The notes under the pieces: model-generated
Databases searched by the model: none
Told to the model about the DNA's origin: nothing
The model's input: only the letters and a program-made list of their open reading frames with translations
Part shown: positions 1 to 63,484 of the stretch, piece after piece
Layout of the letters: each line of letters opens with the position of its first letter
How positions within the stretch are numbered: the stretch's first letter is position 1
Assembly: GCA_041499215.1 (NCBI GenBank)
Contig: JBGQJV010000001.1
Location: forward strand, 1-63,484
Direction: 5' to 3'
Source of the DNA: Gemmatimonadota bacterium
Lineage (GTDB): Bacteria; Gemmatimonadota; Gemmatimonadetes; Gemmatimonadales; GWC2-71-9
DNA length: 63,484 nucleotides
Made by a program: the position numbers and the translations under genes

Positions 1-50
1 ACTCCGGCACGTTCGGCCCCCTAATCCGCACCTGGCGTGAGCATCGCGCC

Positions 51-233
51 ATGGCGCTCAGGCACAAGCTGCTCGCCATCGGCATGATCGCCTTCTCGAT
101 CGGAACCACGGTCGTCTTCTTCATGCCGCACCTCGCCGGCAAGGTGACGCTGAGCACGCTGGGACTCGGCTGGATCGTCGTCCTGCTCCGGATTCCCACG
201 CTGAAGCGGTTATGCCCGCACAGCGAGAAGTGA
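51..233 (+). CDS. small hypothetical membrane protein (60 aa)
   Basis: ORF track. Two hydrophobic stretches (LLAIGMIAFSIGTTVVFF, LGLGWIVVLL). No family recognised. Confidence 0.35.
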   Translation: MALRHKLLAIGMIAFSIGTTVVFFMPHLAGKVTLSTLGLGWIVVLLRIPTLKRLCPHSEK

Positions 234-308
234 GGAATGAGGCGTGAGAAGTGAGGAGTGAGAAGTGAGAAGGGAGAAGCGTGTCAGGAGTGAGGAGTAA
301 GGGGTGAG
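231..308. repeat. degenerate tandem heptamer array, unit GTGAGRA (about 11 units)
   Basis: Read directly: gtgagga atgaggc gtgagaa gtgagga gtgagaa gtgagaa gggagaa ... It fills the spacer between convergent ORFs. The same unit recurs at 58003-58075. Confidence 0.85.
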
Positions 309-338
309 CTGATCGGCTCAGGGCTGACGGCAGCAGAC

Positions 339-950
339 TCACACACCGAGGAGTCGTCGCGTCGCGGCGGCGACGGCAGGCGGAAGCCGCGACCAGTCAC
401 TGCGGACCAGGCGCATCGCGGCTGGATCGGTGGTGTCAACCACGGTCGCGGCCCGGTCACAGGGGGAGTAGTCCGCCCGGTAGCGGCGCTGGGCCGGAAA
501 GTACCGGGCCTCGATCCGGTGAAGCACATCCTCGCGGGTGCGGCCCCGGCCGGTGTCGCGGATCAGGATGCGGCGGGCCGCCTCCTCGAACTCGACCTCG
601 AGGTAGATCAGGGGGCTCACGGAGAACACCGGGAGCCGCAAGGTGAAGACCCCCTCCAGCACGACGGTTGTTCCCGCCGCCGCGATGACATCCACCTCCG
701 CCTGCAGGGCCGCCAGGTCGAAATAGCCGCTCCAGTAGACCTCGGCCTCTCCGCTCGGATCGTCCCAGCTCACCGAAGAGCGGAAGTCGTCCACATGCAC
801 CAGGGCCACGGGGGCGCCTCCGGTGCGCATGGTGTCCACCAGCCGCTCAGCGAAGGTGGTCTTGCCGCTGCCGTCGATCCCGTCCACCAGCACCACCGAG
901 GATTCAGGCGGCCGGCCAGTAGCGCCTGGCAAGGGCACAGAGGGCCTCAT
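339..950 (-). CDS. P-loop NTPase, uridine/nucleoside-kinase-like
   Basis: Walker A VVLVDGIDGSGKTTFAERL. Start placed at the internal Met (MRPSVPL), because the ORF to 1028 would run far into the upstream gene. Start uncertain. Confidence 0.55.
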   Translation of the reverse strand: MRPSVPLPGATGRPPESSVVLVDGIDGSGKTTFAERLVDTMRTGGAPVALVHVDDFRSSVSWDDPSGEAEVYWSGYFDLAALQAEVDVIAAAGTTVVLEGVFTLRLPVFSVSPLIYLEVEFEEAARRILIRDTGRGRTREDVLHRIEARYFPAQRRYRADYSPCDRAATVVDTTDPAAMRLVRSDWSRLPPAVAAATRRLLGV

Positions 951-1743
951 GGCAGCGACCGTTGGAGGAGACGATTCCGCGATGATGCACCGGGTCGGAT
1001 CCGCCGTAGAAGAGCGGTCGCCCATCAACGTCCGTGATTCGCCCGCCGGCCTCGGTAATGATCAGGCCCGGGGCGCAGGAATCCCAGGCCTTCTCCCGGT
1101 CGTGCAGGCAGAGGGTCGCGTCGAGCTCCCCCGCGGCCACCGCCGTCAGCTTCAGGGAGGCGCCCTGCGGCACCGCGTGCCGGCCGAGCGGCGCCTCCGC
1201 CAGCAGCCGGGAGAGACGCGCTCCCGGGGCGCGACGACTCATTCCAACCCGGAATTCATCCAGAGTGGAACCGCCCGATACCGCGATCGATTGTCGACCC
1301 GCCCCATCCTGCCGGAACGCACCCGCGCCTGCGACCGCGTCGAACAGGATGCCGGTCGCGGGCTGGTGGACTACCGCCACCACCGGCCGGTCCGCAACCA
1401 GCAGCGCGATGTGAACGGCAAACTCGGGGGAACCGGCGGCGAAGTCCCGCGTCCCATCCAGCGGATCCACCAGCCAGAGGCGACTGCCGGTCTCCGGCAC
1501 GGGATCGGGCAATTCCTCACTCAGGACCCGGTCACCCGGAAAGGCACCGCGGAGATGGCTCTGGATGATACGGTCCGCTTCCAGATCCAGCCCCGTGACC
1601 GGCGAGCCATCTCCCTTGACCGACGTCCGATGGGTCCGGCCGGCCTCGGGGCCGAGCAGGGCGCCGGCCGCCAGGGCGGCGCCACGGGCGGCCGCGAGTG
1701 CGGCCGCGAGATCAGAGGATGTAACGCCGGAGATCGTCATCAT
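904..1743 (-). CDS. inositol monophosphatase / CysQ-family phosphatase
   Basis: Family motifs WLVDPLDGTRDF and WDSCAPGLIITEAGG. Start taken at MMTISG; the ORF extends to 1785 but that part overlaps the hslU 3' end. Confidence 0.75.
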   Translation of the reverse strand: MMTISGVTSSDLAAALAAARGAALAAGALLGPEAGRTHRTSVKGDGSPVTGLDLEADRIIQSHLRGAFPGDRVLSEELPDPVPETGSRLWLVDPLDGTRDFAAGSPEFAVHIALLVADRPVVAVVHQPATGILFDAVAGAGAFRQDGAGRQSIAVSGGSTLDEFRVGMSRRAPGARLSRLLAEAPLGRHAVPQGASLKLTAVAAGELDATLCLHDREKAWDSCAPGLIITEAGGRITDVDGRPLFYGGSDPVHHRGIVSSNGRCHEALCALARRYWPAA

Positions 1744-3211
1744 CAACGATCTTCTCCAGCCGGCTGCGCACCGCTTCCCGGTCAAAGACGATTTTCTTGT
1801 CGGGGTAGTTGGGCAGCTCGAACAGCACCTCGTCCATCAGCGTGCTCATGACGGTGTGCAGTCGCCGGGCCCCGATGTTCTCCATCCGGTCGTTGGCGAG
1901 CCACGCGACCCGCGCGACTTCCGCGATCCCATCCTCGGTGAATTCGAGATCCGCGCCTTCCGCCGCGACCAGCGCCTTGTATTGCCGGGTGAGGGCGTTC
2001 TCCGGCTCGGTCATGATCCGGACAAAGTCACCCTCGGTGAGCGGGGAGAGCTCCACCCGGATGGGGAATCGCCCCTGCAGCTCGGGAATCAGGTCCGAGG
2101 GCTTGGACACGTGGAACGCGCCCGCGGCGATGAACAGGATGTGATCGGTCCGGACGTAGCCGTACCGGGTCTGGACCGTGGACCCCTCCACGATCGGCAG
2201 CAGGTCCCGCTGCACCCCCTCGCGGGAGACGTCGGGACCCACGGCCGTCCCCCGCTCGCCCGCGATCTTGTCGATCTCGTCGATGAAGAGGATTCCGTGG
2301 TTCTCCACCCGGTCGAGGGCGTCGTTCACCACGTCGTCCATGTCGACCAGCTTCTTGAGCTCCTCGTCCACCAGGATCCGGCGGGCCTCGGGAATGCGCA
2401 CGGTGCGGCGCTTCTTCCGGCGCGGCATCATGTCCTGCAGCATCTCCATGAAGTTGATCTGCTCGCCTTCCATGCCCTGCGGCGGCTGGATCATCTCCAG
2501 CATCGGGTAGCCCTGCGGAGTCACCTCGATCTCCACCTCCCGCTCATCCAGCTTTCCGTCCCGTAGCATCTGGCGCAGTTTCTCCCGGGAGCGGGACCGC
2601 CGCTCCTCCTCCGCAGCGGGCATCGGCTCCTGCCGGGCCTGCCCACCCGGGGCAACGACGAAGATCCCCGGCCGGTCGCCCTTCTCTCCCGGCTCCGCCA
2701 CACGCTCCATCCGGAGCGGGGTCGGCGGAGGCAGCAGGATGTCGAGCAGCCGCTCCTCGGCTCGCTGCTCGGCGGTGGGATACACGTCGTCCTCTCGCTC
2801 GGCGCGTACCATGCTGATCGCGGAGTCCACCAGCTCGCGCACCATCGACTCGGCGTCCCGTCCCACGTAACCGACCTCGGTGAACTTCGAGGCCTCTACT
2901 TTCACGAACGGCGCGCCCGCCAGCCGCGCCAGCCGGCGGGCGACCTCGGTTTTGCCTACTCCCGTGGGGCCGATGAGAATGATGTTGTACGGAGTGATCT
3001 CGTCGCGGATCTCGTCGGGAGTCTGAGCCCGGCGCCACCGGTTCCGGATCGCGATAGCCACCGCGCGTTTGGCCTGTTCCTGACCGACGATATAGCGGTC
3101 CAGCTCCGCCACGATCTGGCGCGGCGGAAGCTCCTCCAGCCAGGGCGGCGGTGGGGGCGTCTGATCCGGTTGCAGCTCCGGGGCATTCAGCTCCGGTTCA
3201 GAACTGGTCAT
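1712..3211 (-). CDS. hslU: ATP-dependent protease ATPase subunit HslU
   Basis: IVAELDRYIVGQEQAKRAVAIAIRNRWRR, Walker A GPTGVGKTEVARRLA, C-terminal DDDLRRYIL. Start at MTSSEPEL (residue 25 of the ORF). Confidence 0.95.
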   Translation of the reverse strand: MTSSEPELNAPELQPDQTPPPPPWLEELPPRQIVAELDRYIVGQEQAKRAVAIAIRNRWRRAQTPDEIRDEITPYNIILIGPTGVGKTEVARRLARLAGAPFVKVEASKFTEVGYVGRDAESMVRELVDSAISMVRAEREDDVYPTAEQRAEERLLDILLPPPTPLRMERVAEPGEKGDRPGIFVVAPGGQARQEPMPAAEEERRSRSREKLRQMLRDGKLDEREVEIEVTPQGYPMLEMIQPPQGMEGEQINFMEMLQDMMPRRKKRRTVRIPEARRILVDEELKKLVDMDDVVNDALDRVENHGILFIDEIDKIAGERGTAVGPDVSREGVQRDLLPIVEGSTVQTRYGYVRTDHILFIAAGAFHVSKPSDLIPELQGRFPIRVELSPLTEGDFVRIMTEPENALTRQYKALVAAEGADLEFTEDGIAEVARVAWLANDRMENIGARRLHTVMSTLMDEVLFELPNYPDKKIVFDREAVRSRLEKIVDDDDLRRYIL

Positions 3212-3233
3212 GCAGTCCATTCCTGGGAAGCGT

Positions 3234-4304
3234 TCACAGCGTCTGGAGCGACGGCCGCCCGAGAGAGGCGGAGGGCCTCCCACGGTTCAGGTCATCGATA
3301 CCCGCCTGCTTCTGGAGGGGGAATCTAACCCGGCGAGCTCGGCGAGCGTCCGGATGGTGCGGGTCAGCGATAAATGGTGTCGATGCCCAGGATTGCGCCG
3401 GTGCTGTCCTCCCTGGCCCGCAGCACCAGCCCGGTCGCGAACCGCCCGGCCCTTGGACGGGCCTCGAGCCAGAGCTGGCGCCGGCGCTGGAGCAGCAGTT
3501 GGGGTCTCCCTCCCGGTAGACCGGGGTGAAGTACCAGAGACCGCCTCCGGGCGCCAGAGTGAGGACACCCGCTCGTTCTCCCATGCCCGGTTCGCCGGCG
3601 ACCGGGATCCACCCCTTGAACAACGTCTCGTTCTTCTGGAGCGCCCCCGGCGGAACAGTGAAATCCGGCCCGCTCCAGCAGCGCAGCTTGCCCCCGGTGA
3701 CCGCCAGCGCGCAGGACTCGAACGCGGCGCCGGTACCGTAGATCCGGTTGAGATAGAAGAGCTCGTCCGTGCCGTCGCCATCGAAATCGATGGCGAGAGC
3801 GGTGTCCAGCCCGGCGGCCCCGGGCTCGGCCGCGTTGGAGAGGGCAAAGATCGGGGGACTGGTCGGCGCGGTGTCGCGTCGGAGCAGCAGGAAATGAAGC
3901 GGCCAGACGATACTGTCGCCCACAAAGGCACCCCCCTGGGGCCCGCAGCGGCGCCACTCCGCGGCCCGGAGGACGCCGTCGGCCTGGCGGACCCGGAATG
4001 CGCGGGCGACGGGGCACGCCGTGGCGGTGGAATCAATCCGGTGGAGGCAGGCGCGAAGAGAGTCGAGCGAGGTGGTCTGGTAGAAGCCGCAGTCGCCCGG
4101 GAACAGGCTGTCCAATCCGGGGGGCGGATCCCGGAGCAGGACTCTCTGACAGGCGGCCAGCTCCGTTGAGTCGGTTCGCTCCCATGGGCCGCACAGGCCC
4201 GGGGTGAGGACGTCGTGGTCAGCCGACGCCGCGGGCACCTCTCCGCGGGGTCCGGAGCAGGCGAGAACAAGCAGCAGGGCGAGACCGGGAAGGCGAGTGG
4301 ACAT
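3234..4304 (-). CDS. lipoprotein with an Asp-rich FG-GAP/VCBS-like motif; 3' end probably frameshifted (likely true stop at 3364)
   Basis: Lipobox LLLVLACSG. DFDGDGTDELF motif. After about 3490 third-position GC drops in this frame. The overlapping frame (ORF 3364..4017) reads a coding-like tail LWLEARPRAGRFATGLVLRAREDSTGAILGIDTIYR. Confidence 0.5.
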   Translation of the reverse strand: MSTRLPGLALLLVLACSGPRGEVPAASADHDVLTPGLCGPWERTDSTELAACQRVLLRDPPPGLDSLFPGDCGFYQTTSLDSLRACLHRIDSTATACPVARAFRVRQADGVLRAAEWRRCGPQGGAFVGDSIVWPLHFLLLRRDTAPTSPPIFALSNAAEPGAAGLDTALAIDFDGDGTDELFYLNRIYGTGAAFESCALAVTGGKLRCWSGPDFTVPPGALQKNETLFKGWIPVAGEPGMGERAGVLTLAPGGGLWYFTPVYREGDPNCCSSAGASSGSRPVQGPGGSRPGWCCGPGRTAPAQSWASTPFIADPHHPDARRARRVRFPLQKQAGIDDLNRGRPSASLGRPSLQTL

Positions 4305-4393
4305 GGATGGCCGCTGGTCTATCCGACGCTTAGTGCAGACTCGGACGCACAGACCGCCCGGAGCCCCCGACCCCGACCCCCGACACCCAGCCC

Positions 4394-4927
4394 CTACAAC
4401 TCCAGAATCGTGAGATTCCGGTTGGTAAACACGCAGATTTCCGCCGCGATCTCCAGGGAACGCTGCACGATGTCTCGCGCCGACAGGTCGGGGAGCGAGG
4501 CCAGTGCCCTCGCCGCGGCGAGGGCGTAGTTGCCGCCGGAGCCGACCGCCAGGATTCCGTCATCGGGTTCGATCAGCTCTCCACCCCCGGAGAGCAGGTA
4601 GGTGTGCTCCACGTCGCTCACCACCAGCAGCGCCTCCAGCCGACGGAGCACCCGGTCGCTGCGCCAGTCCTTGGCAAGCTCCACCGCGGCCCGGCCCAGA
4701 TTGCCGGGATGGCGCTCCAGCTTCTCCTCGAACTTCTCGTATAGCGTGATGGCATCCGCCACGGACCCGGCGAACCCGGCCAGCACCTTCCCCCCCTTGA
4801 GGGTGCGCACCTTGGTGGCGTTGGCCTTCACGATGGTGTCACCGATGCTGACCTGACCGTCGCCGCCAAGAGCGACGCGACCATTCTTGCGGACGGCCAG
4901 GATGGTGGTGCCGTGGTATTGCTGCAA
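4394..4927 (-). CDS. hslV: ATP-dependent protease subunit HslV
   Basis: [23 protein letters not shown] and [14 protein letters not shown]. Start proposed at TTG (L19 of the ORF), preceded by GGGAGGCAGG. This gives MQQYHGTTI, which resembles the Bacillus ClpQ short propeptide. Confidence 0.9.
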
Positions 4928-5010
4928 ACCTGCCTCCCTGGAGGGCGGGCACGGCAAGGTGGGTCTTCGTGGTCGCCGCACAGCTGTGCGGCGACACGAG
5001 GCCCACCCCG

Positions 5011-5769
5011 TCAGGCTCGCGGATGCGCCTGCTGATACACCTTCTTCAGCCGCTCCACGCTGGTGTGGGTGTAGATCTGGGTCGTGCTGAGGCTGGCGTG
5101 GCCGAGCAGCTCCTGCACCGCGCGGAGGTCCGCCCCCGCGTCCAGCAGATGGGTGGCGAAGGTGTGCCTGAGCGAATGGGTGCGGAGCGCATTCCCTCCG
5201 ACAGTATCGAGCGCGCGATGCACGATCCGCTGCACGGTTCGCGGCGTGAGCCGTCGGCCCCGCCGCCCCAGGAACACCGCCCGGCGGTCTGCGCCAGGAC
5301 GGGCGGCGTCGGTTTCACGGAGCTCGAGGTAGTGTCTCAGGGCCCGACTGGCCCGGGATCCGAGCGGCACCAGCCGTTCCTTGCGGCCCTTCCCCCGCAC
5401 CTTCACCTGGTCGCTCAGCAGATCCAGGTCGAGCAGGTTGAGCCCGGTGAGCTCGGACAGGCGGAGCCCGCTTGAATAGAACAGCTCAAGGATCGCCAGA
5501 TCCCTCACCGCTCTGGAATCCCCGCCGGCGGCCCGGCCTTCGGCCCCGGCGAACAGCGCGTCGGTGCGGTCGCGGTCGAGGTACCCCGGCAGATGCCGTT
5601 CCGGCCGCGGGGCCTTGGCGGCGCGGACCGGGGAGTGTTCGAGACCATGGTGGGCCTGCAGGAAGCGATAGAGCGAGCGGACCGCGGAGAGCGCCCGGGC
5701 CATCGAGCGCTTGGAGAGTCCGCGCCGCTGCATCTCGCCGAGAAAGCCACGCACCCCCAGCCGGTCCAC
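5011..5769 (-). CDS. xerC: tyrosine recombinase XerC/XerD family (minimal ORF; conserved N-terminus continues upstream without a canonical start)
   Basis: [28 protein letters not shown]. Synteny trmFO-xerC-hslVU. See the finding on 5770-5943. Confidence 0.9.
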
Positions 5770-5940
5770 CCGACCGAAGTCCCAGTCCCCCCCGGTGTGA
5801 CGGTCCAGGAATTCGGTGAACGCTTCCAGGTCGCGGCGATAGGCCTTGACCGTATGACCCGAGACTTGGCGCTCCTTCTCGAGGTGCTCGAGGAAGGCGG
5901 CGACCTCAGGACGGACGGGCGGACGGGCGGACCGTTTCGG

Positions 5941-7407
5941 TCATAGACTCAGGCACCTGAGCCACTCCGCGAAGTCTGCCCGGGCCCGCTCTACCAGCAG
6001 CCGCTTCTTCATCTCCTTGCCCTTCTGACCGCCTGACCGCCTGGCCGCTTCCGGTCCCAGCACTTCGATGAGTCCCCAGTTTGCGTTCATGGGCTGGAAG
6101 TGCATAGGGTCGGCCTCTCGAAGATAGCGGTACAGCGCCCCGAGCATCGTGGTCGGCGGTGGGACGGTCACCGACTTCCCCGCCAGCCGCCGCGCGAGGT
6201 TGATCCCCGCCAGCAGCCCGGTGCCGAGCGACTCGGTGTAGCCCTCCACTCCAGTGAGCTGACCGGCGAAGAACAGAGTCTCGTCGTCCCGCGCAGTGAG
6301 GCCGGGGCCGAGACACGCGGGGCTGTTGATGTAACTGTTGCGATGAATGCTGCCATGACGCAGGAAATCCGCCCCTTCCAGTCCGGGAATCATCCCGAAG
6401 ACCCGTTTCTGCTCCGGGATGCGGAGGCGGGTCTGGAACCCCACCAGGTTCCACATCTGCCCCGCCCGGTCTTCCCGGCGAAGCTGCACCACTGCCCAGG
6501 GCTCCCGGCCGGACCTCGGATCCGGCAGGCCGACCGGTTTCATCGGCCCGAAGCGCAGGGTCTCGGGTCCCCGCCGGGCCATCTCTTCCACCGGCAGGCA
6601 GCCTTCGAAGTAGGGCACCTGGTCGAACTCATGCGCGGTGAACTGGTCGGCGGTCGTGAGCGCCGCGATGAACGCCTCGTACTCCTCGCGGGTCATGGGC
6701 GCGTTGAGGTAGTCGTCGCCCTCGCCCTTGCCATACCGCGAGAGGGCATAGAGCCGGGAGTGGTCCAGCGACTCATCGCTGACGATCGGCGCGATGGCGT
6801 CGTAGAAGGCCAGCGCGGTAACAGCGGCCGAGCCGGGCGGGGGCGAAAGTGCGGTCGCCGGTGTGGCCCCTGAGGGCACTGTGCCGGCCGGTGGGATTGG
6901 CGGGGCTTGGCCACCGGCCGGCCCAGTGCCCGAGCCCGAGTCGCCGATGCGGGCGAGGATTGCACTCGCCAGCGCCGGAGAGGTGAGCGGCCCCGTGGCC
7001 ACCACCCCCGGAGAAGGAAGGTCGACGACCTCACCGCGCTCGAGCGTAATGCGGGGATGGCTGGTCAGTTGGGCATGCACTCGCCCGGAAAAAACCGCCC
7101 GGTCCACCGCGAGGGCGGCCCCCGCCGGGACCCGGGCCTCGTCCGCCACGGGCAGCAGCAGACTCCCGAGCGCGCGCAACTCGGCTTTGAGCAGGCCGTG
7201 GGCGTTGGAAAGTTCGGTGGACTTGAAGGAGTTGCTGCAGACCAGCTCGGCCAGCTGATCGGTCTGGTGCGCGGCGGTTCGGACAGTGGGGCGCATCTCC
7301 CGGAGCCGCACCCGGACCCCCCGCTCTGCCAGGGCCCAGGCTGCTTCCGAGCCTGCGAGCCCCCCGCCCACCACCGTGACGACCGGGGTGCGGGAGGCCG
7401 GGCTCAC
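5941..7407 (-). CDS. trmFO: methylenetetrahydrofolate--tRNA-(uracil-5-)-methyltransferase TrmFO
   Basis: FAD motif VVGGGLAGSEAAWALA, CSNSFKS, FFAGQLTGVEGYTES. 4-nt overlap with the topA stop. Confidence 0.93.
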   Translation of the reverse strand: MSPASRTPVVTVVGGGLAGSEAAWALAERGVRVRLREMRPTVRTAAHQTDQLAELVCSNSFKSTELSNAHGLLKAELRALGSLLLPVADEARVPAGAALAVDRAVFSGRVHAQLTSHPRITLERGEVVDLPSPGVVATGPLTSPALASAILARIGDSGSGTGPAGGQAPPIPPAGTVPSGATPATALSPPPGSAAVTALAFYDAIAPIVSDESLDHSRLYALSRYGKGEGDDYLNAPMTREEYEAFIAALTTADQFTAHEFDQVPYFEGCLPVEEMARRGPETLRFGPMKPVGLPDPRSGREPWAVVQLRREDRAGQMWNLVGFQTRLRIPEQKRVFGMIPGLEGADFLRHGSIHRNSYINSPACLGPGLTARDDETLFFAGQLTGVEGYTESLGTGLLAGINLARRLAGKSVTVPPPTTMLGALYRYLREADPMHFQPMNANWGLIEVLGPEAARRSGGQKGKEMKKRLLVERARADFAEWLRCLSL

Positions 7408-9842
7408 GTCGCGGCCGCCTCCTCAGCGTCCATCACCACGATCCGGTGCTGGCACTTGAGGCAGGTCCGGGTCTCACCATCGGCCTTGCTGAATTTCTTT
7501 TCCATGCCCACCCAGCCGCAGTTGGGACAGGTGTCCGGCACGGGCCGGTTCCAGGTGGAGAAATCGCACGCCGGGTAACGCACACAACCCCAGAAGGACT
7601 TGCCGCGCTTGGTCCGGCGTTCGGCCAGGTCGCCGACATCACACTTGGGGCACTTCATTCCCAGCGGAATGGAGCGGGTGCCCTTGCATTCGGGGTAGCG
7701 GGTGCAGGCCAGGAATTCGCCGAACCGGCCGGTCTTGATCACCATCGGTGCGCCGCACAGCTGGCACTTCTCATCGGTCGGCCGGTCCGGGGCCTTCGCC
7801 TTCTTGAGCGACTTCACGTAGTCGCAGGTTTGCTTGTAGTTCACACAGGCGAAGTACGGACCGAACCGGCCGGTGCGGAGCTCCACCTTGGCGCCGCACT
7901 TGGGACAACGCTCCTTCTCCAGCTCCTCCGGCTTGAGGCCGTGCGCCTCGGCCACGATGGCGCCGAGATTCACCGCCGACAGCGCCTTGCTGAACGGGTC
8001 GTAGAAGTCCGACAGCACCTTCTGCCAGGCCAGCTCCCCCTCTTCGATCTTGTCCAGCTCGAGCTCCATCCCCGAGGTGAACTCCACGTTGAAGATCGAC
8101 GGGAAGCTGTCGACCATGATCCGCTCGACGGTTTCTCCCAGCTCGGTGGGGGTGAACCGGCGCTGTTCCAGCTTCACGTACTCCCGCGCCGTGAGCGTGC
8201 TGATGATCTGGGCGTAGGTGGACGGCCGCCCGATCCCGAGGCGCTCCAGCTCCTTCACCAGGCTCGCCTCGGAGAACCGGGGGGGCGGCTCGGTGAAGTG
8301 CTGGCTCGGGATGATGGCACGCACCTCCACCCGGTCGCCCACCTCGAGCGGCGGGATCGGAGCCAGGTCCTCGACCGACTTCCCTTCCTCGGCCTCGCGG
8401 CCCTCGGTATAGACCACGTGATAACCGTCGAACAGGAGCACCGAGCCGGAAACCCGGAACAGATACTTGCCCAGGTCGAAGTCCACGATCGTCATGTCGT
8501 AGACCGCCGGGTTCATCTGCGAGGCGACGAACCGCTGCCAGATGAGCTGGTACAGGCGGTACTGGTCCGGCTCGAGGTACTTCTGCATGTCCTCCGGCCG
8601 GCGCCGGACGTCGGTGGGCCGGATGGCCTCGTGGGCATCCTGCACCCGCGCCGCCTTGGAGGTGTACTGGTTCGGTGTGTCCGGGAGATAGGGCTTGGCG
8701 TAGTTCTTCGCGATGAACGACCGGACGCTCTCGATCGCCGCCTCCGACACCCGGACGGAGTCGGTCCGCATGTAGGTGATCAGGCCGGTCGGGGCATCCT
8801 CGCCGATCTCCATGCCCTCGTAGAGGTCCTGGGCGGCGCGCATGGTCCGGCGGGCGGAGAAGCCCAGCTTCTTCGCGGCCTCCTGCTGCAGCGTACTGGT
8901 AGTGAACGGCGCCCCCGGGCGCTTCTTGCGGTTCCGCCTCTCGACCTTGGTAACGACGAACTGCAGCTTCTGCACGTCGTTCACCACCGCCGTCGCGGCG
9001 GCTTCAGTGGACAGCTCGGGATTGTGCCCGTCGATCTTCTTGAGCTCGGCCGTGAACGGCTGGCCGCCCTTGGCACACTCCGCCGCAATGCTCCAATACT
9101 CCACCGGCTTGAAGGCGCGGATGTCCCGCTCGCGTTCTACGATCAGGCGGAGCGCCACTGTCTGGACCCGGCCGGCCGAGAGACCGGTCTTGATGCTCTG
9201 CCACAGGATGGGGCTGGCCTTGTAGCCCACCAGGCGGTCCAGGATGCGGCGGGCCTGCTGGGCGTTCACCAGCCGGTCGTCAATGACACCGGGCTTGGCC
9301 ATCGCCGCCTTCACCGCGTCCTTGGTGATCTCGTGAAACAGCACGCGGTGCAGCGGCGCCTTGGTCTCCAGCTGGTCCGCCACATGCCACGCGATCGCCT
9401 CGCCCTCGCGGTCCGGGTCGGTCGCCAGATATACCGCACTCGCGCGCCTGGCCGCCTTCTTCAGGTCGGCCAGGGTCTGGGTCTTGCCCTTGATGGTGAC
9501 GTATTCCGGCCGGAAGCCGTTGTCCACGTCCACGCCGAGTTTCCGGGTAGGGAGGTCGCGGACATGGCCGATGGTGGCCTTCACCTCGTAGCCCCGGCCC
9601 AGGTACTTCCCGATGCTCTTGGCCTTGGTCGGCGATTCCACCACGACGAGAGCCGTACCGCTTCCCACCTCACCTTCGTCTCCATCACCGCTGGTGACCC
9701 GCGGGGCGCGCTTCTTCCGGGCCGGTGCCGTGGCTACGGCCACCGGTTTGACCTCTGGCCTGGTGGCCGCCTTCACGGCCTTCGCTTCGCGAGGACCGGG
9801 AACACGCTTTGCTGGAACCTTGGGTTTCTTGGTCGTTGCCAT
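7404..9842 (-). CDS. topA: DNA topoisomerase I
   Basis: TOPRIM VVVESPTKAKSIGKYLG, active-site region LITYMRTDS, four C-terminal CxxC zinc-ribbon repeats, Lys/Ala-rich N-terminal tail. Confidence 0.95.
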   Translation of the reverse strand: MATTKKPKVPAKRVPGPREAKAVKAATRPEVKPVAVATAPARKKRAPRVTSGDGDEGEVGSGTALVVVESPTKAKSIGKYLGRGYEVKATIGHVRDLPTRKLGVDVDNGFRPEYVTIKGKTQTLADLKKAARRASAVYLATDPDREGEAIAWHVADQLETKAPLHRVLFHEITKDAVKAAMAKPGVIDDRLVNAQQARRILDRLVGYKASPILWQSIKTGLSAGRVQTVALRLIVERERDIRAFKPVEYWSIAAECAKGGQPFTAELKKIDGHNPELSTEAAATAVVNDVQKLQFVVTKVERRNRKKRPGAPFTTSTLQQEAAKKLGFSARRTMRAAQDLYEGMEIGEDAPTGLITYMRTDSVRVSEAAIESVRSFIAKNYAKPYLPDTPNQYTSKAARVQDAHEAIRPTDVRRRPEDMQKYLEPDQYRLYQLIWQRFVASQMNPAVYDMTIVDFDLGKYLFRVSGSVLLFDGYHVVYTEGREAEEGKSVEDLAPIPPLEVGDRVEVRAIIPSQHFTEPPPRFSEASLVKELERLGIGRPSTYAQIISTLTAREYVKLEQRRFTPTELGETVERIMVDSFPSIFNVEFTSGMELELDKIEEGELAWQKVLSDFYDPFSKALSAVNLGAIVAEAHGLKPEELEKERCPKCGAKVELRTGRFGPYFACVNYKQTCDYVKSLKKAKAPDRPTDEKCQLCGAPMVIKTGRFGEFLACTRYPECKGTRSIPLGMKCPKCDVGDLAERRTKRGKSFWGCVRYPACDFSTWNRPVPDTCPNCGWVGMEKKFSKADGETRTCLKCQHRIVVMDAEEAAAT

Positions 9843-9902
9843 GCGCTCGAGTTTACCTGCCGTGGGTCATCCCGGGAACAACCCCGGATGCCCACAAGAA
9901 AA

Positions 9903-9929
9903 CGCCTTGCGGGGTACATTGGCAAGGCG
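9903..9929 (-). terminator. intrinsic terminator-like hairpin downstream of aroK
   Basis: Minus strand CGCCTTGC-N10-GCAAGGCG followed by TTTTCTTG. Confidence 0.5.
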
Positions 9930-9968
9930 AACCAATCGAAGTTGCTGCACCCCAATCACTTGACCCGC

Positions 9969-10484
9969 TCACCATCCAGCGTTGGCACGGGCCAGCTGAA
10001 CCACTTCATCGGCCAGCGCGGAGGGCGATTTCACGTCCGCCTTCACCTCGCTGTCCGCCCGGGAATAGAATGCGTCGCGCTCCTTGAGCAGTTGCCGCAT
10101 CTTCTCCACCGGATCCTCCCCGATCAGGAGCGGGCGTCCACCATCCGCGGAACGCTTGGCGGCGGTCACCGCCATGGTTCGAAGATAGACCAGGTAGCAA
10201 GAGGGCCGCACTTCCTCGAGGGCGCCGGGCTGTGCCGCCCAGCCGCCGCCCGGCGTGATGATCGCGGGCTCCCCGGAGACCGCCTGTCGCATGGTCTCGA
10301 GCTCGAGGGCCCGGAATTTGGCTTCGCCATGCTCGGCGAAGATCCGGTTTACCGGCATCTGCATCTTCCGCACGATCAGCGAATCGATGTCCACCACATG
10401 GCTGCCGAGCCGTTCGGCCACCAGCTTGCCGACCGTGCTCTTCCCCGCCCCCGGCAGACCGATCAGCACGATGTGCCGTTTCAT
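9969..10484 (-). CDS. aroK: shikimate kinase
   Basis: MKRHIVLIGLPGAGKSTVGKLVAERLG. Start at Met43 of the ORF. ATGA overlap with the aroC stop. Confidence 0.9.
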   Translation of the reverse strand: MKRHIVLIGLPGAGKSTVGKLVAERLGSHVVDIDSLIVRKMQMPVNRIFAEHGEAKFRALELETMRQAVSGEPAIITPGGGWAAQPGALEEVRPSCYLVYLRTMAVTAAKRSADGGRPLLIGEDPVEKMRQLLKERDAFYSRADSEVKADVKSPSALADEVVQLARANAGW

Positions 10485-11737
10485 TGACCCTCCACCGCTA
10501 CTGCGCCCGGCGGAGCGAGCTCGGTCCACCGCTCCCGCAGACGGGCCAGATAGCCCTCGAAGTTCCGCCGCGTCTCCGTCAGGGAGTCGCCGCCAAATTT
10601 TTCCAGCCACGCCTCGGCCAGGACGAACGCGGTCAGAGCCTCCGCGATCACACCCATCGCCGGTACGGCGGTGACGTCGGAGCGCTCGGCCTGCGCCTTG
10701 GCCGGGAGCCCGGTCCGCAAGTCGATCGTCGGCAGCGGCGACATCAGCGTGGCGATCGGCTTCATCCCGACCCGGATGACCAGTGGCGCGCCGGTCGTGA
10801 TTCCGCCTTCCAGCCCCCCGGCGTTGTTGCTGCGCCGGACATAGCCGCCGTGCAGGCTGGGCGGGGGCGCGGGCTCGCCCGGGGTGGCAGCCGCGTCGAT
10901 GGGATCATGGACCTCCGAGCCAGGCCGCCGCGCGGCCTCGAAGCCCATGCCGATCTCCACCGCCTTGACTGCGGGAATCGACATGAGCGCGCCGGCCAGC
11001 CGCCCGTCCAGCTTCCGGTCCCAGTGGACGTGACTCCCGAGACCGGCGGGCAGCCCGCGCACGACGACCTCGCATTCCCCACCGAGCGTGTCCCCGTCCT
11101 TCCGGGCCTGGTCGATCCGCGCGATCATGGCGGCATCCACCGCCGGGTCCAGCACCCGGACTTCGGAACGGTCCGCCGCCGGATTGAGCGGCAGCGGGAG
11201 GTCGGCGGCGGGAGCATGGGCCTGCCGTGCCTCGATCCCGCCGAGGGACACCACGTGGCTGCCGATGTCTACTCCGAACTCATCCAGCAGCCGGCGGGCC
11301 AGCGCACCGGCCGCCACCCGAGCGGCCGTTTCCCGCGCGCTGGCGCGCTCGAGGATGTCGCGCGCGTCGCTGCGGTCGTACTTGAGCACACCAACCAGGT
11401 CGGCGTGTCCCGGCCGGGGACGGTTGAGCCGCCGGCGTCGCTCTTCGCCGGGGACCCCTTCGGCCGCCATGATGTCTTCCCAGTTGCTCCAATCCCGGTT
11501 GTGGATCAGCATCCCCACCGGCGAGCCCAACGTCTCCCCCGCGCGCACGCCGGACATCCACTCGATCCGGTCCCGTTCGATCTTCATCCGGGCGCCCCGG
11601 CCGTAGCCCATCATCCGCCGTCCCAGATCCCGGTCCACCCATTCCGCCGACACCGGCAGCCCGGCGGGGAGGCCCTCGACGATGACCACCAGGGCCTTGC
11701 CGTGAGATTCGCCGGCGGTGAGGAAACGAAGGGGCAT
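10481..11737 (-). CDS. aroC: chorismate synthase
   Basis: LRFLTAGESHGKALV, GRSSARETAARVAAG-like region. Start at MPLRF (Met13 of the ORF). Confidence 0.95.
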   Translation of the reverse strand: MPLRFLTAGESHGKALVVIVEGLPAGLPVSAEWVDRDLGRRMMGYGRGARMKIERDRIEWMSGVRAGETLGSPVGMLIHNRDWSNWEDIMAAEGVPGEERRRRLNRPRPGHADLVGVLKYDRSDARDILERASARETAARVAAGALARRLLDEFGVDIGSHVVSLGGIEARQAHAPAADLPLPLNPAADRSEVRVLDPAVDAAMIARIDQARKDGDTLGGECEVVVRGLPAGLGSHVHWDRKLDGRLAGALMSIPAVKAVEIGMGFEAARRPGSEVHDPIDAAATPGEPAPPPSLHGGYVRRSNNAGGLEGGITTGAPLVIRVGMKPIATLMSPLPTIDLRTGLPAKAQAERSDVTAVPAMGVIAEALTAFVLAEAWLEKFGGDSLTETRRNFEGYLARLRERWTELAPPGAVAVEGQ

Positions 11738-11795
11738 CGGGGATAGTGGTCTGTCAGCTCGGATTTGGGCCACGGGGCCCGGGTTCCTGGTTGAA

Positions 11796-11850
11796 AGCTA
11801 AGAGCTATGAGCTGAGGCTGATAGCTCATAGCCCCCGCAGCTCATAGCCC
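11796..11850. repeat. degenerate tandem heptamer array, unit AGCTCAT-like
   Basis: agctatg agctgag gctgat agctcat agccccc gcagctcat agccc, in the aroC/pilQ spacer. Confidence 0.6.
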
Positions 11851-11873
11851 TTGGCCCTGGCCCGAAACACGAA

Positions 11874-11892
11874 GCCCGACCGGCGGTCGGGC
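11874..11892 (-). terminator. short GC hairpin just downstream of pilQ
   Basis: GCCCGACC-ggc-GGTCGGGC, about 30 nt after the pilQ stop. No clear U-tract. Confidence 0.4.
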
Positions 11893-11921
11893 TCGCGGCT
11901 TACGCGAGGACGGGCCGCCGG

Positions 11922-13718
11922 TCAGTCGCCGGAGGCGTCGTCGATGATCCTGGGTGTCACCAGGATAATCAGGTCCTGGCGCTCCTCCTGATCATTGGTG
12001 AACCCGAACAGCTTGCCCACGATCGGGAGGTTGACCAGCATGGGAATGCCGGACTTGGTCTTGGTCACGGTGGTCACGGTTAGCCCACCGATGACCGCGG
12101 TCTCCCCGTCGTTGACCAGCAGCTGGTTCTTGGCGTTCTGCTTCTGGATCGTGAACCCCAGATCGGCGGCGGCCAGGGTCCGGAGATTGGAGCGCTCGGC
12201 CTCGATCTGCAGCATGATCTGCCGGTTGTTGGTGACGTGCGGCGTCACCCTGAGCGAGATACCGGTCTCCTTGAACTGCACGGTCGCCTTGGGCAGCGTG
12301 CTCCCTGTCCCCGACGCGCTGAAGTCGATGATACGGACCGGGATGTCCTCGCCCACCTTGATGATCGCCTCGCGGTTGTCCACCGTGGTTATCGAGGGCT
12401 CGGCCTGGACGTCGGCCAGGGTCAGTTGCTGCAGCGCCTGCAGGAAGCTGGTGAAGGAGTACCCGCCGATCGTGGTGGACCACAGCAGGCTGAGCGCCGG
12501 CTGGGCAATGATGGCGTCCGCATTGGCGATCGCCGCGACGCCGTCACCGGCGAAGACCACGGTGTTCTTGTCGAAGTTGTCCCCGCTGGCCGGATCGACT
12601 CGCGAGCGCAGCTTGTTGAAGAAGGGATTGTCGCTGAGACTCTTGCCGCCGAAGTCGTACTGCAGCCCCAGGGCCTCGAGGTTGGTCCGGTCCACGAAGA
12701 TGATCTTGGACTGGATGGAAACCTGCGGCGTGCGCACGTCCAAGTTCTTCACGAACTCCTGCACATCCCCGATCTTGCTGCGGGTCTCGGTCACGATCAG
12801 CGAGTTGGTGGTGGTGTCCGCAACCACCGCGCCCCGCTTGGAAACGATGGACTTGACGCTGTTGATCATCTGGCTGGCGCTGGCATAGTTCACCGGAATC
12901 ATCCGGGTGGTGAGCGGCTCGGTGGAATCGAGCGCCGCCAGGGTCGCCGGCGAGTCCACCCGGATGATGCCGCCGGGCAACTCGATCGCCTGCAGCCCCT
13001 GGGTGGCCAGCACCGCCGCAAACGCCTCGGTCCAGGGCTGGTTCTTGATCTCGGCGGTTACCTCACCCTTCACATCCTTGCCCAGCACGATCGTACGGCC
13101 GGAGAAGGCGGCGAAGCCGGCCACCACGTCGCCGATGTTGGCCCGGTCCCAGGTCACGGTGATCCGCGCGGCGGGCTGCTGTGCCGCGAGGATGGCAGGG
13201 GCGGGGCCCGGGGGCAGCTCCACCTCAGGGGCGCGGCGCGCCGCCACGGGCGGTTGCAGATCCGCGGGCGAGGCGCTGGACCAGGCGAGGAAGCTGTCGT
13301 CGGCGCCGAACCGCACCCGGATGGCGTCGCCGCTCTTCTCCAGGCGATAGTCCCGCGCGCCGTCGAGGTAGATGGCCACCCGGACCACGTCGGGCCGGAA
13401 CTGGGAGTAGCGGATGTCGCGGATGCCGCCGCGCGCGACCCCGTCGTAGGCTGCCCCGCTCTTCTGCAGGGTGGCGCCGACGACGTCGATCACCAGCCGG
13501 TCGGGCTCGCGCAGGACGAAGTCCCGCACGTCGACGGTCGAGCCCTGGAAGGCGATGACGATTTCGGCGTGACCGGGGGTCGGGACCACGCTCACCGCTG
13601 TCACCTCGGCGCCGGCGGGCGGATCATCAGCCCGGGCGGGCTGGGCCGCGAGAAGCGCTGCGGCACCGAGGCAAAGCCCCAGCGCCAGCGAGGAAACGAA
13701 CAGGAACTTGCGCGTCAT
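11922..13718 (-). CDS. pilQ: type IV pilus secretin PilQ
   Basis: Signal peptide. AMIN-like N-domain. Secretin C-domain (GETAVIGGL ... IPMLVNLPIVGKLFGF). Last gene of pilMNOPQ. Confidence 0.9.
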   Translation of the reverse strand: MTRKFLFVSSLALGLCLGAAALLAAQPARADDPPAGAEVTAVSVVPTPGHAEIVIAFQGSTVDVRDFVLREPDRLVIDVVGATLQKSGAAYDGVARGGIRDIRYSQFRPDVVRVAIYLDGARDYRLEKSGDAIRVRFGADDSFLAWSSASPADLQPPVAARRAPEVELPPGPAPAILAAQQPAARITVTWDRANIGDVVAGFAAFSGRTIVLGKDVKGEVTAEIKNQPWTEAFAAVLATQGLQAIELPGGIIRVDSPATLAALDSTEPLTTRMIPVNYASASQMINSVKSIVSKRGAVVADTTTNSLIVTETRSKIGDVQEFVKNLDVRTPQVSIQSKIIFVDRTNLEALGLQYDFGGKSLSDNPFFNKLRSRVDPASGDNFDKNTVVFAGDGVAAIANADAIIAQPALSLLWSTTIGGYSFTSFLQALQQLTLADVQAEPSITTVDNREAIIKVGEDIPVRIIDFSASGTGSTLPKATVQFKETGISLRVTPHVTNNRQIMLQIEAERSNLRTLAAADLGFTIQKQNAKNQLLVNDGETAVIGGLTVTTVTKTKSGIPMLVNLPIVGKLFGFTNDQEERQDLIILVTPRIIDDASGD

Positions 13719-14677
13719 TGGGTCTCCGCCTCCCTCTTGCGAAGCGACAGGGTCTCCTGCCGCTCGAATCCGATGTCCTCGACCGTGAAAACCACGTCTG
13801 TCTGCCGGATCTGTGCCACCTTCAGACGACCGAGCCGGTCACCCACCCGCATCTTGTATCGCTTCTGGCTGGTCTTGTCCCGCAGAATCGCAACACTGTT
13901 GTTGGCCCGCCGGAGATCCAGGTACACCCCGACCAGGAGCAGGTCGGAAAACTCCGGCCCCAGCTTGTCCTCGGTGATGAGCGAGGCGAACGGATCGCGG
14001 GCGCCGCCGGCGTAGGTGAAGGTCTCGCGCACCACTTCGGTCTCCCGCGCAACCTTGGTCGAATCGGTCCGGGTGCTGTCCGCCTTGGCTCGGCGGAGCG
14101 AGTCCTCCCGGGCGCGGGTGGCCAGCTGCGCGAGCGAGTCCTGTTTCGCGCGCTCCTTGGCCAGACGGATCGAGTCTGCCCGCATGACCTGCTGCTGTTG
14201 CGGGGTCAGGGCCGGCTTGCCCGGCGCCTGCGCCGGACCGGCAGGCGCCGCCGTCGGCTTCGAGGCTTCCACCGGTGCGCTGGCCACCGGCTTTGCGGCC
14301 GGCACCTTCGCCGTATCCTGGGTGGCTGTCGGGGCCGGAGTACCGGCCGGGGTGGTCGCGGCGACGGCCGGCTGTGCCGGCGGCTTGCCGCAGGTCTGCA
14401 GCACCTCGGGCTGGATCATGCCCGCGGGCGCGGACGCCACCTTCTTCTTGCCGGCGGGCGTCTTGGTCAGCACCGCGAGCACCGAGTCGGAGCAGCTGGT
14501 GAAATGAGCCCGGGCCAGCGAGTCCGCCGCAGCCGCCCTGCGGACGCTATCGCGCCGAGCGCGGACGGCGGCGAGGTCTACCGCTGGGGGCTCGTCTGCC
14601 GCCTTCTTGCCGCCACACGCGGCCAGACCGAGGATCAGCCCGAGCAGGGCCGTCCGGGCGAGCGCCTTAGGTGCCAC
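13715..14677 (-). CDS. pilP: PilP-like pilus assembly lipoprotein with a long Ala/Pro-rich linker
   Basis: Lipobox LGLAACGG. C-terminal beta-domain (VGVYLDLRRANNSVAILRDKTSQKRYKMRVGDRLG). Position between pilO and pilQ. Confidence 0.7.
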   Translation of the reverse strand: MAPKALARTALLGLILGLAACGGKKAADEPPAVDLAAVRARRDSVRRAAAADSLARAHFTSCSDSVLAVLTKTPAGKKKVASAPAGMIQPEVLQTCGKPPAQPAVAATTPAGTPAPTATQDTAKVPAAKPVASAPVEASKPTAAPAGPAQAPGKPALTPQQQQVMRADSIRLAKERAKQDSLAQLATRAREDSLRRAKADSTRTDSTKVARETEVVRETFTYAGGARDPFASLITEDKLGPEFSDLLLVGVYLDLRRANNSVAILRDKTSQKRYKMRVGDRLGRLKVAQIRQTDVVFTVEDIGFERQETLSLRKREAETQ

Positions 14678-15299
14678 TGGACTGTCCCTCCGGACTCGAG
14701 GTCTTCACGAAGGTACGGACCTGGAACCGGGCCTCCAGCAGCGCCCCGGAGCTGTCGCCCAGCGCCTTGGCGCGGGTCGGGTCGGCCACGCCCAGCGTCA
14801 GGTCCACCGGCACGATGATCCGCTGCAGACTGGCCACGTCCGAGAGGAACTCCCCCAGCTGGTCGAACCGGCCGATCACCGAGTACTGGTATTTGTAGGT
14901 CTGGAATGGCGCGGGACCCGGCTCGGGCGGCAGTGGCTGGAACTGGGCCACCTGCACACCCCGGATCTTGGCCCGGGTCGAGATCTCGTCCATGAGGTTC
15001 GCGACCTCGTTCCGGTCCGGCACCAGCCGCCGCATGAGCTCGAGGCTCGTGCGGTAGCCTTCCAGCCGGCGGCGCAGATCCTCCACGCTGCCCTGCGCCA
15101 GCAGCTTCTTGGCGCTGTCCGTCAGCAGCACCAGCGAGTCGAGCGTCTTCTGCCGTGCCGTGATGCTGTCGCGGGTCTGGGTGAGACCGCGGAGACCCAG
15201 GGTATCGAGACCGGTTCCGCTGTAGCCCAGGTACCCCACCACGATGGCGATGAGGCCGAGGAGCAGCGGGACCTGGCGTTCCTGCGAGATGCCGGCCAT
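14667..15299 (-). CDS. pilO: type IV pilus assembly protein PilO
   Basis: Single TM (VPLLLGLIAIVVGYLGY) followed by a coiled-coil. Operon position. Start at MAGISQE (Met50 of the ORF). Confidence 0.8.
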   Translation of the reverse strand: MAGISQERQVPLLLGLIAIVVGYLGYSGTGLDTLGLRGLTQTRDSITARQKTLDSLVLLTDSAKKLLAQGSVEDLRRRLEGYRTSLELMRRLVPDRNEVANLMDEISTRAKIRGVQVAQFQPLPPEPGPAPFQTYKYQYSVIGRFDQLGEFLSDVASLQRIIVPVDLTLGVADPTRAKALGDSSGALLEARFQVRTFVKTSSPEGQSSGT

Positions 15300-15301
15300 G
15301 G

Positions 15302-15988
15302 CTACCTCACCGACTGGCTGAGGGGCACCGTGCGGATATACGCCGAGTCCGCACGCTGGAACGACGCCTGAATGGTGAACTGGGTCACCGGCCGTTCCTT
15401 TTCCACGATGGTCTTGGCTTCGAGCGGAGTAACGTCCGAGACCCAAGGCGAGGCCTCGAGCTGCCGCAGGAACCTGGTGTATGCCTGGAGGTCCATGGTG
15501 CGACCCTCGAGGCGGAAAGTGATCGGTCGGGGGGCGGCGGTGTCCGCCGTGTCGGCTACCGCGGCCGGCGTCACCTGCGCCGCCAGGGTGGTGAGCCAGG
15601 TGTACGGCGGCAACGCCTTGGCCACTTCATCCAGCACATGCGGCCAGACGTACCGGTTGCCATCCACGCCGCGGATGGTGGAAATCTGGGCCAGCAGGGA
15701 ATCGCGGATCATTTCCGCCCGGCGCTTCTGCCGCAGCAGACCATCGAACCGCTTGTACTCGTCGCGGGCCGTCTCCAGCCGGGGTCCGAGGTCGTTGAGC
15801 TTGGCGTTGGCGGCGACGAAGGACACCCCGAGGAAGCCGGCGACCGCGAGACTCAGTGCGACCGAACCGACCAGGAACGGATCCTTGACCTTGGCGAAGA
15901 TGCCCTTGGCCCGTTCGCCGACGTCCTTGAACCCGCCCCCGGCGGCCTTGCGCTTCTGACCAGGGCGAAGATTGACGGTGATCATCAT
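15302..15988 (-). CDS. pilN: type IV pilus assembly protein PilN
   Basis: N-terminal MMITVNLRPGQKRK, then a TM segment (VGSVALSLAVAGFLGVSFV). Operon position. Confidence 0.8.
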   Translation of the reverse strand: MMITVNLRPGQKRKAAGGGFKDVGERAKGIFAKVKDPFLVGSVALSLAVAGFLGVSFVAANAKLNDLGPRLETARDEYKRFDGLLRQKRRAEMIRDSLLAQISTIRGVDGNRYVWPHVLDEVAKALPPYTWLTTLAAQVTPAAVADTADTAAPRPITFRLEGRTMDLQAYTRFLRQLEASPWVSDVTPLEAKTIVEKERPVTQFTIQASFQRADSAYIRTVPLSQSVR

Positions 15989-16013
15989 GGGTGGCGGACT
16001 CCGGGCTTCGGGC

Positions 16014-17057
16014 TCACGCGGCGGTACGCAGCGCCAGACCGATCGGCAGCATCAGGAGCGGAGAGATCTCGTCCATGTTCATGGTCGAGAAGACCCCCTC
16101 GGCGACCTGCAGGCGGGCGAGTGGATTGGCCAGCTCGACCGGCAGGCGCAGCCGGTCTCCCAGCACCTTGTTGAGACCCGGAATCCTACCCCCGCCACCG
16201 GTCAGCCACAGGCGGGAGATCCCACTCGCGGACCGGCTGGCCGACTGCAGGAAGGCCGCGGCGCGCTCGATACCCACCGCCAGCTCCTCACCGCGGGTCT
16301 CCAGGAAGGGGTCCAGGATCTCGTTGCGCTCGAAGCCCTGCAGCAGCTGATCGGCTTCCTCGGCCGAAAGCCCCCGCTCCCGCTGGATGTCCTCCCGGAA
16401 GCGCCGGGTCCCGACCGGCAGGTCCCGCGTCAGGACGGGGATGCCGTCCTCCAGGATGTTGATGTTGGTCATCTCGTGGCCGATGTTCACCAGCCCCACC
16501 ACCCCGCGCATCTCATCGGGGTAGTTGACCTCGAACGCGTTGTGCAGGGCAAAGGCATCAACGTCGATAACGGCAGGGGTGAGGCCGGCCTCGGCCAGGA
16601 GAGACACCTTGTTCTCCACCAGCTCCCGCTTGGCGGCCACCAGCAGCACGGTCATCTGCAGCCCTTCGCCGTCGGGGTCCAGGATCTGGAAATCGAGCTC
16701 CACGTTCTCCATGTCGAATGGCACGTGCTGCTCGGCCTCCCAGCGGATCACCTCGCGGGCGTCCGCTTCCTTCATCCGGTCCATCTGGATCTTCTTGATG
16801 ATCACGTCGCGCCCGCCGACCGCGATCACGACCTGCCGTGGCTTGAGTCCGGCGGAGGCGAGCAGGCCCTTGATGGCATCGGCCACGATGCCCGGGTCCA
16901 TGATTTCGCCTTCGACGATCGCGTCGTCAACTACGCTGGTGTAGGCCACCTTGGTCAGGACCGGATCCCCGGCGCCATGGGTAATGGCGACGAGTTTGAT
17001 CAGGCCTGACCCGATGTCCAGGGCCACAGTGGTCTTCTTCCGGCTGAAAAGGCCCAT
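16014..17057 (-). CDS. pilM: type IV pilus assembly ATPase-fold protein PilM
   Basis: Actin-like fold motifs ALDIGSGLIKLV, VNIGHEMTNI, LTGGGGRIPGL. Confidence 0.9.
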   Translation of the reverse strand: MGLFSRKKTTVALDIGSGLIKLVAITHGAGDPVLTKVAYTSVVDDAIVEGEIMDPGIVADAIKGLLASAGLKPRQVVIAVGGRDVIIKKIQMDRMKEADAREVIRWEAEQHVPFDMENVELDFQILDPDGEGLQMTVLLVAAKRELVENKVSLLAEAGLTPAVIDVDAFALHNAFEVNYPDEMRGVVGLVNIGHEMTNINILEDGIPVLTRDLPVGTRRFREDIQRERGLSAEEADQLLQGFERNEILDPFLETRGEELAVGIERAAAFLQSASRSASGISRLWLTGGGGRIPGLNKVLGDRLRLPVELANPLARLQVAEGVFSTMNMDEISPLLMLPIGLALRTAA

Positions 17058-17105
17058 AAAGGCATCCAGACCGTGTCGGTTCTTGGAACTGGGAGTGGGA
17101 TGGCT

Positions 17106-17134
17106 ACGCTACAAGCCGTCCCGGCTTTTGTCAA
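17106..17134 (-). promoter_or_regulatory. candidate sigma70 promoter of pilMNOPQ
   Basis: Minus strand TTGACA-17 nt-TAGCGT, about 50 nt upstream of the pilM start. Confidence 0.4.
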
Positions 17135-17405
17135 GCTGCCAAGTTGCTTTAGGTGGAACCAACAAGCTATTGCCGAGGCGGAACTTATCCCACTAGCCAT
17201 CAGACGATGCTTGAGGTACGACCCACCATTTCATGACTCGAAGCACACCTCGTACCACGACCAATCCGGGATTATCGGCCAACGGCCCTAACAGGCTGAG
17301 GGTACGTCCTGTAAGCTGCAGCCGAACAAGATGTTACAAGCGGCAAGCCACGACCTCGGTCGTGGCAGGGCTGGGAGCGACTGGGGACTACCCGGGAAAG
17401 ACAGT

Positions 17406-17436
17406 GCGGCGGACGATCCGGTGGATCGCCCGCCGC
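17406..17436 (-). terminator. GC-rich hairpin downstream of pilin copy 1
   Basis: GCGGCGGaCGATCC-ggt-GGATCGcCCGCCGC, about 20 nt after the pilin stop. Weak T-run. Confidence 0.4.
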
Positions 17437-17454
17437 CTTGTCATCCTGCGAGGC

Positions 17455-17859
17455 CTAGTAGCAGGACGGCGAGCCTTCCTGAACCACCGCCGCGTTCGGA
17501 GCAGGCGCGGTCCCGACGTAGATGCCGCAGGTCTGCGGCGCCTGGGTCACGGCCGGGTTGGTCATCGTGGCGTTCCACCCACCCGCCGTCACGTTGGCCA
17601 GAACCAGCACGTTGCCGGTGCTCGGGGTGAACGCGACCACGCCCGCGGCCTGCACCGCGCCAATCGCCGGCGCGTAGGCGTTGTTGTCCGAGAAGTAGGC
17701 TTCCTGCGCAGTCACCAAGTTCCGCAGGTCCGACTTCATCGAGGCCACGACCGCCTTCTGCTTGGTGTTGGCGAACTTCGGAATGGCGATGGCGGCCAAG
17801 ATGCCGATGATCACCACCACAATCAGAAGCTCGATCAGGGTAAAGCCCTTGCGATTCAT
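17455..17859 (-). CDS. pilA: type IV major pilin (copy 1, 134 aa)
   Basis: Prepilin leader and N-methylation motif MNRKG/FTLIELLIVVVIIGILAAIAIPKF. C-terminal Cys pair (C...SPSCY). GGAGG SD 4 nt upstream. Confidence 0.9.
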   Translation of the reverse strand: MNRKGFTLIELLIVVVIIGILAAIAIPKFANTKQKAVVASMKSDLRNLVTAQEAYFSDNNAYAPAIGAVQAAGVVAFTPSTGNVLVLANVTAGGWNATMTNPAVTQAPQTCGIYVGTAPAPNAAVVQEGSPSCY

Positions 17860-17931
17860 GCTGCCTCCAGATGAAGTACCCATTGAACGCGGACGTCGCG
17901 CAGCGAGACACCAGTACCGATTGCTCAGGGG

Positions 17932-17946
17932 GCAACGCGCATGCCA
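17932..17946 (-). promoter_or_regulatory. sigma54 (-24/-12) promoter candidate for pilin copy 1
   Basis: Minus strand TGGCATGCGCGTTGC, matching TGGCAC-N5-TTGC, about 75 nt upstream of the ATG. pilS/pilR lie nearby. Confidence 0.6.
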
Positions 17947-18082
17947 AAGAACATGACACCTCGCTAATGCAATAATCCAGAATGAGTTGGACCATGCGGC
18001 ACTATTCCTGGACCGGCCTCCCGCGGCCTTTCGGTTGCCGGATTCTGCATGAGGTCTTTCACCTCTGGACGAGTGGCCAGCC

Positions 18083-18724
18083 TCAGGGCCAGCGCCACCA
18101 TCCGCGCACCACTGGGAGCGTATGTGTCCGAAATCCGGACCGCCCCCATGATCCAGCGGTCGGCGATCGACCTGCCTCCCGCTCCAGCTCCACCCTGGGC
18201 ATCCCCGACCCCGAGCGACAGTCGCCCCATTCAGGGAGCGACTGCTCTGGCCCTACCACCCTGATAGTATAGTGACAGTAAGCCGACACTCGCATCGCCT
18301 CCGTGAGGGCCGCGCTCGAGGTCCGCTCGGGAGGGTCGGCCGTTTGGAGTTCAATGAGCTGGGCAACGCCATCCCTCGCCAGGACGGACCCGTCGGCTGT
18401 GATTGCTTCGCCAACCGACCGGAGCAGGAAAAGATGGGCGCCGAGGCGTATGACAGAGTCGTGGGTTCGGATCGACCCGGGAAGATCAGGTCCAGCGAGT
18501 GGTGCCACGATGCCGGGGACGAGGTCACTCGTGACCACCGAGTCCCACTCGGCTACGTGGCGGCCCACCGCGCCCGCAGCAGCCTCGTAGGCCTGGCGGG
18601 CAGCCAGCTGACGGTAACCGCTCAGCCAGCGTAGCCTGGCCGCCGCGAGAACCACGGTGGCGAGCGCCCCGGCGAGCAGCAGGGCCACCATCGCCATGAA
18701 CAGCGCCACCCCCTGTCGGTTCAT
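18083..18724 (-). CDS. PilX-like minor pilin / pilus assembly protein
   Basis: N-terminus MNRQGVALFMAMVALLLAGALATVVL is typical of PilX-type proteins. 4-nt overlap with the upstream gene. The C-terminal tail looks low quality. Confidence 0.55.
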   Translation of the reverse strand: MNRQGVALFMAMVALLLAGALATVVLAAARLRWLSGYRQLAARQAYEAAAGAVGRHVAEWDSVVTSDLVPGIVAPLAGPDLPGSIRTHDSVIRLGAHLFLLRSVGEAITADGSVLARDGVAQLIELQTADPPERTSSAALTEAMRVSAYCHYTIRVVGPEQSLPEWGDCRSGSGMPRVELEREAGRSPTAGSWGRSGFRTHTLPVVRGWWRWP

Positions 18725-19509
18725 TGCAGGTTCCTCGGCTGTAGCTTCACCCTGGCCGAGTCACCGGGGCGCGCAGGGGAGAGGCGCAATTCGAGCTGAC
18801 GCACCAGCGCGGGCTCGGCCACCTCCCGCCCCATGGCATCGCGGTAAGTCAACCGGAGACCCTGCGGCGAGAGCGGGCCGGTGACGGGCTGGATCGCCTC
18901 GCCTGCACTTTCCGATCTCGCTCCCAGCCACCATTCCCCCTGGGAGCGATACAGCCTGAGCTGCATGATCTCGAATGTCCGGACCGGCACGAGGGGAGGA
19001 AGGCCGGTCAGTCGGGAGGCATCAATGTCGGTGCCCAGTCTGAGCGCCGGCTGGCCGGCACAGCTCGAGCCGCTCACGCTGCTGATGGCCAGCGCTGCCC
19101 AGGTGCCGTGCCCTGGTGCGGAATCGGCGGACAGGAACAGCAGCAGACTGTCCCGACCAGGCTGGGGAGTGCGCCAGAGGCTCTGCTGGTCACGCCGAAT
19201 CCGCACCTGATCCGTCGCCACGAGACAAGCGAGCCCCGCCGAGCGGAAAGCGCGATAGCTCATGGAGTCCACCCCAAGCCGAAGGAGATCGGTAGCGCCA
19301 TCGGCACGCCCGACCTCGGCGAGCTCAGCCGCGAGCCAGGCGCTGGCTTGATCCAGGGTGCCATAGGCCTGGTCCCGCTCGAGCAGGATCCCGGTCGCGC
19401 GCCGCTGGCCGATCAGCGCTCGGGTCACTGCCGTGCCCAGCAGACCAAACAGCACCAGCGCAACCAGGAGATCCACCAGGGTGAGTCCTCGGCGTGTGGT
19501 CAGAGACAT
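18721..19509 (-). CDS. PilW-like minor pilin
   Basis: Prepilin-type N-terminus MSLTTRRG/LTLVDLLVALVLFGLLGT (Asp instead of Glu at +5). Start at Met6 of the ORF. Confidence 0.6.
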   Translation of the reverse strand: MSLTTRRGLTLVDLLVALVLFGLLGTAVTRALIGQRRATGILLERDQAYGTLDQASAWLAAELAEVGRADGATDLLRLGVDSMSYRAFRSAGLACLVATDQVRIRRDQQSLWRTPQPGRDSLLLFLSADSAPGHGTWAALAISSVSGSSCAGQPALRLGTDIDASRLTGLPPLVPVRTFEIMQLRLYRSQGEWWLGARSESAGEAIQPVTGPLSPQGLRLTYRDAMGREVAEPALVRQLELRLSPARPGDSARVKLQPRNLQ

Positions 19510-19871
19510 GGTAGGAAGGTCCATGCCGTCTCCGCGGAGGCTCTCCCCATGGATGGGAACGAGAGGACCAGGTTGACCTCGCGGCCGCCGGCCGCAGGAC
19601 TAATGTCCCACCGGGCCCCAGTGCCGGGTGTCCCGATGGCCGAGCCCGAGGCGACGGCGGAGCAGCGGCCACCCTGGGCGTCGAGCGCGCCCCTGAGCGA
19701 ATCCAGCACGGTGCCCGCCAGCCTCGCCGCGGTTGCTGCGCGCTCGCCTGCTGCCTCGGCCCGCAATGCCAGAGCGGTCGTGGCCGCGGCGCCGAGCACC
19801 CCGACAGCGAAAATCAGCAGGGCGACCAGACACTCGACTGTGGTCAACCCGGTGTTGTCCCGATTCATCAT
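19500..19871 (-). CDS. PilV-like minor pilin
   Basis: Prepilin-type N-terminus MMNRDNTG/LTTVECLVALLIFAVGVLG (Glu at +5). Start at Met23 of the ORF. Confidence 0.6.
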   Translation of the reverse strand: MMNRDNTGLTTVECLVALLIFAVGVLGAAATTALALRAEAAGERAATAARLAGTVLDSLRGALDAQGGRCSAVASGSAIGTPGTGARWDISPAAGGREVNLVLSFPSMGRASAETAWTFLPCL

Positions 19872-20026
19872 GCCCCGCCTGGTTGGATCGGGGCAAACGT
19901 TAGGGTCCGCAGGTTCCCGGGAAGGGCACAGATCCACGCGGAGCGGTGCGCATCAACGCGAGGGGGAAAAACCGCGGGGCGACGGATCGCTCCGTCGCCC
20001 CGCGTCCTTCTGAAGCACCCGGCCGC

Positions 20027-20431
20027 TTAGTAGCAGGACGGCGAGCCTTCCTGAACCACCGCCGCGTTCGGAGCAGGCGCGGTCCCGACGTAGATGCCGC
20101 AGGTCTGCGGCGCCTGAGTCACGGCCGGGTTGGTCATCGTGGCGTTCCACCCACCCGCCGTCACGTTGGCCAGAACCAGCACGTTGCCGGTGCTCGGGGT
20201 GAACGCGACCACGCCCGCGGCCTGCGCCGCGCCAATCGCCGGCGCGTAGGCGTTGTTGTCCGAGAAGTAAGCTTCCTGCGCGGTGACCAGGTTCCGCAGG
20301 TCCGACTTCATCGAGGCCACGACCGCCTTCTGCTTGGTGTTGGCGAACTTCGGAATGGCGATGGCGGCCAGAATGCCAATGATCACCACGACAATCAGAA
20401 GCTCGATCAGGGTAAAGCCCTTGCGATTCAT
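20027..20431 (-). CDS. pilA: type IV major pilin (copy 2, 134 aa)
   Basis: Protein identical to copy 1 except one residue (AIGAAQAAG vs AIGAVQAAG). GGAGG SD. TAA stop instead of TAG. Confidence 0.9.
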   Translation of the reverse strand: MNRKGFTLIELLIVVVIIGILAAIAIPKFANTKQKAVVASMKSDLRNLVTAQEAYFSDNNAYAPAIGAAQAAGVVAFTPSTGNVLVLANVTAGGWNATMTNPAVTQAPQTCGIYVGTAPAPNAAVVQEGSPSCY

Positions 20432-20509
20432 ACATCCTCCGCTGGTCGCGGCCCAGGGAGGCCGCATGGGGTTGTTAGTGAACTGCCGTGTTACCGGCAG
20501 ACCACTAAG

Positions 20510-20524
20510 GCAACCCGCATACCA
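20510..20524 (-). promoter_or_regulatory. sigma54 (-24/-12) promoter candidate for pilin copy 2
   Basis: Minus strand TGGTATGCGGGTTGC, about 80 nt upstream of the ATG. Flanking sequence is unrelated to that of copy 1. Confidence 0.5.
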
Positions 20525-20689
20525 ACCGCCCGCAATCCGCTAAGGTGCCTCGCGCCAATGTGTTAAAGAGTGTTGCACGGGTCCATCGGCTCGGATCGGG
20601 GTGGCAAGACGCAAGGTGGGGTCTGCGGACCGGAGCGCCAGGTAACCGCGCTCCGGCGTTTCTTCGCGCTAGTCAGGGCCTTTTTCACT

Positions 20690-22072
20690 TCATGAAGGGG
20701 CTGGAGTCTGCTGTTCCTCGTACCTGGAGAGCTTCCTATAGAGGGTGGAGGGGTCGATACCGAGGACCTCGGCGGCCCGCGTCTTGTTGCCGCCTTCGGA
20801 TTGAAGCACATACATAATGTAGGCGCGCTCGATGACGTCGAGGGTGGGGTTGGGATAAGTCCGCTCGGCTACCAGGGGATCCTTGCGCCGCTTGGTGATG
20901 CGCTCGGGCAGGGCCGCCGGCTCGATCACGTCACCCCGGGTCAGCACCCAGGCGTGTTCCAGCGCGTTCTCCAGCTCGCGCACGTTCCCGGGCCAGTCGT
21001 AAACCATGACGGCATCGAGCGCCTCCGAGGAGAGCGCCTTGGGCTCGGCGCTGTGCTCGGTGGCCAGCCGCTGGAGGAACGACTCCATCAGCAGGAGCAC
21101 GTCCTCCCGCCGGTCCCGGAGCGGGGGCAGGTGGATGGTGATCACGTTGAGCCGATAGAACAGATCCGAGCGGAAGCGGCCGCGGCGGGCTTCTTCCTCG
21201 AGATCACGGTTGGTGGCGGCGATGATACGAACATCGACCGGGATCGCCTCGGTGGCCCCGACCGGGATCGCCTCCCGCTCCTGCAGCACCCGGAGCAGCT
21301 TGACCTGGAGCGCCGGGGCCATGTCGCCTACTTCGTCGAGGAAGAAACTCCCTCCCCGGGCGGCGGCGAAGAGTCCCTGCTTGTCGCGTACCGCGCCGGT
21401 GAACGACCCCTTCACGTGCCCGAACAGCTCCGACTCCAGCAGGTTCTCCGGCAATGCTCCGCAGTTGATGGAGAGAAACGGACCGTCGGTGCGGTTGGAG
21501 GTATTGTGGATGTAACGCGCCACCACTTCCTTGCCGGTGCCGCTCTCCCCCTGGATCAGCACGGTCGACTCGGTGGGCGCGACCTGTTCCGCCAGCTTCA
21601 TGGTATCGAGGAATCGGCGGGACTTGCCGATCGGCCGGCTGACACTGGCGCGGTCCCGTCGCTTGATCTCCTGCCGCAGGTGCTTGTTCTCGACCCGCAC
21701 CGCGCGGTAATCGGAGGCGCGGCGCAGGATTGCTACCAGCTCGTCATTGGCGAATGGCTTCTGGATATAGTAAAAGGCGCCGGCGTTGACGGCCGCGATC
21801 GCGGTCTGCAGCGAGGCCTGAGCGGTCATCAGGATGACCGGGGTCATCGGGTCCTGCTCCCGGGCCGCGGCCAGGATGTCGAGCCCGGTGACCTGGGGCA
21901 TTCGCACGTCGGTGAGGACTACATCGTGGGTGCCGGCCTTGATCGCCTCGAGACCGGCCTTGCCGCCCTGCGCAGTGGTGACCTCGAAGCCCTCCTTCTT
22001 GAGCAGGATCCTGAGGGTATCGAGGATGCCGGACTCGTCGTCGATGATCAGGAGCGAGGGTTTCTGACTCAT
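20690..22072 (-). CDS. pilR: sigma54-dependent response regulator (PilR/NtrC family)
   Basis: Receiver domain (LLIIDDE...DVRMP). AAA+ GESGTGKE and GSFTGA loop. C-terminal HTH AAEVLGIDPSTLYRKL. Directly upstream of the pilin genes. Confidence 0.8.
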   Translation of the reverse strand: MSQKPSLLIIDDESGILDTLRILLKKEGFEVTTAQGGKAGLEAIKAGTHDVVLTDVRMPQVTGLDILAAAREQDPMTPVILMTAQASLQTAIAAVNAGAFYYIQKPFANDELVAILRRASDYRAVRVENKHLRQEIKRRDRASVSRPIGKSRRFLDTMKLAEQVAPTESTVLIQGESGTGKEVVARYIHNTSNRTDGPFLSINCGALPENLLESELFGHVKGSFTGAVRDKQGLFAAARGGSFFLDEVGDMAPALQVKLLRVLQEREAIPVGATEAIPVDVRIIAATNRDLEEEARRGRFRSDLFYRLNVITIHLPPLRDRREDVLLLMESFLQRLATEHSAEPKALSSEALDAVMVYDWPGNVRELENALEHAWVLTRGDVIEPAALPERITKRRKDPLVAERTYPNPTLDVIERAYIMYVLQSEGGNKTRAAEVLGIDPSTLYRKLSRYEEQQTPAPS

Positions 22073-23739
22073 GCCGCTTCCTCCGCCGCGCGCCGGGCGG
22101 GAAAGAAAATCGTGAAGGTCGTGCCTTTGCCCGGATGCGAATCCACCAGCACCATCCCGCGATGCGCCTCGACGGCGCGCTGCACGATGGCCAGGCCGAG
22201 ACCAGTACCGCCCGCCCGGCCGGTCACGAACGGCTGGAACAACCGCTCCCTAAGCTCCTCGGGAATGCCCGGCCCGGTGTCCTTCACCTCGAGGCACACC
22301 GGCTGCTCGAGGGTACAGCCTCCGGGCAGCTCGGCCACCTTCGCCGGCCGGGTGGTCACGGTTACCACCGCCGGTCCGCGGGCCGCCTGGACCGCATTGA
22401 GCAGCAGGTTGGCCACCACCCGGTGCAGCAGGTCCTCGTCCCCGTCGAGCACCGTCCGGGCCCCCTGCACCCGGATCTCGATCTCCGAGCGGCAGTCGGG
22501 GTGCTCGCGCACCAGCCGCGCGGCGGCGGTGACCACGGCCTGCAGATCCACCGGAACGAATTCGGTCGCCCGGACCCGGGCGAAATCCAGGAACTCCGAC
22601 AAGAGCCGGCTCAGGCGGTCACTCTCGCGAACGATCAGCTGGGCGAGATAGCGGTCGTCTTCGTCTCCATGCGCCGACCGGGCCAGCTGCTCCACCGAAC
22701 TCCGGATGGAGGCGAGCGGGTTGCGGATCTCATGGGCCAGAGATGCCGAGAGTGCCGCAACCGCCTCGAGCCGCTCCGCGCGCAGATTGAGCTCGTTGAG
22801 CCGCTTGAGATCGGAGATGTCGGTGAAGATCGCGGTCACCGAGGGGCGTCCATCGGAATCCCGTTCAAAGGTCGTCGTGGAAAGCCCGATGGGGAAGATC
22901 CGGCCGTCGGCGTGCTGCACGGTACCCTCGCCGCGGCTTACCTTGCGGCCGTGGCGGATGGCGGCCACCAGCGCCGCCCAGAGCTCGGGGGAGCGCAGCT
23001 TGAGCTGATCCAGCACCGGCAGCCCCGTCACCCGCTCGCCGTCCACCTGCAGCAGCCGCTCGGCCATGGGATTGATGAACGCGAGCCGGCCGGCGTCGTC
23101 CACCGTCATGACCCCCGAACGGATGTGCCGCAGAATCTCGTCGGCCTCGAGTCGCACCCGGCGGAGCTCGATCTCGAGCGTCTGGCGCTCCACCCCGGCG
23201 GCCCGGAGCCGCGAGGCCAGCACCCCCACCAGCACGTAGGCGGCAATGAACACCCCGACCTGGCCCCAGAACGCCAGACCCGGGATCGATCCCTGGAGCC
23301 ACATGCTGTCCGCGAAGTATGCTCCCGCGATGGTGAGGGCCACCAGCAGACCGCCACCGAAAGTCATCAGGAGGGCGTAGGCGGCGATGATCAGGATGTA
23401 CAGCGATGGGAACGGACTACGCGGCCCTTCGGTGAAGTGCACCAGCAGGGTGGTGAGTCCGATGTCCCCCAGGGCCTGCAGGTAGAAGAACAGCTGGCCC
23501 GGGCTCCGGTGCCGGAGCCAGACCACCCAGTAGCCGTACGCCGTAAGCACAAAGGCGAACAGCACCCCGAGGCTCACCAGAAAGGAGAGCCCCGGCTGGC
23601 TGGTCCACTCGAGCGACGCGAGTACCAGGGTCGTCACCGCGAGCACCAGCCGGGCTCCGAAGACCCAGGAAAGCAGTGTCTTCTGGTCCGGCAGGGCGCG
23701 GGCACCCTGGCGTGGCGGGGAGTTGGCCATCGAAGACAA
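22069..23739 (-). CDS. pilS: membrane sensor histidine kinase (PilS-like)
   Basis: About 6 N-terminal TM helices, a PAS-like region, H-box SLAHEIRNPLASI, and HATPase motifs DTGPGIP and GTGLGLAIV. 4-nt overlap with pilR. Confidence 0.75.
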   Translation of the reverse strand: MSSMANSPPRQGARALPDQKTLLSWVFGARLVLAVTTLVLASLEWTSQPGLSFLVSLGVLFAFVLTAYGYWVVWLRHRSPGQLFFYLQALGDIGLTTLLVHFTEGPRSPFPSLYILIIAAYALLMTFGGGLLVALTIAGAYFADSMWLQGSIPGLAFWGQVGVFIAAYVLVGVLASRLRAAGVERQTLEIELRRVRLEADEILRHIRSGVMTVDDAGRLAFINPMAERLLQVDGERVTGLPVLDQLKLRSPELWAALVAAIRHGRKVSRGEGTVQHADGRIFPIGLSTTTFERDSDGRPSVTAIFTDISDLKRLNELNLRAERLEAVAALSASLAHEIRNPLASIRSSVEQLARSAHGDEDDRYLAQLIVRESDRLSRLLSEFLDFARVRATEFVPVDLQAVVTAAARLVREHPDCRSEIEIRVQGARTVLDGDEDLLHRVVANLLLNAVQAARGPAVVTVTTRPAKVAELPGGCTLEQPVCLEVKDTGPGIPEELRERLFQPFVTGRAGGTGLGLAIVQRAVEAHRGMVLVDSHPGKGTTFTIFFPARRAAEEAA

Positions 23740-23745
23740 GTTTAA

Positions 23746-24921
23746 GTGAACGGGAAGGCTGGGAACATGGGCGGACAGGCGGACAGGCGGACGGGCGGGC
23801 CGTCACCTGCAGCATCACGTGGCGAGAGCACCCGGATTGCTCACTGTCCGCCGGTCCGCCGGTCCGCCGGTCCGCCCTGGTCGGTTTACATCCTCCGCTG
23901 TGCCGATGGGTCGCTCTATACCGGCATCGCCCGGGACCCGGAGCGGCGCCTGGCGGAGCACAATAGTGCCGGTGGGGCGGTGTACACCCGAGCGCGCCGC
24001 CCGGTGACATTGGTTCACCAGGAGCCGGCCCGGGACCGTTCCGCGGCGCTTCGACGCGAATGGGCCATCAAGCAACTGAGCCGGACGGAGAAGTTGGAGC
24101 TGATCATGGGGAAGAAGGCGACAAAGGCGACCACCGCCACGAGGCTACGAGGCCACAAGGCGACAAGGCGACAAGCCGACGCGGAACGCGGAACGCAGAA
24201 CACGGAACGGTTTTCCTCCATCCGCCCCACCGCGATCAGGTTCCTCGCCCAGCTCAAGCGCCACAATACCCGGCCGTGGTTCGAGGCCAATCGCCCGGTG
24301 TATGAGGCGGAGATCCGCAATCCGCTCAAATCCCTGGTGGAAGAGGTGGATGTCCACCTGGCGCGAATCGCGCCCGAGATCACGGGCGACCCCCGGCGCT
24401 CGATCTTTCGCATCCACCGGGATGTGCGGTTCTCCCGGGACAAGTCTCCATACAAGACCCATGCTGCCTGCTGGTTCTATCATCATGACGCGGGCCGGGG
24501 AGTGGGAGGAGAGGCTCAGGGAGGAGCGGGATTCTACTTCCACTTCTCCCCCACCGAGAGCCTGCTCGGCGCCGGCATCTGGATGCCGCCGCGCGACTCG
24601 CTCATGCGGCTGCGCCAGGCGTTGGTGGACGACCTGGAGAGCTTCGAGGGGATCGTCCTGAGCAGGCAATTCCAGCGGCGCTTCGGCAAGTTGGATGAGG
24701 AAGCACTGCTCAAGCGCACCCCCAGGGGCTTCGCGGAGGACCATCCCGCGGCGCCGTGGCTCTTGTATCGGTCGTTCACCGTGGGTCGGGATCTCCGTCG
24801 GAAGGAGTTGCATTCGCCGGCCCTGCCACGCACTCTGGCCCGGGAATTCGAGGCGCTCACGCCCTTCGTGCGGTGGCTCAATGCTGCCCTGGGCTTCCGG
24901 GCCCTCGACCGGCGGGTATAG
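23746..24921 (+). CDS. single ORF joining a GIY-YIG (UPF0213-like) nuclease domain and a DUF2461 (TIGR02453-like) domain
   Basis: N-part WSVYILRCADGSLYTGIARDPERRLAEHN...TEKLELI. C-part from Met121 (24106): FLAQLKRHNTRPWFEANRPVYEAEIRNPL. There is no stop between them. The linker is encoded by tandem repeats. The real start is uncertain. Confidence 0.6.
   Translation: MNGKAGNMGGQADRRTGGPSPAASRGESTRIAHCPPVRRSAGPPWSVYILRCADGSLYTGIARDPERRLAEHNSAGGAVYTRARRPVTLVHQEPARDRSAALRREWAIKQLSRTEKLELIMGKKATKATTATRLRGHKATRRQADAERGTQNTERFSSIRPTAIRFLAQLKRHNTRPWFEANRPVYEAEIRNPLKSLVEEVDVHLARIAPEITGDPRRSIFRIHRDVRFSRDKSPYKTHAACWFYHHDAGRGVGGEAQGGAGFYFHFSPTESLLGAGIWMPPRDSLMRLRQALVDDLESFEGIVLSRQFQRRFGKLDEEALLKRTPRGFAEDHPAAPWLLYRSFTVGRDLRRKELHSPALPRTLAREFEALTPFVRWLNAALGFRALDRRV
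23769..23877. repeat. inverted pair of tandem 7-8 nt arrays (GGCGGAC x4 ... GTCCGCC x4)
   Basis: ggcggacaggcggacaggcggacgggcgggc at about 23770-23800, and gtccgccggtccgccggtccgccggtccgcc at about 23846-23877. The units are reverse complements. Confidence 0.8.
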
Positions 24922-24947
24922 CCCGCGGCAAGCCGCCTAGGCCTCGC

Positions 24948-25337
24948 ATGAGCGCGCCGGGACCGTCGCCGAGTCCCCTCACCCTCCTCACCCGGGCCCT
25001 CCGGCGTCGCTGTCCCAACTGCGGCAGCGACGGGCTGTTCACTTCGTGGTTCCAGATGCGGGAACGGTGCCCGACCTGCCTCATCCAGACCGAGCGTGGC
25101 GAGCAGGGCTACGTGGTGGGTGCATACATGTTCAACATCGTCGCGTCGGAGCTCATCTGGTTCTTGCTGGTCGGCTCAGTCACCCTGGCCACGTGGCCCG
25201 ATCCCCCATGGAACCTGCTGCTCTTCGGCGGGGGAGCGCTGATGCTGATCCTGCCGTTCCTGTTCTATCCGTTCTCGAAAACCGTGTTTCTCGCCTTTGA
25301 CCTGTTGTTCAGGCCGGTGGGCGAAGATGAGCCATAG
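24948..25337 (+). CDS. DUF983-like small membrane zinc-ribbon protein
   Basis: CPNCG...CPTC, followed by two TM helices. Start at MSAPGPS (Met65 of the ORF). Confidence 0.65.
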   Translation: MSAPGPSPSPLTLLTRALRRRCPNCGSDGLFTSWFQMRERCPTCLIQTERGEQGYVVGAYMFNIVASELIWFLLVGSVTLATWPDPPWNLLLFGGGALMLILPFLFYPFSKTVFLAFDLLFRPVGEDEP

Positions 25338-25352
25338 GGATGGGACTCTGAA

Positions 25353-25457
25353 GGTTCCGCGTTCCGCGTTCCCCGTTCCGCGTTTGAACCACGCGACGCG
25401 CCGGGTTCAGGCGGCTCCCTCCGGGTCAACGAAGGCGGAACTCGGAACGCGGAACCG
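25353..25457. repeat. inverted pair of heptamer arrays (GTTCCGC ... GCGGAAC)
   Basis: ggttccgcgttccgcgttccccgttccgcg, then about 50 nt, then ggcggaactcggaacgcggaaccg, in a convergent spacer. Confidence 0.8.
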
Positions 25458-25464
25458 TTCAGCC

Positions 25465-26019
25465 CTATTGCCATTGCACCCGATACCGGCACACCTCTCC
25501 GCCCTTCGCACGGCACTCTTCCTCGACGATGACCACCGCCCGGGCGCCACACATCTCGAGTGCCTTTCGGTGCCAGCCGACCACGGTCAGGCAGTCCGGG
25601 GCGCTGAAGGTCTCGGCGTCGTGGGTGGTGAGCACCCCCTCCTTGTCGCCGGTCCGCTGGTATTCCCGCCGGCCGGTTTCGTAGTAGAGCCGGTAGATGG
25701 TCGGGGCCTTGGCGAGGAAGGCGTGAGGGTCACCCGGCGTAAGGAAGGCGTGATGCAGCTTGGCGAGGTTCTGCTCGGCGGAAGCCTCACCCAGTCGGAG
25801 GAAGAAGTGGCTGTGCCCGCCGCCCAGCACATTGACGATCGCCTCGTCGACCCGGCGACCCAGGTCGAAGGGATACCACTTGACCGGGAGCAGCCGGCCG
25901 AGTTCGTGCTGATCCTCGGGAGAGAGGCTGCCGAGGACCTTCTCGCGCCCCGCGACGCCGAAGTGCTGATCGATGAAGCCAAGCCTGGCCTTGAGAACGG
26001 TCCCTTTGACTTGTTGCAT
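25465..26019 (-). CDS. hypothetical protein, possibly DUF2378/TIGR02265-like (V4R-like C-terminus)
   Basis: 184 aa. The C-terminal CRAKGGEVCRYRVQW pattern is reminiscent of V4R/TIGR02265 proteins. Assignment is from memory only. Confidence 0.35.
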   Translation of the reverse strand: MQQVKGTVLKARLGFIDQHFGVAGREKVLGSLSPEDQHELGRLLPVKWYPFDLGRRVDEAIVNVLGGGHSHFFLRLGEASAEQNLAKLHHAFLTPGDPHAFLAKAPTIYRLYYETGRREYQRTGDKEGVLTTHDAETFSAPDCLTVVGWHRKALEMCGARAVVIVEEECRAKGGEVCRYRVQWQ

Positions 26020-26191
26020 AGTTGGGCTGGAGGCTCCCTGGTATCGTCGATTGGGCCAGAGCGGGATAGTGGGCTGGTGCGAAAGTCTAACTGGGAGTTA
26101 CTCTGGGTGCATGGGCCCGCCCCCGCGCACCGACCCACTGAGCCACTGAGCCACCCCACTGGCCGACGATCTCAGCCGCTCGACTCACACC

Positions 26192-26599
26192 ATGCCCGCT
26201 GAACCTCCCGCTCGCGTCAGACTCGATAAGTGGCTCTGGGCAGCCCGCTTCTTCAAGACCAGGGCCCTGGCGGTGGAGGCCGTCGACGGTGGCAAGGTCC
26301 GGGTAAATGACGATCGGGTGAAACGGGCCAAGCAGGTCCAGGTGGGAGACCGGGTGGAGATCCGGCTGGGGCCGTACCTGCACGCGGTCGTGGTGCAGGG
26401 GCTGTCCGAGCGCCGCGGGCCCGCCCCCGAGGCAGCCAAGCTGTATCAGGAGACACCGGAGAGCGTCACGGAGCGTGAGCGGGTAGCATTCCAGCTGAAG
26501 GCCGCCCACGTCCTGTTCGTGCCGGAAGCCAATGAGCGTCCGACCAAGCGTGATCGGAGGAGGCTGGAGGACTTTCGCAAGAAGTCCGGGTGGGAGTAG
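26192..26599 (+). CDS. hslR: ribosome-associated heat shock protein Hsp15 (S4 RNA-binding domain)
   Basis: VRLDKWLWAARFFKTRALAVEAVDGGKVRVN, basic C-terminal tail. Confidence 0.8.
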   Translation: MPAEPPARVRLDKWLWAARFFKTRALAVEAVDGGKVRVNDDRVKRAKQVQVGDRVEIRLGPYLHAVVVQGLSERRGPAPEAAKLYQETPESVTERERVAFQLKAAHVLFVPEANERPTKRDRRRLEDFRKKSGWE

Positions 26600-26602
26600 G
26601 CC

Positions 26603-29257
26603 CTACTCCGACCGCAACGCTTCGGTGGGATCAATCCGGGTTGCGCGCCGTGCCGGGAGGTAGCTGGCCACCAGGGTAACCAGGGCAAGCAGTCCGCCCG
26701 CGCCCAGCAGCGCGACCGGATCCCCCGGCCCGATACCGAACAGCAGGCCCCGCAGCGCCTGCCCCAGTCCCAGCGAGAGCAGGCCGCCGACCGCGATCCC
26801 CGCGCCGGCGAGGATGGCACCCTGCCGAATCACCATTCGCCGGATCTCTCCGGGACCGGCGCCGAGGGCCTGGCGGATGCCGAACTCGCGGCTCCGCTTG
26901 ACCACATTGAACGAGACCACCCCATACAATCCCACCACCGCTACCAGCAACGCAGCCGCGGCAAAGGCGCCCAGCAGTATTAGCGGCACCCGCCTTGCAG
27001 CCACCGCCGACGCGGACTCGACTTCAGAGCTGAGCGGAGCAACCTCGTAGAGCGGCACCCCCGGATCCTGTCCCCGGATGAGCGTCCTGACTTCCCGGGT
27101 CAGGGCCGCCGGCGCGAGGCTCGACCGGATCACCAGCGACATCCGGGTCGAGGGATACTGGAGGTGCGAGAAGTAGATCGTCGGCGGGGGCGGAGACTCG
27201 AGCGCACCGGTCCGGACGTCTCCCACCACCCCCGCGATGTCCCAGGTGGAGTCGGGGAATGCGTAGAACCGCAGTCGCCGGCCAAGCGGGCTTGCTCCAG
27301 GGAAGAGCTTTGCCGCCAGGGAGGCGTTGAGCAGGACCGACGGCCGGTGGGCAGAGTCATCACGCGTATCGAGCAGCCGGCCGGCGACCAGCGGCACAGC
27401 CAGGGTCGGGAAGTAGCCCTCGCTCACCGCCCGGGTGGCTGCTTCGAGCCGGGCGGAGGGCTCGGGCTCCGGCTCGCCTTCGATGTGGAATGTGTTGGTG
27501 TTGCCGCCGTTGAGCGGCAGATTGGTGATTGCCGCTGCGCTCGTCACACCAGGAATGCGCCTGATTCCGGCAAGCAGGTCCAGGAAGAACCGCTGCTGTG
27601 AGGCAGTGGCCTGGTACCGCGGGCCCGAAAGACTGATCCTGCCCGACAGAATCCGATCCGGGACAAAGCCAAGATCGAGGCGAAGCAGCTCGGCCAGGCT
27701 CCGACCGACCAGCGCGGTCCCGGTCAGCAGCACCAGGGTCAGCGCGATCTCGGCCACGATCAGGCCGTCCCGGAGTCTGAGCAGGGAGCCAGCAGCCGTG
27801 GTCCTCGGGCCTCGACCCATCAGACCGCCACCGTCGGCCTTGAGCGCGTGAACGATCGGCCCGAGCCCTAGGGCGAGGGTGGTTCCGGTTGCAAGAAGCG
27901 CGGTGTACCCCAGCACGGTCCGATCGAGTTCCGCCGACCGCAGGTACGGCAGGTGCGCCAGCAGACTTCCGGGGAGCGCTCCCACGACCAGCCGGACTCC
28001 CGCATGCGCGAAGGCAAGTCCGAGCAGACACCCGATGGCCACAAGGAGAACACTTTCCATCAGCAGCTGACGGGCAAGGCGCCACCGCGACGCACCCAGA
28101 GCAGCCCGTACCCCCATTTCCTGCTCGCGCCCCAGAGCACGCGCCAGCAGCAGGCTGGCGATGTTGGCGCACGCGATCGCCAGGACCAGCACCATGGCGG
28201 CGAAGAGCGCCATGAGAACCGGCCGCACGGTTCCCAGGAGCTGGTCCCGCAGCGGAATCACCGCCGACTGACGGCCCTGGTTGCTCGCGGGATACTCCGC
28301 CGCGAGTCGCGTCATGATCTGGTCGAGCTCTGCGCCGGCCTGTCGGAGAGTGACCCCGTCGCGGAGCCGACCGACCACATTCACCCAGTGGTTGGCCCGC
28401 TCGGAGCGCCGCTCAGCGGTCCGCCCCAGCGTGAGCCAGAAGTCCACCTCGCCGAGCGGCGCAAAGTGGAATCCGGCCGGGAGCACTCCGATGATGCGGA
28501 ACAGGCGGCCATCCAGGATGAGGGTGCTGTCCAGCGCGGCTGGATCAGCGCCGAAGCGAGCCTGCCAATACGCGCGGGTCAGCACCACCACCGCCGCGCC
28601 GTCCGGCACATCCTCCTCGGGGCGAAAGCCGCGGCCCAACACCGGTGCCGCCCCCAGCATCTCGAAGAAGCCGGGGGTGGCCCGACCCGCGGCCCGGACC
28701 TCGGCTCCCTCGGGTCGGGCGACGACCACATCGCTCTGGTTGTAGCCTGCCATCGCGGCGAAGGACTTGCCCTGCGACCGCCAGTCCAGAAAATCGGGGT
28801 AGGAGGCTTCGCTGCGGGCGTCGCCCTTGGTCTCCCACAGATGGACCAGGCGGTCGGGGTCGTCATAGGGCAGACCACGAAGGATCGCCGCCCGAAGCAC
28901 CGTGAAGGAGGCGGTGTTTGCGCCGACCGCGAGCGCGAGTGTGAGTATCAGCAGCGCCGAGAAGCCGGGCGCACGGACCAGCAGCCGGATGCCAAAGCGC
29001 AGGTCACTCCATAGATCGGCCCACAACTCGGCGCGCTGGAGGCGATGGGCGTTCCCTTGGTCGATCCGTGCCAGTTCCTTCCGCGCGGCCTCGAGATCCC
29101 CGAACTCCCGCTCGGCGGCACGGCGGGCATCCTCTGGCGGGAGGCCCCTGGACATGAGCTCCTCCGCTCGTGCCTCCAGGTGGAAGGCCAGCTCGTCCTC
29201 GATCTCCCGTGCCGTGCCGTGCCAGCGTGGCAGCACGCGCCGCAGCCAGCGGATCAT
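26603..29257 (-). CDS. duplicated FtsX/MacB-type ABC permease (ADOP family)
   Basis: 884 aa. Characteristic N-terminus (REIEDELAFHLEARAEELMSRGLPPEDARRAAEREFGD). Two permease halves, each with 4 TM helices. 4-nt overlap with padR. Confidence 0.8.
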   Translation of the reverse strand: MIRWLRRVLPRWHGTAREIEDELAFHLEARAEELMSRGLPPEDARRAAEREFGDLEAARKELARIDQGNAHRLQRAELWADLWSDLRFGIRLLVRAPGFSALLILTLALAVGANTASFTVLRAAILRGLPYDDPDRLVHLWETKGDARSEASYPDFLDWRSQGKSFAAMAGYNQSDVVVARPEGAEVRAAGRATPGFFEMLGAAPVLGRGFRPEEDVPDGAAVVVLTRAYWQARFGADPAALDSTLILDGRLFRIIGVLPAGFHFAPLGEVDFWLTLGRTAERRSERANHWVNVVGRLRDGVTLRQAGAELDQIMTRLAAEYPASNQGRQSAVIPLRDQLLGTVRPVLMALFAAMVLVLAIACANIASLLLARALGREQEMGVRAALGASRWRLARQLLMESVLLVAIGCLLGLAFAHAGVRLVVGALPGSLLAHLPYLRSAELDRTVLGYTALLATGTTLALGLGPIVHALKADGGGLMGRGPRTTAAGSLLRLRDGLIVAEIALTLVLLTGTALVGRSLAELLRLDLGFVPDRILSGRISLSGPRYQATASQQRFFLDLLAGIRRIPGVTSAAAITNLPLNGGNTNTFHIEGEPEPEPSARLEAATRAVSEGYFPTLAVPLVAGRLLDTRDDSAHRPSVLLNASLAAKLFPGASPLGRRLRFYAFPDSTWDIAGVVGDVRTGALESPPPPTIYFSHLQYPSTRMSLVIRSSLAPAALTREVRTLIRGQDPGVPLYEVAPLSSEVESASAVAARRVPLILLGAFAAAALLVAVVGLYGVVSFNVVKRSREFGIRQALGAGPGEIRRMVIRQGAILAGAGIAVGGLLSLGLGQALRGLLFGIGPGDPVALLGAGGLLALVTLVASYLPARRATRIDPTEALRSE

Positions 29258-29595
29258 GACTGGGCCTCCCCCAGGCGGAGCACCCGGAACACCGCCTCCG
29301 CATACGCGGTCCAGGCGGCGGATTTCTCGCGCAGCGCCCGCCGGCCCTGCGGGGTGAGCCGGTAGTACTTGGCCCGGCGGTTGTTATCGGAGAGACCCCA
29401 CTCCGAGACGATCCACTCGCGCGCTTCCATCCGGTGAAGCGCCACGTACAGCGCCCGATCCTCTACCACCAGCGAGGAGTCGCTTGCCGTCCGGATGGTC
29501 CGGGCAACGGCATACCCATGGGCCGGCCCGGCCGCGAGTGCCTTGAGGATGAGAAGATCGAGAGTGCCCTGAAGCAGGTCGAGCGAAGACGGCAT
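29254..29595 (-). CDS. PadR family transcriptional regulator
   Basis: LLQGTLDLLILKALAAGPAHGYAVARTI ... KYYRLTPQGRRAL. Confidence 0.85.
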   Translation of the reverse strand: MPSSLDLLQGTLDLLILKALAAGPAHGYAVARTIRTASDSSLVVEDRALYVALHRMEAREWIVSEWGLSDNNRRAKYYRLTPQGRRALREKSAAWTAYAEAVFRVLRLGEAQS

Positions 29596-29600
29596 GGCGT

Positions 29601-29621
29601 TCCCCGGAACCGTTCCGGGGA
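29601..29621. promoter_or_regulatory. perfect 9-3-9 palindrome overlapping the padR ribosome-binding region
   Basis: TCCCCGGAA-ccg-TTCCGGGGA, starting about 6 nt upstream of the padR ATG. Confidence 0.45.
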
Positions 29622-29760
29622 GCCCTACGGATGGTCCCCAGGATCCGTTTCACGACGCACCCCTCAACTTCCCACCACCCCCGCCGATAGTAGTGACTAG
29701 CGGCACCGGGCCTAGGGACGGCCCCCAGTTTCGCCGTGTGCAGGGGACCCGGAGCGACCC

Positions 29761-30057
29761 ATGCCCGTCTCAGGCACCGCAATTGCCAGCGCGCTCAACG
29801 CGCTCAGACTGTACACCCGGCGGGTCGATCAGGCGGCCGAGCGGATTGCCTCCGCGGGGTTGTTCGACGTCACGACCGAGCCCGCGCCGAGCAGTGACCC
29901 TGCCACACCCCCCGCTGCGGCACCGGAGCCGGTGGATCTTGGCGGCGCGATGGTCGACATGATGATTGCCCAGCGGGCATTCGCCGCGCAGCTCAGGGTG
30001 CTGCGGACCGCGGACGAAATGCTCAAGGAGACCGTGGAGCAGACCAGGGCGAAGTAA
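29761..30057 (+). CDS. small protein with FlgC/rod-protein-like N- and C-terminal motifs (98 aa)
   Basis: N-terminal AIASALNALRLYTRRVDQAAERIAS. C-terminal VDLGGAMVDMMIAQRAFAAQLRVLRTADEMLKETV resembles the flagellar rod C-terminal signature. GGAG lies 6 nt upstream of the ATG. Confidence 0.5.
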   Translation: MPVSGTAIASALNALRLYTRRVDQAAERIASAGLFDVTTEPAPSSDPATPPAAAPEPVDLGGAMVDMMIAQRAFAAQLRVLRTADEMLKETVEQTRAK

Positions 30058-30168
30058 GGCGGAAAAGGCGAGAAGGGCGGAAGGACGGGAGTCTCCTCCC
30101 GCCGTTCCGCCCTTTCCGCCCTCCCGCCCTCCCGCCTTGCCGCCTTGCCGCCTTGCCGCCTTGCCGCC
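30058..30168. repeat. repeat-built imperfect hairpin filling a convergent spacer (GGCGGAA-type arm, TTCCGCC-type arm, then GCCGCCTT x4)
   Basis: About 25-nt arms with 21/25 complementarity by hand alignment, around the loop tctc. Followed by ccttgccgccttgccgccttgccgccttgccgcc. Confidence 0.75.
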
Positions 30169-30555
30169 TTACTCCACTATCACCTCCCCAGTCATGAACG
30201 GATGCGGCTCACAGTGGTAGACGAAGGTCCCCGGCACATCGAAGGTGACCGTATAGGTTACCCCCGGCTCGAGCGGGTCCGAGCTCCATTTCCCGCCGTC
30301 AGCGGTGGAGGTATGGGCCGGAGTCCCGGCGGGCTCACAGTTGACCCAGGTCACCTTCCCTCCCGCCCGCACCCGCACAGGAGTGGGCGCGAAGGCGAAC
30401 CCGCCGATCGCAACCACCGTCGAGCCGAACTGGCTCGGGCTGAGAATCACGCTACAGGAGCCGGAGGAAGGCCCGGTCGCGTTGCTGCGCTCCGACACGC
30501 AGCCCGCGGCTGCGAGGACGAGGCCGAGGAGTCCGACGACCAGAGTGGCCCTCAT
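30169..30555 (-). CDS. small cupredoxin lipoprotein (amicyanin/pseudoazurin-like)
   Basis: Lipobox LVLAAAGC. Type-1 Cu ligand pattern H (AHTST) ... C-E-P-H-P-F-M. Start at MRATLVV (Met57 of the ORF). ATGA overlap with the upstream gene. Confidence 0.8.
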   Translation of the reverse strand: MRATLVVGLLGLVLAAAGCVSERSNATGPSSGSCSVILSPSQFGSTVVAIGGFAFAPTPVRVRAGGKVTWVNCEPAGTPAHTSTADGGKWSSDPLEPGVTYTVTFDVPGTFVYHCEPHPFMTGEVIVE

Positions 30556-31646
30556 TTGACCACCACCGTGGCTGTCATGAAGGGATGCGGAGTGCAGTGC
30601 AGCGGGTAGCTGCCCGGCCTGGTGAAAGTGTATCGCCACACCTGGCCGCTCTCGATCATCCCCGAATCGAAGCTGGTGTCGTCCGCGGTGACGGTGTGCG
30701 GCATGGGGTCCTCGTTCTTCCACTCGATGGTGGTCCCCGCCGCGATCTCAAGCTGCTCCCCGGTGAACTTCAGACCCTGCATCGTGGTCTTCACCACGGC
30801 CCCGACCACCGGCCCCGACGGGACGCTGCCCGGTGCTGCGGACGCAGCCGCCCCCGAGGCAGCGGGTGCCGCGGCGGCGGGCCTGGGCTTGTGGCCGAAG
30901 TACCGCGCCAGAGTGACCGGGATCGTGAACTCGAACCCGTACCGCGTCAGGGTCGCCCCGCGCGAGGCGCCCTGCAGCGTCGCGGTGTTGGTGTTGCTGG
31001 CGTGCAGTGAAATCGTGTGCGGGGTATTGGGAATCGCGATGGCCAGGCCGGCGCTCCACGCCGCCTTCTCCCCCCTGGCTCGATCCGGCGACGTGAGGCT
31101 CACCAGGTCGCCGTGCAATCCCAGGTGCCGGGTCAGCTTGAACGCCGCGCCGCCTCCCACGGCCAGCTGCGCGCTGCCGTTGTGGACGTATGGGTTCGAC
31201 AGTGCCCGCCCGACCGCGACCAGCCGGAGAGGACCTGCCCGCCGTGCGAGCGACAGTTCGCCATCAAGGCCTTTCGCCGCGATGTTCCACCCGACCTGCC
31301 CGCCCACGTCCAGCGGGAATCCGCCGGCCTGCGTAAGTGGCTGGACCCGACCGAAGAACTCCCACTCGTTAGGATACGCCGGCGCGAGTGTGGAATTGGT
31401 CGCGTAGTTGAACCCGATGGTCGTACCCTGGAGCAGGGAGAACGCCACGAGGAAGGTCGGGAAGTTGGTCAATTTCCTGACCGGCGCCGGGCTCTTCACG
31501 AAGCGGTGCAGGAAGTTGAACTGCACCGTGCCCGGATGGATGACCCAGTCGCCGGAGACATTGGGCGACCGGTCGAGGTTGCCCTGGGCCGCGAGCGATC
31601 CGGTTGCCGGCGCCAGCAACAGAACGACCAAGACTCCACGCTTCAT
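30552..31646 (-). CDS. beta-barrel-like N-domain (DUF5777-like?) fused to a C-terminal cupredoxin
   Basis: Signal peptide. About 250 aa with alternating beta-strand patterns (YGFEFTIPV). An Ala/Pro linker. Then HTVTADD ... C-T-P-H-P-F-M. Confidence 0.65.
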   Translation of the reverse strand: MKRGVLVVLLLAPATGSLAAQGNLDRSPNVSGDWVIHPGTVQFNFLHRFVKSPAPVRKLTNFPTFLVAFSLLQGTTIGFNYATNSTLAPAYPNEWEFFGRVQPLTQAGGFPLDVGGQVGWNIAAKGLDGELSLARRAGPLRLVAVGRALSNPYVHNGSAQLAVGGGAAFKLTRHLGLHGDLVSLTSPDRARGEKAAWSAGLAIAIPNTPHTISLHASNTNTATLQGASRGATLTRYGFEFTIPVTLARYFGHKPRPAAAAPAASGAAASAAPGSVPSGPVVGAVVKTTMQGLKFTGEQLEIAAGTTIEWKNEDPMPHTVTADDTSFDSGMIESGQVWRYTFTRPGSYPLHCTPHPFMTATVVVK

Positions 31647-31677
31647 TCTGGCTCCGATGGCCGTGCTGCCGATGGCA

Positions 31678-33948
31678 CTATTGCACCCGGATCCGGCCGT
31701 TCATGCCCTGGTCCTTGTGGATCGTGCAGAAGTACTTGTACTCGCCCACCTGGGGAAACACCCGGGACGGGCTCGAGCCGGGTGGAGAATCCGGGATGTT
31801 CCCGCCGGGCGGAGCGAGGGTCTCGAAGGTGATGTTGTGGGTGGTCCCCGAGACCTGCCACACCACCGTTTCGCCCGGCCGGATGGCGATATCGTCAGGA
31901 TTGAACTTCACGCCCGGAGTGGCGATCACCGCTCCGACCTGGCTACCGACAGTGATCGTCGACGTGGCACTGTGCGTGGTGCCGCCGGCCGTGAGCGTGG
32001 CGGTGACCGTTGTCGAGCCGACACCTCTGCCCGTCACCAGTCCGGTGGGTGTCACGGTGGCCACGGCGGTGCTGGAGCTGCCGAACACCGGGCCCGGGAG
32101 CCCCACCATCGCCGCCCCGGTCTGATCGAGCGGCGTGGCGGTGAGCTGCACCAGACCGTTGAGCTGCACGAACGGCGCCTGCGGGGTCAGCTCCAGTGCG
32201 GTGTAAGTCGGCGTACCGGTACTGCCGGTCACCACCACTGTCCCGGACATACTGGAGTGCCTGGTGCAGACGTAACCGTAGCTGCCGGCCGAGGTGAAGG
32301 TGCGGGACTGGCTGCTCCCCGCGGGCTGGTCGGGGATGTTCCCACCGGGCGGCTGCGCCGCGGTGAAGGTGACGTTGTGAGTGTTCCCTGAGAACTGCCA
32401 GGTGACCGTCCCGCCCGCAGCGATGGTCACGCTCGGCGGCGCGAAGGTCAGATTCGGCGTGGTCACCGTCGCTCCACCGGGCACCGGCGCACTGACCAGC
32501 ATCGTGGCCGTGGCCGAGTGAGTCACCGCACCACTGCTGATCGTCACCGTGATGTTGGCGGTGCCGGCCCCCATCGCCGTCACCATCCCGGCGCCATTCA
32601 CCGTGGCGATCGCGGGGTCACCGCTGCTGAACCCCGGGGCCGGCAGCCCCGTCATCGGCACCCCGGTCTGGTCCAGCGGCACGGCAGTCAATTGGACCGT
32701 CCCGCCCAACAGCAGCGTGGCGGTTGCCGGCGTCACCGCAACCGACGAATAGACTTGCGCCTGGCCGGACTGGACGATCACCTGCCCCGTCATGTTGTTG
32801 TGCCGGGTGCACTCGTACGTGTAGACCCCCGCGGTGGGGAAGGAACGCTGCACCGTGCTGCCGATCGCCTGGTCGAGCACGTCCCCCAATGGTGGCACAG
32901 GGCCTGGCAGCCAGGTCACGTTGTGTACCGCGCCGGAGAACTGCCAGGTGACTGTCTGTCCGGCCAGGATCGTGACCGTGCCCGGAGCGAAGGTGAGGTT
33001 CGGCGTGGTCACGGTGGCACCCGCAGCAGGCGCGCTCACCCGGATGAGGCTGGTGGCTGCAATGGTCGTCCCACCGCTCGTGATCGTGGCCGTGATCGTA
33101 TCCACGCCAGCGCTCACAGCGGTGACCAACCCGTCTGAGGCCACGACCGCCACAGTCGCGTTGGAAGTGATGAAACTCGCGCTGGGGAGGCCCGCAATCG
33201 GGACGCCGACCTGGTCGAGCGGGGCCGCCGTTAGCCTGAGCGTGTCTCCGGAAAGGAGCGAGACGTCGGCGGGCGCGAGCTGCACCGAGGTGAACACTTG
33301 CTGCTGACCCGACTGCACGATCACGGTGCCGCGCATATTCGCGTGCCGGGTACAGTCGTAGACGTACGTGCCCGCGCTCGGGAAGGCCCGGGAGACGGTG
33401 GTCGGCGGCACCTGGTCAGGAATGCCGCCGCCGGGAGGCGCTGCAGCGGCGGTGAAGGTCACATTGTGCACCGCGCCCAGGAAGATCCAGGTCACGCTGT
33501 CGCCCTGCGCGATGGTGATCGTCGCCGGCGCGAAGGTGGTTCCGACGGTGGTCACCGGGTGAGCCGGCGCGCCCGGCGCAGAGGCGGTCACCACCACGAT
33601 TATGGTATCCGCGTGGGTCGTACCGTTGGCCGTGAGACTGGCGAGCACCCGGGTGCGGCCCACCGCTCCGCCGGTCACTACCCCATCGACGACGCCGGCG
33701 ATCGTGCTGTCCTCGCTCGCCCAGCTGGCCGCCGGAAGACCGCCCATTGCAATGCCATCCTGGTCCTTCGGTGTCACCGTCAGCTGCACGGCCTCACCGA
33801 CCGCCACCGAGATGCTGTCGGACGATATCGATAGACCGCTGAACTCAACCTGCGGCTGGATCGGCCCGGCGGCCCCACCACCCCCGCAGCTGCCGAGCAG
33901 CATCACCACGAGCGCCTGACAGAGCAGGAAGAGATGCGGACGGCGCAT
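31678..33948 (-). CDS. lipoprotein with four tandem [Big_2-like Ig domain + cupredoxin] modules
   Basis: Lipobox MLLGSCGG. Four repeats end in CTRHANM, CTRHNNM, CTRHSSM and CTIHKDQGM, each with an upstream HNVT(F/W)/HNITF His. Start at MRRPHLF (Met22 of the ORF). Confidence 0.75.
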   Translation of the reverse strand: MRRPHLFLLCQALVVMLLGSCGGGGAAGPIQPQVEFSGLSISSDSISVAVGEAVQLTVTPKDQDGIAMGGLPAASWASEDSTIAGVVDGVVTGGAVGRTRVLASLTANGTTHADTIIVVVTASAPGAPAHPVTTVGTTFAPATITIAQGDSVTWIFLGAVHNVTFTAAAAPPGGGIPDQVPPTTVSRAFPSAGTYVYDCTRHANMRGTVIVQSGQQQVFTSVQLAPADVSLLSGDTLRLTAAPLDQVGVPIAGLPSASFITSNATVAVVASDGLVTAVSAGVDTITATITSGGTTIAATSLIRVSAPAAGATVTTPNLTFAPGTVTILAGQTVTWQFSGAVHNVTWLPGPVPPLGDVLDQAIGSTVQRSFPTAGVYTYECTRHNNMTGQVIVQSGQAQVYSSVAVTPATATLLLGGTVQLTAVPLDQTGVPMTGLPAPGFSSGDPAIATVNGAGMVTAMGAGTANITVTISSGAVTHSATATMLVSAPVPGGATVTTPNLTFAPPSVTIAAGGTVTWQFSGNTHNVTFTAAQPPGGNIPDQPAGSSQSRTFTSAGSYGYVCTRHSSMSGTVVVTGSTGTPTYTALELTPQAPFVQLNGLVQLTATPLDQTGAAMVGLPGPVFGSSSTAVATVTPTGLVTGRGVGSTTVTATLTAGGTTHSATSTITVGSQVGAVIATPGVKFNPDDIAIRPGETVVWQVSGTTHNITFETLAPPGGNIPDSPPGSSPSRVFPQVGEYKYFCTIHKDQGMNGRIRVQ

Positions 33949-34301
33949 CGGCCCCTCGAGATACAGGATGGTCCGGGGAGTTGCGAATAGACATTCATGA
34001 GGCAGGCGCAAGGGATCTCTCTCCCGCCCGCATCACGGCGGAGGAGTTCGACGCAACCAGCGTTCCGAGGAGAGCCCAGCACGGGATTTGGGTCCGGAAA
34101 CCGAGGGCAACTGCCTGCCACACCATGCACTTAGTGAGAGGGCGGCGGCGCAGTAAGCCGGTGAAGAACCGCCTCGCAACTGCTGCGCAGCGGTACGCCT
34201 GTACCGAATCGAGATGGAAAGGGATGACACTCCCAATAGGAAAGCGGGGAACGGGCATGGTACCCCATTCCCCGCCGCAGGGACGCCTGCTCTCCTCGGA
34301 G

Positions 34302-34904
34302 TCACTCCAGCCAGTCGGCGATCGCCTCGATTTCGCCCTCAGCTAGCTCGTGGCCAGCCTCTCGCCAATCGAGCCGGACCTTGGCCCCACGCGCGCCGAG
34401 GAGCTCCGCCAGCCTGGCGGTGTTCCCGGGCGGCACAATGGGGTCATGCCGGCCCGCGCCGAGCCAGACTGGTGTGCCGGGCAGGTCTTTCGGCTCCGGC
34501 TCCAGCGGAACCATGGCGCGAAGCAGGACTGCGCGGGCCAGCACCTCGGGCCGGAGCAGGAGCAGGCTGGCCGCGATGTTTGCCCCATTGGAGAAGCCGA
34601 CTGCCGTCACCCGCCCGGGGTCGAACCGGTGGAGCTCGGCCGCGTTTAGGATGAAAGCCGCGAGCCCCTGGGTGCGGGCGACCAGGTCCTCCTGATCGAA
34701 CACACCCTCGGCGAGCCGCCGGAAGAACCGGGGCATGCTGCCGCCTTCCAACACCTGGCCTCGCGGACTCAGCACGTTGGCACCGGGCCGGAGAATCCGG
34801 CCCAGTTGCAGCAGACTATTCTCGTTGCCGCCCGTCCCATGGAGCAGCAGCAGGGTCTCCCCGGAGGTCCCCGGGACGTAACGATGAACGAACTCCGTAT
34901 CCAC
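34302..34904 (-). CDS. phospholipase/carboxylesterase-family alpha/beta hydrolase (MhqD-like)
   Basis: LLLLHGTGGNE, nucleophile elbow GFSNGA. Immediately downstream of the dioxygenase. Confidence 0.75.
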   Translation of the reverse strand: MDTEFVHRYVPGTSGETLLLLHGTGGNENSLLQLGRILRPGANVLSPRGQVLEGGSMPRFFRRLAEGVFDQEDLVARTQGLAAFILNAAELHRFDPGRVTAVGFSNGANIAASLLLLRPEVLARAVLLRAMVPLEPEPKDLPGTPVWLGAGRHDPIVPPGNTARLAELLGARGAKVRLDWREAGHELAEGEIEAIADWLE

Positions 34905-34906
34905 CG

Positions 34907-35875
34907 CTATGCCTCCACCGGCGACTGCTTCGCACCGGGCAGGGTGATTGGGGCCAATAGCTGCTCGATGGCCGCACGCTCGGCCTCGAACTGCGGCGGC
35001 AACTTGAGCGACTCGCCCAGGGTGGCTTCCGGTTCGTCGATCAGGAAGCCGGGGCCGTCAGTGGCAACCTCGAACAGGACGCCGCCCGGTTCCCGGAAGT
35101 AGATGGACTGGAAGTACTGTCGGTCCACCACCGGGGTCACCGAGATGCTGTGTCCAAGCACGTCTCCACGCAGTCGCAACTGCTGAGCCGGATCCGCTGC
35201 CCGCCAGGCCACATGGTGCACGCTGCCCGCACCAAGACTCCCCGATGCCGCGTTCGGATCCCGCAGCAGATCGACCACCCCGCCGTCAACTCCCGCGGGT
35301 GGAGCGAAGCGTCGGAACGCACCGTCCTCCCCCAGCGGCACCAGACCGAGCACGTCGGTGAGAACCTGCGCCGTGGCATCGACCCCTCTCAGGGTGAGCG
35401 TGGTACCCTGGAAACGTCGGATGGCCGCGGCACTGGGTACGGTTGAGGCCGGGTGTACGCTCAACTGCTCGGCCACCTTGCTCTCCACCAACTCGAGGGC
35501 CATGCCGTCCGGGTCACTGAATCGAAGGGTTGGCGCACCGAATCGCTCGCGGAGGGTCACGCCGCCGACCTGACTCGTGCCCAGCCGCTCTTCCCAATAG
35601 CCCAGCGATCCCGCCGGCACGGCGAACGCAGTCACCGTGGCCTGGCCGGCACCACTGCGGCCCCGAAACGCCCCGGCCCAGGGGAAGAAGGTCAGCAGGG
35701 TCCCGGGCCGGCCGGTACGGTCGCCATAGTAGAAGTGGTAGGTCCCGGGGTCGTCGAAATTCACGGTCCGCTTCACCAGGCGCAGTCCCAGGGTACCTGC
35801 GTAGAAGTCGAGGTTACGCTGCGGATCGCCCGCGATGGCGGTGATGTGATGGATTCCTGAAGTCGGGTTCTGCAT
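34907..35875 (-). CDS. ring-cleaving (extradiol) dioxygenase, VOC/glyoxalase family (MhqO/MhqA-like)
   Basis: GIHHITAIAGDPQRNLDFYAGTLGLRLVKRTVNFDDPGTYHFYYGD. Two VOC modules. Confidence 0.8.
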   Translation of the reverse strand: MQNPTSGIHHITAIAGDPQRNLDFYAGTLGLRLVKRTVNFDDPGTYHFYYGDRTGRPGTLLTFFPWAGAFRGRSGAGQATVTAFAVPAGSLGYWEERLGTSQVGGVTLRERFGAPTLRFSDPDGMALELVESKVAEQLSVHPASTVPSAAAIRRFQGTTLTLRGVDATAQVLTDVLGLVPLGEDGAFRRFAPPAGVDGGVVDLLRDPNAASGSLGAGSVHHVAWRAADPAQQLRLRGDVLGHSISVTPVVDRQYFQSIYFREPGGVLFEVATDGPGFLIDEPEATLGESLKLPPQFEAERAAIEQLLAPITLPGAKQSPVEA

Positions 35876-35916
35876 GATTCGCTGCTCCTGCGCTGCTTTG
35901 TTGTGTTGCCCTGTTT

Positions 35917-36100
35917 GGCCGTTCGCCGTTGGCCGTTCGCCGTTCGCCGTTGGCCGTTGGCCGTTGGCCGTTGGCGCTTGCTCTCTCGGGTTCGAGCCTG
36001 TCCACCTCCGACTGCTTCCCTCTCACTACTTGCTTGTGCCACTGCTTACTGCCTACTGCTTACTGGCTCTCTGCTCACTGCTTACTTCTCACTGTCACTG
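35917..36100. repeat. two adjacent heptamer arrays (GCCGTTS x8, then CTGCTTA-like x about 10)
   Basis: gccgttc gccgttg gccgttc gccgttc gccgttg x4, then ctgctta ctgccta ctgctta ctggctc tctgctc actgctta cttctca ctgtcactg. Located between marR and the dioxygenase. Confidence 0.85.
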
Positions 36101-36556
36101 CCCGCCCCGGGCCGCCAGGCCGAGTTTCCGGCACAGCCGGCTCAGTTCACGCTGTTCCGCCTGGGTGAGCGCACCCAGCAGCCCTCGCACCCGCGCCGCA
36201 TGCTCGGGGAACGCCCGGGCTATCAGTTCCTGCCCCTTGTCGCTCAACCGGACGAGGTAGGCCCGGCGATCATCGGGATTGGTGTCTCGCCGGACCAGCC
36301 CGCTCCGCTCGAGGTTGTCGATGACCGTGGTGAGATTGCTGCCGCTCACCAACAGCTTCTCGCACAGCCGCGCCTGGGGCATCGGCCCCAGGTGAAGCAA
36401 CGCCTCCAGCACTCCGAACTGGCTCTCCGTGAGGCCATGGGCCTTCGCAAGCGGAGGGTTGAGCCGGGCGGACAGGCTGTTCACCGCCCGGCGGAGCTTC
36501 ACGAAGCTTCCCAGAGCCAGGAGGGCGGCGGGGTCGCGGCGGAGATTGGCAGTCAT
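36095..36556 (-). CDS. MarR family transcriptional regulator (MhqR-like by context)
   Basis: Winged-helix region LTESQFGVLEALLHLGPMPQARLCEKLLVSGSNLTTVIDNLERSGLVRR...DRRA. Start at MTANLRRD (Met20 of the ORF). Confidence 0.8.
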   Translation of the reverse strand: MTANLRRDPAALLALGSFVKLRRAVNSLSARLNPPLAKAHGLTESQFGVLEALLHLGPMPQARLCEKLLVSGSNLTTVIDNLERSGLVRRDTNPDDRRAYLVRLSDKGQELIARAFPEHAARVRGLLGALTQAEQRELSRLCRKLGLAARGGQ

Positions 36557-36575
36557 ATCGTCCGATGTCGCATTG

Positions 36576-36587
36576 TTCGACGTCGAA
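36576..36587. promoter_or_regulatory. perfect 12-bp palindrome, candidate MarR operator
   Basis: TTCGACGTCGAA, about 20 nt upstream of the marR start, in an AT-richer patch (cattgttcgacgtcgaatataatg). Confidence 0.45.
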
Positions 36588-36609
36588 TATAATGAGCCAG
36601 CAGACCAGG

Positions 36610-37311
36610 TCAAGGGCCCGGACCGGCGCCCGCCAGCCGCCGCAGTGCCCCAGGCTCCAGCGCATGCCCGCCCCCAAACCGCTCGGCTCGGGCACGGACC
36701 CCTTTCTGGGCCAGGGCCCGGGCCTGCGCCTCGATGCCGCCCGCTGGAGCGAGCGGATCCTGGTCACCCGCGATCAGAGTGACCTCACGCCCCTGCATAC
36801 GCTCGGCGACCCCGGGCATGGCGTCGGCCGGCGGATCGACCCCCCACAGCACCAGCTGGTCCGGGAGGGTGGCGCCGGCCGCGACCCAGCGAGCCGCCAT
36901 GGCCGCTCCCTGGGAGAACCCGAGAATGCCTACTGTCGCCCCAGACCGGAGGGAGCCAGCCAGGTCGGCATGAAGCCGATCCAGGTACTGCAGGGTATCA
37001 GCCAGGTCCGCCTCACGGTCCTCCCGCGTCAGCCAGGTGGCGCCGATGGCCTGGGCGTGCCGGCCGTCGCGGGCCGTCTCCAGATAGAACCGGGACAGGG
37101 CCTCCGGCGCGACAATGAGGCTGGCCCTCCGCTCACCCAGCGGCTCGAGCTGCCGGAGAAACCGCTCCGCCAGCATCGCATAGCCGTGCAACGCGATCCA
37201 CAGATGGTCCGCCTCCCCGGGGTCGGGCCCGAGCATGAAAAAGCGGGCGGTGCGTGCCACCTGGAGGTGGTGCGCCGAGACAGTCCTCTTTGGGGTGTTC
37301 TCGTTGGTCAT
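36610..37311 (-). CDS. alpha/beta hydrolase (esterase; phospholipase/carboxylesterase-like)
   Basis: LWIALHGY, nucleophile elbow GFSQGA. Confidence 0.65.
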   Translation of the reverse strand: MTNENTPKRTVSAHHLQVARTARFFMLGPDPGEADHLWIALHGYAMLAERFLRQLEPLGERRASLIVAPEALSRFYLETARDGRHAQAIGATWLTREDREADLADTLQYLDRLHADLAGSLRSGATVGILGFSQGAAMAARWVAAGATLPDQLVLWGVDPPADAMPGVAERMQGREVTLIAGDQDPLAPAGGIEAQARALAQKGVRARAERFGGGHALEPGALRRLAGAGPGP

Positions 37312-37502
37312 GAGTCACACATCAAGGCGCGGGGCTCGAGACTGGCCGAGGGAGAGACACTGGAAGGTGACTGAGGAGTTGCTCGATTCGAAGGGGGAGC
37401 CAGCCGGAAGGCCTGCCCGGGGTCACGCGGTGCATGGGGGCAGCGGCGGTCCGGCGCTACCGAGGCGGCGCGCCGTCGGCAGGCCTGGTTGCGAGCGCCC
37501 GC

Positions 37503-40334
37503 TCAGGCGGCGTCGGACAGGGAGCCGCTGGCGGGTGCCGGGAGCTCCCGGCGGGGCTGCGCAAGGAGCCGCGCGATGTCGGGTGCCGGCAGCGGCGGCG
37601 CGAAGAAATACCCCTGGCCCATGCTGCACCCGAGGAAGCGCAGCGCAGCACACTGCTCGGGCGTCTCCACGCCCTCGGCCACGGTACGGAGCCGCAGGGT
37701 GTCCCCCAGGCCGATGATGGCCCGGGCAAGCGCGGACTTGTCGACCCCGGCGTTCACGTCCTCGACGAACGGACGCGCGATCTTGATGAGGTCAATCGGG
37801 AAACGCTGCAGGTAGCTGAGCGACGAGTAGCCGGTGCCGAAGTCGTCGATCGCGAGCTGGACCCCCAGCTCCTTCAGGGCCTTGAGCTGCTCGAGCACCG
37901 AGCCGGTGGTCTGCATCAGGACGCTCTCGGTGATCTCCAGCACTACCGCCTCGGGAGCCACCCCGGTTTCGGTGAGCGCCATCCGGGTCTCGTTCACCAG
38001 GTCGAGCTCGGTGAGCTGGCGGCCGGAGATGTTGACCGACACCGTCAGCGGGGTCTCGGGGAAGGCGGTGCGCCAGACCTGGGCCTGGCGGCAGGCCTCG
38101 CGGAGGACCCAGCGCCCCATCCGCACGATGAGTCCGGTCTCCTCGGCCAGCGGCACGAAGTGCTGCGGCAGCAGGTGGCCGAACTGGGGGTGCTCCCAGC
38201 GCACCAACGCTTCGATCCCCTCGATCCGGCCGGTCTTGAGGGAGAAGATCGGCTGGTACGCCAGGTAGAGTTCCTCCCCTTCGATCGCCCCGCGAAGCGC
38301 CACCTCCATCTCGCCCCGATGCTTCACGTCGGTGTACATGTGGGCCTGGTAGGTCTCGCTCCGGCCCTTGCCACGCCGCTTGGCGGTATACATCGCCATG
38401 TCGGCGTTCCGCAGCAGGTCGTCGGCGGAGTCCTCCGGACCGGCAGTGGCGACGCCGACGCTCATCTTCACATGCACCTCGTTGCCGCCCAGGACGAACG
38501 GGCGGGACATCGCCTCACTCAAGCGATCGACTACGGCGGTGACACCCTCGGCGTCTGCGCCGTCTTCGATCAGCACGGCGAACTCGTCGCCACCCAGCCG
38601 GGACACGGTGTCTCCGGCCCGGGCACAGATCCGGAACCGCTCGGCCGCGACCACCAGCAGCCGGTCGCCCTCACTGTGGCCCAGGCTGTCGTTGACCTTC
38701 TTGAAGTCATCCAGGTCGAGATACAGCACACTGATCGGCTCGCCCTGTCGCCGGGCGCGGGCCAGGGCGTGGCTCACACGATCCCGGAACAGGGCGCGGT
38801 TGGCCAGGCCGGTGAGCGGATCGTGGAACGCCTGGTGGGTCAGCTGCTGCTCCAACCGCTTCCGCTCGCTCACGTCGCGGGTGTTGAGCACGATACCGCG
38901 CACCGTCGGATCGTGCAGCAGGTTGGTGGCAATGATCTCGGCATGAAGCGAGGATCCGTCGGGCTGGCGGAAGCGCCACTCCACCGGCGGAGAAACCCCG
39001 ACATTCTCGGAGGCATCCCGGAGGTAGCTGCGGGCGCGCTCCCGGTCTTCGGGATCCAGCAGGTCGACGAAGCCGCGACCCACCAGCGGCACCGGGTCGT
39101 AGCGCAGCACCCGAGCCACCGAGGGACTGACGAAGCGGATGGTCCCGTTCGGCTTGATCACCACGATCACATCCGACGAATTCTGCACCAGCGAGCGGAA
39201 CCGGGCCTCGTTCGCCCGGGCGGCGGTCTCGGCGAGCAGACGGACGTTCTGCCGAACCGCGATCACCTGGCGGGCAACGACCAGCACGGTCATCGCCACC
39301 GCCCCTACCACCAGGCCGCTGATCGGATCGGCCCAGGGCTTGACGGCGGCCGCCAGCAGCAGCCCGTAGGTGGATGCGATGGCCAGATAAGGCAGCGGAC
39401 TCAGTTGCTGCGAGCGGGTGGGCGATTCGTGCTGCCCGGCGTTGCGCGGCACCGGACGCCGGTAGTAGAGCTCGGCGCTGGCGGTCGCAAGGAGATAGAA
39501 CAGGAGGTAGACCGCATCGACCCAGGCAGCGGTGCGTTCCCCGGTCTCGATCAGCACCAGGTTGAAGGTCAGGTCGGCGACGATGCTGACCAGCACCGAC
39601 GCCACCAGCAGGCGGAAGGCGACCCGATTCTCGTCCAGCGGCCCGCGCAGGAGCACCGTCGTGATGCCGAGCAGAACGAGCACGTTGGCCAGCGGATAGG
39701 CGAAGGCGAGCAGCGTGACGGACACACTGCCACCCGGGGCGGCCGTGGAGGGCCGCACGTTGAAGTACCAGATGGCTACCGCCGCGCCGACCAGTACCAG
39801 CGCCGCATCGAGGACGAATTTCCACTTCTCCAGCCGGATACGCCTCGCAAGCGGAAACGACAACAGCGAGGCAAGCATCAGGAAGCTGTCGGTCAGGTAG
39901 AACGCGTCCGCCCAGGACACCGGGGGGCTCTCGCCCAGCGCCACGATGTGGTAGATGGAGATCGCGTTGCCAGCGAGGACCGCGAAGGAGCCAAGGCCAA
40001 GAAGGGCCAGAGCCTGCCGAACCCCCGGATCGAGCGCCGGCCTCCGCGAGGCGAGCAGAAACAGAACCCCGGTGAGGAGATTCAGGGGCATGAACCCCGC
40101 GGTCCCGACGATCTCGCGGGTCGCCGGCGATCCCCAACCGGCGCGCTCCCAGACGAGGTACGTGAGCCCGTACAGGGCCATCAGACCAGTGATCGTGCCG
40201 ACCGGGAGGGACCCTTTGGGGTCTCCCGGACCGGAGTTCAGGCCTTGATCCACTGTCTGGTTACCCACGCTGCTCCCGAGCCATTGCGGTTCGCTGGTGT
40301 TAGCGCGTTCAGGCCCGACTGGGCCTGTTTTCAC
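37503..40334 (-). CDS. membrane-anchored PAS-GGDEF-EAL c-di-GMP signalling protein
   Basis: About 10 N-terminal TM helices, a PAS region, RLGGDEFAVLI, EALVRWEHP, DDFGTGYSSL. The GTG start is uncertain. Confidence 0.85.
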   Translation of the reverse strand: MKTGPVGPERANTSEPQWLGSSVGNQTVDQGLNSGPGDPKGSLPVGTITGLMALYGLTYLVWERAGWGSPATREIVGTAGFMPLNLLTGVLFLLASRRPALDPGVRQALALLGLGSFAVLAGNAISIYHIVALGESPPVSWADAFYLTDSFLMLASLLSFPLARRIRLEKWKFVLDAALVLVGAAVAIWYFNVRPSTAAPGGSVSVTLLAFAYPLANVLVLLGITTVLLRGPLDENRVAFRLLVASVLVSIVADLTFNLVLIETGERTAAWVDAVYLLFYLLATASAELYYRRPVPRNAGQHESPTRSQQLSPLPYLAIASTYGLLLAAAVKPWADPISGLVVGAVAMTVLVVARQVIAVRQNVRLLAETAARANEARFRSLVQNSSDVIVVIKPNGTIRFVSPSVARVLRYDPVPLVGRGFVDLLDPEDRERARSYLRDASENVGVSPPVEWRFRQPDGSSLHAEIIATNLLHDPTVRGIVLNTRDVSERKRLEQQLTHQAFHDPLTGLANRALFRDRVSHALARARRQGEPISVLYLDLDDFKKVNDSLGHSEGDRLLVVAAERFRICARAGDTVSRLGGDEFAVLIEDGADAEGVTAVVDRLSEAMSRPFVLGGNEVHVKMSVGVATAGPEDSADDLLRNADMAMYTAKRRGKGRSETYQAHMYTDVKHRGEMEVALRGAIEGEELYLAYQPIFSLKTGRIEGIEALVRWEHPQFGHLLPQHFVPLAEETGLIVRMGRWVLREACRQAQVWRTAFPETPLTVSVNISGRQLTELDLVNETRMALTETGVAPEAVVLEITESVLMQTTGSVLEQLKALKELGVQLAIDDFGTGYSSLSYLQRFPIDLIKIARPFVEDVNAGVDKSALARAIIGLGDTLRLRTVAEGVETPEQCAALRFLGCSMGQGYFFAPPLPAPDIARLLAQPRRELPAPASGSLSDAA

Positions 40335-40536
40335 AAATCATTACACAACAACAACTTGACACTTATGACCCGGGCGATTCGGGGCAGGAGTGCAGATCGA
40401 AACAGGGAGGTTGCAAGGCCGGTGCCGTTCAGCTCACGAAGGGAGATCGGGTTTGAAATGCGGTTTGCGACAAGTGCACCTGGGAATGGCAACTGGCCGG
40501 GCAGCAGCAGGGGTCCAGCAGGCTGACACCGCCCGG

Positions 40537-40852
40537 CTAGTCGTCGTCCCAATCACGTTCGACACGGGCCTCACGTCTGTGAGACCGCCAGAACCTCCGC
40601 TCCTGTGCACGATTCTCCGCGTAGCACTGGGCGACATACAGAACCATCCTCGCCCGCACCCGCACCCGCGCGCCGGTGAGATCCACGAATACGATCCGGC
40701 CGTCGGCGCCGGCGGCAAGCAACTCCCGCTCGGCGGAGCGCGCCATCGCGGCGCTGAGGTACCAGTTGGCCTCCTGGGTGCAGAGAACGAAGTAGTCCCC
40801 GCGCCTGCGCTTCAGGCCGGGCGCCGTCTTCTCTTTCGCGTACCTGTGTCAT
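40537..40852 (-). pseudogene. small ORF with an apparent frame problem just after its start (unknown family)
   Basis: ATG at 40852 with GAGGG 4 nt upstream opens an Arg-rich, junk-like frame. The adjacent frame (stop at 40537) reads the protein-like HRYAKEKTAPGLKRRRGDYFVLCTQEANWYLSAAMARSAERELLAAGADGRIVFVDLTG..., but has no canonical start before Met at 40746. Confidence 0.3.
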
Positions 40853-40888
40853 CCTGCCCTCGTAAGGTTGGCCGCATGATGGCGCGGC

Positions 40889-41053
40889 TCAATTCGATAC
40901 CACCTCCTGCTCCACCCGCGGCCGGACCGGCGGCCTCCCCGCGGCAGACCGGAGCAGCAGCGGGTACACCGCGCGCTCCGCCCGTCGCAGAGCGGGGCTC
41001 GCCTGATAGCGGTCCTCCGGCCGGGCGAGCCAGAGAGTCCGAGGATCCAGCAT
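40889..41053 (-). CDS. small hypothetical protein (54 aa)
   Basis: Consensus SD AAGGAGG 5 nt upstream of the ATG. High third-position GC. MLDPRTLWLARPEDRYQASPALRRAERAVYPLLL... No family recognised. Confidence 0.45.
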   Translation of the reverse strand: MLDPRTLWLARPEDRYQASPALRRAERAVYPLLLRSAAGRPPVRPRVEQEVVSN

Positions 41054-41098
41054 CCGGGCCTCCTTCGAGCCATCCCGCGTGAGAGACCCAGCGCGACG

Positions 41099-41119
41099 GG
41101 ACGTGTGTGCCACACGTCC
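41099..41119. promoter_or_regulatory. perfect 9-3-9 palindrome upstream of the 54-aa ORF
   Basis: GGACGTGTG-tgc-CACACGTCC, about 45-65 nt upstream of the ATG at 41053. Confidence 0.4.
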
Positions 41120-41196
41120 TTGGAGTCGCGTTCCACCGTGCGCGGGCTCCACGCCCGCCGGCCGGTGTCATCTCACTCTGGACAGCCCCGAAAAAC

Positions 41197-41238
41197 GGAA
41201 TCGCCCCACCTGTCGGCCTGCACAGGTGGGGCGATTCC
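41197..41238 (-). terminator. strong intrinsic terminator
   Basis: Perfect 17-bp stem GGAATCGCCCCACCTGT / ACAGGTGGGGCGATTCC with an 8-nt loop, followed on the minus strand by GTTTTTCGGGG. Confidence 0.8.
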
Positions 41239-41262
41239 GCCGCCGGTCGGTTCCCAGAGGTG

Positions 41263-41451
41263 TTATCCCCCGAGTCGCGCCGGACTCCCGTGCAGGCTAC
41301 TCACTTCCAAACCATCACTCACGCGCAGCTTCAATCCATCCTCGCCGTAGGTGCCACCGGAGAATCCTGAACGCCCCCCGGCAGACCAAAGGGGTGCGAC
41401 CGGAGCAATCCGGCGCTGGGCGTGCAGGTAGTCGTCAGGACGCAGTTGCAT
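41263..41451 (-). CDS. 62-codon ORF of unknown function (could instead be part of a non-coding RNA)
   Basis: GGAG 3 nt upstream of the ATG. MQLRPDDYLHAQRRIAPVAPLWSAGGRSGFSGGTYGEDGLKLRVSDGLEVSSLHGSPARLGG. Third-position GC is lower than in neighbouring genes. Confidence 0.3.
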   Translation of the reverse strand: MQLRPDDYLHAQRRIAPVAPLWSAGGRSGFSGGTYGEDGLKLRVSDGLEVSSLHGSPARLGG

Positions 41452-41571
41452 CGGCTCCTCAGGTCCAGAAAAAGGAAAGTCGCGCCACCGTGGAGGTGAT
41501 CGGTGCTCCCACACCGACACCGGCAGACCCGGAAGGGCCGGCTCATTCCAACGGGACGCGACTCCCAGAGG
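41452..41571 (-). promoter_or_regulatory. structured 5' leader with attenuator-like features
   Basis: Mutually exclusive helices TCGGTG/CACCGA and CACCG/CGGTG. Loop CACCTCC. Long-range stem GGGAGTCGCG/CGCGACTTTCC followed by TTTTT. Confidence 0.4.
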
Positions 41572-41577
41572 GGAGAC

Positions 41578-41606
41578 ATTTTACGAATCGGGCGTTGATC
41601 TGTCAA
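41578..41606 (-). promoter_or_regulatory. near-consensus sigma70 promoter
   Basis: Minus strand TTGACA-17 nt-TAAAAT. Confidence 0.65.
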
Positions 41607-41638
41607 TACTGAAGTTCCGAGTTCCAAGTTCCGAGTAA

Positions 41639-41660
41639 GGGCCGCACAGCCGTGCGGCCC
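41639..41660 (-). terminator. hairpin downstream of the 41677-42414 gene
   Basis: GGGCCGCAC-agcc-GTGCGGCCC, about 17 nt after the stop. Followed by a GTTCCGA heptamer array (41614-41635). Confidence 0.5.
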
Positions 41661-41676
41661 CTACACTGGAACTGGC

Positions 41677-42414
41677 TCAATGCCCGGCGGTGTCGACCGA
41701 GAGCGAGAATCGGCCGTCACCCGCGTCCAGACGGACAACCTCGCGACCGTTTTTGTCGCGCACCCTGATGCTGGCTCCGGTGCTGTCGGCGAACAGCCGG
41801 AGCACCGCCCTGCCCAGCCCGTCATTCACCTTGATGTTGGCCCCGTGGTGATCGGCCAGGAGCCGCACCAGCTCCCCGCCGTCGCCCCTGGCGTTGATCC
41901 GCACCGCACCGCCAAGATCGGCCGTGGCCTCGAAGGCGTCGCCGTGCCGCATGTCCGCGGCGACCGAGGGAACAACCATGATCGGCCGGTCGATATCGCC
42001 CGGGGTGAAGCGGGCGCGACCCAGCTCCACCAGATTGCCGGTCAGACCCTCGGCGCAGGTGAAGCCGCTGTCGAAATCGAAGTCACGCTGCCGCTCGGGC
42101 AGCAGCACGCAGCCCTGCAGCTGGCGTCCGGCACTGGCATCGGCAAGCTCGACGGTCAGGTTCACCTCCGGCAGTGCACCCGACTCGTCGCGGCGAATCG
42201 TGGCCCGCCGGACGGTACCCAGCCGCTCGCCGTCCAGCCTGAACGGGATATCCGACGCGGCGCTCGCGACACGGGAGAAGGCGCTCGAGTGGAGCGCGGT
42301 GGTGATGGCGTCAGACGCGGCGGCCTTGGCTTGCCGGCCGACCGTAACCAACATCATGCCGACAACGAACACGCCGAGGGCACCAAGCCCGATCCTGGTC
42401 CAGAGGCTTCGCAT
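41677..42414 (-). CDS. membrane-anchored hypothetical protein with three C-terminal ~22-aa repeats
   Basis: GGAGG SD. N-terminal TM segment (IGLGALGVFVVGMMLV). Repeats GAVRINARGDGGELVRLLADHH / GANIKVNDGLGRAVLRLFADST / GASIRVRDKNGREVVRLDAGDG. Start at MRSLWTR (Met34 of the ORF). Confidence 0.55.
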   Translation of the reverse strand: MRSLWTRIGLGALGVFVVGMMLVTVGRQAKAAASDAITTALHSSAFSRVASAASDIPFRLDGERLGTVRRATIRRDESGALPEVNLTVELADASAGRQLQGCVLLPERQRDFDFDSGFTCAEGLTGNLVELGRARFTPGDIDRPIMVVPSVAADMRHGDAFEATADLGGAVRINARGDGGELVRLLADHHGANIKVNDGLGRAVLRLFADSTGASIRVRDKNGREVVRLDAGDGRFSLSVDTAGH

Positions 42415-42729
42415 GGGGGGTACCTCCGCGCGGGGGGGAAAGCCGGGAGACGGACCCCCTACGGGAGGTTTCAATGAAGGTTTCAGGATGGGACGGGCAT
42501 TCCTGGAATCCAACCCGGCTGCATTCCCGACCTGTCACCCGAGGACATCATGAGGCCTCGCTACGCTCGTGCGCTGCTCCCCCTCCTGGCGGCCACGAGT
42601 CTCGAGGCCGCGCACGACGAGCGTGCCCTGTGGCAGCAGTTCGAGGGGACCATGGTCACCGTTCGTCACCGCCGAGCTGGTCGAGGGGGTGGTGATCCGG
42701 TTCCGCCAGTCCGGACTGAGGCGGCCTTA

Positions 42730-45153
42730 TCAGACCGGGTTGCGGGCCGGAGCGGGAGGCACCACCGCAGGGAGTCCCATCCGCCGCACAAGACCCGGAA
42801 AGCGCGGGTCCTGTCGAACCAGCAGGAACCAGGGAGCGAACAGCGAGGAGCCGTACAGGAAGGCGTCCCGGCGGTCCACGGCGCGGGTGAGCCACTGCAT
42901 GGTCCGCTCGATATCCCCCAGGCCGGCATAGGCGACGGCGACAGTCGCGGGGGAACCACGGCCCGCGCCCGCATCGCCCGCGAGCCGCGCGGCTAGGGCC
43001 TGCCCCTTCGCGCGATCTCCCCCCAGGGTATAGGCGTAGGCCAGGGCACCGCCGAACGGATTGGCCGGCGCCATTGTCATGGCACGCTCGAGCTGAACCC
43101 GCGCCTCGGCGGCGTCGCCATGCCAGACGTGAACCGACCCGAGGAACGCGTACCCGGTCCACAGGTCCGGAGCGAGCTCGATGGCGCGGCGCCCGGCGGC
43201 GAAGGCCGAGTCCCACTGACCATCGAGCGCCAGGATGTAGCCCAGCTCGCCGTTGATGATCGGCGACATCGGGTCGAGAGCGCGCGCCCGGCGCATCGAG
43301 CTCACTGCCTCATCGTTCCGCCCCAGCACCGCGAACAGCTCGGCCCGCCACTGGTGGGCCGTGGCATAGGTCGAATCGGCGGCGATGGCGCGCGCCAGCG
43401 CGCGCTCACCCTCCTGCCAGCGCCCGACGCTCTTGTACAGCTGACCGATCGCGGCGTGGGCCTCGGCGAGGCTGCTGTCGAGCGCCACCGCCCGGGCCGC
43501 GGCGTGTTCGGCGATCGGGAGGACTGAGTCGATCGGTGTTGGGCCGTAAATGGGCAGGAGCCCGAGAGCGTCGGCCAGCCCGGCCCAGGCCCGCGCGAAC
43601 CCGGAGTCGCGGGCAATGGCCTGGCCGAAATAGGCCGCGGCTTCCCGGAGTGAGGCCTCTCCCCGCTGGCGCCAGTGGAACCGGCCCCGGAGATAAAGAT
43701 CCCACGCCTCGAGATCCCGGGTAGCCGGTGAGCTCGGGCGGGTGCCGGGGTCCAGCGCCATCTGCAGTTGGCCGGCAATGGCGCGGGCGATCTCGTCCTG
43801 CACCTCTGGCATCCCGGTGACCTCCCGCTCGTAACTCTGCGCCCACCGTACCAGACCATCGGCGGAATTGGCGAGCTGGACCGTGACACGCACCCGGTCC
43901 CGGTCACGCCGGGCCGTCCCGGTCAGGACGTTGCCCACTCCCAGCTGACGGCCCACGTCGCGCACATCCAGATCCGTCCGCCCCTTGAGACTGAACGTCG
44001 ACGCGGAAGAGGCCACCTTCAGCGAGGGCACCCGGGAAAGGGCGGTGGTAAGCTCGTCGGTGATCCCGTCGATGAAGTAGTCGTCCTCGTTCGAGCCACC
44101 GACCCGGAGCAGCGGCAGCACCGCAATCGAGTTGGGAGCAACGGCGGGCCGACTCCGGCCGCGCCCGACATACCAGAAGCCCGCCACCGCCAGCGCAACG
44201 ACCGCCACCACCAGCCCGATCCACGACGCCCGGGTACCGAGAGCCGCAGGCGCGGCAGCGGCTACGCCGCCCGAGGCGGTGAGCGATCCCTCGAGCAGCG
44301 CCACAATCTCCTCGGCCGACTGCGGCCGATCCTCCGGCGCCTTGGCCAGACAGCGGCGGATCAGCCCCAGGAGCGGTGGCGGCAGATCGCTGCGCCGAGT
44401 CTCCAGCGAGGCCGGGTCGCGAGCCACGATCGCCGTGAGCAGCTCCCGCGGACCCAGACCGGCGAAGGGCGCCTCGCCACACAGGATCTCATAGCCCATC
44501 GCGCCGAAGGAGTAGAGATCGGCCCGGTGGTCCACAGCCGGATCAGCCGCGGCCTGCTCGGGCGACATGTACGCCAGCGTGCCCAGCGAGGTACCGATGG
44601 AGGTGAGCGCGGTTCCAGAGGGGATGCCTCTGGCCTGCGGTCGATCGGGACGCCGGCCTTCGGCAAGCGCCTTGGCGACTCCGAAGTCGGTGACCATCGC
44701 TGCCCCGCCGGAGAGCAGCACGTTGTCGGGCTTGATATCGCGGTGCACGATGCCGCGCCCGTGGGCGTAGGCCAGAGCACGCGCCACATCCCGCAACACC
44801 GCCACGGCCTCCCGCAGGGGGAATGCGCCCCGGGCGGAGAGCGCCGCGCGCAGCGACTCTCCCTCGACAAACGGCATTACGTAATAGGGCAGCTCGCCGG
44901 TGGTCCCCGCGGCCAGCACCGGCACGATGTGCGGATGCTGCAGCTGGGCGGCAAGCAAGATTTCGCGGCCAAAGCGGTCGCGGTTGACCCCGGCAGCGAG
45001 GTCGGGCGCGAGGACCTTCACCACGACCCGCCGGCCCAGCGACCGGTCGGTCGCGAGGAAGACGCGCGACATCCCCCCGCCGCCGAGCTCGCGCTCGACG
45101 GCATAGCCGTCGCCTAACGTACTCTGCAGCTCGTTTCGGAGATCCATCGGCAA
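42730..45153 (-). CDS. Ser/Thr protein kinase with TM segment and C-terminal TPR repeats
   Basis: GGGGMSRVFLA...VVVKVL, HRDIKPDNVLL, DFG, SPEQ, a TM helix, then multiple TPR-like repeats. Confidence 0.9.
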   Translation of the reverse strand: MPMDLRNELQSTLGDGYAVERELGGGGMSRVFLATDRSLGRRVVVKVLAPDLAAGVNRDRFGREILLAAQLQHPHIVPVLAAGTTGELPYYVMPFVEGESLRAALSARGAFPLREAVAVLRDVARALAYAHGRGIVHRDIKPDNVLLSGGAAMVTDFGVAKALAEGRRPDRPQARGIPSGTALTSIGTSLGTLAYMSPEQAAADPAVDHRADLYSFGAMGYEILCGEAPFAGLGPRELLTAIVARDPASLETRRSDLPPPLLGLIRRCLAKAPEDRPQSAEEIVALLEGSLTASGGVAAAAPAALGTRASWIGLVVAVVALAVAGFWYVGRGRSRPAVAPNSIAVLPLLRVGGSNEDDYFIDGITDELTTALSRVPSLKVASSASTFSLKGRTDLDVRDVGRQLGVGNVLTGTARRDRDRVRVTVQLANSADGLVRWAQSYEREVTGMPEVQDEIARAIAGQLQMALDPGTRPSSPATRDLEAWDLYLRGRFHWRQRGEASLREAAAYFGQAIARDSGFARAWAGLADALGLLPIYGPTPIDSVLPIAEHAAARAVALDSSLAEAHAAIGQLYKSVGRWQEGERALARAIAADSTYATAHQWRAELFAVLGRNDEAVSSMRRARALDPMSPIINGELGYILALDGQWDSAFAAGRRAIELAPDLWTGYAFLGSVHVWHGDAAEARVQLERAMTMAPANPFGGALAYAYTLGGDRAKGQALAARLAGDAGAGRGSPATVAVAYAGLGDIERTMQWLTRAVDRRDAFLYGSSLFAPWFLLVRQDPRFPGLVRRMGLPAVVPPAPARNPV

Positions 45154-45339
45154 CCGTGGGTGAGCAGGTCTGGAAGATACTCCGGGCAGGCGGGAGCAGA
45201 GGGGACCGGGGCGAATCGCGGTCCGTCAGGCAGGAGTTCCGAGTTCAAAGTTCCGGGCGCGACGCAACCCCTCCCAATCTGAAACTCGGGACTCTGCCCT
45301 CGGAATTCGGCACCTGACACCGATCCCATCCGCGCCTGG

Positions 45340-46566
45340 CTAGATGACGTGCTTGGCGGAGAGCTCCGTGAGCGCGGCGTGGTCCAGGCCGAGCTCAGCG
45401 TACACGGCGGCGTTGTGTTCCCCCAGCTCGGGGGCGGGAGTGCGGATCCGGCCCGGAGTGGCCGAGAAGCGCGGGGTGACGTTGTGCATCTTTACGGAGC
45501 CGAGGGCGGGATCGGGAGCATCGACAAAGACTTCGCGGGCGATCACGTGCTCGTCGGCGACGAGCTGGCCCACATCGTACACCGGGGCGGCGGTGATCCC
45601 GGCCGCCTCGAAGAAGCGGACGTTGTCGTCCAGGGTCCGGGCGCAGATGAACCCGTCGATGATGCGGTCCAGCTCGTCGACGTTGTGCACCCGGTCGGAG
45701 TTGGTGCGGAAGCGCGGGTCGTTGACCAGCTCGGGGTGACCGATGGCCGCCATCAGCCGCTCGAACATCGGCTGCATCGAGGCCGAGACCGCCAGGAAGC
45801 GGCCATCGAGGGTATGGTAGACGTTGCGTGGGGCGCTCACGCTGAGCCGGTTCCCGATGCGCACCGGGACCTGGCCGGTGGCGTGGTAGACGGCGGCATC
45901 GGGACCGATGATCGAGACCAGAGGCTCCAGCAGCGACAGGTCGATCACCTGGCCGGGTGCACCATGCCTGGCGCGGGCCTGAATGGCGGTGACCACCGCG
46001 AAGGCTCCGTAGGTACCGGCTACCATATCCGCCAGGGCCACGTTGGGGAGCACCGGCGGATGGCGGGGGAACCCGGTCTTGGCCGCAAAGCCCGACATGG
46101 CCTCGATCAGGGTGCCGAAGCCGGGCCGGGTCCGGTACGGGCCGGTCTGACCGAACCCCGAGATCCGGAGGATCACCAACCCCGGGTTCCGCTTCAGCAG
46201 TACCTCCGGCCCGCAGCCCATCTTCTCCATGGTGGCGAACTTGAAGCTCTCCACCAGGACATCGGCCCGGTCGGCCAGCCGGAGCAGCAGCGCGCGGCCC
46301 TCGGGCATCCGGAGGTCGAGTGTCACGCTGCGCTTGTTGCGGGCGTAAACCTTCCAGAACAGCGACTCACCGCCCGCCTTCCATTCCCGGAGGGCGTCTC
46401 CGGTGCCGGGATCCTCGACTTTGACGACGTCCGCCCCGAAGTCCGCCAGCAACAGAGTCAGCATGTTGCCGGCGACGAGACGGGAGAGATCCAGCACCCG
46501 GATGCCCTCGAGGGGAAGCGTCGGTTCGTCTGAGTGAGACGGTCTCGGCGGCCGATCAGCGGGCAT
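45340..46566 (-). CDS. CoA-transferase family III (CaiB/BaiF-like)
   Basis: LEGIRVLDLSRLVAGNMLTLLLADFGADVVKVE. Start at MPADRPP (Met98 of the ORF). Confidence 0.85.
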   Translation of the reverse strand: MPADRPPRPSHSDEPTLPLEGIRVLDLSRLVAGNMLTLLLADFGADVVKVEDPGTGDALREWKAGGESLFWKVYARNKRSVTLDLRMPEGRALLLRLADRADVLVESFKFATMEKMGCGPEVLLKRNPGLVILRISGFGQTGPYRTRPGFGTLIEAMSGFAAKTGFPRHPPVLPNVALADMVAGTYGAFAVVTAIQARARHGAPGQVIDLSLLEPLVSIIGPDAAVYHATGQVPVRIGNRLSVSAPRNVYHTLDGRFLAVSASMQPMFERLMAAIGHPELVNDPRFRTNSDRVHNVDELDRIIDGFICARTLDDNVRFFEAAGITAAPVYDVGQLVADEHVIAREVFVDAPDPALGSVKMHNVTPRFSATPGRIRTPAPELGEHNAAVYAELGLDHAALTELSAKHVI

Positions 46567-46798
46567 GAGCGTTACTCCACGGGTTCGGTCGGAATGCTCG
46601 CGTCCCCCGTTGAGGCAGGGGTGAAGCGGCGGTGAGGCTCCACTCAGCGTGTGGCTGCGGGTGCGATCCGGGCTCACGCCCGCCTGCGGCGCAGTTCCGG
46701 TCAGGGCGAAAGGAGATTCCCGAGGACAATCCAAGATACCGGGAGACCGATTCGCTCGCCGCTCCCGCCACCGCCGCGGAAAGCATGGCTCACCTGCC

Positions 46799-47536
46799 TC
46801 AGAGATACTGCTGGAACAGCAGCATGGCGACAGTGGTGAACCCCACCAGAGTCGCAATCGACCGCCCCTCGGCGGCGTGGTACGCCTCGGGAAGCAGCTC
46901 GATAAGGACCATGTAGACCATCGCGCCCGCGGCGAATCCCAGACCGTACGGCAGAGCTGTCCGCACCCGCTCCACCAGCAGAAAGGCCGGCACCGCAGTC
47001 AGCGGCTGGGGCAAGGAGGAGAAGACGCTCCACAACGCGCAGGCTACCAGCGACACTCCACGCGGGCGCATCACCGCCGTGATGGCCAGCCCCTCGGGGA
47101 TGTTGTGAATCGCCAGGGCGACCGTGATCGCGATCGCGAGGGCTTCGCCGCCGCCAAAGGAGACGCCCACCGCCACCCCCTCGGCGAACGAGTGCACCGT
47201 CATCACGATCACCAGCAGCAGAATCCTCCTGGCGCCCTGGCCGCTCAGATTGGCAAACTGGACCTCCCGCTCGCCCAGCAGCCATTGCGTGAGGAGGATG
47301 AACGCCACGCCACCGGCCGCCCCGATGAAGGTCCGCGCGGGATCGTGACGCACACCCTCCGCCAGCAGACCGAGACTCGCGCCCAGCATGAGGCCAGCCG
47401 CGATGGCATTGGCGAACGCCACCGGGCGGGGGGAGAGGCCGCGGATGAAGGCGAAGGGAATCGCGCCGAGCCCGGTGGCAAGCGCCGTGATCAGGGCGGC
47501 GAGGAAGACTGCGGCCGGCATCGATAGTCCAAGCAT
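46799..47536 (-). CDS. ZIP family metal transporter
   Basis: HSFAEGVAVGVSF and HNIPEGLAITAVM motifs. Start at MLGLSMP (Met52 of the ORF). Confidence 0.8.
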   Translation of the reverse strand: MLGLSMPAAVFLAALITALATGLGAIPFAFIRGLSPRPVAFANAIAAGLMLGASLGLLAEGVRHDPARTFIGAAGGVAFILLTQWLLGEREVQFANLSGQGARRILLLVIVMTVHSFAEGVAVGVSFGGGEALAIAITVALAIHNIPEGLAITAVMRPRGVSLVACALWSVFSSLPQPLTAVPAFLLVERVRTALPYGLGFAAGAMVYMVLIELLPEAYHAAEGRSIATLVGFTTVAMLLFQQYL

Positions 47537-47541
47537 CTGAT

Positions 47542-48279
47542 TCACGGCGTGCCACCCATGAGGGCCACCATGCCCGCCGCCAGACTCACCACCAGGGCAA
47601 TTCCGGTCCGCCCTGCATGCCGGTAACTCTGCGGCAGCAGCTCGGCCACGATCAGATAGAACAGGGCGCCGAACGCGCCCCCGAGGCACCAGGGCAGCAG
47701 CCCCGGAGCTGCTCGGAGCACCAGCAGTGTCATTACCGCCATGAGCGGCTGAGTGGACCGCGCGAAAATCGCCACCAGCGCAGCGGGACCATCCCGCCAG
47801 CTCCGGGCCTTCAGCAGAGCGCCGAGCACCGCTCCTTCGGAGACATTGTGGATCGCGAAGGTGAGCAGCAGAAAACCCGCCAGGGAAGCGGCGGCCGCGG
47901 CCGCCGCTCCGATGGCGAGGCCCTCCGCCGCCGAATGCAGAGCGTTACCCCGGATGGCGCCCGGGTCGGTTGGCGGGGGAGCGGAGACTCTCGCGACATC
48001 GCTGCTCGTTCGAGGCGCTCCGGGGACGCCATCGGCGACGCGCATAAGGCCCAGACCCACGGCCGCACCGAGCAGGGTCGCGGCCGGTGCCATGGCCTGC
48101 CCGGCCGAGAGCAGGACGTATCCTATGCCGAGCATGAAGCCCGCCGCGGTGGCGGTGGCCCAACCGACCCCCTGGGAAGCCATCCATGGACGGGATCCGA
48201 GCAGACTGCCGGGACCCGCCGCCAAGGCGGCGGCCAAGCTCAAGATGAGCAGAGTGCCGGGATGCATTGCTCCAGTCAT
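47542..48279 (-). CDS. ZIP family metal transporter (divergent paralogue)
   Basis: HSAAEGLAIGAA and HNVSEGAVLGALL motifs. 5 nt upstream of the other ZIP gene. Confidence 0.7.
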   Translation of the reverse strand: MTGAMHPGTLLILSLAAALAAGPGSLLGSRPWMASQGVGWATATAAGFMLGIGYVLLSAGQAMAPAATLLGAAVGLGLMRVADGVPGAPRTSSDVARVSAPPPTDPGAIRGNALHSAAEGLAIGAAAAAAASLAGFLLLTFAIHNVSEGAVLGALLKARSWRDGPAALVAIFARSTQPLMAVMTLLVLRAAPGLLPWCLGGAFGALFYLIVAELLPQSYRHAGRTGIALVVSLAAGMVALMGGTP

Positions 48280-48424
48280 GATTCTTCCCCAGAGGCCCGT
48301 AGTGTTCGGCCCCGGTCAAGGTAGCCCGGAGTGAATGAACCCAGCGTGAACGTGGTTGGCAGGCCTCGGGCGAAGTGGCCGTGGGCACCTCGAGGCCGAC
48401 TAGCGATGGTCACTGCGAATGCGG

Positions 48425-48462
48425 GGAGGGTCCCTGGAGGTGCGAGCCTCTAGGGACCCTCC
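48425..48462 (-). terminator. hairpin downstream of the M28 peptidase gene
   Basis: GGAGGGTCCCT-N16-AGGGACCCTCC, about 25 nt after the stop. No clear U-tract. Confidence 0.35.
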
Positions 48463-48486
48463 GGGGGCCGCAACGCAAGGAGGACG

Positions 48487-50109
48487 CTACTTGAGTCGGC
48501 CTCGTGTTACCCGAGGGGCCGTGGAGCACTCGGGCCACGCGGTGGGAATCCTCCGGCGGGCTTCGGCGCTCATCGTAGTGTCGGCCTGGGCCTTCGCGGC
48601 CGCTGCGACCAGATCCACCCGATCACGACTGATGGTTGTGGAATCATCCGCCGCCAGGTAGACCAGCATCGCAGTGAGCGTGGCGTTCGCCTTGAGGTCG
48701 TCGAACACCACCTTGTCGTAGGTGTCGCGGTTGGTGTGCCAGGTATAACTGCCGTAGTCCCAGGGCAACGCCCCAAGGCCAAAAGCCGGGAGCCCGTGGC
48801 AGGCGAACGATGCATCGTCACTGCCGCCGCCCGAGGGAAAGCCTGGACCGGAGGAGGTGATCTGCTGGCGGAAGACCTCGGGCACCCGGGCCATCCAGGC
48901 CGCGAGATGCTCGGCGGCGTTGGTGAGTCCCGCCGCCCCTACCCGCACCACCCGGCCAGTGCCGTTGTCCTGGTTGAACAGAGCCTGCAACCCGGTGAGG
49001 ACCTCCGGATGCTCCTCGGTGAAGGCCCGTGAACCGACCAGGCCGTTCTCTTCCGAGGCCCAGTGCCCGATCAGGATGGTCCGCCGGGGCCTGGGATACA
49101 CCTGCTTGAGGATCCGTGCGGCCTCCATCATGGTCAGCGTGCCGGTGCCGTTGTCGGTAGCGCCGGAGGACCCGTCCCAGGAATCGAAGTGGGCGGAGAG
49201 GACCACGTACTCGTTCGGCTCTTCCGTCCCCGGGATGGTCGCGACGGTATTGAAGATGGGCTGCTCGGGGAGCAGCTCGGCATCGAGATTGAGCCGGAGC
49301 CGCGGGTGCTGGTTGTTCTCGGTCAGTCGGTATACCAGGCCGTAGTCCTCACAGCTCAGCGCAATGGCCGGGGCCCTGGTGTTGTAGCTGTCGAAAATCT
49401 CGATCGTGCCCCAGGCATCCTTGGGCCGGGAGGTGAGCACTCCGGCTACTCCCCCCTGCTCCAGCCGTAACCCCAGCTCGCCGGTCCCCAGCGCAAGGCT
49501 GTAGCCGGTGCCCCGCACGTCGGGGCCGGCCCACTCCCGCCGGACCGCGGCCCGAAGGCTGTCCATCCGCGCCTTCGCAGCGGGGGTCGCGAACTTCTCC
49601 CAGTTGTCGGTGGGACGACAGGTCGGCTGCGGCGCCGCCAGCAGCACCAGCCTGCCCTTTGCCTGTGGCAGCCAGCGGACGAAGGCAGTGCTGTCGGGGA
49701 ACCGGGGGAGAATGATCGTCTGCGCGGTGAGGTCCTTCTTCCGCGTGCCGGGGCTGAACCCCAGCATGGTGCCTTCGAGGGTGCGGACCCGGGGCTCGAT
49801 CAGGTCGATGTGCGAGTAGCCCCGGCGCCATCCGCGCCAGGTGCCGTAGCGCTCGTTGCGCGCGGTAATGCCCCAGGACTGATAGGTCCGGATCAGCCAG
49901 TCGTTGCCGCTCTTGAGCCCGGCCGTACCGGTCATGCGCGGACCTATTGAGTCGAACAGTACCTGCGCAAGGTGCTCGGTCTGGGAGCTGTCCATGCCGA
50001 GGGTCCAGATTCGGGCGAGGACCGAATCGCCAACCTCCTGGGCGGCAGTGACGGATGGGAGGCCGAGGAGAACCAGGCCCACGAAAAGCGGCAGAGGGGA
50101 TCTGGGCAT
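48487..50109 (-). CDS. secreted M28-family aminopeptidase with PA-like insert
   Basis: Signal peptide. VVLSAHFDSWDGSSGATDNGTGTLTMMEAARIL. HWASEENGLVGS. Confidence 0.85.
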   Translation of the reverse strand: MPRSPLPLFVGLVLLGLPSVTAAQEVGDSVLARIWTLGMDSSQTEHLAQVLFDSIGPRMTGTAGLKSGNDWLIRTYQSWGITARNERYGTWRGWRRGYSHIDLIEPRVRTLEGTMLGFSPGTRKKDLTAQTIILPRFPDSTAFVRWLPQAKGRLVLLAAPQPTCRPTDNWEKFATPAAKARMDSLRAAVRREWAGPDVRGTGYSLALGTGELGLRLEQGGVAGVLTSRPKDAWGTIEIFDSYNTRAPAIALSCEDYGLVYRLTENNQHPRLRLNLDAELLPEQPIFNTVATIPGTEEPNEYVVLSAHFDSWDGSSGATDNGTGTLTMMEAARILKQVYPRPRRTILIGHWASEENGLVGSRAFTEEHPEVLTGLQALFNQDNGTGRVVRVGAAGLTNAAEHLAAWMARVPEVFRQQITSSGPGFPSGGGSDDASFACHGLPAFGLGALPWDYGSYTWHTNRDTYDKVVFDDLKANATLTAMLVYLAADDSTTISRDRVDLVAAAAKAQADTTMSAEARRRIPTAWPECSTAPRVTRGRLK

Positions 50110-50193
50110 GCGTCGATGAGGTTTGGGGAGGAGCGCGTGCGCCGCGACCCGGCGGCAGCGACTCCCTGAATTACGCAGCGCGATGCCGATTCG

Positions 50194-50826
50194 TTAATCG
50201 GACCCCCGTTTGAGGGTGTCAGCGCGCTGGCCCTGGACCGATGGCAGGCTGGGGGCAAGGACCCGGTCGAGGTCCCTGGCCAGCCAGTCACGCGCCGTCC
50301 CCTCCCGGTGGATGGCCCATTGCAGGAGCGAGCCGACAGCGAGCCCGTTGAGCACCCGGGCCGTGGCCTCGTGATCGCCCGGCAGGACCTCGCCGGCGGC
50401 CTCGGCCTCGCGGAGCAGGGTGACCAGGGCGAGCTGGTTCTTCCGGGCCATGTCGCGGGTCAGGGGATAGACCGCCGGATCGGCGAGATCCAGAAGGAGG
50501 AGTGCGGCAAGGTGGTTGCCGAACTCCCGGGCGGTGGGAGCCATCCCGGCCAGGCAGAGGAGCAGCTCCCGCACAATTGGGAGCGGCGACATTCCGGCCG
50601 CCTTCAGCTCAGCGATGTACCCACCCCAGTCTCCTGCCCCGCCACGCATGGCGGTGACCAGCAGCTTTCGCTTGCTGCCGAACCGCTGGACCAGCGTGGC
50701 GGGTGACATGCCGACCTCACGGGCCACCAACGCCAGCGTGAACCTGGCCGGCCCGTGCCGGCCGATCACCCGACCGACGGCGGCGAGGATGTCGGCGTCT
50801 TCAAAACTGCGGGGCCGGGGGCTCAC
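50194..50826 (-). CDS. TetR/AcrR family transcriptional regulator
   Basis: HTH FTLALVAREVGMSPATLVQRFGSKRKLL. Start proposed at GTG (V19 of the ORF). The alternative TTG at 50880 lies inside the operator palindrome. Confidence 0.8.
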   Translation of the reverse strand: MSPRPRSFEDADILAAVGRVIGRHGPARFTLALVAREVGMSPATLVQRFGSKRKLLVTAMRGGAGDWGGYIAELKAAGMSPLPIVRELLLCLAGMAPTAREFGNHLAALLLLDLADPAVYPLTRDMARKNQLALVTLLREAEAAGEVLPGDHEATARVLNGLAVGSLLQWAIHREGTARDWLARDLDRVLAPSLPSVQGQRADTLKRGSD

Positions 50827-50866
50827 TTGCGCGGGAGGGTCATGGTCAACAATAATAAACGAACGC

Positions 50867-50880
50867 TTGTTTATAAACAA
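50867..50880. promoter_or_regulatory. perfect 14-bp palindrome, candidate TetR operator
   Basis: TTGTTTATAAACAA, in the AT-rich divergent spacer between tetR and the SDR gene. Confidence 0.55.
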
Positions 50881-50903
50881 TTCTGGGGTGGGGGGAGGGA
50901 GTC

Positions 50904-51872
50904 ATGGCCAGACTGCGCGGCAGGATCGCGGTGGTGGCGGGAGCGACCCGGGGCGCGGGCCGGGGCATTGCCCGGGCCCTGGGGGAGGCGGGGGCCACGG
51001 TCTACTGCACCGGTCGGAGCGCACGGGGCAATCCCTCTCCCTACGGCCGGCCGGAGACGATCGAAGAGACTGCGACGCTGGTCTCGGCCCTGGGAGGGAC
51101 CGGGATCGCAGTGCGGGTGGATCATTCGGTGGAGCCGGAGGTGGAGGCCCTCATGGCGAGGGTGGGCCGGGAGCAGGGGCGGCTCGACATCCTGGTCAAC
51201 AGCCTTGCGGGTGAGGCTCCGGGATTCGAGTGGAACAAGCCGTTCTTCGGGGTCACCCTCACCGCCATCGAGGCGCTGTTCCGGCAAGCAGTGCTGTCCC
51301 ACGTCGTCACCGCACGGTTCGCGGTGCCGCTCCTCCGCAAGAGCCGCCGCGGATTGATCGTGGAGGTGACCGACCGAGACACACCGGGGTACGGCGGCAT
51401 GGGATTCCTACATGACCTGGTGAAGTCCAACGTGATGCGGCTGGCGCTGGTGATGGCGGAGGAGCTCCGGAAGGACCGAATCACCGCGGTCTCGGTCACA
51501 CCTGGGTTCCTGCGCTCGGAGGTGATGCTCGAGCATTTCGGGGTCACGGAGGAGAACTGGCGAGACGGGGCGGCGAAGGATCCGCATTTCATCGCGTCGG
51601 AGACGCCCCTGTTCCTGGGCCGGGGAGTGGCGGCGCTGGCGGCGGATCCCAGGGTACTCACGTGGAGTGGCGAGGCGACCAGCTCGTGGGAGCTGGGACG
51701 GCGATACGGAGTGAGCGACGCCGACGGCGCGCGGCCGGACTGGGTGCGGCACTTCGCCACCCGGGTGGCGACCTCGCCTCAGTTCCGGTTCATCACCACC
51801 GGGTTCGAGCGCGGGATTGCCCGACAGCGAAGGGAAATTCGACGCGCCAAGCGGTACATCGGGAAGCGGTGA
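50904..51872 (+). CDS. short-chain dehydrogenase/reductase (SDR) family oxidoreductase
   Basis: VVAGATRGAGRGIARALGEAGATVYCTGR. GGGAGGGAG SD. Confidence 0.8.
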   Translation: MARLRGRIAVVAGATRGAGRGIARALGEAGATVYCTGRSARGNPSPYGRPETIEETATLVSALGGTGIAVRVDHSVEPEVEALMARVGREQGRLDILVNSLAGEAPGFEWNKPFFGVTLTAIEALFRQAVLSHVVTARFAVPLLRKSRRGLIVEVTDRDTPGYGGMGFLHDLVKSNVMRLALVMAEELRKDRITAVSVTPGFLRSEVMLEHFGVTEENWRDGAAKDPHFIASETPLFLGRGVAALAADPRVLTWSGEATSSWELGRRYGVSDADGARPDWVRHFATRVATSPQFRFITTGFERGIARQRREIRRAKRYIGKR

Positions 51873-51976
51873 GGGCCGCCGGATCCGCTGTCGGCCTCCC
51901 ACCGACCGCGGATGGTCCCGACGGCCTTCGCTTCGCTGCCTGGCCCGCCGATAGAACCAGGTATACCCCGAAAACC

Positions 51977-52006
51977 GGCGGGGGCCGGGAGTACCCCGGC
52001 CCCCGC
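51977..52006 (-). terminator. intrinsic terminator downstream of pilC
   Basis: Perfect 13-bp stem GGCGGGGGCCGGG/CCCGGCCCCCGCC with a 4-nt loop, followed on the minus strand by GGTTTTCGGGG. Confidence 0.7.
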
Positions 52007-52030
52007 CTGTCTCGTGCTCGCGCTCTCCGC

Positions 52031-53239
52031 CTACTGTACCGCGTTCATCATGTCGAAGATCGGCAGGTACATGGCGACTACCATGCCGCCGACGATGACA
52101 CCGAGCACCACGATCATCATCGGCTCCATCAGGGAGAGCAGCGCGCTCACCGCGACGTCAACTTCTTCATCGTAGAAGTCCGCGATCTTGGAGAGCATCT
52201 CGTCCAGACCGCCGGTCTGCTCGCCCACCGCGATCATCGAGATGACCATCGGCGGGAAGACCTTCGACTTCTCCAGCGGACCCGCGATGGTCTCACCGCC
52301 CGCGATCGAATTGCGGGATTCCATCACTGCGTCGTGGATCACCCGGTTGCCGGCGGTCTTGGCGGTGATCTCCAGACCGTCCAGGATCGACACGCCGGAG
52401 CTGATCAGGGTGCCGAGCGTCCGGGTGAAGCGAGACACGGCGGACTTGCGGAGCAGGTCGCCGAGCACCGGGGAGTTGAGCAGCATCTGATCGATCCGGA
52501 GCCGCCCGTCGGAGGTACTGTAGTAGCGGCGGAGGCCGATGACGATGCCGGCGATGATGAGGATGAGCATCCACCAGTAGTTGATCAGGAAGTCCGACAT
52601 CCCGATCACGATACGGGTGGGGAGCGGCAGCTCCATGCCCACGCTGGCGAACATCTTCTGGAAGGTCGGGATCACGAAGATCAGCAGCACCGCTACCGCG
52701 ATGGCCGCGACCGACATGATCACGCCCGGGTACACCATGGCACCCTTCACCTTCCGGATCAGGGCGTCGCTCTTTTCGAGGAAGGTGGCGAGCCGGAGCA
52801 GAATGGTGTCGAGAATACCGCCGGCCTCACCGGCGGCCACCATGTTGACGTACAGCTCGGTGAAAGCCCGGGGGTGCTTGCTGAACGCATCGGCCAGGGT
52901 GTGGCCGCTCTCCACGTCGAACACCACCTGTCTGGTGACCTCGGCGAGCGCCGGATTCTCCGTCTGCCGGGCCAGGATGTCGAGCGACTGGACCAGGGGC
53001 AGGCCCGAGTTGATCATCGTGGCGAACTGCCGGGTGAAAATCACGATGTCCCGGGTCCGGATGCCCTTGCGCTTGAGAAAACCGAACGAGAGCTGCTTGG
53101 GCTGCTCCCGCACGTTTACCACGATCATCTTCTGCTGCTTGATGTGCTTGAGCACCTCGTCCCGGGTGGGCACGTCGAGGGTGCCCTTGAGGATCTGGCC
53201 GGTGCTGGCATTCCGCGCGGTGTACTCGAAGACTGGCAT
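52031..53239 (-). CDS. pilC: type IV pilus inner-membrane platform protein PilC (GspF family)
   Basis: Duplicated GspF domains (LATMINSGLPLVQSL..., LGTLISSGVSILDGL...). C-terminal PIFDMMNAV. Confidence 0.9.
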   Translation of the reverse strand: MPVFEYTARNASTGQILKGTLDVPTRDEVLKHIKQQKMIVVNVREQPKQLSFGFLKRKGIRTRDIVIFTRQFATMINSGLPLVQSLDILARQTENPALAEVTRQVVFDVESGHTLADAFSKHPRAFTELYVNMVAAGEAGGILDTILLRLATFLEKSDALIRKVKGAMVYPGVIMSVAAIAVAVLLIFVIPTFQKMFASVGMELPLPTRIVIGMSDFLINYWWMLILIIAGIVIGLRRYYSTSDGRLRIDQMLLNSPVLGDLLRKSAVSRFTRTLGTLISSGVSILDGLEITAKTAGNRVIHDAVMESRNSIAGGETIAGPLEKSKVFPPMVISMIAVGEQTGGLDEMLSKIADFYDEEVDVAVSALLSLMEPMMIVVLGVIVGGMVVAMYLPIFDMMNAVQ

Positions 53240-53257
53240 CGTCGGGCTCCTGGTCCC

Positions 53258-54388
53258 TTAGCGGCGGGCGGCGGGGCGGCCGGCGGGCTTGTCCGCGGCA
53301 CCCATTTCCTGCTCCTCGAGCGGCGTCTCGCCGCACATGCGGAGCAGCTCGTTGGGATCACCCGAGGCGCGCATGCACTCCTCGAGCGTGACTTCCCGGG
53401 TCATGTACAGCTGGAACAGCGAATCGTTCATGGTCTGCATGCCGTGTTTCTTGCCGGACTGCAGCGCCGAGTAGATCTGGTGCACCTTGTCGTCGCGGAT
53501 CAGGGCCCGGATGGCGGGGGTGCAGACCATGATCTCGCAGGCCATCGCCCGTCCCCGTCCCTTGGCCTTCTGCAGCAGCGTCTGGGTCACGACCCCCTCG
53601 AGCACGAAGGCGAGCTGGGCGCGGACCTGCTGCTGCTGGTTGGACGGGAAGACGTCGATGATGCGGTTGATCGACTCCGCCGCCGAGTTGGTATGCAGCG
53701 TGGCCAGCGCCAGGTGGCCGGTCTCGGCGATGGTGAGGCAGGCCGCGATGGTCTCCAGATCGCGCAACTCGCCCACCAGGATCACGTCGGGGTCCTCCCG
53801 CAGGGCGTACTTGAGCGCGCTGGCGAAGCTCCTGGTGTCGGTCCCGACCTCGCGCTGGTTGACGATGCAGGCCTGGTGCCGGTGGATGAACTCGATCGGG
53901 TCTTCCACCGTGATGATGTGACCCTTGCGCTCCTTGTTGATCTTGTCGAGCACCGCCGCCAGCGTGGTCGACTTGCCCGACCCGGTGGGGCCGGTGACCA
54001 GGATCAGGCCGCGGGGCCGTTCCGCCAGCTTGCTGAGGACCGGCGGCAGCCCCAGGTCCTGGAAGGTTCGCACATTGAACGGAATCATCCGGATGACGAT
54101 GGCCACGCAGCCGCGCTGCTTGAAGACGTTGCCGCGGAACCGGGCCAGGTTCTGGATGCCGAAGGAGAAGTCCAGCTCGTCCTCGGTCTCGAACCGTTTC
54201 TTCTGGTTCTCGGTGAGCACTGAATAGGCCAGCGACAAGGTGTCCTTGGGCGTCAGCACCTCCGACGCCGAGGCGCTGGTGATTTCGCCGTCAACACGGA
54301 GCTTGGGCCGCTCCCCCGCGGTGATGTGCAGGTCCGAGGCGTCCTTCTCGATCATTTCCTCGAGCAGCGCGCGCAGGTTCACCGTCAT
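53258..54388 (-). CDS. pilT: twitching motility (retraction) ATPase PilT
   Basis: DLHITAGERP, GPTGSGKSTTLAA, GHLALATLHTNSA, AIRALIRDDKVHQI. Start at MTVNLRA (Met75 of the ORF). ATGA overlap with the pilB stop. Confidence 0.9.
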   Translation of the reverse strand: MTVNLRALLEEMIEKDASDLHITAGERPKLRVDGEITSASASEVLTPKDTLSLAYSVLTENQKKRFETEDELDFSFGIQNLARFRGNVFKQRGCVAIVIRMIPFNVRTFQDLGLPPVLSKLAERPRGLILVTGPTGSGKSTTLAAVLDKINKERKGHIITVEDPIEFIHRHQACIVNQREVGTDTRSFASALKYALREDPDVILVGELRDLETIAACLTIAETGHLALATLHTNSAAESINRIIDVFPSNQQQQVRAQLAFVLEGVVTQTLLQKAKGRGRAMACEIMVCTPAIRALIRDDKVHQIYSALQSGKKHGMQTMNDSLFQLYMTREVTLEECMRASGDPNELLRMCGETPLEEQEMGAADKPAGRPAARR

Positions 54389-56100
54389 GCGGCGGTCTCC
54401 TTGATGACCTCTTCCAGCGTGGTCACGCCCCGTTCCACCTTCTTCATGCCGTCCATGCGCAGGGTCAGCATCCCGTCGACGACCGCCTGGTCCCGGATCT
54501 CGGCCACCGACCCCCCACGCAGGATCAGGCGGCGGAGCTCCGGGGTCATGGCCATCACTTCGTACAGGCCCGCCCGCCCTTTGTAGCCGGTCCCGCTGCA
54601 GGTTTCGCACCCGCTCCCCTTCATAAACGGGATCTTGCGGATCTCGGCGAAGTCATTCCCCAGGGCGCTGAGCTCCACGTCGGTGTAGACCTTGGGCTCC
54701 TTGCACTCTCGGCAGATCCGCCGGACCAGCCGCTGGGCCACGACCAGATTCACCGCACTGGCCACGTTGAACGCCTCGATCCCCATGTCGATCATGCGGG
54801 TGATGGTCGACGGGGCGTCGTTGGTATGCAGGGTGGAGAGCACCAGGTGCCCGGTCAGCGCCGCCTTGATGGCGATACCGCCGGTTTCCAGGTCACGAAT
54901 CTCCCCGATCATGATGATGTTCGGGTCCTGCCGCAGGAACGCCCTTAGCGCAGCAGCAAAGGTCAGGCCGATCTCGTTGCGGACCAGGACCTGGTTGATC
55001 CCCATCAGGTTGTACTCGACCGGGTCCTCCGCCGTCATGATGTTGGTCTCGATGGTGTTGACCCGAGACAGAGCGGAGTAGAGCGTCGTAGTCTTGCCCG
55101 AACCGGTCGGTCCGGTCACCAGCACCATGCCGTAGGGGTTCAGGATGTTCCGCATCAGGTCCTGCTCGGCCTTGGGCTCGAAGCCGAACTTGGACAGGTC
55201 GAGGGTCAGGTTGCCCTTATCCAGGATCCGCAGGACGATCTTCTCACCGTAGATCACCGGCAGGGTGGACACCCGAAAATCGATGACCTTCGCGCCGATC
55301 TTGAGCTTGAGACGCCCGTCCTGGGGCACCCGCCGCTCGGCGATGTTGAGCTGCGAGAGGATCTTGATGCGGCTGGTGAGGGCGGCCTTCATCTTGACCG
55401 GGGGCTTCATCACCTCGAGCAGCGAGCCGTCGATCCGGTAGCGCACCCGGATCTCGTGCTCGAAAGGCTCGATGTGGATATCCGAGGCCCCGCGCTTCAC
55501 CGCGTCGGTCAGGATCCCGTTGATGAGCTTGACCACGGGCGCGTCGTTGATCTGCGCCTGGGTCGCGGCTTCGTCCTCCTGCTCCTCCAGGACCTCGACG
55601 TCGCCCTCGCCCAGCTGCTCCATGTCCTTGAGCAGGGTCTGCAGCTGTTCGTCGGAAGATTCGTAGTGCTTCTCGATGAGGTTGCGGAGAGTGTATTCGC
55701 CGGCAATGACCGGGAAGAGATCGTACCGGGTGATGAATTTGAGGTCGTCCAGGACCCCGGTGTTGGTCGGGTCCGCCATCGCCACCGTGAGGGTTCGGCC
55801 CTCACGCTTGAGCGGCAGGACCACGTGCTTCAGTGTGAAGTCGGCGGGGACGAGCTTGAGGATCTTGGGATCGACCTCGAACCGGGCCAGGTCCACCGCC
55901 GGCATCCGGTACTGGCGGGCGAGGATCTTGGTGACCTCGAGCTCCTGGACCAGTCCCAGTTTGACCAGGACATAGCCCAGGCGGTGGCCGGAAGACTTCT
56001 GTTCCGCCAAGGCCGCCGTGAGCTGGTCACGGGTAATGAGACCCTCGCGAATCAGGATGTCGCCCAGCCGATCATTGCTGCCGGCAGCTGCGGTCGCCAT
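54385..56100 (-). CDS. pilB: type IV pilus assembly (extension) ATPase PilB (GspE family)
   Basis: T2SSE_N domain (LGDILIREGLITRDQL). GPTGSGKTTTLYS. Tetracysteine CRECKEP...CETCSGTGYKGR. Confidence 0.92.
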   Translation of the reverse strand: MATAAAGSNDRLGDILIREGLITRDQLTAALAEQKSSGHRLGYVLVKLGLVQELEVTKILARQYRMPAVDLARFEVDPKILKLVPADFTLKHVVLPLKREGRTLTVAMADPTNTGVLDDLKFITRYDLFPVIAGEYTLRNLIEKHYESSDEQLQTLLKDMEQLGEGDVEVLEEQEDEAATQAQINDAPVVKLINGILTDAVKRGASDIHIEPFEHEIRVRYRIDGSLLEVMKPPVKMKAALTSRIKILSQLNIAERRVPQDGRLKLKIGAKVIDFRVSTLPVIYGEKIVLRILDKGNLTLDLSKFGFEPKAEQDLMRNILNPYGMVLVTGPTGSGKTTTLYSALSRVNTIETNIMTAEDPVEYNLMGINQVLVRNEIGLTFAAALRAFLRQDPNIIMIGEIRDLETGGIAIKAALTGHLVLSTLHTNDAPSTITRMIDMGIEAFNVASAVNLVVAQRLVRRICRECKEPKVYTDVELSALGNDFAEIRKIPFMKGSGCETCSGTGYKGRAGLYEVMAMTPELRRLILRGGSVAEIRDQAVVDGMLTLRMDGMKKVERGVTTLEEVIKETAA

Positions 56101-56154
56101 CGCCCTCTAATTCTGGATTGTGAAGTGTGACAAGGGGTTAGGGCCCTTCACTCT

Positions 56155-56182
56155 AAGCTAGGATACCGGGGTAGAGTGTCAA
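56155..56182 (-). promoter_or_regulatory. candidate sigma70 promoter of pilB-pilT-pilC
   Basis: Minus strand TTGACA-16 nt-TAGCTT, about 55 nt upstream of the pilB ATG. Confidence 0.45.
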
Positions 56183-56284
56183 GGCCGCGACATCAGTTCC
56201 GAGTTGCAGCGGAAACCTTGATTCCCGGGGCAAGCGTGGTGCCGGAGGGCCCCCAACTCGGAACGCGGCACCCGGAACGCGGAA

Positions 56285-56953
56285 CTACTGCACCGAGACC
56301 CTGTCTCGAAGCCGGGCCAGGGTAGCCGGCCCGATCCCGGGCACCCGGACCAAGCTGTCTACCACCGGAAAAGGCCCGTACTTCTGGCGAAAGGCCACGA
56401 TTCGGCCTGCCAGGGCGGGGCCGATCTGGGGAAGCCGCTCCAGCTCCGCCGCCGTGGCCAGATTCAGGTTGAGTATCGGCAGGTCGTTTCGAGTCCTCAG
56501 TTCCGAGTTCCGAGTTGAAGCGGGCTCGGCCGGAGCGGGGAGCGGGATGGGGGGCTGGGAAGTGGGCACGGCAGAGAACCGGACATTGTCGCGGATCGCG
56601 GCGAGGAGCCCTGTCCCGACGCCGGGAACCCGATCCAGACCCTCGAGGCTGCCGAATGGCCCCCGGGACTCGCGGTCGGCCACGATGACCTTGGCGAACC
56701 GAAGTCCGACCCGCGGCAGCCGGGAGATTTCAAGCGCGGAGGCGCGGTCCAGATCGATCCGCTCGCCGGGAGCCAGCGGGCGGGCCAGGGCCATGCTCGA
56801 ATCACGGTGGGCGAGGGAGGAGCTGCCCGGCGGCGCGGGGAGGAGGGCAACCTGGCCCGGCGGAGCTCCGGGGCGGGCCAGCAGGACCCGGATCGCCTGT
56901 CCGCCGACGGCGAGCCCGAGAAGCAGAAGGATGGCACGGCGCTCGGGGGCCAT
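56285..56953 (-). CDS. comEA: ComEA-like protein with two helix-hairpin-helix DNA-binding modules
   Basis: N-terminal TM segment. IDLDRASALEISRLPRVGLRFAKVIV, and a second copy LNLATAAELERLPQIGPALAGRIV...VPGIGPATLARL. Start at MAPERRA (Met13 of the ORF). Confidence 0.65.
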   Translation of the reverse strand: MAPERRAILLLLGLAVGGQAIRVLLARPGAPPGQVALLPAPPGSSSLAHRDSSMALARPLAPGERIDLDRASALEISRLPRVGLRFAKVIVADRESRGPFGSLEGLDRVPGVGTGLLAAIRDNVRFSAVPTSQPPIPLPAPAEPASTRNSELRTRNDLPILNLNLATAAELERLPQIGPALAGRIVAFRQKYGPFPVVDSLVRVPGIGPATLARLRDRVSVQ

Positions 56954-57100
56954 GGACGAGCATAGTGCTCGGCTCGCGAGGTGGCCCAATCATTCCGACG
57001 CGAACAGAACCGTGAGGACGCGCGGTGTCTTGAGTTCCAAGTTCCGGGTTTACGGCAGTTGAGGCGAAACTCAGCACCGGGAACCGAGAACTGGGTGGGT

Positions 57101-58000
57101 CTAGTGTCTCCGCACCAGCGCCGTGGCAACGTCTCCCACGCTCTGCAGGCTCTGGGCGCTCACCTTGTCGATGGTGTCGTCCGGAGTGTGCCAGTAGGGG
57201 TAGTCGAAATCCACCACGTCGATGGCGCGGATGCCGACCTTCTGCAGCTCCACATGGTCGTCGGTAAGGGTGTGCTTGGGGCTGGCCAGGAAGCTGCCTG
57301 CGTGGCCCGCTTCCCGGGCGACGGTCCACACCAGCTCCACCACCTCAGGCGCGCCGAGCAGCGAGTTGCCTTCCTGGTAGATCTGCTGGTCCTTGTCGGC
57401 CACCATGTCGAACAGCACCGCGTACAGCGGCACCGGGCCAGGCGGCCGATGCTGGGCGTAGTAGCGCGACCCGATCAGCACATCCGCCGGCGGAGTCGCG
57501 CTGAAATCGCCGTAGTCCTCGCCATCCACGAACAGCAGATCGACCCCCACCTTGGCGGGGCTCCGCTTCAGCACGTCTGCCACCCCGAGCAGCACCGCGA
57601 CGCCCGAGGCGCCGTCGTTGGCACCGGGGACGGGTCTGATCCGGTCTCCCTTGTTGTTAGGGCCATCGGAGATCGGGCGGGTGTCCCAGTGGGCCATGAA
57701 GAGCACCCGCTCCGAGGCCCGCGGATTGAACCGGGCAATGACGTTCACCAGCGGCAGGGTATCTCCCCGCGCGGTGACGTGCTTCCACGACTGTATGATG
57801 ACCGTGTCCGCGCGGGCCCGCGCCATTGAATCGAGCCAGGCCGCCATCCGGGCATGTGCGTCCGTGCCCGGTATGCGGAACCCGAAGGCCACCTGCTGTT
57901 CGAGGTAGTGGAACGCGGACTGCCCGTCGAACTCACGGGGAGGCGGTGAGGAGTCGCAGGCGGCGAGGATGGTCGTGGTGAGGAGGATTGTCAGGCGCAT
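57101..58000 (-). CDS. M28-family lipoprotein, glutaminyl-cyclase-like
   Basis: Lipobox TILAACDS. FMAHWDTRP...GANDGASGVAVLLGVADVL...LFVDGEDYG...YWHTPDDT. Start at MRLTILL (Met53 of the ORF). Confidence 0.65.
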   Translation of the reverse strand: MRLTILLTTTILAACDSSPPPREFDGQSAFHYLEQQVAFGFRIPGTDAHARMAAWLDSMARARADTVIIQSWKHVTARGDTLPLVNVIARFNPRASERVLFMAHWDTRPISDGPNNKGDRIRPVPGANDGASGVAVLLGVADVLKRSPAKVGVDLLFVDGEDYGDFSATPPADVLIGSRYYAQHRPPGPVPLYAVLFDMVADKDQQIYQEGNSLLGAPEVVELVWTVAREAGHAGSFLASPKHTLTDDHVELQKVGIRAIDVVDFDYPYWHTPDDTIDKVSAQSLQSVGDVATALVRRH

Positions 58001-58002
58001 GG

Positions 58003-58075
58003 GGCGGTGAGCAGTGAGGAATGAGGAATGAGGAGTGAGGCGTGAGGCGTGAGAAGTGAGGAGTGAGCGAGGGAT
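58003..58075. repeat. degenerate tandem heptamer array, unit GTGAGGA (about 9 units)
   Basis: gtgagca gtgagga atgagga atgagga gtgaggc gtgaggc gtgagaa gtgagga gtgagcg. Same family as 231-308. Confidence 0.85.
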
Positions 58076-58173
58076 CTCCGACCGAACGCTCCTGCACTCC
58101 CAGGACTTCTCCGACGCATCACGGAACCAAGGTAGCCGGACGCACTCGATGCTCATAGCTCGCAGCCCAGAGT

Positions 58174-61100
58174 CTACCGGTAGTCCCCCGAGAACAGCGA
58201 GAGCTGCAGCGAGGCGGTGATCACGATCTGGGAAAACTTCCGGTCCAGATGCCGCGCCTCGCTGAGCGAGTAGCTGAACGAGAGGCCCCCGGTAAGGATC
58301 TTGGCCAGGTCGCTGTCGAAGCTGGCACGCGCCTCGGTACGCCGGGTATCCGACACGGTGATGCAGTCGGTGGCACCGACCCGTTCCAGGCAGCTGCTGC
58401 TCCGGGAGAGGACGCCGCTCAGCTGCGACCGGACCGCGCGACGGATCCGGCTGATCGAGGTGGGGAGATTGAACGCGTGGCTGAGCCCGGCGGTGAAATC
58501 ATTCTGGCTGATGCGGGTGAGATTGCCGCTGGTCAGGTTCTCCTGCTTCAGCCGGTTGTAGGAGAAGGTGAACACCATCCCGTTGCGCAGGCTAAGCTGT
58601 GCGTCGGGCGTGATGTTGGAGGAGAACGTGCGGGCGAGGATGGGTTGGCCGTCCACGCTCGGAGTCGTGGTGGTGCCCTCGGAGGTCAGAAAGGTCGTGC
58701 CGACGGCAAACAGCGCGACCGGGCCACCCCGCAGACTCTGGGTGAGGCGCACGGTGCCCTTGGGCCACTCATTTTGCTTGGTCTCGGACGTGAGGAATGA
58801 ACCGGAGACCAGCTGAAACCGGCTGGTGCGGGTTCGACCGTAGCCCAGAGTGAACGAGAGGCCCAGCGGGAGGTCGGCCCCGGCGTTGAGGCTCGTGGCT
58901 CGAACCTCGGCGGCGCCGATGGCGGAATCGGCACCCTGGTGCAGGAAGGACTCCAACCCTCCCAGCGCCAGCTGATAGCCCACACCGGGGTCGAACGCCG
59001 CCAGGTCGAAGGTCGAGTTCCGGGTGAGCCGGTCGCTGACATCGAGCGGTCGGAGCCGACGGGTGGCGCGGCTCACCCCGCCCGAATCCCCGAACGCGCG
59101 GCTCAGGAGCCGGCCCACATCCAGCCCGGCGCCCAGCTCATAGGAGCGGGTGTTGTTGAGCGTCTGGGGCAGAATGAACGCCCCGGCCGTATCGCCGTCC
59201 GCCCGGATCGGCTCCCGACTGGAAAGGCTCCGCGAGAGCACGAAGCTGCTCTGCGAGGTGAAGCGGGGCCGGAACCACGAGGTGATCCGGGGAGTGACTG
59301 CCATCGAGGTGCTCAGCTGGCGGTCGCGCTCCACCCCAACGTCCATGCCGAGGAAGCTCCGGCGCGCATCCCCGGCAAGACGACCGAGGGCAGTCGAATC
59401 GGGATAGCGCCTGAGATCGCGGGTGCTGGCCAGATCGCCGGCGAGATTCAGCATCCCCACCGGTTGCCAGGAGAGGCCCGCCGTGTTGCGCCAGAAGTGC
59501 TGCAGGGAGGTCACCGGCAGGAGGAGAGAGTCGAGCGCCCGCCGCACCGGGACCTGGTAGGAGATCAGGTCGGACTGATCCCGGGTAAGCCCGCTGGAGA
59601 GTCGGACGCTGGTGGGAGCGAGGTTCACATAGTTTCGCCGGAGTCCCTGACCCGCATCGCTCTTGCCCAGAAAACCAGGCAACTTGTCGATCACTCCGCC
59701 CAAGTTGATCCCGAAGCCGCCCCGCCCCGGCTGCAGCTGGTAGCTGGCGGTCAACGCGCTGGAGGAGCTGGTGGCGCGGGAGAGCTCGGAGGTGTTGCGG
59801 CCGTCGGTGAAACTGGCACTCAGACCGAGGGGGTCGAGCAGGCCGCGTACCAGCCAGCTCTTGCCGCGGGCGCTGCGATGGACGCTGACGTTGTAGCTCA
59901 AGGTCCAGTTTACCGGCTTGCGCAGCCCGGCCAGCTCTCCCCCCTGCACGTCGGTGCCGGTGATGAGCTGGGGGTCCACGTCGGTACGGGCGTAGCTCAC
60001 CTGCACCGGAACGAAGAGCCCGAGCCAGGTCGGGAGGAACCGATCCAGCCGCACGCCGCTGCCGAACTGGAAGGTGGCGCTGGTTCGATAGCTCGGCTGC
60101 CCGCCGATCTGCTGGAAGTACCCGTCCTGGCGCACGTACCCGGCGGAGAACTCGGCCACGTCCGACGCCACCAGCCGCGCGTCCAGCGCCATGGCGGATC
60201 CGACGTGGGAGATCGGGTCCACCAGCCGGATGTCATCCACCCACGCTTCGGCGCTGTCGGAAGGGTCGGTGCTACCGCGTCGCAGGATCCCGGCGGCGAT
60301 TTCCTGGACGCTGGCGAGATTCGGCGGATTGACTGCCACGTCCTCGATGTGGACCAGGTAGGGTCCGTCGCACAGCACGTAGGCATCCGACAGGGCCGGG
60401 TCACCGCCGCAGGCGACCCGCGCGGCACTGTCGGGCGCGAGGCCCTGTAACCGGCGGGACTCGATGGCGCCGCGCATGTCGCGCCACTTGGCGAGGTCGA
60501 CGTTCACCTCGGGGAGCCAGGTGGTGGTTCGCGCCTCGGTGGTGTACTGGTAGAAGTTGCGGCTGTCGCTTCCCACCCGCAGGTACGCCTGGAAGTCCTG
60601 GCCCGGGCCCCAGCCGGGTCCCCGGCCGCGGAACCAGGCGCGCAGCTGGCGGTAGCCGAGCAGGTTCTGCGGCCCGCTGGGAAACCGGAAATAGGCCTCC
60701 ACCCGCTGGCTGTCCGTCACACCGCGGCCGATGATCCGGAGCGATCGCTCGTTCACTTGGGTGCCGAACTCCTTCTGGCTGCCGCCCTTGCTGTCCAGAC
60801 CACCCTGCACCCCCGGCGGAGATTCGTAGCCCAGCTCCTGGTTTTCGGTAGACACGGTGGAAGCCACCACCTCACCGGTCGAGGACCCGGTAGCACCGGC
60901 GAGTCCGGTGATCGGGCGATCCGACCGCCGCACCCAGGGAGCGCCGAGGAACCGCATCCGGGCGAGCGCCAGGAAGGCGCGCACGTCGGGGCCGTTGTTG
61001 TCCGGGTTGGCCACGAGGGTGATCCGGAAATCCTTGATCAGGCGGATGTTGGGCGAGCCAAGCGGAAAATCCGGGGTGCGCAGCCGGATCCGATACAACT

Positions 61101-63484
61101 TCCAGCCGCTGCCGTCGGCGGCCTGCACGCCGTTGCGCACGAAATACTTCGGGTCCCTGAGGTTCACCACCCAGCGGAACACGTTTTCCGAGCTGCCGCT
61201 GGCGTTCAGGCCATTGTCGTTGTCGAGATCCTCCGTATCCAGCAGCCCGTTCCCGTTGGTGCAGCGGGCGCCCAGATCCCCCCACTGGAACAGCGCCACG
61301 ACGTTGCTGAGCTGCTGGCGGCAGAGCGCCACCCGCTGGCGGAGCTCGTCCCCGACCCACAGGGTGTCGGGCCGGTCGCCCAGGATGCCGATGTCGTCGG
61401 ACTCGGCGTTGAACACGCCGGTGGGCTGGCGCTCGGTGTCCAGCCGTCCGAGGCCCACGAACTGCCGGCCGGTAAAGACTGAGTCGGTGGTGGCCGTGAG
61501 ACTCTCCGGCGCGATGGCGATAGCGTCCTCGTTCACGCTGCCCAGATCGAGGACCAGCTGCACACCGGCGGAATCGGCGGTCTTGTTCTTGTCGTTGAAC
61601 ACCCAGAACTCGAAGAACTCGTTCTTGGACAGGTCCAGGCCGGTGGTGCTGAGCGGGGTCACGATCGAACGCCAGCGGGGAGCGTTGAGCCGCCGGGGCA
61701 TGCGCCAGTGCAACCCGTCGGCGTGTACCTGCCCGCCGGCGGTGTCGGGATGCAGCGCCAGATAGAGGACCGTCTCCAGCTGGTCCTGCTGGCCCGCCAC
61801 CTGGATGCTGTTGTCGATGTCCCGCGCCCGGAGCTGGACGGCGCCGCCCTGGTTGTCGGGAATGAGGTTCTGCCAGGTGAGCTGCACCGCATCGGCGGTG
61901 TCGAAGGCCGCGCCGACCACCGCGTCGACGCCGTCGGCGAACTGGGGCCGGCTGCCGAATTCCCAGATCGACTCCCGGAGGGAGAGGGAGATGCCCCGGT
62001 CACCTTCGAACTCTTCCAGGTAGGCCTGCCCCGATCGATTCGGGTCGGGCTTGGTGAGGGCGAGCTCGGCGTTGAGGTCGAGCCGCGAGGGCGCGATGGC
62101 CGGAGTCGAGGTAAGCGAGTTCATCAGCCGGGTGACCACCGCCGGTTTGAAACGCAGGTCGGTGCTGATGCCGCCGACCATGTGGGCGGCCGCCTCGAAG
62201 CCGAGCTGGGGCCGGTTGAAGGCGCTCTGCTCCACCTGATAGATGCCCATCAGGTTGATCCCACCGGTTTCTCCCAGGTTGTAGCGGGAGGAGAACCCGA
62301 AGATCTGGGTCGGCGCCACCGCAAAGACCCCGCGCTCCTCGAACCGCGCCTGGATGGTCCCCGCGGCGTTGCCGAACAGGCCCTGCGGATTCAGGAAGGT
62401 GACCTGGCCGAGATCGTAGTTGATGTTGTAGTCGATGCCCTTCTCGAGCCGGCGGCCGTTGAGAAAGAGGGCCTCGCTGCCCTCGCGGATCTGGAACGCG
62501 CCCAGGTCCAGGGAAGAGCGGTCCCCGCTGGAGCTGGCGTTGTAGCGGAGCCGGAAGGCGAACTTGGCCGTCGGGCCTTCGCTGAACAGCAGGTAGTCCG
62601 GGGTGCGGTACAGCGAGTCGTTCCGTTCCGTCTGCAGCAGCCTGGCGGGATCTGCAAACGGCGCGAGCGACGGGAAGATGATGTACGACTCCTTGATGGT
62701 GAGCTGGGCGTTGGGCTCCCGGGTGCGCGGGAAGAGCCGGTCCCGCCGGTTGAACACCGCGGGGTCATCGGGGGTCGCCAGACCCAGCTCCGCGAGGTAG
62801 GTGGCCGCGGCGCCGGGTCGGAGCGGCCGCTCGGAGCGGCCTAGCGTCAGATTCACCACCAGCGAGTTGAGATCCAGATCGGCGCCCGCCACCCGGTAGG
62901 CGTTACGGATCTCGGAGCGGAAGGTCACCCGGCTGGCATCCACCCGGGGCTCCACGATGAGCCGGAGGGTGTCCCGGATGGGCAGGCCGCGGTCCACCCC
63001 CGGGAAGGTTCCCACCTGTCCCGCCGCGCTGCGGTAGCTGACGGCGAGGAAGTCGTTCTGGTCCAGCTTGGCGGCGAGCACCAACCAGAGGCCGCTCGGG
63101 TCCACGTAGTAATCGATGTCCCGATTGAGCAGCTCCCAGATCCCGGAGGTCTGCTGCACCGAATCGGAGCTGAGTGCCACCGCGTTGATGCCGCCCAGAT
63201 TGGGATTGACCGTTGTCCGGCTCAGGGGGCGATAGCGGTAGACCCGGACATCACCCTGGTCGATCTGGGCTCCCGGCGGGAGGGCTCCCCGCTGGGGCAG
63301 CTGCAGGATGTCGATCGCCGGGTATCCGGGGAGGGTGACGGGATCCACCACCCAGAAGAACCGGCCCGACTCGAAGTCGAGGTCGCGGGCCTCGCGGTCC
63401 TGCGGCTGCACGGTGGTGCTGCCGACGGCGTAACTCCGCTCGGCTACGACGCTGCCCTTCTGGGTGGCAGCGACGCTCTGGATC
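58174..63484 (-). CDS. sprA: giant SprA-like cell-surface / T9SS translocon-like protein (5' end outside the window)
   Basis: More than 1760 aa. The frame stays open to the window edge upstream of the GTG at 63411. SprA-like pattern AKFAFRLRYNASS...GAFQIREGSEALFLNGRRLEKGIDYNINYDLGQVTFLN. Beta-rich C-terminal end SLQLSLFSGDYR. Confidence 0.6.
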   Translation of the reverse strand, partial: IQSVAATQKGSVVAERSYAVGSTTVQPQDREARDLDFESGRFFWVVDPVTLPGYPAIDILQLPQRGALPPGAQIDQGDVRVYRYRPLSRTTVNPNLGGINAVALSSDSVQQTSGIWELLNRDIDYYVDPSGLWLVLAAKLDQNDFLAVSYRSAAGQVGTFPGVDRGLPIRDTLRLIVEPRVDASRVTFRSEIRNAYRVAGADLDLNSLVVNLTLGRSERPLRPGAAATYLAELGLATPDDPAVFNRRDRLFPRTREPNAQLTIKESYIIFPSLAPFADPARLLQTERNDSLYRTPDYLLFSEGPTAKFAFRLRYNASSSGDRSSLDLGAFQIREGSEALFLNGRRLEKGIDYNINYDLGQVTFLNPQGLFGNAAGTIQARFEERGVFAVAPTQIFGFSSRYNLGETGGINLMGIYQVEQSAFNRPQLGFEAAAHMVGGISTDLRFKPAVVTRLMNSLTSTPAIAPSRLDLNAELALTKPDPNRSGQAYLEEFEGDRGISLSLRESIWEFGSRPQFADGVDAVVGAAFDTADAVQLTWQNLIPDNQGGAVQLRARDIDNSIQVAGQQDQLETVLYLALHPDTAGGQVHADGLHWRMPRRLNAPRWRSIVTPLSTTGLDLSKNEFFEFWVFNDKNKTADSAGVQLVLDLGSVNEDAIAIAPESLTATTDSVFTGRQFVGLGRLDTERQPTGVFNAESDDIGILGDRPDTLWVGDELRQRVALCRQQLSNVVALFQWGDLGARCTNGNGLLDTEDLDNDNGLNASGSSENVFRWVVNLRDPKYFVRNGVQAADGSGWKLYRIRLRTPDFPLGSPNIRLIKDFRITLVANPDNNGPDVRAFLALARMRFLGAPWVRRSDRPITGLAGATGSSTGEVVASTVSTENQELGYESPPGVQGGLDSKGGSQKEFGTQVNERSLRIIGRGVTDSQRVEAYFRFPSGPQNLLGYRQLRAWFRGRGPGWGPGQDFQAYLRVGSDSRNFYQYTTEARTTTWLPEVNVDLAKWRDMRGAIESRRLQGLAPDSAARVACGGDPALSDAYVLCDGPYLVHIEDVAVNPPNLASVQEIAAGILRRGSTDPSDSAEAWVDDIRLVDPISHVGSAMALDARLVASDVAEFSAGYVRQDGYFQQIGGQPSYRTSATFQFGSGVRLDRFLPTWLGLFVPVQVSYARTDVDPQLITGTDVQGGELAGLRKPVNWTLSYNVSVHRSARGKSWLVRGLLDPLGLSASFTDGRNTSELSRATSSSSALTASYQLQPGRGGFGINLGGVIDKLPGFLGKSDAGQGLRRNYVNLAPTSVRLSSGLTRDQSDLISYQVPVRRALDSLLLPVTSLQHFWRNTAGLSWQPVGMLNLAGDLASTRDLRRYPDSTALGRLAGDARRSFLGMDVGVERDRQLSTSMAVTPRITSWFRPRFTSQSSFVLSRSLSSREPIRADGDTAGAFILPQTLNNTRSYELGAGLDVGRLLSRAFGDSGGVSRATRRLRPLDVSDRLTRNSTFDLAAFDPGVGYQLALGGLESFLHQGADSAIGAAEVRATSLNAGADLPLGLSFTLGYGRTRTSRFQLVSGSFLTSETKQNEWPKGTVRLTQSLRGGPVALFAVGTTFLTSEGTTTTPSVDGQPILARTFSSNITPDAQLSLRNGMVFTFSYNRLKQENLTSGNLTRISQNDFTAGLSHAFNLPTSISRIRRAVRSQLSGVLSRSSSCLERVGATDCITVSDTRRTEARASFDSDLAKILTGGLSFSYSLSEARHLDRKFSQIVITASLQLSLFSGDYR

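Follow-up and report, generated by a model that had tools for sequence, protein, structure and literature searches.

Heptamer repeats have previously been described in cyanobacteria and Xanthomonas, where they still lack an explanation. The short tandemly repeated repetitive (STRR) heptanucleotides of Calothrix, Anabaena and Nostoc, reportedly described by Mazel and colleagues in 1990, are said to form several heptamer families per genome, which are arranged head-to-tail, mainly non-coding and lineage-restricted; to our knowledge, octamers and mirrored nesting have never been described for STRR. REP and REPIN elements are intergenic, hairpin-forming inverted doublets in dispersed families. The REP units are imperfect palindromes of 20–40 nt, and copies of the elements flank their cognate RAYT gene.

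Few STRR are paired, and most run in one direction (PMC4692102). The heptamers of Xanthomonas (GGGAATC) and Nostoc (GGGGA(C/T)T) typically occur in arrays of about 4 units and are mostly intergenic (Rehm et al. 2015, PMC4692102). In each Xanthomonas genome, about 70 of the loci form convergent inverted pairs capable of folding into stem-loops, and most repeats occupy the same intergenic site in sister species while varying in length and sequence (PMC4692102). The Xanthomonas and Nostoc repeats are rare between divergent genes and no function was found for them; polymerase slippage is cited as an idea for such heptamers (PMC4692102). TAACTGA direct repeats form intergenic heptamer arrays in Beggiatoaceae, Cyanobacteria and Bacteroidetes (MacGregor 2015, PMC4679880), often a few nucleotides before start codons without a ribosome-binding site (PMC4679880). 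Prokaryotes have an excess of heptanucleotide long simple-sequence repeats (SSRs) (Mrazek, Guo and Shah 2007, as relayed in PMC4692102), and an enrichment of 6–9-nt STRs is described in the searched text of PMC12699852, in which Gemmatimonadota are not mentioned. Borg and other tandem repeats are reported to create disordered protein regions (PMC9879509).

Census and authenticity of the arrays

The window, i.e., the whole analysed stretch of 63,484 nt, comes from a soil bacterium of the phylum Gemmatimonadota, and its arrays are chromosomal. Arrays were evaluated with Tandem Repeats Finder (TRF) and direct reading, and essentially all of those located in a first-pass annotation were recovered. 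Among them were arrays at 225–308 and 58007–58067 (GTGAGGA), 5912–5932 (CGGACGGG), 24115–24209 (AAGGCGAC, followed by GCGGAAC), 25354–84 (GTTCCGC), 25431–55 (GCGGAAC), 30056–30170, 35915–75 (GCCGTTS), 36040–36101 (CTGCTTA), 41613–36, 45234–55, 56255–85 and 56499–516. Eighteen arrays had a period of 7 or 8, whereas 30 dinucleotide shuffles gave a mean of 5.1 and a maximum of 10. GTTCCGNGTTCC occurred 18 times at no more than one mismatch, against 1.5 expected. Of the 19 arrays with a period of 7, 8 or 21, 14 fell within non-coding DNA, which makes up 11.4% of the window (p = 4e-10), and arrays occupied 11.5% of the non-coding bases; every array with a multiple-of-3 period lay within coding sequence. 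TRF, the shuffles and the non-coding enrichment thus agree with the annotation that many spacers consist of 7- or 8-nt units from a few families. Its intergenic placement of the loci held for most of them and failed at 24109–24210 and 56499–56516, which lie in frame inside genes. In 1.67 Mb comprising the window and related loci, mostly from Gemmatimonadota, 57 arrays of period 7 (0 in shuffles) and 29 of period 8 (0.7 in shuffles) were detected, and periods 5, 11 and 13 had no excess over chance. Periods divisible by 3 aside, only 7 and 8 showed a large excess. At least nine unrelated units were present in the 63-kb window. Of the shared units, GTTCCGR was used by 7 loci, GGCGGAC-like sequences by 3 and GTGAGGA by 2, and the choice of unit differed from lineage to lineage.

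The arrays are real. Two contigs, one from an NCBI MAG (L001, 99.7% identical) and one from JGI (L002, 99.9% identical), carried them as in the window, and identical arrays were present in three independent assemblies of a sister species. A reading of the arrays as chance low-complexity sequence or assembly artefacts would fit a few weak loci. These are a CCCCGA/CCCCCGA run without assigned strand at 4363–4398, 6 nt 3' of the hslV stop (TRF scores 32–42, near chance); CCACTGAG, likewise without strand, in 2.5 copies at 26135–26162 (TRF score 40), 30 nt 5' of an hsp15-like S4-domain gene (Pfam); and three copies of CTGACCGC at 6025–6048 (24 nt, minus strand, TRF score 41), in frame in the C-terminal tail of TrmFO, whose Pfam GIDA match stops at residue 411 of 488. 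The last is weak and possibly of chance origin; the first two had been listed as arrays (the first as 4363–4388) and are near chance level. Moreover, a single-unit difference at 5911 could represent short-read collapse. The large excess over shuffles, the concordance of independent assemblies and the conservation at orthologous sites nevertheless leave this reading a negligible probability, and it was rejected for the main arrays.

In relatives at about 80% protein identity, the arrays had persisted at orthologous sites over long periods while unit sequence and copy number drifted; at about 70% they were missing. L003 and L006 had the arrays of the window at matching sites, whereas L007 did not. 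The comparison of orthologous spacers advised in the annotation revealed differences of whole units, also between near-identical strains. The 8-nt array CGGACGGG at 5908–5933 (minus strand, about 3 units; TRF and sequence), at the junction of the trmFO stop and the xerC start, had exactly one extra unit in L001, and the element at 25353–25456 had one GTTCCGC unit fewer in L003 and was absent from L007. The MarR–glyoxalase spacer consisted of 219 nt of arrays in the window and was only 9 nt long in L006. In L088, this spacer carried blocks of related but drifted units, namely ACGGCCA, ACGGCTA and ACAGCCG at the ortholog of 35915–35975 and GCGGTGG, GCGGTGA and ACAGTGA at that of 36011–36101.

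Mirrored pairs and hairpin formation

A reverse-complement partner within 250 bp was found for 48 of 114 arrays (about 40%), versus 7 for a decoy. Such pairs folded into long hairpins, with z values of −3.8 to −6.7 at the main pairs. This mirrored architecture was not described in the first-pass annotation; many loci are inverted pairs, not single arrays. At 23769–23877 (plus strand; TRF, fold), (GGCGGACA)x3.6 and (TGTCCGCC)x3.9 enclose a 39-nt centre, and the arms at 23770–98 and 23846–76 read as GGCGGACA and GTCCGCCG by TRF and direct reading. This pair occupies the spacer that separates pilS from a divergently oriented GIY-YIG–DUF2461 gene and folds at −81.2 kcal/mol (z = −6.7). Its right arm lies directly against the conserved GIY-YIG domain, whose N-terminal tail it may encode. 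The pair was kept, with a single compensatory change (G-C to C-G), in L003 and L006. At 25353–25456 (plus strand; TRF, fold), (GTTCCGC)x4.4, a 47–52-nt centre and (GCGGAAC)x3.6 fill the convergent spacer between DUF983 (stop 25337) and DUF2378 (stop 25465), the ends at 25354 and 25455 being 17 and 10 nt from the two stop codons (−60.6 kcal/mol, z = −3.8). The pair at 30056–30170 (plus strand; TRF, sequence, fold), (GGCGGAAR)n, a 4-nt loop and (YTTCCGCC / CCGCCTTG)x8.9, takes up the entire convergent spacer between a flagellar-rod-like gene (stop 30057) and a cupredoxin gene (stop 30169). Read from 30058, it begins 1 nt past one stop codon and reaches into the stop of the convergent gene (−59.9 kcal/mol, z = −4.4).

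The following loci lie on the minus strand. The element at 11796–11855 (inverted-arm search and fold), between the pilQ terminator and aroC, is a 7-nt-periodic palindrome of AGCTMAK / ATGAGCT with arms at 11797–11817 and 11835–11855 that are 86% complementary (−36.1 kcal/mol, z = −4.2); the locus annotated as 11796–11850 is this palindrome and not a clean array. At 41613–41675 (TRF, fold), downstream of a gene ending at 41677, (AGTTCCG)x3.4 stands beside a hairpin GGGCCGCAC..GTGCGGCCC with an outer GGAAC/GTTCC stem (−40.6 kcal/mol, z = −5.6). Three further annotated loci, 45236–45310, 56195–56285 and 57032–57093, are present but degenerate. The GAGTTCC / CTCGGAA pair at 45234–45310 (TRF, sequence) lies between the CoA-transferase stop (45340) and a Ser/Thr kinase start and folds weakly (z = −1.1). 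The pair AGTTCCGAGTT ... (GGAACGC)x4.4 at 56195–56285 (TRF, sequence) extends as far as the stop of the comEA-like gene (56285) and lies upstream of pilB (z = −1.3), and the GAGTTCC / GGGAACC pair at 57032–57093 (sequence reading) lies 8 nt 3' of the M28 peptidase stop codon at 57101 (z = −2.6). In L100, nested mirrored arrays A-B-loop-B'-A' contained 4.3, 4.7, 4.6 and 3.9 units. The GTTCCG-family loci share only their units, the pair centres are unrelated, and no transposase was found by Pfam and gene annotation of the window, in line with the annotation's exclusion of CRISPR and classic MITEs.

The mirrored pairs could be selected hairpins, acting as bidirectional factor-assisted terminators or as 3'-end protectors or insulators between genes, with the tandem structure as a mere route of stem lengthening. 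The frequency of arrays in convergent spacers was three times that in tandem and divergent ones (10.7% versus 3.2%, p = 0.02), and three convergent spacers of the window are filled by them. Furthermore, the pairs fold with high stability (−60 to −81 kcal/mol, z down to −6.7), a stem was retained over three lineages with its compensatory change, and canonical-looking terminator stems adjoin arrays at 41637–41662 and in L088. However, the stems have no T-tract and the terminator scan misses the pairs, which occur also in a divergent promoter region (23769–23877) and at an operon junction. One-directional arrays, unstructured in the fold analysis, make up about half of the total, and relatives at 70% identity live without arrays. 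Selection of this kind is considered possible but rather unlikely.

One-directional arrays and in-frame linkers

The one-directional arrays also lie close to stop and start codons, as the annotation had reported. About 11 units of GTGAGGA/GTGAGAA with a 21-nt higher-order period fill the convergent spacer at 225–308 (plus strand; TRF, sequence), between a DUF454 gene and a kinase-like gene ending at 339 (Pfam). The first unit contains the TGA stop of DUF454 (231–233), so that the array, counted from 231, starts within this codon; the RNA shows no stable structure in the fold (z = −1.1). On the minus strand, 8.7 units of GCCGTTS (CAACGGC in the mRNA; TRF score 101) at 35915–35975 are located 40 nt upstream of the start of a glyoxalase-family gene, and about 9–12 degenerate units of CTGCTTA (GCAGTRA in the mRNA; TRF, sequence) at 36011–36101 overlap the MarR stop codon at 36095. 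At 58003–58075, 8.7 units of GTGAGGA (plus strand, UCCUCAC in the mRNA; TRF score 80; unstructured, z = +0.5) end 3–7 nt upstream of the true M28 peptidase start at 58000 (7 nt when read from 58007). The minus strand of this array has no stop codon and stretches the ORF to 58156. The spurious extension suspected for the ORF at 57101–58156 was thereby borne out: translation truly starts at M53, which opens a lipoprotein signal peptide, MRLTILLTTTILAAC, and the Pfam domain begins at residue 138.

Arrays could alternatively be multimerised sites for a sequence-specific protein, for which RNA binders such as S1, CsrA and cold-shock proteins, as proposed for TAACTGA, or a nucleoid protein are candidates. 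Such a role was argued for Beggiatoaceae (MacGregor 2015, PMC4679880). Here, a few unit families return at many loci, and some arrays end a few nucleotides before start codons, with no Shine-Dalgarno sequence in between at 58003–58075. This explanation is nonetheless improbable: the units are wholly different between lineages and drift at orthologous sites, at least nine unrelated ones share a single 63-kb window, the arrays lie on both strands and in every spacer type, and no candidate protein was found.

Two in-frame arrays, which the annotation did not recognise as such, encode protein linkers; it likewise contained neither the orthologous inheritance nor the known heptamer repeats of other bacteria. 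In the GIY-YIG (UPF0213 type)–DUF2461 fusion gene (23767–24921, plus strand; Pfam, AF2 model), (AAGGCGAC)x8 followed by (GCGGAAC)x4.4 (102 nt at 24109–24210, plus strand; TRF, Pfam) encodes the interdomain linker, which is predicted to be disordered, with pLDDT <50 at residues 135–152 (AF2). The linker length differs among close homologs. In the comEA-like gene, (AGTTCCG)x2.6 at 56499–56516 (minus strand; TRF, translation, Pfam) encodes part of the linker (..RNSELRTRN..) that joins two HHH_3 domains.

The fusion is conserved across Gemmatimonadota, and arrays lie upstream of the gene and in its linker, with a further pair after the next gene downstream (DUF983). A dedicated enzyme might make or spread arrays, as the RAYT transposase does REPINs, and the GIY-YIG–DUF2461 protein would be a candidate by analogy. 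Its UPF0213-type domain is related to the structure-specific nuclease SLX1, and arrays recur upstream, in the linker and downstream in many lineages, with differing units. Eighteen of 23 arrays lay within 1.5 kb of the fused gene (20 loci; p = 1e-7 per base). When sites were counted instead of bases, however, the excess was small: 11 observed versus 7.4 expected (p = 0.05), or versus 6.5 over all loci (p = 0.014). Loci with DUF2461 alone had almost no excess (nominally 0.76 versus 0.52 arrays per 10 kb). The gene, single-copy and syntenic, simply supplies three permissive sites, and DUF2461 gave no informative structural match. In one relative, L062, a repeated and dispersed composite element, apparently mobile, combines GTCTGACA arrays with a conserved core outside the arrays, which would fit such an enzyme; no target-site duplications or conserved cores were found at the arrays of the window. 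The possible link between this gene and the arrays is weak, and a dedicated enzyme is very improbable.

Proposed explanation and comparison with known systems

Arrays are restricted to sites where the reading frame is irrelevant. These are spacers, chiefly those between convergent genes or immediately following a stop codon, and disordered linkers, in which the total length remains divisible by 3 and free of stop codons. The explanation preferred here, whose chances are judged to be about even, is that slippage-driven arrays survive only at permissive sites and that the arms are kept mirrored via the hairpin. Slippage during replication, biased towards about 7 nt by some polymerase-related preference, would lengthen and shorten the arrays until they reach sequence under selection; they would abut codons because expansion stops there. 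The arms would stay mirrored because they pair as a hairpin, either by template switching inside it (quasi-palindrome correction) or by selection on the stem. Most arrays would then have no sequence-specific function. By-products may include stable stem-loops at gene 3' ends, which could block read-through or RNA decay, unstructured spacers before start codons, new disordered protein linkers and an occasional frame switch at gene starts. In situ slippage leaves the recurrence of one unit at many loci unexplained; some dispersal or sequence preference must exist. The apparently mobile element of L062 also speaks against slippage alone. Moreover, the hairpin persistence, the compensatory change and the convergent preference could reflect selection for function.

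The arrays resemble REP/REPIN in their intergenic inverted doublets and in families dispersed over the chromosome, but they consist of tandem 7-mers, the window has no Y1 transposase, and the pair centres are unrelated. Borg repeats inside genes are understood to keep the frame by unit lengths divisible by 3. The arrays here, too, occur in spacers and as in-frame copies adding disordered segments, whereas their 7- or 8-nt units keep the frame only via the total array length. Like the TAACTGA repeats, they are intergenic heptamer arrays, some of them a few nucleotides before start codons; TAACTGA is one unit across phyla with almost no inverted copies, whereas the present units are lineage-specific and often mirrored. 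With the SSRs of Mrazek, in the form relayed, they share a unit-length-specific excess at 7 nt, the intergenic location and the proposed polymerase slippage; those data and the searched text of PMC12699852 are general statistics in which mirroring was not analysed. The 7/8-nt arrays match the long simple-sequence repeats known as STRR in cyanobacteria and GGGAATC in Xanthomonas. Like STRR, they comprise several distinct heptamer families per genome and are tandem, mainly non-coding and lineage-restricted, but they are often mirrored, and STRR host genomes are low in GC. The 7-nt units, arrays of typically about 4 units, mostly intergenic location, rarity between divergent genes, inverted pairs and orthologous retention with variation are shared with Xanthomonas and Nostoc. 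In those genomes, a single G-rich unit with the potential to form G-quadruplexes prevails, whereas here at least nine units, including 8-mers, occur in 63 kb, most without G-triplets, the phylum is Gemmatimonadota, and in-frame linker copies are documented.

Distribution of the arrays and their coding exceptions

The G+C content of the window, from an uncultured Gemmatimonadota bacterium, was 68%, and the nearest named homologs of its proteins belonged to Gemmatimonadales. An identical copy of the encoded chorismate synthase was present on the NCBI MAG contig L001 (GCA_041487015.1; 99.7% identity to the window) and on the JGI metagenome contig L002 (99.9% identity). The genes included hslUV, xerC, trmFO, topA, aroK, aroC, comEA, cupredoxins, a GGDEF-EAL protein, peptidases, and a type IV pilus cluster (pilMNOQ, pilSR, and pilBTC). 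In Pfam scans of about 48 ORFs, which represented nearly all gene calls of the window, no transposase, integrase, or RAYT was found except XerC; the region is ordinary chromosome. The ComEA-like protein (56285-56989, minus strand) contained two HHH_3 domains and a Pro-rich linker with an in-frame GTTCCGA array. Given this protein and the full type IV pilus set, natural competence of the organism is plausible from gene content.

The first-pass annotation had described tandem arrays of 7- and 8-nt units at many loci. TRF calls agreed with nearly all of its coordinates, and the arrays were also plain on direct reading of the sequence. After overlapping calls were merged, the window contained 10 period-7 and 8 period-8 arrays, whereas dinucleotide shuffles averaged 5.1 arrays and never exceeded 10, with low scores. 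Weak arrays were located at 4363-4388, 26135-26162, and 6025-6048. With at most one mismatch, GTTCCGNGTTCC occurred 18 times (1.5 expected). The excess was specific to unit length. Across 1.67 Mb of the window and related loci, 57 arrays of period 7 were found versus 0 in the shuffles, and 29 of period 8 versus 0.7; periods 5, 11, and 13 were at the chance level, and among the periods that were not multiples of 3, a large excess occurred at 7 and 8 only. According to a 2007 study, heptamer repeats are reportedly over-represented statistically in bacteria. Both L001 and L002 contained the window arrays, and identical arrays were present in three independent assemblies of a sister species. The arrays are not assembly artefacts, an explanation that the first-pass annotation had considered.

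Gene calls by codon bias, checked with Pfam, left 11.4% of the window as non-coding. This fraction contained 14 of the 19 arrays with a period of 7, 8, or 21 (p = 4e-10), and 11.5% of the non-coding bases were made of arrays. All window arrays with a period that was a multiple of 3 were located in coding sequence. The arrays were restricted to sites tolerating any frame. The earlier description of the arrays as intergenic did not hold for 24109-24210 and 56499-56516, which were coding. The coding position of these two arrays, as well as the mirroring of many arrays, had not been seen in the first pass.

The 24109-24210 array encoded the interdomain linker of the GIY-YIG–DUF2461 fusion (23767-24921, plus strand), a gene conserved across Gemmatimonadota. 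In an alignment counted by hand, this linker comprised 8-15 residues in distant homologs versus 32-67 in the window and its close relatives, in which the long linkers were Arg/Thr/Ala-rich. The pLDDT of the AlphaFold model was below 50 in the linker and above 90 in both domains. The 56499-56516 array encoded part of the ComEA-like linker between the two HHH_3 domains. Moreover, the ORF at 57101-58156 was falsely extended by an array leader, as had been noted earlier; the true start of this M28 peptidase was M53 (position 58000), which opened a lipoprotein signal peptide.

The start of xerC differed between the window and L001. In L001 (11752-11800), the ATG overlapping the trmFO TGA stop opened a 313-aa XerC (MTETVRPSARPPVRPEVAAFL...). 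The window had one CGGACGGG unit fewer at 5905-5946 (minus strand), which moved the xerC ATG out of frame; xerC followed the trmFO stop immediately and in frame, and the first ATG, GTG, or TTG available was that of a 252-aa truncated form. This one-unit difference reflected either a phase-variation-like switch, pseudogenisation, or a repeat collapse in assembly. The trmFO stop TGA of the window (5941-5943) was itself in frame with xerC, and read-through would yield a TrmFO–XerC fusion; this arrangement is probably incidental. For annotation, the arrays lengthen ORFs, mask true starts, and can shift the start frame by one unit, as in xerC, and care is needed with gene calls near arrays in Gemmatimonadota MAGs.

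Mirrored arms and changes among relatives

An inverted-arm search revealed many mirrored arrays, in which a short centre separated an array from its reverse complement, for example, at 23769-23803 and 23843-23877, 25353-25378 and 25431-25456, 30058-30091 and 30096-30120 and beyond, and 11797-11817 and 11835-11855. Degenerate mirrored pairs were located at 45.2, 56.2, and 57.0 kb. The single-strand folds of the mirrored loci were long stems of -81, -61, -60, -36, and -41 kcal/mol, with z values of -3.8 to -6.7. The GTGAGGA, GCCGTTS, and CTGCTTA arrays ran in one direction only and were unstructured. Of the 114 arrays pooled from the window and every related locus, 48 had a mirror partner no more than 250 bp away, compared with 7 for a reversed-unit decoy. 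The frequency of arrays in convergent spacers was approximately threefold that in tandem or divergent spacers (p = 0.02). The expansion of the arms was mirrored, even nested. In L100 (3268-3440, equal to 5644-5803 of L101), a metagenome contig of apparently lower GC as judged by eye, the nested arrangement (GGTGACA)4 (GATTGCG)5 loop (CGCAATC)5 (TGTCACC)4 filled the spacer from 2 nt past the stop codon to the ribosome-binding site of the next gene.

A near-consensus sigma-70-like promoter (TTGACA, 17 nt, TAAAAT) was observed at 41578-41606 of the window (minus strand), immediately downstream of an array-plus-hairpin at 41613-41675. The promoter led into a 620-nt stretch (41054-41676) with no confident gene; a small RNA or a small ORF missed by annotation could be encoded there.

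The arrays changed by whole units, and the units drifted in blocks. In one relative with an 81% identical GIY-YIG–DUF2461 protein (L003-L005), neither the position nor the units differed from the window for the arrays in front of the fusion gene, within its linker, and after the following DUF983 gene, and the GTTCCGC element downstream of DUF983 had one unit fewer than that of the window. In L006 (78% identity), arrays were kept upstream and in the linker, and the downstream element was a degenerate remnant only; in L007 (70% identity), the fusion-gene-associated arrays were all absent and the spacers were short. Three lineages had retained the stem in front of the fusion gene, with one compensatory change from G-C to C-G. 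The junction between the MarR and glyoxalase genes was 9 nt in L006 versus 219 nt, composed of two arrays, in the window. When metagenomes were scanned for glyoxalase orthologs, the only informative close relative was L088 (glyoxalase-family protein 80% identical), whose junction had the two-array layout of the window with related units that had drifted block-wise (GCGGTGG > GCGGTGA > ACAGTGA and ACAGCCG > ACGGCTA > ACGGCCA). One spacer held a single CTCGGAAC unit in the window versus three in L088. Between the window and L001 (17 kb, 99.7% identical), the only array difference was one 8-nt unit at 5911, which was extra in L001; the other indels, at 6865-6879 and 3473, were outside the arrays. 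The GTGAGGA array (225-276) matched at period 21 by 87% versus 70% at period 7, and the unit variants at 57-250 of L088 formed gradients along the array. Both patterns would fit multi-unit slippage or unequal exchange.

Among 80 genome loci of Gemmatimonadota, arrays of period 7 or 8 were present in many lineages, with units of each lineage's own and frequent mirroring. Examples were GGGTGTA x18.7 with CCTACTC, GGTTGGT x11 with AACTACC, and CGATAGA with ATCGTCT. In the Gemmatimonadaceae MAG locus L062 (13180-19520), (GTCTGACA)3 arrays preceded a conserved hairpin core (CCCGC..CCGCTGCGCGG..TCTGACAGCGGG), and this composite recurred at least three times within 6 kb, in addition to inverted copies. 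The composite resembles a dispersed element of the REP or MITE type, organised around an 8-mer array.

Proposed slippage and arm coordination, and the GIY-YIG–DUF2461 gene

Slippage would expand and contract the arrays until a selected sequence is met. The hairpin would keep the arms mirrored, either via intramolecular template switching similar to quasi-palindrome correction, which is established in E. coli, or via selection on the stem. The nested arrays of L100 argue for coordination of the arms, because four independent equal-sized expansions would otherwise be needed. Slippage by itself leaves the recurrence of a few units at many loci unaccounted for, which is the main gap in this explanation. 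This recurrence, together with the conserved core of the L062 composite, therefore requires some dispersal process or sequence preference in at least some lineages.

A different reading concerns the fusion gene itself. In the fused-domain loci, 18 of 23 arrays were located within 1.5 kb of the GIY-YIG–DUF2461 gene (p = 1e-7 per base). In many Gemmatimonadota lineages (L008-L026 and L029, at approximately position 10000), arrays with different units recurred directly upstream of the gene, within the linker, and directly downstream, and in L021 (GGGACGGC)5 and its reverse complement were located on either side of the GIY-YIG-coding segment. As RAYT genes are by their flanking REPINs, the GIY-YIG–DUF2461 gene was bracketed by arrays, with further arrays in the linker. 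The gene has three permissive sites, namely, the divergent upstream spacer, the linker, and the often-convergent downstream spacer. A null that counted such sites gave 11 observed versus 7.4 expected (p = 0.05), and another site count gave 11 versus 6.5 (p = 0.014). The association was strong per base and marginal per permissive site. The GIY-YIG domain was of the UPF0213/SLX1-like type. The literature search returned nothing on the function of DUF2461, and the domain had no structural relative that was informative: PDB sequence and fold searches gave no more than 2a8e, an uncharacterised protein from B. subtilis, and a weak resemblance to PprA. It is considered very improbable that the mirrored arrays are made or acted upon by a dedicated GIY-YIG(UPF0213/SLX1-like)–DUF2461 structure-specific nuclease system and are not products of passive slippage. 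If true, GIY-YIG–DUF2461 would be the first enzyme behind the long-unexplained heptamer repeats of bacteria.

Under slippage with hairpin-coordinated arms, the functional consequences may include stable 3' stem-loops, unstructured leaders before start codons, new disordered linkers, and frame switches at gene starts.

Comparison with known repeat classes

The cautious interpretation of the first-pass annotation was supported overall, including its view that the arrays are neither CRISPR nor classic REP or MITE elements. CRISPR arrays have 23-50-nt repeats and unique spacers of similar length, and the units here were contiguous, without spacers. The REP/REPIN class has a 20-40-nt imperfect palindromic unit, whereas the arms here were tandem 7/8-mers with unrelated centres; no RAYT (Y1 transposase) gene was found by Pfam within the 63-kb window. 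MITE copies share a conserved interior, terminal inverted repeats, and target-site duplications, whereas the window had no conserved cores or target-site duplications and six aligned GTTCCG-family loci shared units only; the L062 composite may be an exception. The stems had no T-run of an intrinsic (Rho-independent) terminator, and a terminator scan of 22001-42000 reported no array. Rfam covariance models gave no match at the gathering score in the whole window. By our own count, the CsrA-type GGA motif was present in 4 of 9 units, approximately as expected from base composition, and a CsrA-type reading was set aside. The orientation of the C-rich strand relative to transcription was inconsistent across loci, which argued against Rho utilisation, and single GTTCCG units were not enriched beyond the arrays, which argued against a DNA-uptake sequence.

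It has been known since 1990 that bacteria carry heptamer repeats, and to our knowledge, their origin and function have not been established. In the cyanobacterial STRR, several heptamer families occur per genome. The window arrays had the features of heptamer long SSRs or STRRs, i.e., at least three head-to-tail 7-nt copies, an excess over chance specific to unit length, a mainly non-coding location, and whole-unit copy changes among relatives (one more in L001, one fewer in L003, and large differences in L088). No published report of such repeats in Gemmatimonadota was found in the literature search. This lineage is unusually rich in such repeats: numerous unit families occur side by side in one genome, 8-mers are included, arrays are mirrored and nested, orthologous sites are at different stages (absent, single unit, or long array), and in-frame copies build disordered linkers. 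The richness makes the question of why seven, as well as the joint expansion of arms, testable by comparative genomics and simple genetics.

In Xanthomonas, approximately 186 GGGAATC arrays per genome were reported, mostly intergenic, with approximately 70 loci as convergent inverted pairs (Rehm et al., 2015; PMC4692102). Most were kept between the same genes in a sister species with varying length; they were rare between divergent genes, and no role in regulation was found (PMC4692102). The same paper cites the 2007 finding of heptamer over-representation, as well as a proposal in which the geometry of the polymerase promotes slippage at the heptamer unit length (PMC4692102). The frequent convergent inverted pairs were shared with the mirrored arrays described here. 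In contrast to the single dominant G3 unit of these G-quadruplex repeats, the window units were diverse and mostly without GGG, although some relatives did have G-rich arrays (GGGTGTA or GGGGCTA). The arrays match the heptamer simple-sequence repeats already described from bacteria, a class whose mechanism is unexplained, and add to it an unusually rich member in a new phylum, Gemmatimonadota.

Follow-up and report, generated by a model that had tools for sequence, protein, structure and literature searches.

Introduction

In Neisseria, the silent, promoterless and partial pilS cassettes donate diversity to one expressed pilin gene, pilE. Several other bacteria carry more than one major-pilin-type gene. 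Xanthomonas has two pilA genes next to pilSR, in the order pilS-R-B-A-A-C-D (PMC6797930). The pilA1 and pilA2 paralogues of Legionella differ in function and one of them is dispensable; Legionella also has a lineage-specific set of three minor-pilin genes, lpp1976-1978 (PMC7811196). According to work cited in the latter paper, the two Thermus pilins PilA4 and PilA5 belong to different filaments.

Genes that have evolved in concert for long periods in prokaryotes, including tufA/tufB, were the subject of a survey of 26 genes (Wang & Chen 2018; PMC6053082), which cites Lathe & Bork (2001) for the concerted evolution of tuf. The sole filament protein among these 26 genes is flagellin, encoded by a tandem pair, and no type IV pilin is among them. 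Our literature search revealed no previous description of type IV pilin paralogues that are near-identical or evolve in concert, which is not proof that none exists.

Here, we analyse a locus of an uncultured soil bacterium of the Gemmatimonadales in which two near-identical genes for a predicted major pilin are located around three tip-pilin-like genes. The window, i.e. the whole stretch of DNA analysed, is 63,484 nucleotides long.

Organization of the locus

The genes of this type IV pilus locus are in the order pilS-pilR-pilA-(V/W/X-like prepilins)-pilA-pilMNOPQ. The pilA genes and their surroundings are as follows.

22069..23739, minus strand: pilS-like sensor histidine kinase gene (Pfam 6TM_PilS, PAS, HisKA, HATPase_c)
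20690..22072, minus strand: gene for a pilR-like sigma-54-dependent response regulator (Pfam Response_reg, Sigma54_activat at 5e-70, HTH_8)
20436-20440, minus strand: GGAGG ribosome-binding site of the upstream pilA copy
20027..20431, minus strand: upstream pilA copy, 134 aa, A69, TAA stop (PF07963 and TIGR02532 prepilin N-terminus; present in assembly L138)
17864-17868, minus strand: GGAGG ribosome-binding site of the downstream pilA copy
17455..17859, minus strand: downstream pilA copy, 134 aa, V69, TAG stop (present in the independent JGI metagenome contig L137)
11922..17057, minus strand: pilM-pilN-pilO-pilP-like-pilQ assembly and secretin genes (Pfam PilM_2, Secretin; PilN and PilO called on L137)

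Each pilA coding sequence comprises 405 nt (134 codons and the stop), and the two form direct repeats with a start-to-start spacing of 2572 bp. They differ at exactly 11 positions, namely nine synonymous changes, one Val/Ala replacement at codon 69 (GTG/GCG) and the stop codon. The original prediction of two 134-residue pilins differing by one residue, with about 11 differences in 405 nt, nearly all of them synonymous, with TAG and TAA stops and with a spacing of 2572 bp around three minor-pilin-like genes, was thus accurate, the last point being borne out by the ORF coordinates. It had also described the 5' and 3' flanks as unrelated. This holds for their sequences, whose ungapped identity between copies is 30/100 upstream and 29/100 downstream, but not for their kind: each copy has its own sigma-54 -24/-12 promoter, GGAGG and strong terminator hairpin with a 14-bp stem, and so forms a self-contained unit. 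An exact-protein look-up of the upstream PilA copy returned no record.

PilA is predicted to be a type IVa major pilin, i.e. the main pilus subunit. Its N-terminus, MNRKG followed by FTLIELLIVVVIIGILAAIAIP, has the features of a class III signal, with a short leader ending in Gly, Phe at +1, Glu at +5 and a hydrophobic N-terminal helix. It matches PF07963 (E = 1e-9, 38 bits for a cut-off of 21.2) and TIGR02532 (38.2 bits for a cut-off of 16.3). The genetic context is also of the type IVa kind, with pilSR upstream, pilMNOPQ downstream, a -24/-12 box before both copies and rpoN encoded elsewhere in the genome. No curated equivalog matches PilA, the best being NF041775 (PilA, Myxococcus type) with 66 bits against a cut-off of 400 bits, and by these profile scores it is a pilin of no curated subfamily. 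Its only two cysteines, Cys111 and Cys133, may form a disulfide bond in the C-terminal loop.

The genes between the two pilA copies

Three small genes separate the pilA copies.

19500..19871, minus strand: PilV-like prepilin, 123 aa, NTG/LTTVE (TIGR02523 type_IV_pilV, E = 2.4e-9)
18721..19524, minus strand: PilW-like prepilin, so called by position, 267 aa, RRG/LTLVD (lineage-specific family)
18083..18724, minus strand: PilX-like protein, 213 aa, NRQG/VALFM, no E5 (alignment with orthologues)

A prepilin-type N-terminus is found across the cassette (G/LTTVE in V, G/LTLVD in W and G/VALFM in X), with Glu5 missing from X. Proteins of the GspK/PilX type likewise lack Glu5. None of the three proteins scores above a curated family cut-off in Pfam or NCBIfam, and X has no match there at all; profile searches of the PDB with W and X returned nothing significant. 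The TIGR02523 match of the PilV-like protein, at 37.8 bits, is below the cut-off of 52.2 bits, and its N_methyl match has E = 0.009. We regard the cassette as a candidate PilV/PilW/PilX-like set, the names being given by likeness or position.

Homologues of the PilW-like protein occur in Gemmatimonadales only, and some of them match PF07963. Its AlphaFold2 model (pLDDT 92) has a helix at residues 16-68 and a beta-rich head; a fold search of the PDB with this model gave no match with E < 0.001, and its E-values against GspI/GspJ models are 0.007-0.07. The PilX-like protein is shorter than its 336-366-aa orthologues in the alignment, and its AlphaFold2 model is confident for residues 1-133. The best PDB match of that model is the Thermus minor pilin ComZ (6qvi_B, probability 0.99, E = 0.075, TM 0.31). 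The weak ice-binding or bactofilin-like matches fall in a beta-helix-like region at the C-terminus of the long X orthologues, which is missing in this genome. The V/W/X genes are 33-55% identical where PilM is 93-99% identical.

Promoters, terminators and regulators

The predicted signals around the two copies are the following.

20602..20616, minus strand: putative upstream activator site of the upstream pilA, CCTTGCGTCTTGCCA, ~95 nt upstream of the -24 box
20509..20524, minus strand: sigma-54 -24/-12 promoter of the upstream pilA, TGGTATGCGGGTTGCC (pattern match)
19973..20004, minus strand: intrinsic terminator of the upstream pilA, 14-bp stem then a T run (-39 kcal/mol, z = -4.0)
18035..18050, minus strand: putative upstream activator site of the downstream pilA, ATGCAGAATCCGGCAA
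17931..17946, minus strand: sigma-54 -24/-12 promoter of the downstream pilA, TGGCATGCGCGTTGCC (pattern match)
17406..17436, minus strand: intrinsic terminator of the downstream pilA, 14-bp stem (-37.9 kcal/mol, z = -6.0)

The pattern TGGYAYN5TTGCY occurs twice in the window, both times as a pilA promoter, where 0.09 matches are expected, and no sigma-70 promoter was found in 16900-20800. Motifs resembling TTGCG-N-TTGC also precede other upstream pilA copies, and six-base words of the motif CCGCAAAATCCGGCA are present in 12-13 of 16 regions upstream of downstream copies, ~100 nt before the -24 box. The terminator sequence of the downstream copy is conserved after the downstream copies of other species. 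In the pilA leaders, the search for known RNA elements gave only a sub-threshold match, on the terminator hairpin. The leader of the upstream copy folds somewhat better than shuffled sequence (z = -2.1), and that of the downstream copy does not.

Unrelated promoters had been taken to allow independent regulation of the two genes. The flank sequences do differ, but both promoters are of the sigma-54 type and adjoin the PilS/PilR pair; hence, shared control appears no less likely than independent control, the neighbouring PilS and PilR being the probable regulators of both promoters.

Distribution and evolution of the pilA pair

The bracketed pilA-cassette-pilA layout was found in at least 12 related Gemmatimonadales species, in some of them on contigs of 0.25-2.6 Mb (genomes G024, G011, G009, G005, G014, G018, G003 and G007; genome-collection loci L062, L068 and L073; metagenome contigs L140 and L141). 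All compared genomes are MAGs. The two pilA copies of one genome have 93-99.5% DNA identity, and the pilins of different species share 70-85% of their residues. In a maximum-likelihood tree, same-genome copies are sisters in six independent genomes, with support of 97-100%. A tree in which the upstream copies are constrained to a single clade, i.e. grouped by position, is 635 lnL units worse and is rejected in the AU test (p = 1e-82). The dS values between paralogous pilA copies are 0.02-0.16; between the same species, they are 0.31-0.83 for pilM and 0.23-0.66 for pilA orthologues. The dN values between species are 0.04-0.20 for pilA versus 0.007-0.043 for pilM. The first ~55 residues of PilA are invariant across the genus, and the head domain, though identical within each genome, shows differences of 15-30% as well as indels between species.

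The surroundings of the genes are conserved by position. In all genomes examined, the -24 box is TGGCAY before downstream copies and TGGTAY or GGGTAT before upstream copies. Similarly, terminators are conserved between species by position, and the flanks of the two copies of one genome have no homology with each other. In L062 and L068, and not elsewhere, the similarity between the copies continues for 50-60 nt beyond the stop codon and includes the terminator. Thus, the repeat boundary appears to vary between genomes. No position-specific signal was found in the conserved 5' part of the coding sequence, where the copies also group by genome.

Gene conversion, one of the options offered by the original prediction, is strongly supported by the six sister pairs, the AU test and the comparison of paralogue with orthologue dS values. 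We therefore favour, with a probability of roughly 0.8, an old duplication whose copies have been homogenised by gene conversion, i.e. concerted evolution, as the reading that best fits these comparisons of sequences. A single duplication of the major type IVa pilin gene would have taken place before the species of this Gemmatimonadales genus diverged, placing the duplicates on either side of the three-gene cassette, between pilSR and pilMNOPQ. Each copy would form its own transcription unit, with a possible activator site, the sigma-54 -24/-12 promoter, a leader of ~70 nt, GGAGG, the coding sequence and the terminator. By non-reciprocal conversion within one chromosome, one pilA coding sequence would repeatedly be overwritten by the other, such that the pair evolves as a unit and diverges fast between species. 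The tracts would be bounded by homology, in the codons of the invariant N-terminal helix and in the conserved C-terminal motif PNAAV.QEG.P.C. As homology is needed at both tract ends, conversion would be confined to the coding sequence, and the position-specific flanks would escape it.

The 5' half contains 42 of the 58 differences between copies (p = 0.008). Such a bias is not expected from simple uniform conversion and calls for a further factor, either an edge effect or selection acting on the variable head. A third pilin paralogue of the genome, G000:C6 (63% identical), was considered as a donor of the 5' synonymous variants and rejected, as the variants do not follow it.

Some relatives carry a single pilin, a finding that had been named as one that could speak against the proposal. 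Such genomes do exist, but they are derived losses, with scars at the expected sites: G023 retains a downstream-type terminator, and L069 an upstream-type hairpin. Each groups as sister to two-copy genomes in the pilM tree, which is poorly resolved at depth, so that the number of independent losses is uncertain. These terminator scars show that either copy is dispensable and can be lost. In the losses observed, one pilA unit is gone and the cassette is kept.

Across the order, tandem pairs or triples of pilA are mostly 83-98% identical in DNA; their flanks are unrelated, and most copies are equipped with a GGCAY-N5-TTGC box of their own. Near-identical pilA units in several copies seem to be usual in the Gemmatimonadales. 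Because two to three such units, the majority of which have a sigma-54 promoter each, are frequently found in the order, the pay-off of having two copies is probably pilin dosage with uniform subunits.

Alternative explanations

That the second copy is an artefact of assembly or binning has a negligible probability, even though the source genome is a MAG of 443 contigs and contigs assembled from short reads of near-identical strains end within pilA (L138). The flanks of the two copies are unlike and their coding sequences differ at 11 positions, and two separate public assemblies each reproduce one of them with its own flank and synonymous variants, L137 the downstream copy (99.94% identity) and L138 the upstream copy (99.9% identity); the layout also recurs on the long contigs of relatives. 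The assembly duplication raised beforehand as a possible refutation has thus not materialized. An independent, recent duplication in each species, without conversion, would account for the high identity within genomes, and some relatives (G006, L064, G004 and L062) have indeed gained tandem duplications. It is nevertheless very unlikely, as it requires the same two sites and the same position-specific promoter type and terminator in every species, and as the flanks are conserved between species by position, yet have no homology between copies of one genome; the scars of lost copies are also located where they would be expected. Purifying selection on an invariant protein as the only force keeping old copies alike was suggested by the near absence of non-synonymous differences and would fit the invariant N-terminal segment. 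Selection at the protein level does not homogenise synonymous sites, though, and paralogue dS is 0.02-0.16 versus 0.3-0.8 for orthologues; nor is PilA invariant, being fast-evolving between species in a head that is identical within each genome. As the whole explanation, which the original prediction had left open, purifying selection is exceedingly improbable, and we consider it refuted by the tree and the dS values.

The repeats had also been proposed to act as a structural switch for pilus priming; in the form considered here, recombination between them would delete the cassette (off) or amplify it in part of the population and so control priming. Direct repeats of 405 bp at 97% identity are adequate RecA substrates, and one contig (G003, identical to L065) reads pilSR-pilA-VWX-pilA-VW..., with a middle pilA whose 5' flank is of the downstream type and whose 3' flank is of the upstream type, as unequal crossing-over would produce. 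However, the arrangement pilR-pilA-pilM without the cassette was found at none of ~45 genus-level loci in genomes and metagenomes, a deletion would be irreversible and hence a loss rather than a switch, and the observed losses spare the cassette. The last 1.3 kb of the G003 contig are 98.6% identical to G018, a MAG of the same project, the remainder being 88% identical, and a second pilSR-pilA contig in the G018 bin shares 96.5% identity with G003. Since the G003 and G018 bins contain strain-mixed sequence, an artificial fusion of strains through the repeat is no less probable than a genuine amplification, and we set this contig aside as evidence of amplification, as it is probably chimeric. 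With the only amplification-like contig coming from strain-mixed MAGs, the on/off switch finds no support and is quite unlikely.

A more tentative and doubtful possibility is that the identical, rapidly co-evolving pilA genes go beyond a dosage duplicate and serve as built-in homology arms. Through them, a module made up of the major pilin and the V/W/X tip set that matches it might be swapped, duplicated or reset as a whole, either within a population or by transfer between strains. The very high divergence of V/W/X, the variable pilA copy number (1, 2, tandem 2 and 3) and the hybrid-flank pilA of G003 are compatible with such an exchange. If it occurred, the whole pilus surface could be changed at once, e.g. 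under phage or predator pressure.

Comparison with known systems

Concerted evolution of the pilA pair, as favoured here, is a known evolutionary process, in a gene family for which we found no earlier report, and not a new mechanism. It would be a clean and well-replicated natural case in a fast-evolving bacterial surface protein. For annotation, near-identical pilA copies break short-read contigs and can create chimeric joins; in pilin phylogenies, conversion-homogenised paralogues mimic recent duplications. For an abundant and almost unstudied soil phylum, the locus raises questions about the dosage, subunit uniformity and sigma-54 control of pili.

As in the Neisseria pilE/pilS system, the process would be a non-reciprocal recombination of pilin sequences in one chromosome, with conserved segments flanking variable ones. 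In contrast with Neisseria, both pilA copies are complete, with promoter, ribosome-binding site, ATG and terminator, and what results is uniformity, not variation. Antigenic variation from silent cassettes was therefore rejected, neither copy lacking a promoter or the 5' coding end. Xanthomonas, Legionella and Thermus also have more than one major-pilin-type gene, and the Xanthomonas pair is likewise beside pilSR. Unlike the copies described here, those pilins are not described as near-identical and do not bracket minor-pilin genes. The cassette resembles core minor-pilin/GspI-J-K sets and lpp1976-1978 in consisting of three adjacent small prepilin-like genes in a pilus locus, with weak or no family matches and a third gene without Glu5. 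It differs from them in containing no FimU/GspH-like or PilY1-like gene, and V/W/X are known here from sequence and models.

In evolutionary terms, the pilA pair resembles genes of the tufA/tufB type (PMC6053082): an old duplication, different genomic contexts, paralogues closer to each other than orthologues, homogenised synonymous sites, similarity essentially limited to the coding sequence and occasional loss of a copy. Unlike tufA/tufB, pilA is not a slow housekeeping gene but codes for the subunit of a fast-evolving surface filament, and its copies are direct repeats 2.6 kb apart, placed around functionally related genes.

Organization of the pilus locus and of its two pilA copies

The window is one entire contig of a genome assembled in 443 contigs (4.74 Mb, 96% complete). 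Its minus strand carries, in gene order, pilS-like and pilR-like genes, pilA, three small prepilin-like genes, a second pilA and a pilM-pilN-pilO-pilP-like-pilQ series.

22069-23739, minus strand: PilS-like kinase, first in the gene order
20690-22072, minus strand: PilR-like sigma-54-dependent regulator, between the pilS-like gene and the upstream pilA
20509-20524, minus strand: sigma-54 -24/-12 element of the upstream copy, TGGTATGCGGGTTGCC
20027-20431, minus strand: pilA, upstream copy, 134-aa ORF with a TAA stop (TAG in the other copy)
19500-19871, minus strand: PilV-like gene (NTG/LTTVE)
18721-19524, minus strand: W, second cassette gene (RRG/LTLVD)
18083-18724, minus strand: X, third cassette gene (NRQG/VALFM, without Glu5)
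17931-17946, minus strand: sigma-54 -24/-12 element of the downstream copy, TGGCATGCGCGTTGCC
17455-17859, minus strand: pilA, downstream copy, 134-aa ORF
17057 down to 11922, minus strand: pilM, pilN, pilO, pilP-like and pilQ

The pilA product starts with MNRKG/FTLIELL followed by a hydrophobic N-terminal helix, scores above threshold for the prepilin N-terminal methylation motif (PF07963, TIGR02532) and has two cysteines close to its C-terminus. It is thus predicted to be a type IVa pilin outside any curated subfamily. The original prediction described two near-identical CDSs with abrupt ends of similarity, and this description is accurate. The copies are direct repeats, 2572 bp apart start to start, with 11 differences over their 405 positions (nine synonymous, one GTG/GCG giving V69A, and TAG vs TAA), and ungapped identity just beyond the start and stop codons is only 30/100 and 29/100. 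The second copy is not an assembly duplication, as two other contigs each reproduce one of the copies. The downstream copy, part of pilX and pilM-Q are found on a metagenome contig from JGI (L137, 99.94% identical). On an NCBI MAG contig (L138, 99.9% identical), which terminates within the repeat, are pilSR and the upstream copy, complete with the variants specific to it.

The flanks had been called unrelated, which holds for their sequences but not for their elements, as both contain a -24/-12 box, a GGAGG ribosome-binding site and a hairpin. The boxes sit 87-93 nt ahead of each ATG, and the pattern TGGYAYN5TTGCY has two matches in 63 kb, both before pilA (0.09 expected); rpoN was found in the genome. 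Within ~20 nt 3' of each copy lies a hairpin with a 14-bp stem and a T run (-39 kcal/mol, z = -4.0, and -37.9 kcal/mol, z = -6.0). With its own promoter element, ribosome-binding site and terminator, each pilA is predicted to form a complete monocistronic module. The upstream-copy leader (20441-20500, minus strand) also harbours two hairpins, one of them GCGGCC-N-GGCCGC directly before the ribosome-binding site (-27.9 kcal/mol, z = -2.1). Upstream-copy leaders of other species show a similar GC hairpin, and no comparable structure was seen in the downstream-copy leader.

The label 'PilV/W/X-like' is reasonable for position and architecture of the cassette genes, while family membership is putative. 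The N-terminus of the first protein resembles PilV (TIGR02523, E = 2.4e-9), under the curated cut-off. Homologues of W are confined to Gemmatimonadales, and some contain PF07963; AlphaFold2 confidently predicts (pLDDT 92) an N-terminal helix of 53 residues followed by a beta-rich head, a model for which no match was found among solved structures. X is predicted with confidence in its N-terminal half, a helix plus sheet, and among PDB structures it comes closest to ComZ, a minor pilin of Thermus (probability 0.99, although with E = 0.075). X in the window (213 aa) is shorter than its orthologues in most of the genus (336-366 aa), and the two nearest two-copy relatives have versions of 143-144 aa. 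The long versions (L063:2768-3775, L065:5782-6879, L069:2678-3775) have an additional middle region rich in Cys and a C-terminal one weakly similar to ice-binding and bactofilin beta-helices; an RGWWRWP-like motif is conserved at the end of all versions. Legionella lpp1976-1978, three lineage-specific genes proposed as a priming complex, is a comparable case (PMC7811196).

Pilus loci of related genomes

A whole-genome search found the pilin in 40 of 40 related species, and many members of the same genus have two pilins on one strand, 2.4-3.1 kb apart. We mapped the neighbour genes in fetched loci. The order pilSR-pilA-V-W-X-pilA-pilM occurs in the genome of the window (G000), in six relatives (G024, G011, G009, G005, G014 and G018) and in genome-collection loci L068 and L073, as well as in G007 and metagenome contigs L140 and L141 as far as those contigs extend. 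Several such loci are on long contigs (255 kb, 368 kb, 1.1 Mb, 2.6 Mb). Other loci have only the upstream pilA (G023), only the downstream one (G012, L069, G021, G017, G001, G019), a tandem downstream pair (G006, L064, G004, G015) or three copies, bracket plus tandem (L062). In L062 (CAWBHB010000001.1, 2.6-Mb contig, 4001-8228), one pilA precedes the cassette and two follow it, each with a -24/-12 box; identity is 97.7% between the first two copies and 93% between either of these and the third.

A pilM tree was used to place single-copy genomes. It joins upstream-only G023 to G000 (88/85 support) and downstream-only L069 to G018 (100/98), in both cases as sisters. Between pilX and pilM, G023 has kept a terminator of the downstream type but neither promoter nor CDS; L069 has kept, between pilR and pilV, an upstream-type hairpin, a match of just 30 nt. 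These scars and sister positions argue that single-copy genomes are derived by loss of one pilA unit, and that either copy is dispensable. Genomes without the upstream pilA have a gene for a ~548-aa probable membrane protein (MTSTARDGSWRWYAAVALAAVLG...) between pilR and pilV (966-2612 of L052, G001:C24, and the equivalent site in G019, G021, G017 and G006).

In other families of the order, pilA forms tandem pairs or triples, mostly with 83-98% DNA identity and unrelated spacers, and a separate GGCAY-N5-TTGC box and hairpin accompany most copies. The lineage is characterised by such repeated, homogenised pilA modules, for which pilin dosage with uniform subunits would be the favoured selective reason. 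A third paralogue of the window's genome (G000:C6:38323-38745, L003) has 63% identity and the same invariant 30 residues at its N-terminus; it is single-copy in nearly all genus members searched and outside the homogenisation. Other Gemmatimonadales loci (L058, L067, L072, L075, L077, L078, L081 and others) have pilSR-pilA, then another, divergent pilin (~50% identity) and an additional PilS/PilR-like pair (30-45% identity) ahead of minor-pilin-like genes, which suggests two regulatory pairs within one pilus locus.

Concerted evolution of the pilA copies

Paralogues within two-copy genomes share 93-99.5% DNA identity, with 0-5 residue differences; between species, only 70-85% of pilin residues are shared, and the head domain has indels. 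In a maximum-likelihood tree of 29 pilA CDSs, the two copies are sisters with 97-100% support in G000, G024, G011, G009, G005 and G014, and forcing the upstream copies together changed the log-likelihood by -635 units (AU p = 1e-82). In the close pair G018/G003, the upstream copies still cluster together, as expected with little time since divergence.

The flanks follow position. The -24 box is TGGCAY in every downstream copy and TGGTAY or GGGTAT in every upstream copy, the sequence 3' of the downstream stop codon (GCCTCGCAGGATGACAAGGCGGCGGGCGATCCAC...) is found again in other species, and 12-13 of 16 downstream copies have CCGCAAAATCCGGCA motif words ~100 nt ahead of the -24 box. Such conservation across species argues that the duplication predates the species, although the CDSs look younger. 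Paralogue dS is 0.02-0.16; comparisons between these genomes give a dS of 0.31-0.83 for the neighbouring pilM and of 0.23-0.66 for pilA orthologues. Of the explanations proposed originally, purifying selection cannot account for homogenised synonymous sites. Independent duplications would leave the position-specific flanks unexplained. Recurrent gene conversion would account for both features, and conversion, also among the original proposals, is well supported.

Homology at each end is required for a conversion tract. Across the genus, pilA begins with ~55 invariant codons and closes with ~15 that specify a conserved PNAAV.QEG.P.C motif; its own ends would thus anchor the tracts, so that similarity stops at the CDS and diverged flanks are not drawn in. 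The repeat boundary is not fixed at the stop codon, since in L062 and L068 the repeat extends 50-60 nt beyond it, terminator included. In six pairs, 42 of 58 paralogue differences fall in the 5' half (p = 0.008), making the variable head the best-homogenised part; this may reflect an edge effect or selection for matching subunits.

Recombination between direct repeats would yield pilR-pilA-pilM without the cassette. None of ~45 genus-level loci from genomes and metagenomes has this order, which argues against the earlier idea of an on/off switch by cassette deletion or amplification. In the MAG G003 (contig C2, L065), the second pilA is followed by another V-W, and the flanks of the middle pilA are of mixed kind, downstream-type on the 5' side and upstream-type on the 3' side. 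The final 1.3 kb is 98.6% identical to G018 and the remainder 88%, with the jump exactly at a pilA copy. Both MAGs consist of OPERA contigs from one project, and each includes sequence of the other's pilus-locus type: the G018 bin has a second pilSR-pilA contig (L104, G018:C15), 96.5% identical to G003. True amplification is no likelier than a chimeric join via the repeat, at which chimeric assembly or genuine exchange probably took place.

Comparison with known systems

The feature is real and well supported, and its mechanism is ordinary. In Neisseria pilE/pilS conversion, silent partial cassettes produce diversity, unlike in the pilA pair. Our literature search found no report of near-identical pilins around minor-pilin genes. 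Multiple pilA genes are known in Xanthomonas (PMC6797930), Legionella and Thermus, with functionally different paralogues in the latter two (PMC7811196). Among the 26 concertedly evolving genes listed in a prokaryote survey are tuf and flagellin, the latter as a tandem pair, and there is no pilin (PMC6053082). The process in the pilA pair matches concerted evolution of the tufA/tufB type (PMC6053082), to which it adds a fresh case and no mechanism beyond it.

Follow-up and report, generated by a model that had tools for sequence, protein, structure and literature searches.

The locus lies in a 63,484-nt stretch of DNA from a soil bacterium of the phylum Gemmatimonadota, referred to here as the window, and comprises three adjacent minus-strand open reading frames, designated A, B and C. 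Public gene callers place identical boundaries, and the exact 756-, 364- and 128-aa products are on record with "plastocyanin" as their sole name. Together the three genes encode six cupredoxin domains, each with a full His/Cys/His/Met ligand set; the reading frames, Pfam matches and ligand residues bear out the original prediction of three co-directional cupredoxin genes. The features are listed below.

31678..33948, minus strand: gene A, 756-aa predicted lipoprotein (lipobox LLGSC, Cys21) of four tandem Big_2 plus type-1 cupredoxin modules
33316..33861, minus strand: A module 1, residues 30-211; ligands H161, C199, H202, M205 (CTRHANM)
32773..33315, minus strand: A module 2, residues 212-392; ligands H342, C380, H383, M386 (CTRHNNM)
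32230..32772, minus strand: A module 3, residues 393-573; ligands H524, C561, H564, M567 (CTRHSSM)
31681..32229, minus strand: A module 4, residues 574-756; ligands H704, C741, H744, M749 (CTIHKDQGM)
30552..31646, minus strand: gene B, 364 aa; signal peptide, predicted 12-strand barrel, Ala/Pro tether and amicyanin-like cupredoxin
30897..31583, minus strand: B barrel domain, residues 22-250; 12 predicted beta-strands, DUF5777-like family
30798..30896, minus strand: B Ala/Pro-rich tether, residues 251-283 (33 residues); low pLDDT, 35% pairwise identity
30555..30797, minus strand: B cupredoxin, residues 284-364; ligands H317, C351, H354, M357 (CTPHPFM)
30169..30555, minus strand: gene C, 128-aa predicted lipoprotein cupredoxin (lipobox Cys19); ligands H81, C115, H118, M121
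30058..30128, minus strand: long GC-rich hairpin 3' of C, between convergent genes; likely transcript end
34243..34276, minus strand: terminator-like hairpin after the upstream hydrolase gene, which it sets apart from the A-B-C unit
34053..34066, minus strand: GGAACG-N4-TTGC block upstream of A, from an alignment of 8 relatives

The stop codon of B and the start codon of C overlap by 4 nt (ATGA), and the intergenic gap between A and B is 31 nt. The hairpin beyond C has a folding energy of -70 kcal/mol (z = -5.2), and none of 200 shuffled sequences folded equally well. Given the B/C overlap, the short A/B gap and the flanking hairpins, A-B-C look like a single operon with hairpins at both ends, and B and C are very likely co-transcribed. 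The scanned parts of the window hold housekeeping and type IV pilus genes, and within them no cytochrome, nitrite reductase, oxidase or copper chaperone adjoins the locus, as had been stated at the outset.

The GGAACG-N4-TTGC block is the sole conserved stretch in the aligned upstream region of A. With its GG-N10-GC spacing it is reminiscent of a sigma-54 -24/-12 promoter, though only as a lead: the generic sigma-54 score is weak (5 of 8 consensus positions), and matches of this kind turn up roughly every 4.5 kb.

Copper domains and the predicted barrel of gene B

Gene A matches the Pfam Copper-bind profile in four stretches (1.5e-37, 128 bits; best stretch residues 495-573, in module 3) and Big_2 (PF02368) in three (1.7e-19, 70 bits against a gathering score of 22.8). 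Its modules, of about 181 aa each, share 41-56% mutual identity. The fourth Ig-like domain is unscored by Pfam alone and is assigned because module 4 is 41-49% identical to the other modules; with it, the four-module Ig-cupredoxin architecture first read from the translation holds. The ligand loop of module 4, CTIHKDQGM, is of plastocyanin length. A signal peptide and lipobox (LLGS-C21), with Gly at the +2 position, mark A as a putative bacterial lipoprotein.

Copper-bind is also matched by B (residues 286-364, 1.3e-10, 42 bits) and by C (residues 46-128, 4.6e-11, 43.5 bits), and all three proteins score above the PF00127 gathering cut-off of 21.2 bits. By profile match and ligand set, all six domains are predicted to be type-1 (blue) copper cupredoxins. 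A signal peptide and the lipobox AAAG-C19 agree with the earlier description of C as a small cupredoxin lipoprotein overlapping B; a lipobox-like motif recurs in 66 of 74 orthologues, and the Cys column is at least 95% conserved. C also has conserved C34 and C73. The copper ligands are conserved among orthologues of B and among those of C.

The cupredoxin of B superposes on amicyanin (Foldseek; TM 0.72-0.78, rmsd 1.4-3 Å), and its ligands are placed as in that protein, in keeping with the expected cupredoxin geometry. Amicyanin (Paracoccus; TIGR02657) is the best match of the B and C copper domains; it shares their fold, and its ligand loop is identical to CTPHPFM of B. Unlike soluble amicyanin, however, the domain of B is anchored by a barrel and that of C presumably by lipid, with no methylamine dehydrogenase genes. 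Scores against the TIGR02657 equivalog model were 53.6 bits for B and 54.0 bits for C, far below its cut-off of 110.2, and no mau genes were found among the scanned window genes or recurrently beside the 80 loci described below; B and C were therefore rejected as true amicyanin equivalogs.

The N-terminal domain of B had been proposed to form a membrane barrel, and structure prediction agrees. The AF2 model (pLDDT 82) has 12 strands plus the cupredoxin, and the top Foldseek matches of the N-domain are all outer-membrane barrels; fold matches include FapF, the COG4313 channel 4rl8, the KdgM-type porin 8xua (TMq 0.63), the invasin beta-domain and OmpG. The strands alternate between a hydrophobic side of lower conservation and a polar side that is highly conserved, and the last strand, YGFEF, resembles a beta-signal. 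The domain is thus predicted to be a 12-strand outer-membrane beta-barrel. Near-invariant residues are H47, R48, E94, N121, D128, R147, D180, W197, H210 and N218. Neither a redox cofactor motif nor a conserved Cys is present in the barrel, and the invariant H47 and H210 lie, by strand position, near opposite rims, with no obvious shared metal site.

The suggested kinship with DUF5777 proved true of close homologues but not directly of B, whose N-domain has no Pfam match of any kind, even at E<=10. Four homologues about 55-75% identical to B score 25-28 bits against PF19089 (DUF5777, "Membrane bound beta barrel domain"; gathering score 23.1 bits), and one close homologue covers nearly the whole model; PF19089 is matched by 5 of 84 family representatives at E<=0.001. 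The DUF5777 family is uncharacterised, with no mention in the literature searched.

The C-terminal carrier of B most likely sits in the periplasm, because the strand number is even, the Ala/Pro hinge is OmpA-like, and the cytochrome-c-fused relatives described below need periplasmic haem attachment.

Conservation and relatives of the barrel

B has more than 2,100 homologues. Genome searches returned 249 matches, from which 80 loci were kept, all but one labelled Gemmatimonadota. The barrel-cupredoxin fusion is present in all 80, and in 74 of the 76 testable loci the next gene downstream is C; B is preceded by an A-like gene, with 1-5 copper modules, in 40 of 74. It is the B-C pair, not the trio, that forms the conserved unit: the co-conservation expected of all three genes holds tightly for B and C, whereas A is an accessory, variable partner. 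Across the domains of B, pairwise identity falls from 0.66 in the barrel to 0.59 in the cupredoxin and 0.35 in the linker.

No known oxidoreductase is consistently adjacent across the 80 loci, in line with the original reading of the window, and no enzyme was next to B in more than 18 of them. CopA, CopC, CopD, CusF and multicopper oxidase are likewise not recurrent neighbours. In 6 loci a GSDH-type PQQ glucose/sorbosone dehydrogenase gene is found upstream of B in divergent orientation, and a TonB-dependent receptor gene is directly upstream in one genome.

Copper-bind is found in 49 of the 84 family representatives and cytochrome c in 3. The barrel is fused to a monohaem cytochrome c in other lineages, and this subfamily comprises at least 23 clusters at 90% identity. 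Outside Gemmatimonadota the sample is small (9 informative loci). A small cytochrome c gene follows the cytochrome-c-fused barrel at L088, L089 and L091, and NirK directly follows it at L087. Standalone barrels adjoin cytochrome c lipoproteins at L083 and L084, and at L092 genes for a NOX/FRE-type ferric reductase and a cytochrome c come after a barrel that stands alone. Of the informative standalone loci, one (L086) lacks a nearby carrier. The polar residues of the barrel are near-invariant in standalone, copper-fused and haem-fused forms. Since relatives carry or adjoin cytochrome c in place of the cupredoxin, the barrel is specifically tied to one-electron carriers. What the data describe is an outer-membrane barrel with a dedicated electron-carrier relay; this pairing is conserved across Gemmatimonadota, is found in other lineages with haem carriers, and is not known to have been studied.

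Possible roles of the barrel and its carriers

We propose, with a probability of roughly 0.5, that A-B-C form one unit of three envelope-anchored blue-copper carriers, and that the barrel itself supplies or consumes electrons. An electron-exchanging barrel is suggested because no other part of B is as well conserved, because the same polar residues occur in standalone and cytochrome-c-fused relatives, and because a carrier is fused or adjacent in almost every relative examined. More than a passive anchor, the barrel probably performs its own function, one dependent on a one-electron carrier. In the proposed pathway, B would be Sec-exported, and its amicyanin-like domain would hang in the periplasm on the flexible 33-residue Ala/Pro tether, with C as a lipid-anchored amicyanin-like partner and A as an optional component providing more carriers locally. 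Electrons would hop singly from one copper centre to another through collisions along the outer membrane's inner face. The barrel may admit or bind a small redox-active solute (e.g. a metal ion), or may hold a redox site.

Several known systems share parts of this arrangement. MtrCAB and PioAB/MtoAB likewise have three components, in which an outer-membrane barrel is combined with a carrier in the periplasm and a lipoprotein bearing multiple redox centres. In MtrAB-type conduits, however, a 26-strand barrel surrounds a decahaem protein (MtrB around MtrA) and the haems span the membrane, whereas the 12-strand barrel of B cannot hold a folded 10-kDa cupredoxin and is too narrow to sheathe one in that manner. 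In addition, the copper centres are single and far apart, and A is not co-conserved with B. Because its copper centres are separated by Ig domains, A is unlikely to act as a rigid wire. The formal analogy to porin-cytochrome conduits drawn in the original prediction is not supported on these points, and B, with 12 strands and no haem motifs, was rejected as a conduit of this type; the original interpretation is partly supported overall, and an envelope electron conduit stays a hypothesis. An inverse autotransporter (intimin/invasin) was also rejected for B, with no Pfam match and only a generic fold resemblance to 4e1t (TM ~0.5).

In Acidithiobacillus, Cyc2 hands electrons to the soluble cupredoxin rusticyanin. 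Cyc2 is a fused cytochrome-porin Fe(II) oxidase with an N-terminal CXXCH cytochrome, a PXFAR[Q/K][T/Y] motif and a 16-strand porin; its haem domain is conserved and its barrel poorly so (Keffer et al. 2021, PMC8406198). Like Cyc2, B joins a small one-electron carrier to an outer-membrane beta-barrel in one polypeptide with a signal peptide. In contrast to Cyc2, B has its carrier at the C-terminus, on a long tether; its 12-strand barrel is better conserved than the carrier, no CXXCH or other haem motif is present, and the two families show no homology. B was accordingly rejected as a Cyc2-type fused cytochrome-porin.

It is possible, though we consider it doubtful, that the three proteins are ordinary membrane-anchored periplasmic shuttles for enzymes encoded elsewhere (NirK, NosZ, cytochrome oxidase or PQQ dehydrogenases), the barrel serving only as an anchor to hold the carrier close to the outer membrane, much as a lipid does for Neisseria Laz. 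Cupredoxins are standard donors or acceptors for enzymes of these types, and the Neisseria proteins Laz (lipid-modified azurin) and AniA are outer-membrane-anchored copper proteins that serve periplasmic respiration, with a lipid anchor and an Ala/Pro-rich linker. They are tethered to the outer membrane, as is predicted for the proteins of this locus, but Laz has a lipid anchor only, with no dedicated barrel gene and no tandem Ig-cupredoxin arrays. The amicyanin-like type-1 sites, NirK at L087, the divergent PQQ dehydrogenase gene at 6 loci and the lack of a visible redox motif in the barrel are consistent with shuttling. This reading, however, fits poorly with a barrel that is better conserved than its carrier and whose polar residues are near-invariant in all three forms, or with the lack of any enzyme neighbour in more than 18 of the 80 loci. 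Standalone barrels also adjoin carriers that have a lipid anchor themselves: at L083 the barrel gene is retained although the cytochrome has a lipobox of its own, which argues against an anchor-only role.

A trans-outer-membrane copper conduit, the original reading, is quite improbable. Here the barrel would export or thread its C-terminal domain, as in an inverse autotransporter, or contact a surface-exposed A, linking periplasm and exterior as MtrCAB does by haems. With a 12-strand barrel at its N-terminus and a beta-sandwich at its C-terminus, B has the layout of inverse autotransporters, and the invasin beta-domain 4e1t is among its fold matches; Big_2-rich lipoproteins are often surface-exposed, and A is a predicted lipoprotein with Gly at +2. 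Nevertheless, B matches neither the Pfam inverse-autotransporter barrel nor any other barrel model, the cytochrome-c relatives would have to pass a covalently haem-loaded protein through a 12-strand pore, and standalone barrels, which have nothing to thread, conserve the same residues in the lumen. A is moreover absent from nearly half of the loci, and its Ig spacers hold the copper centres far apart. Still less credible is a role in copper handling, in which the barrel would conduct copper in the manner of PcoB/CopB and the cupredoxin-fold proteins would bind or oxidise it as CopI or PcoC do. CopI is indeed a cupredoxin-like resistance protein, the small 12-strand outer-membrane barrel has an acidic conserved lumen face, and a TonB-dependent receptor gene adjoins the locus in one genome. 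Replacement of the cupredoxin by cytochrome c in relatives, however, makes no sense for copper trafficking; none of the copper-handling neighbours named above recurs in the 80 loci, Met/His-rich tracts are absent from A, B and C, and the ligand sets are those of classical electron-transfer type-1 sites.

The preferred reading, an electron-exchanging barrel with blue-copper carriers, can be taken further, to a version that we regard as unlikely. The DUF5777-like barrel would be a minimal outer-membrane redox gate, perhaps with a non-covalent cofactor, that takes in or binds a redox-active metal or small molecule and exchanges electrons with its tethered carrier. B and C, aided by A, would then be a copper-based functional counterpart of Cyc2, with which Gemmatimonadota, a major soil phylum, could oxidise or reduce substrates such as Fe, Mn or Cu, extracellular or incoming, at the cell surface, and other lineages would run the same device on cytochrome c.

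Genes A, B and C and their copper domains

Three adjacent cupredoxin genes, termed A, B and C, are arranged head to tail on the minus strand of the window, in a region of ~68% G+C:

31678-33948, minus strand: gene A, 756 aa, Ig-like and cupredoxin lipoprotein
30552-31646, minus strand: gene B, 364 aa, barrel::cupredoxin fusion
30169-30555, minus strand: gene C, 128 aa, cupredoxin lipoprotein
34276-34243, minus strand: terminator-like hairpin 3' of the upstream hydrolase gene
30058-30128, minus strand: very stable hairpin 3' of C (-70 kcal/mol, z = -5.2)
29761-30057, plus strand: ORF of 98 aa containing little beyond a flagellar basal-body rod C-terminal domain (Flg_bbr_C, 42.8 bits)

In ORFs A and B, G+C varies with codon position as it does in real genes of this DNA, and public collections hold exactly the products of A, B and C, under the name 'plastocyanin' only. 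The ATGA overlap between the B stop and the C start proved to be real, and the A-B intergenic gap is 31 nt; given this spacing and the flanking hairpins, the nucleotide sequence of A-B-C looks like that of a self-contained operon. An Rfam search of the operon and its flanks detected no riboswitch; the terminator hairpin drew only spurious miRNA-like hits below threshold. Between C and the convergent 98-aa ORF, positions 30058-30171 comprise four tandem GGCGGCAA units followed by the ~70-nt hairpin. This ORF is syntenic beside the cupredoxin pair in L001, L002 and about nine more of the gene neighbourhoods from other genomes (L001-L093) compared with the window. Just beyond the operon (26603-29595, minus strand), inspection of the translation by eye suggested a PadR-like regulator gene followed by a large permease gene of the MacB/ADOP type. 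The two are often paired in Acidobacteria and Gemmatimonadota and appear unrelated to the operon.

A sigma-70 promoter scan found no site. Alignment of eight relatives revealed GGAACG-N4-TTGC (34053-34066, minus strand) as the sole conserved block upstream of A, the rest being unalignable. The block has the GG-N10-GC spacing of a sigma-54 -24/-12 promoter. Scored against the generic sigma-54 consensus it matches weakly (5/8 positions), and such scoring is unspecific in this GC-rich DNA (~1 match per 4.5 kb); the phylogenetic footprint alone makes this candidate site a lead worth keeping.

The original prediction placed six cupredoxin domains with full ligand sets in three co-directional genes, and Pfam analysis and ligand inspection agree with it. 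In Pfam, A matches Copper-bind in four stretches and Big_2 in three, and B and C have a single Copper-bind domain apiece; the His...Cys-x2-His-x2/4-Met ligand set is complete in 6/6 domains. A is built of four ~181-aa modules that pair an Ig-like domain with a cupredoxin and are 41-56% identical to one another. The nearest NCBIfam models to the copper domains are halocyanin, plastocyanin and amicyanin. Assignment of B and C to amicyanin proper was rejected, as both score ~54 bits, far short of the equivalog cut-off of 110, although the CTPHPFM loop of B is that of Paracoccus amicyanin. Signal peptides ending in a lipobox are present at the N-termini of A and C, and C orthologues conserve the lipobox Cys and two more cysteines, C34 and C73. 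The 90% identity cluster of A contains versions of 756, 617 and 605 aa, suggesting length or module variation among closely related strains.

The predicted barrel of B and its relatives

The N-domain of B alone gave no Pfam match, even at E<=10. Homologues ~55-75% identical to B score above the gathering cut-off for DUF5777 (PF19089, 'Membrane bound beta barrel domain'), so that the label 'DUF5777-like' in the original prediction is only partly borne out, by way of these homologues and not by a direct match. An AlphaFold2 model of B (pLDDT 82) contains twelve strands within residues 40-245, a disordered Ala/Pro segment (251-283) and the cupredoxin (284-364), which matches amicyanin in Foldseek with TM 0.72-0.78. 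For a separate model of the N-domain, the Foldseek matches were exclusively outer-membrane barrels, mostly 12-stranded, including FapF, a COG4313 channel, a KdgM-type porin (TMq 0.63), the invasin beta-domain and OmpG. Most strands alternate between a hydrophobic, less conserved face and a polar, strongly conserved face that includes R48, E94, E96, R100, D113, D128, E130, R147, D180, R235 and E239, as would be typical of a transmembrane barrel whose interior is conserved. Models, structural matches and strand faces thus concur with the porin-like barrel originally proposed. A two-His metal site was set aside, since by strand position H47 and H210 would lie near opposite rims.

With an even strand number, the two ends of a barrel emerge on one side, and in known outer-membrane proteins that side faces the periplasm; a cytochrome c, too, must get its haem in the periplasm. 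From the even strand count, an Ala/Pro hinge resembling that of OmpA and the existence of cytochrome c relatives, we infer that the copper domain of B is periplasmic.

Homologues of B number >2,100 at E<=0.001. A scan of one genome per species gave 249 hits, of which 80 loci were kept, 79 labelled Gemmatimonadota (Gemmatimonadales or Longimicrobiales) and one Chloroflexota. The barrel is fused to a cupredoxin in all 80, and a C-like gene lies directly downstream of B in 74 of the 76 loci with enough sequence. An A-like gene, with 1 to 5 copper modules, is found upstream of B in only 40/74, and clustering of neighbouring ORFs over the 80 loci revealed no other family in >18. Judged by these gene contents, the conserved unit is therefore B plus C, and the trio, originally taken as the unit, is a clade-specific elaboration. 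The originally noted lack of an adjacent cytochrome, nitrite reductase, oxidase or copper chaperone holds for the scanned parts of the window, and in the 80 loci no known oxidoreductase reliably adjoins these genes. Recurring neighbours (a DUF983-like protein, a histidine kinase, a sigma-54 activator and an S4/HSP15 protein) are lineage synteny. A small plastocyanin-like gene lies directly upstream of B in 14 Longimicrobiales-type loci. In six loci (L024, L029, L034, L037, L039 and L065), all lacking an A-like gene, a lipoprotein PQQ glucose/sorbosone dehydrogenase (GSDH) is divergent from B, ~100 nt upstream (e.g. L039 6588-7853, minus strand; PF07995, 455 bits), and is a possible electron donor in that clade. 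Within the cupredoxin-fused set, pairwise conservation is 0.66 for the barrel, 0.59 for the copper domain and 0.35 for the linker.

A barrel-only profile found 345 cluster representatives. Of these, 84 were scanned: a cupredoxin is present in 49 and, at the same position, a C-terminal monohaem cytochrome c in 3, the remainder being standalone barrels or fragments. The cytochrome-fused barrel comprises at least 23 clusters at 90% identity; a metagenome scan with this subgroup returned one locus only, and a homologue search from the standalone barrel P0263 one relative only. In 3/5 loci (L088, L089 and L091) a small cytochrome c gene lies downstream of the cytochrome-fused barrel, an order that by analogy mirrors B then C. 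In L087 (3266-6122), a gap of 26 nt separates the barrel::cytochrome c gene from a downstream NirK gene (TIGR02376, 325 bits; cut-off 296), whose product is extended by a cupredoxin at its N-terminus. Haem-biosynthesis genes lie beside the cytochrome-fused barrel in L089, L090 and L091, with hemA and hemC directly upstream in L089 and L090, and hemD-, hemN- and hemE-type genes and a UPF0093 gene also nearby in L090; this could be lineage synteny or a functional link.

Among standalone barrels, that of L083 overlaps the gene of a lipoprotein cytochrome c, and that of L084 lies downstream of a lipoprotein bearing a cytochrome c domain. As BLASTP of this Ig-like/cytochrome lipoprotein against A was not significant (E = 0.14-0.6), a shared 'Ig plus carrier' design is only an impression. 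In the Gemmatimonadota MAG GCA_040882465.1 (L092, 8001-10556), one apparent operon runs from a standalone barrel through a ferric reductase of the NOX/FRE type (Ferric_reduct, FAD_binding_8 and NAD_binding_1) to a cytochrome c of 145 aa. Given their domain content, these proteins could together carry electrons from NAD(P)H in the cytoplasm as far as the outer membrane; L093 carries the same genes. Outside the cupredoxin-fused set, the barrel is paired with a haem carrier in 8/9 informative loci. H47, R48, E94, N121, D128, R147, D180, W197, H210 and N218 are nearly invariant over standalone, copper-fused and haem-fused barrels. The metagenomic protein P0127 (1045 aa) is a TonB-dependent receptor ORF reading through into a barrel::cupredoxin gene that keeps its own signal peptide, most likely two adjacent genes joined via a lost stop codon or an assembly error.

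Possible role of the barrel and its carriers

At the level of sequences and models, the data show a barrel family of predicted outer-membrane type specifically tied to one-electron carriers, copper or haem. The main rival to a relay that serves the barrel itself is that B, C and A donate electrons to enzymes encoded elsewhere and are ordinary carriers but for their anchors. In a minority of loci, NirK or GSDH as a neighbour speaks for it; an anchor-only role is hard to square with the high conservation of the barrel and its retention in L083 beside a carrier that is already lipid-anchored. An inverse autotransporter is unlikely, since in the haem-loaded relatives the carrier would need to pass through the pore and since standalone barrels retain the same lumen residues, and a role in copper trafficking or resistance is likewise improbable, as cytochromes take the cupredoxins' place in relatives. 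Barrel size excludes an MtrAB-type sheath conduit.

With these readings weakened, we favour a tethered-carrier relay on the inner side of the outer membrane, formed by B and C with A as an optional member. It would work for the barrel's own function, which would most plausibly be to handle a small solute with redox activity. The high potentials of type-1 copper centres favour the drawing of electrons from a substrate, whereas in the L092 relative the NOX-type neighbour suggests that they flow outwards. The original prediction of a copper-based envelope conduit is thus partly supported and stays a hypothesis: the predicted barrel, the link to one-electron carriers and the co-conservation of B and C agree with it, but the trio is not the conserved unit and an MtrAB-type sheath does not fit.

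Among known concepts, the B family comes closest to Cyc2 and to outer-membrane cupredoxins with a lipid anchor, and differs from these in domain order, barrel size, barrel conservation and the existence of unfused forms. The porin part of Cyc2 is poorly conserved (PMC8406198); in B, the barrel is the better-conserved part. A literature search found no description of the barrel/cupredoxin architecture or of DUF5777, and there is a real chance that the role of the barrel is something new. Gemmatimonadota are among the most abundant soil bacteria, and their envelope redox chemistry is little known. A phylum-wide module joining an outer-membrane barrel to a blue-copper carrier, with a haem version in other lineages, points to an unrecognised coupling of the outer membrane with electron transfer. 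The database label 'plastocyanin', given to all three proteins, leaves the barrel wholly out of sight. If the barrel handles a metal or other redox substrate, a copper-based route would join Cyc2, the Mtr/Pio/Mto complexes and Cyt572; even a modest reading provides a first functional context for DUF5777 and a clear, testable protein pair.

Other genes of the window

The other scanned genes are housekeeping and type IV pilus genes, the latter including:

11922-13718: secretin
16014-17057: pilM
52031-56100: probable pilus ATPase genes

A near-consensus sigma-54 promoter-like site, TGGCATGCGCGTTGCC, lies at 17946 (minus strand), upstream of a small ORF (17455-17883) syntenic with pilin-like (N_methyl) genes of L001 and L002. 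Nearby (20690-23739) are a histidine-kinase ORF and a sigma-54 activator ORF, assigned via synteny with the same two loci.
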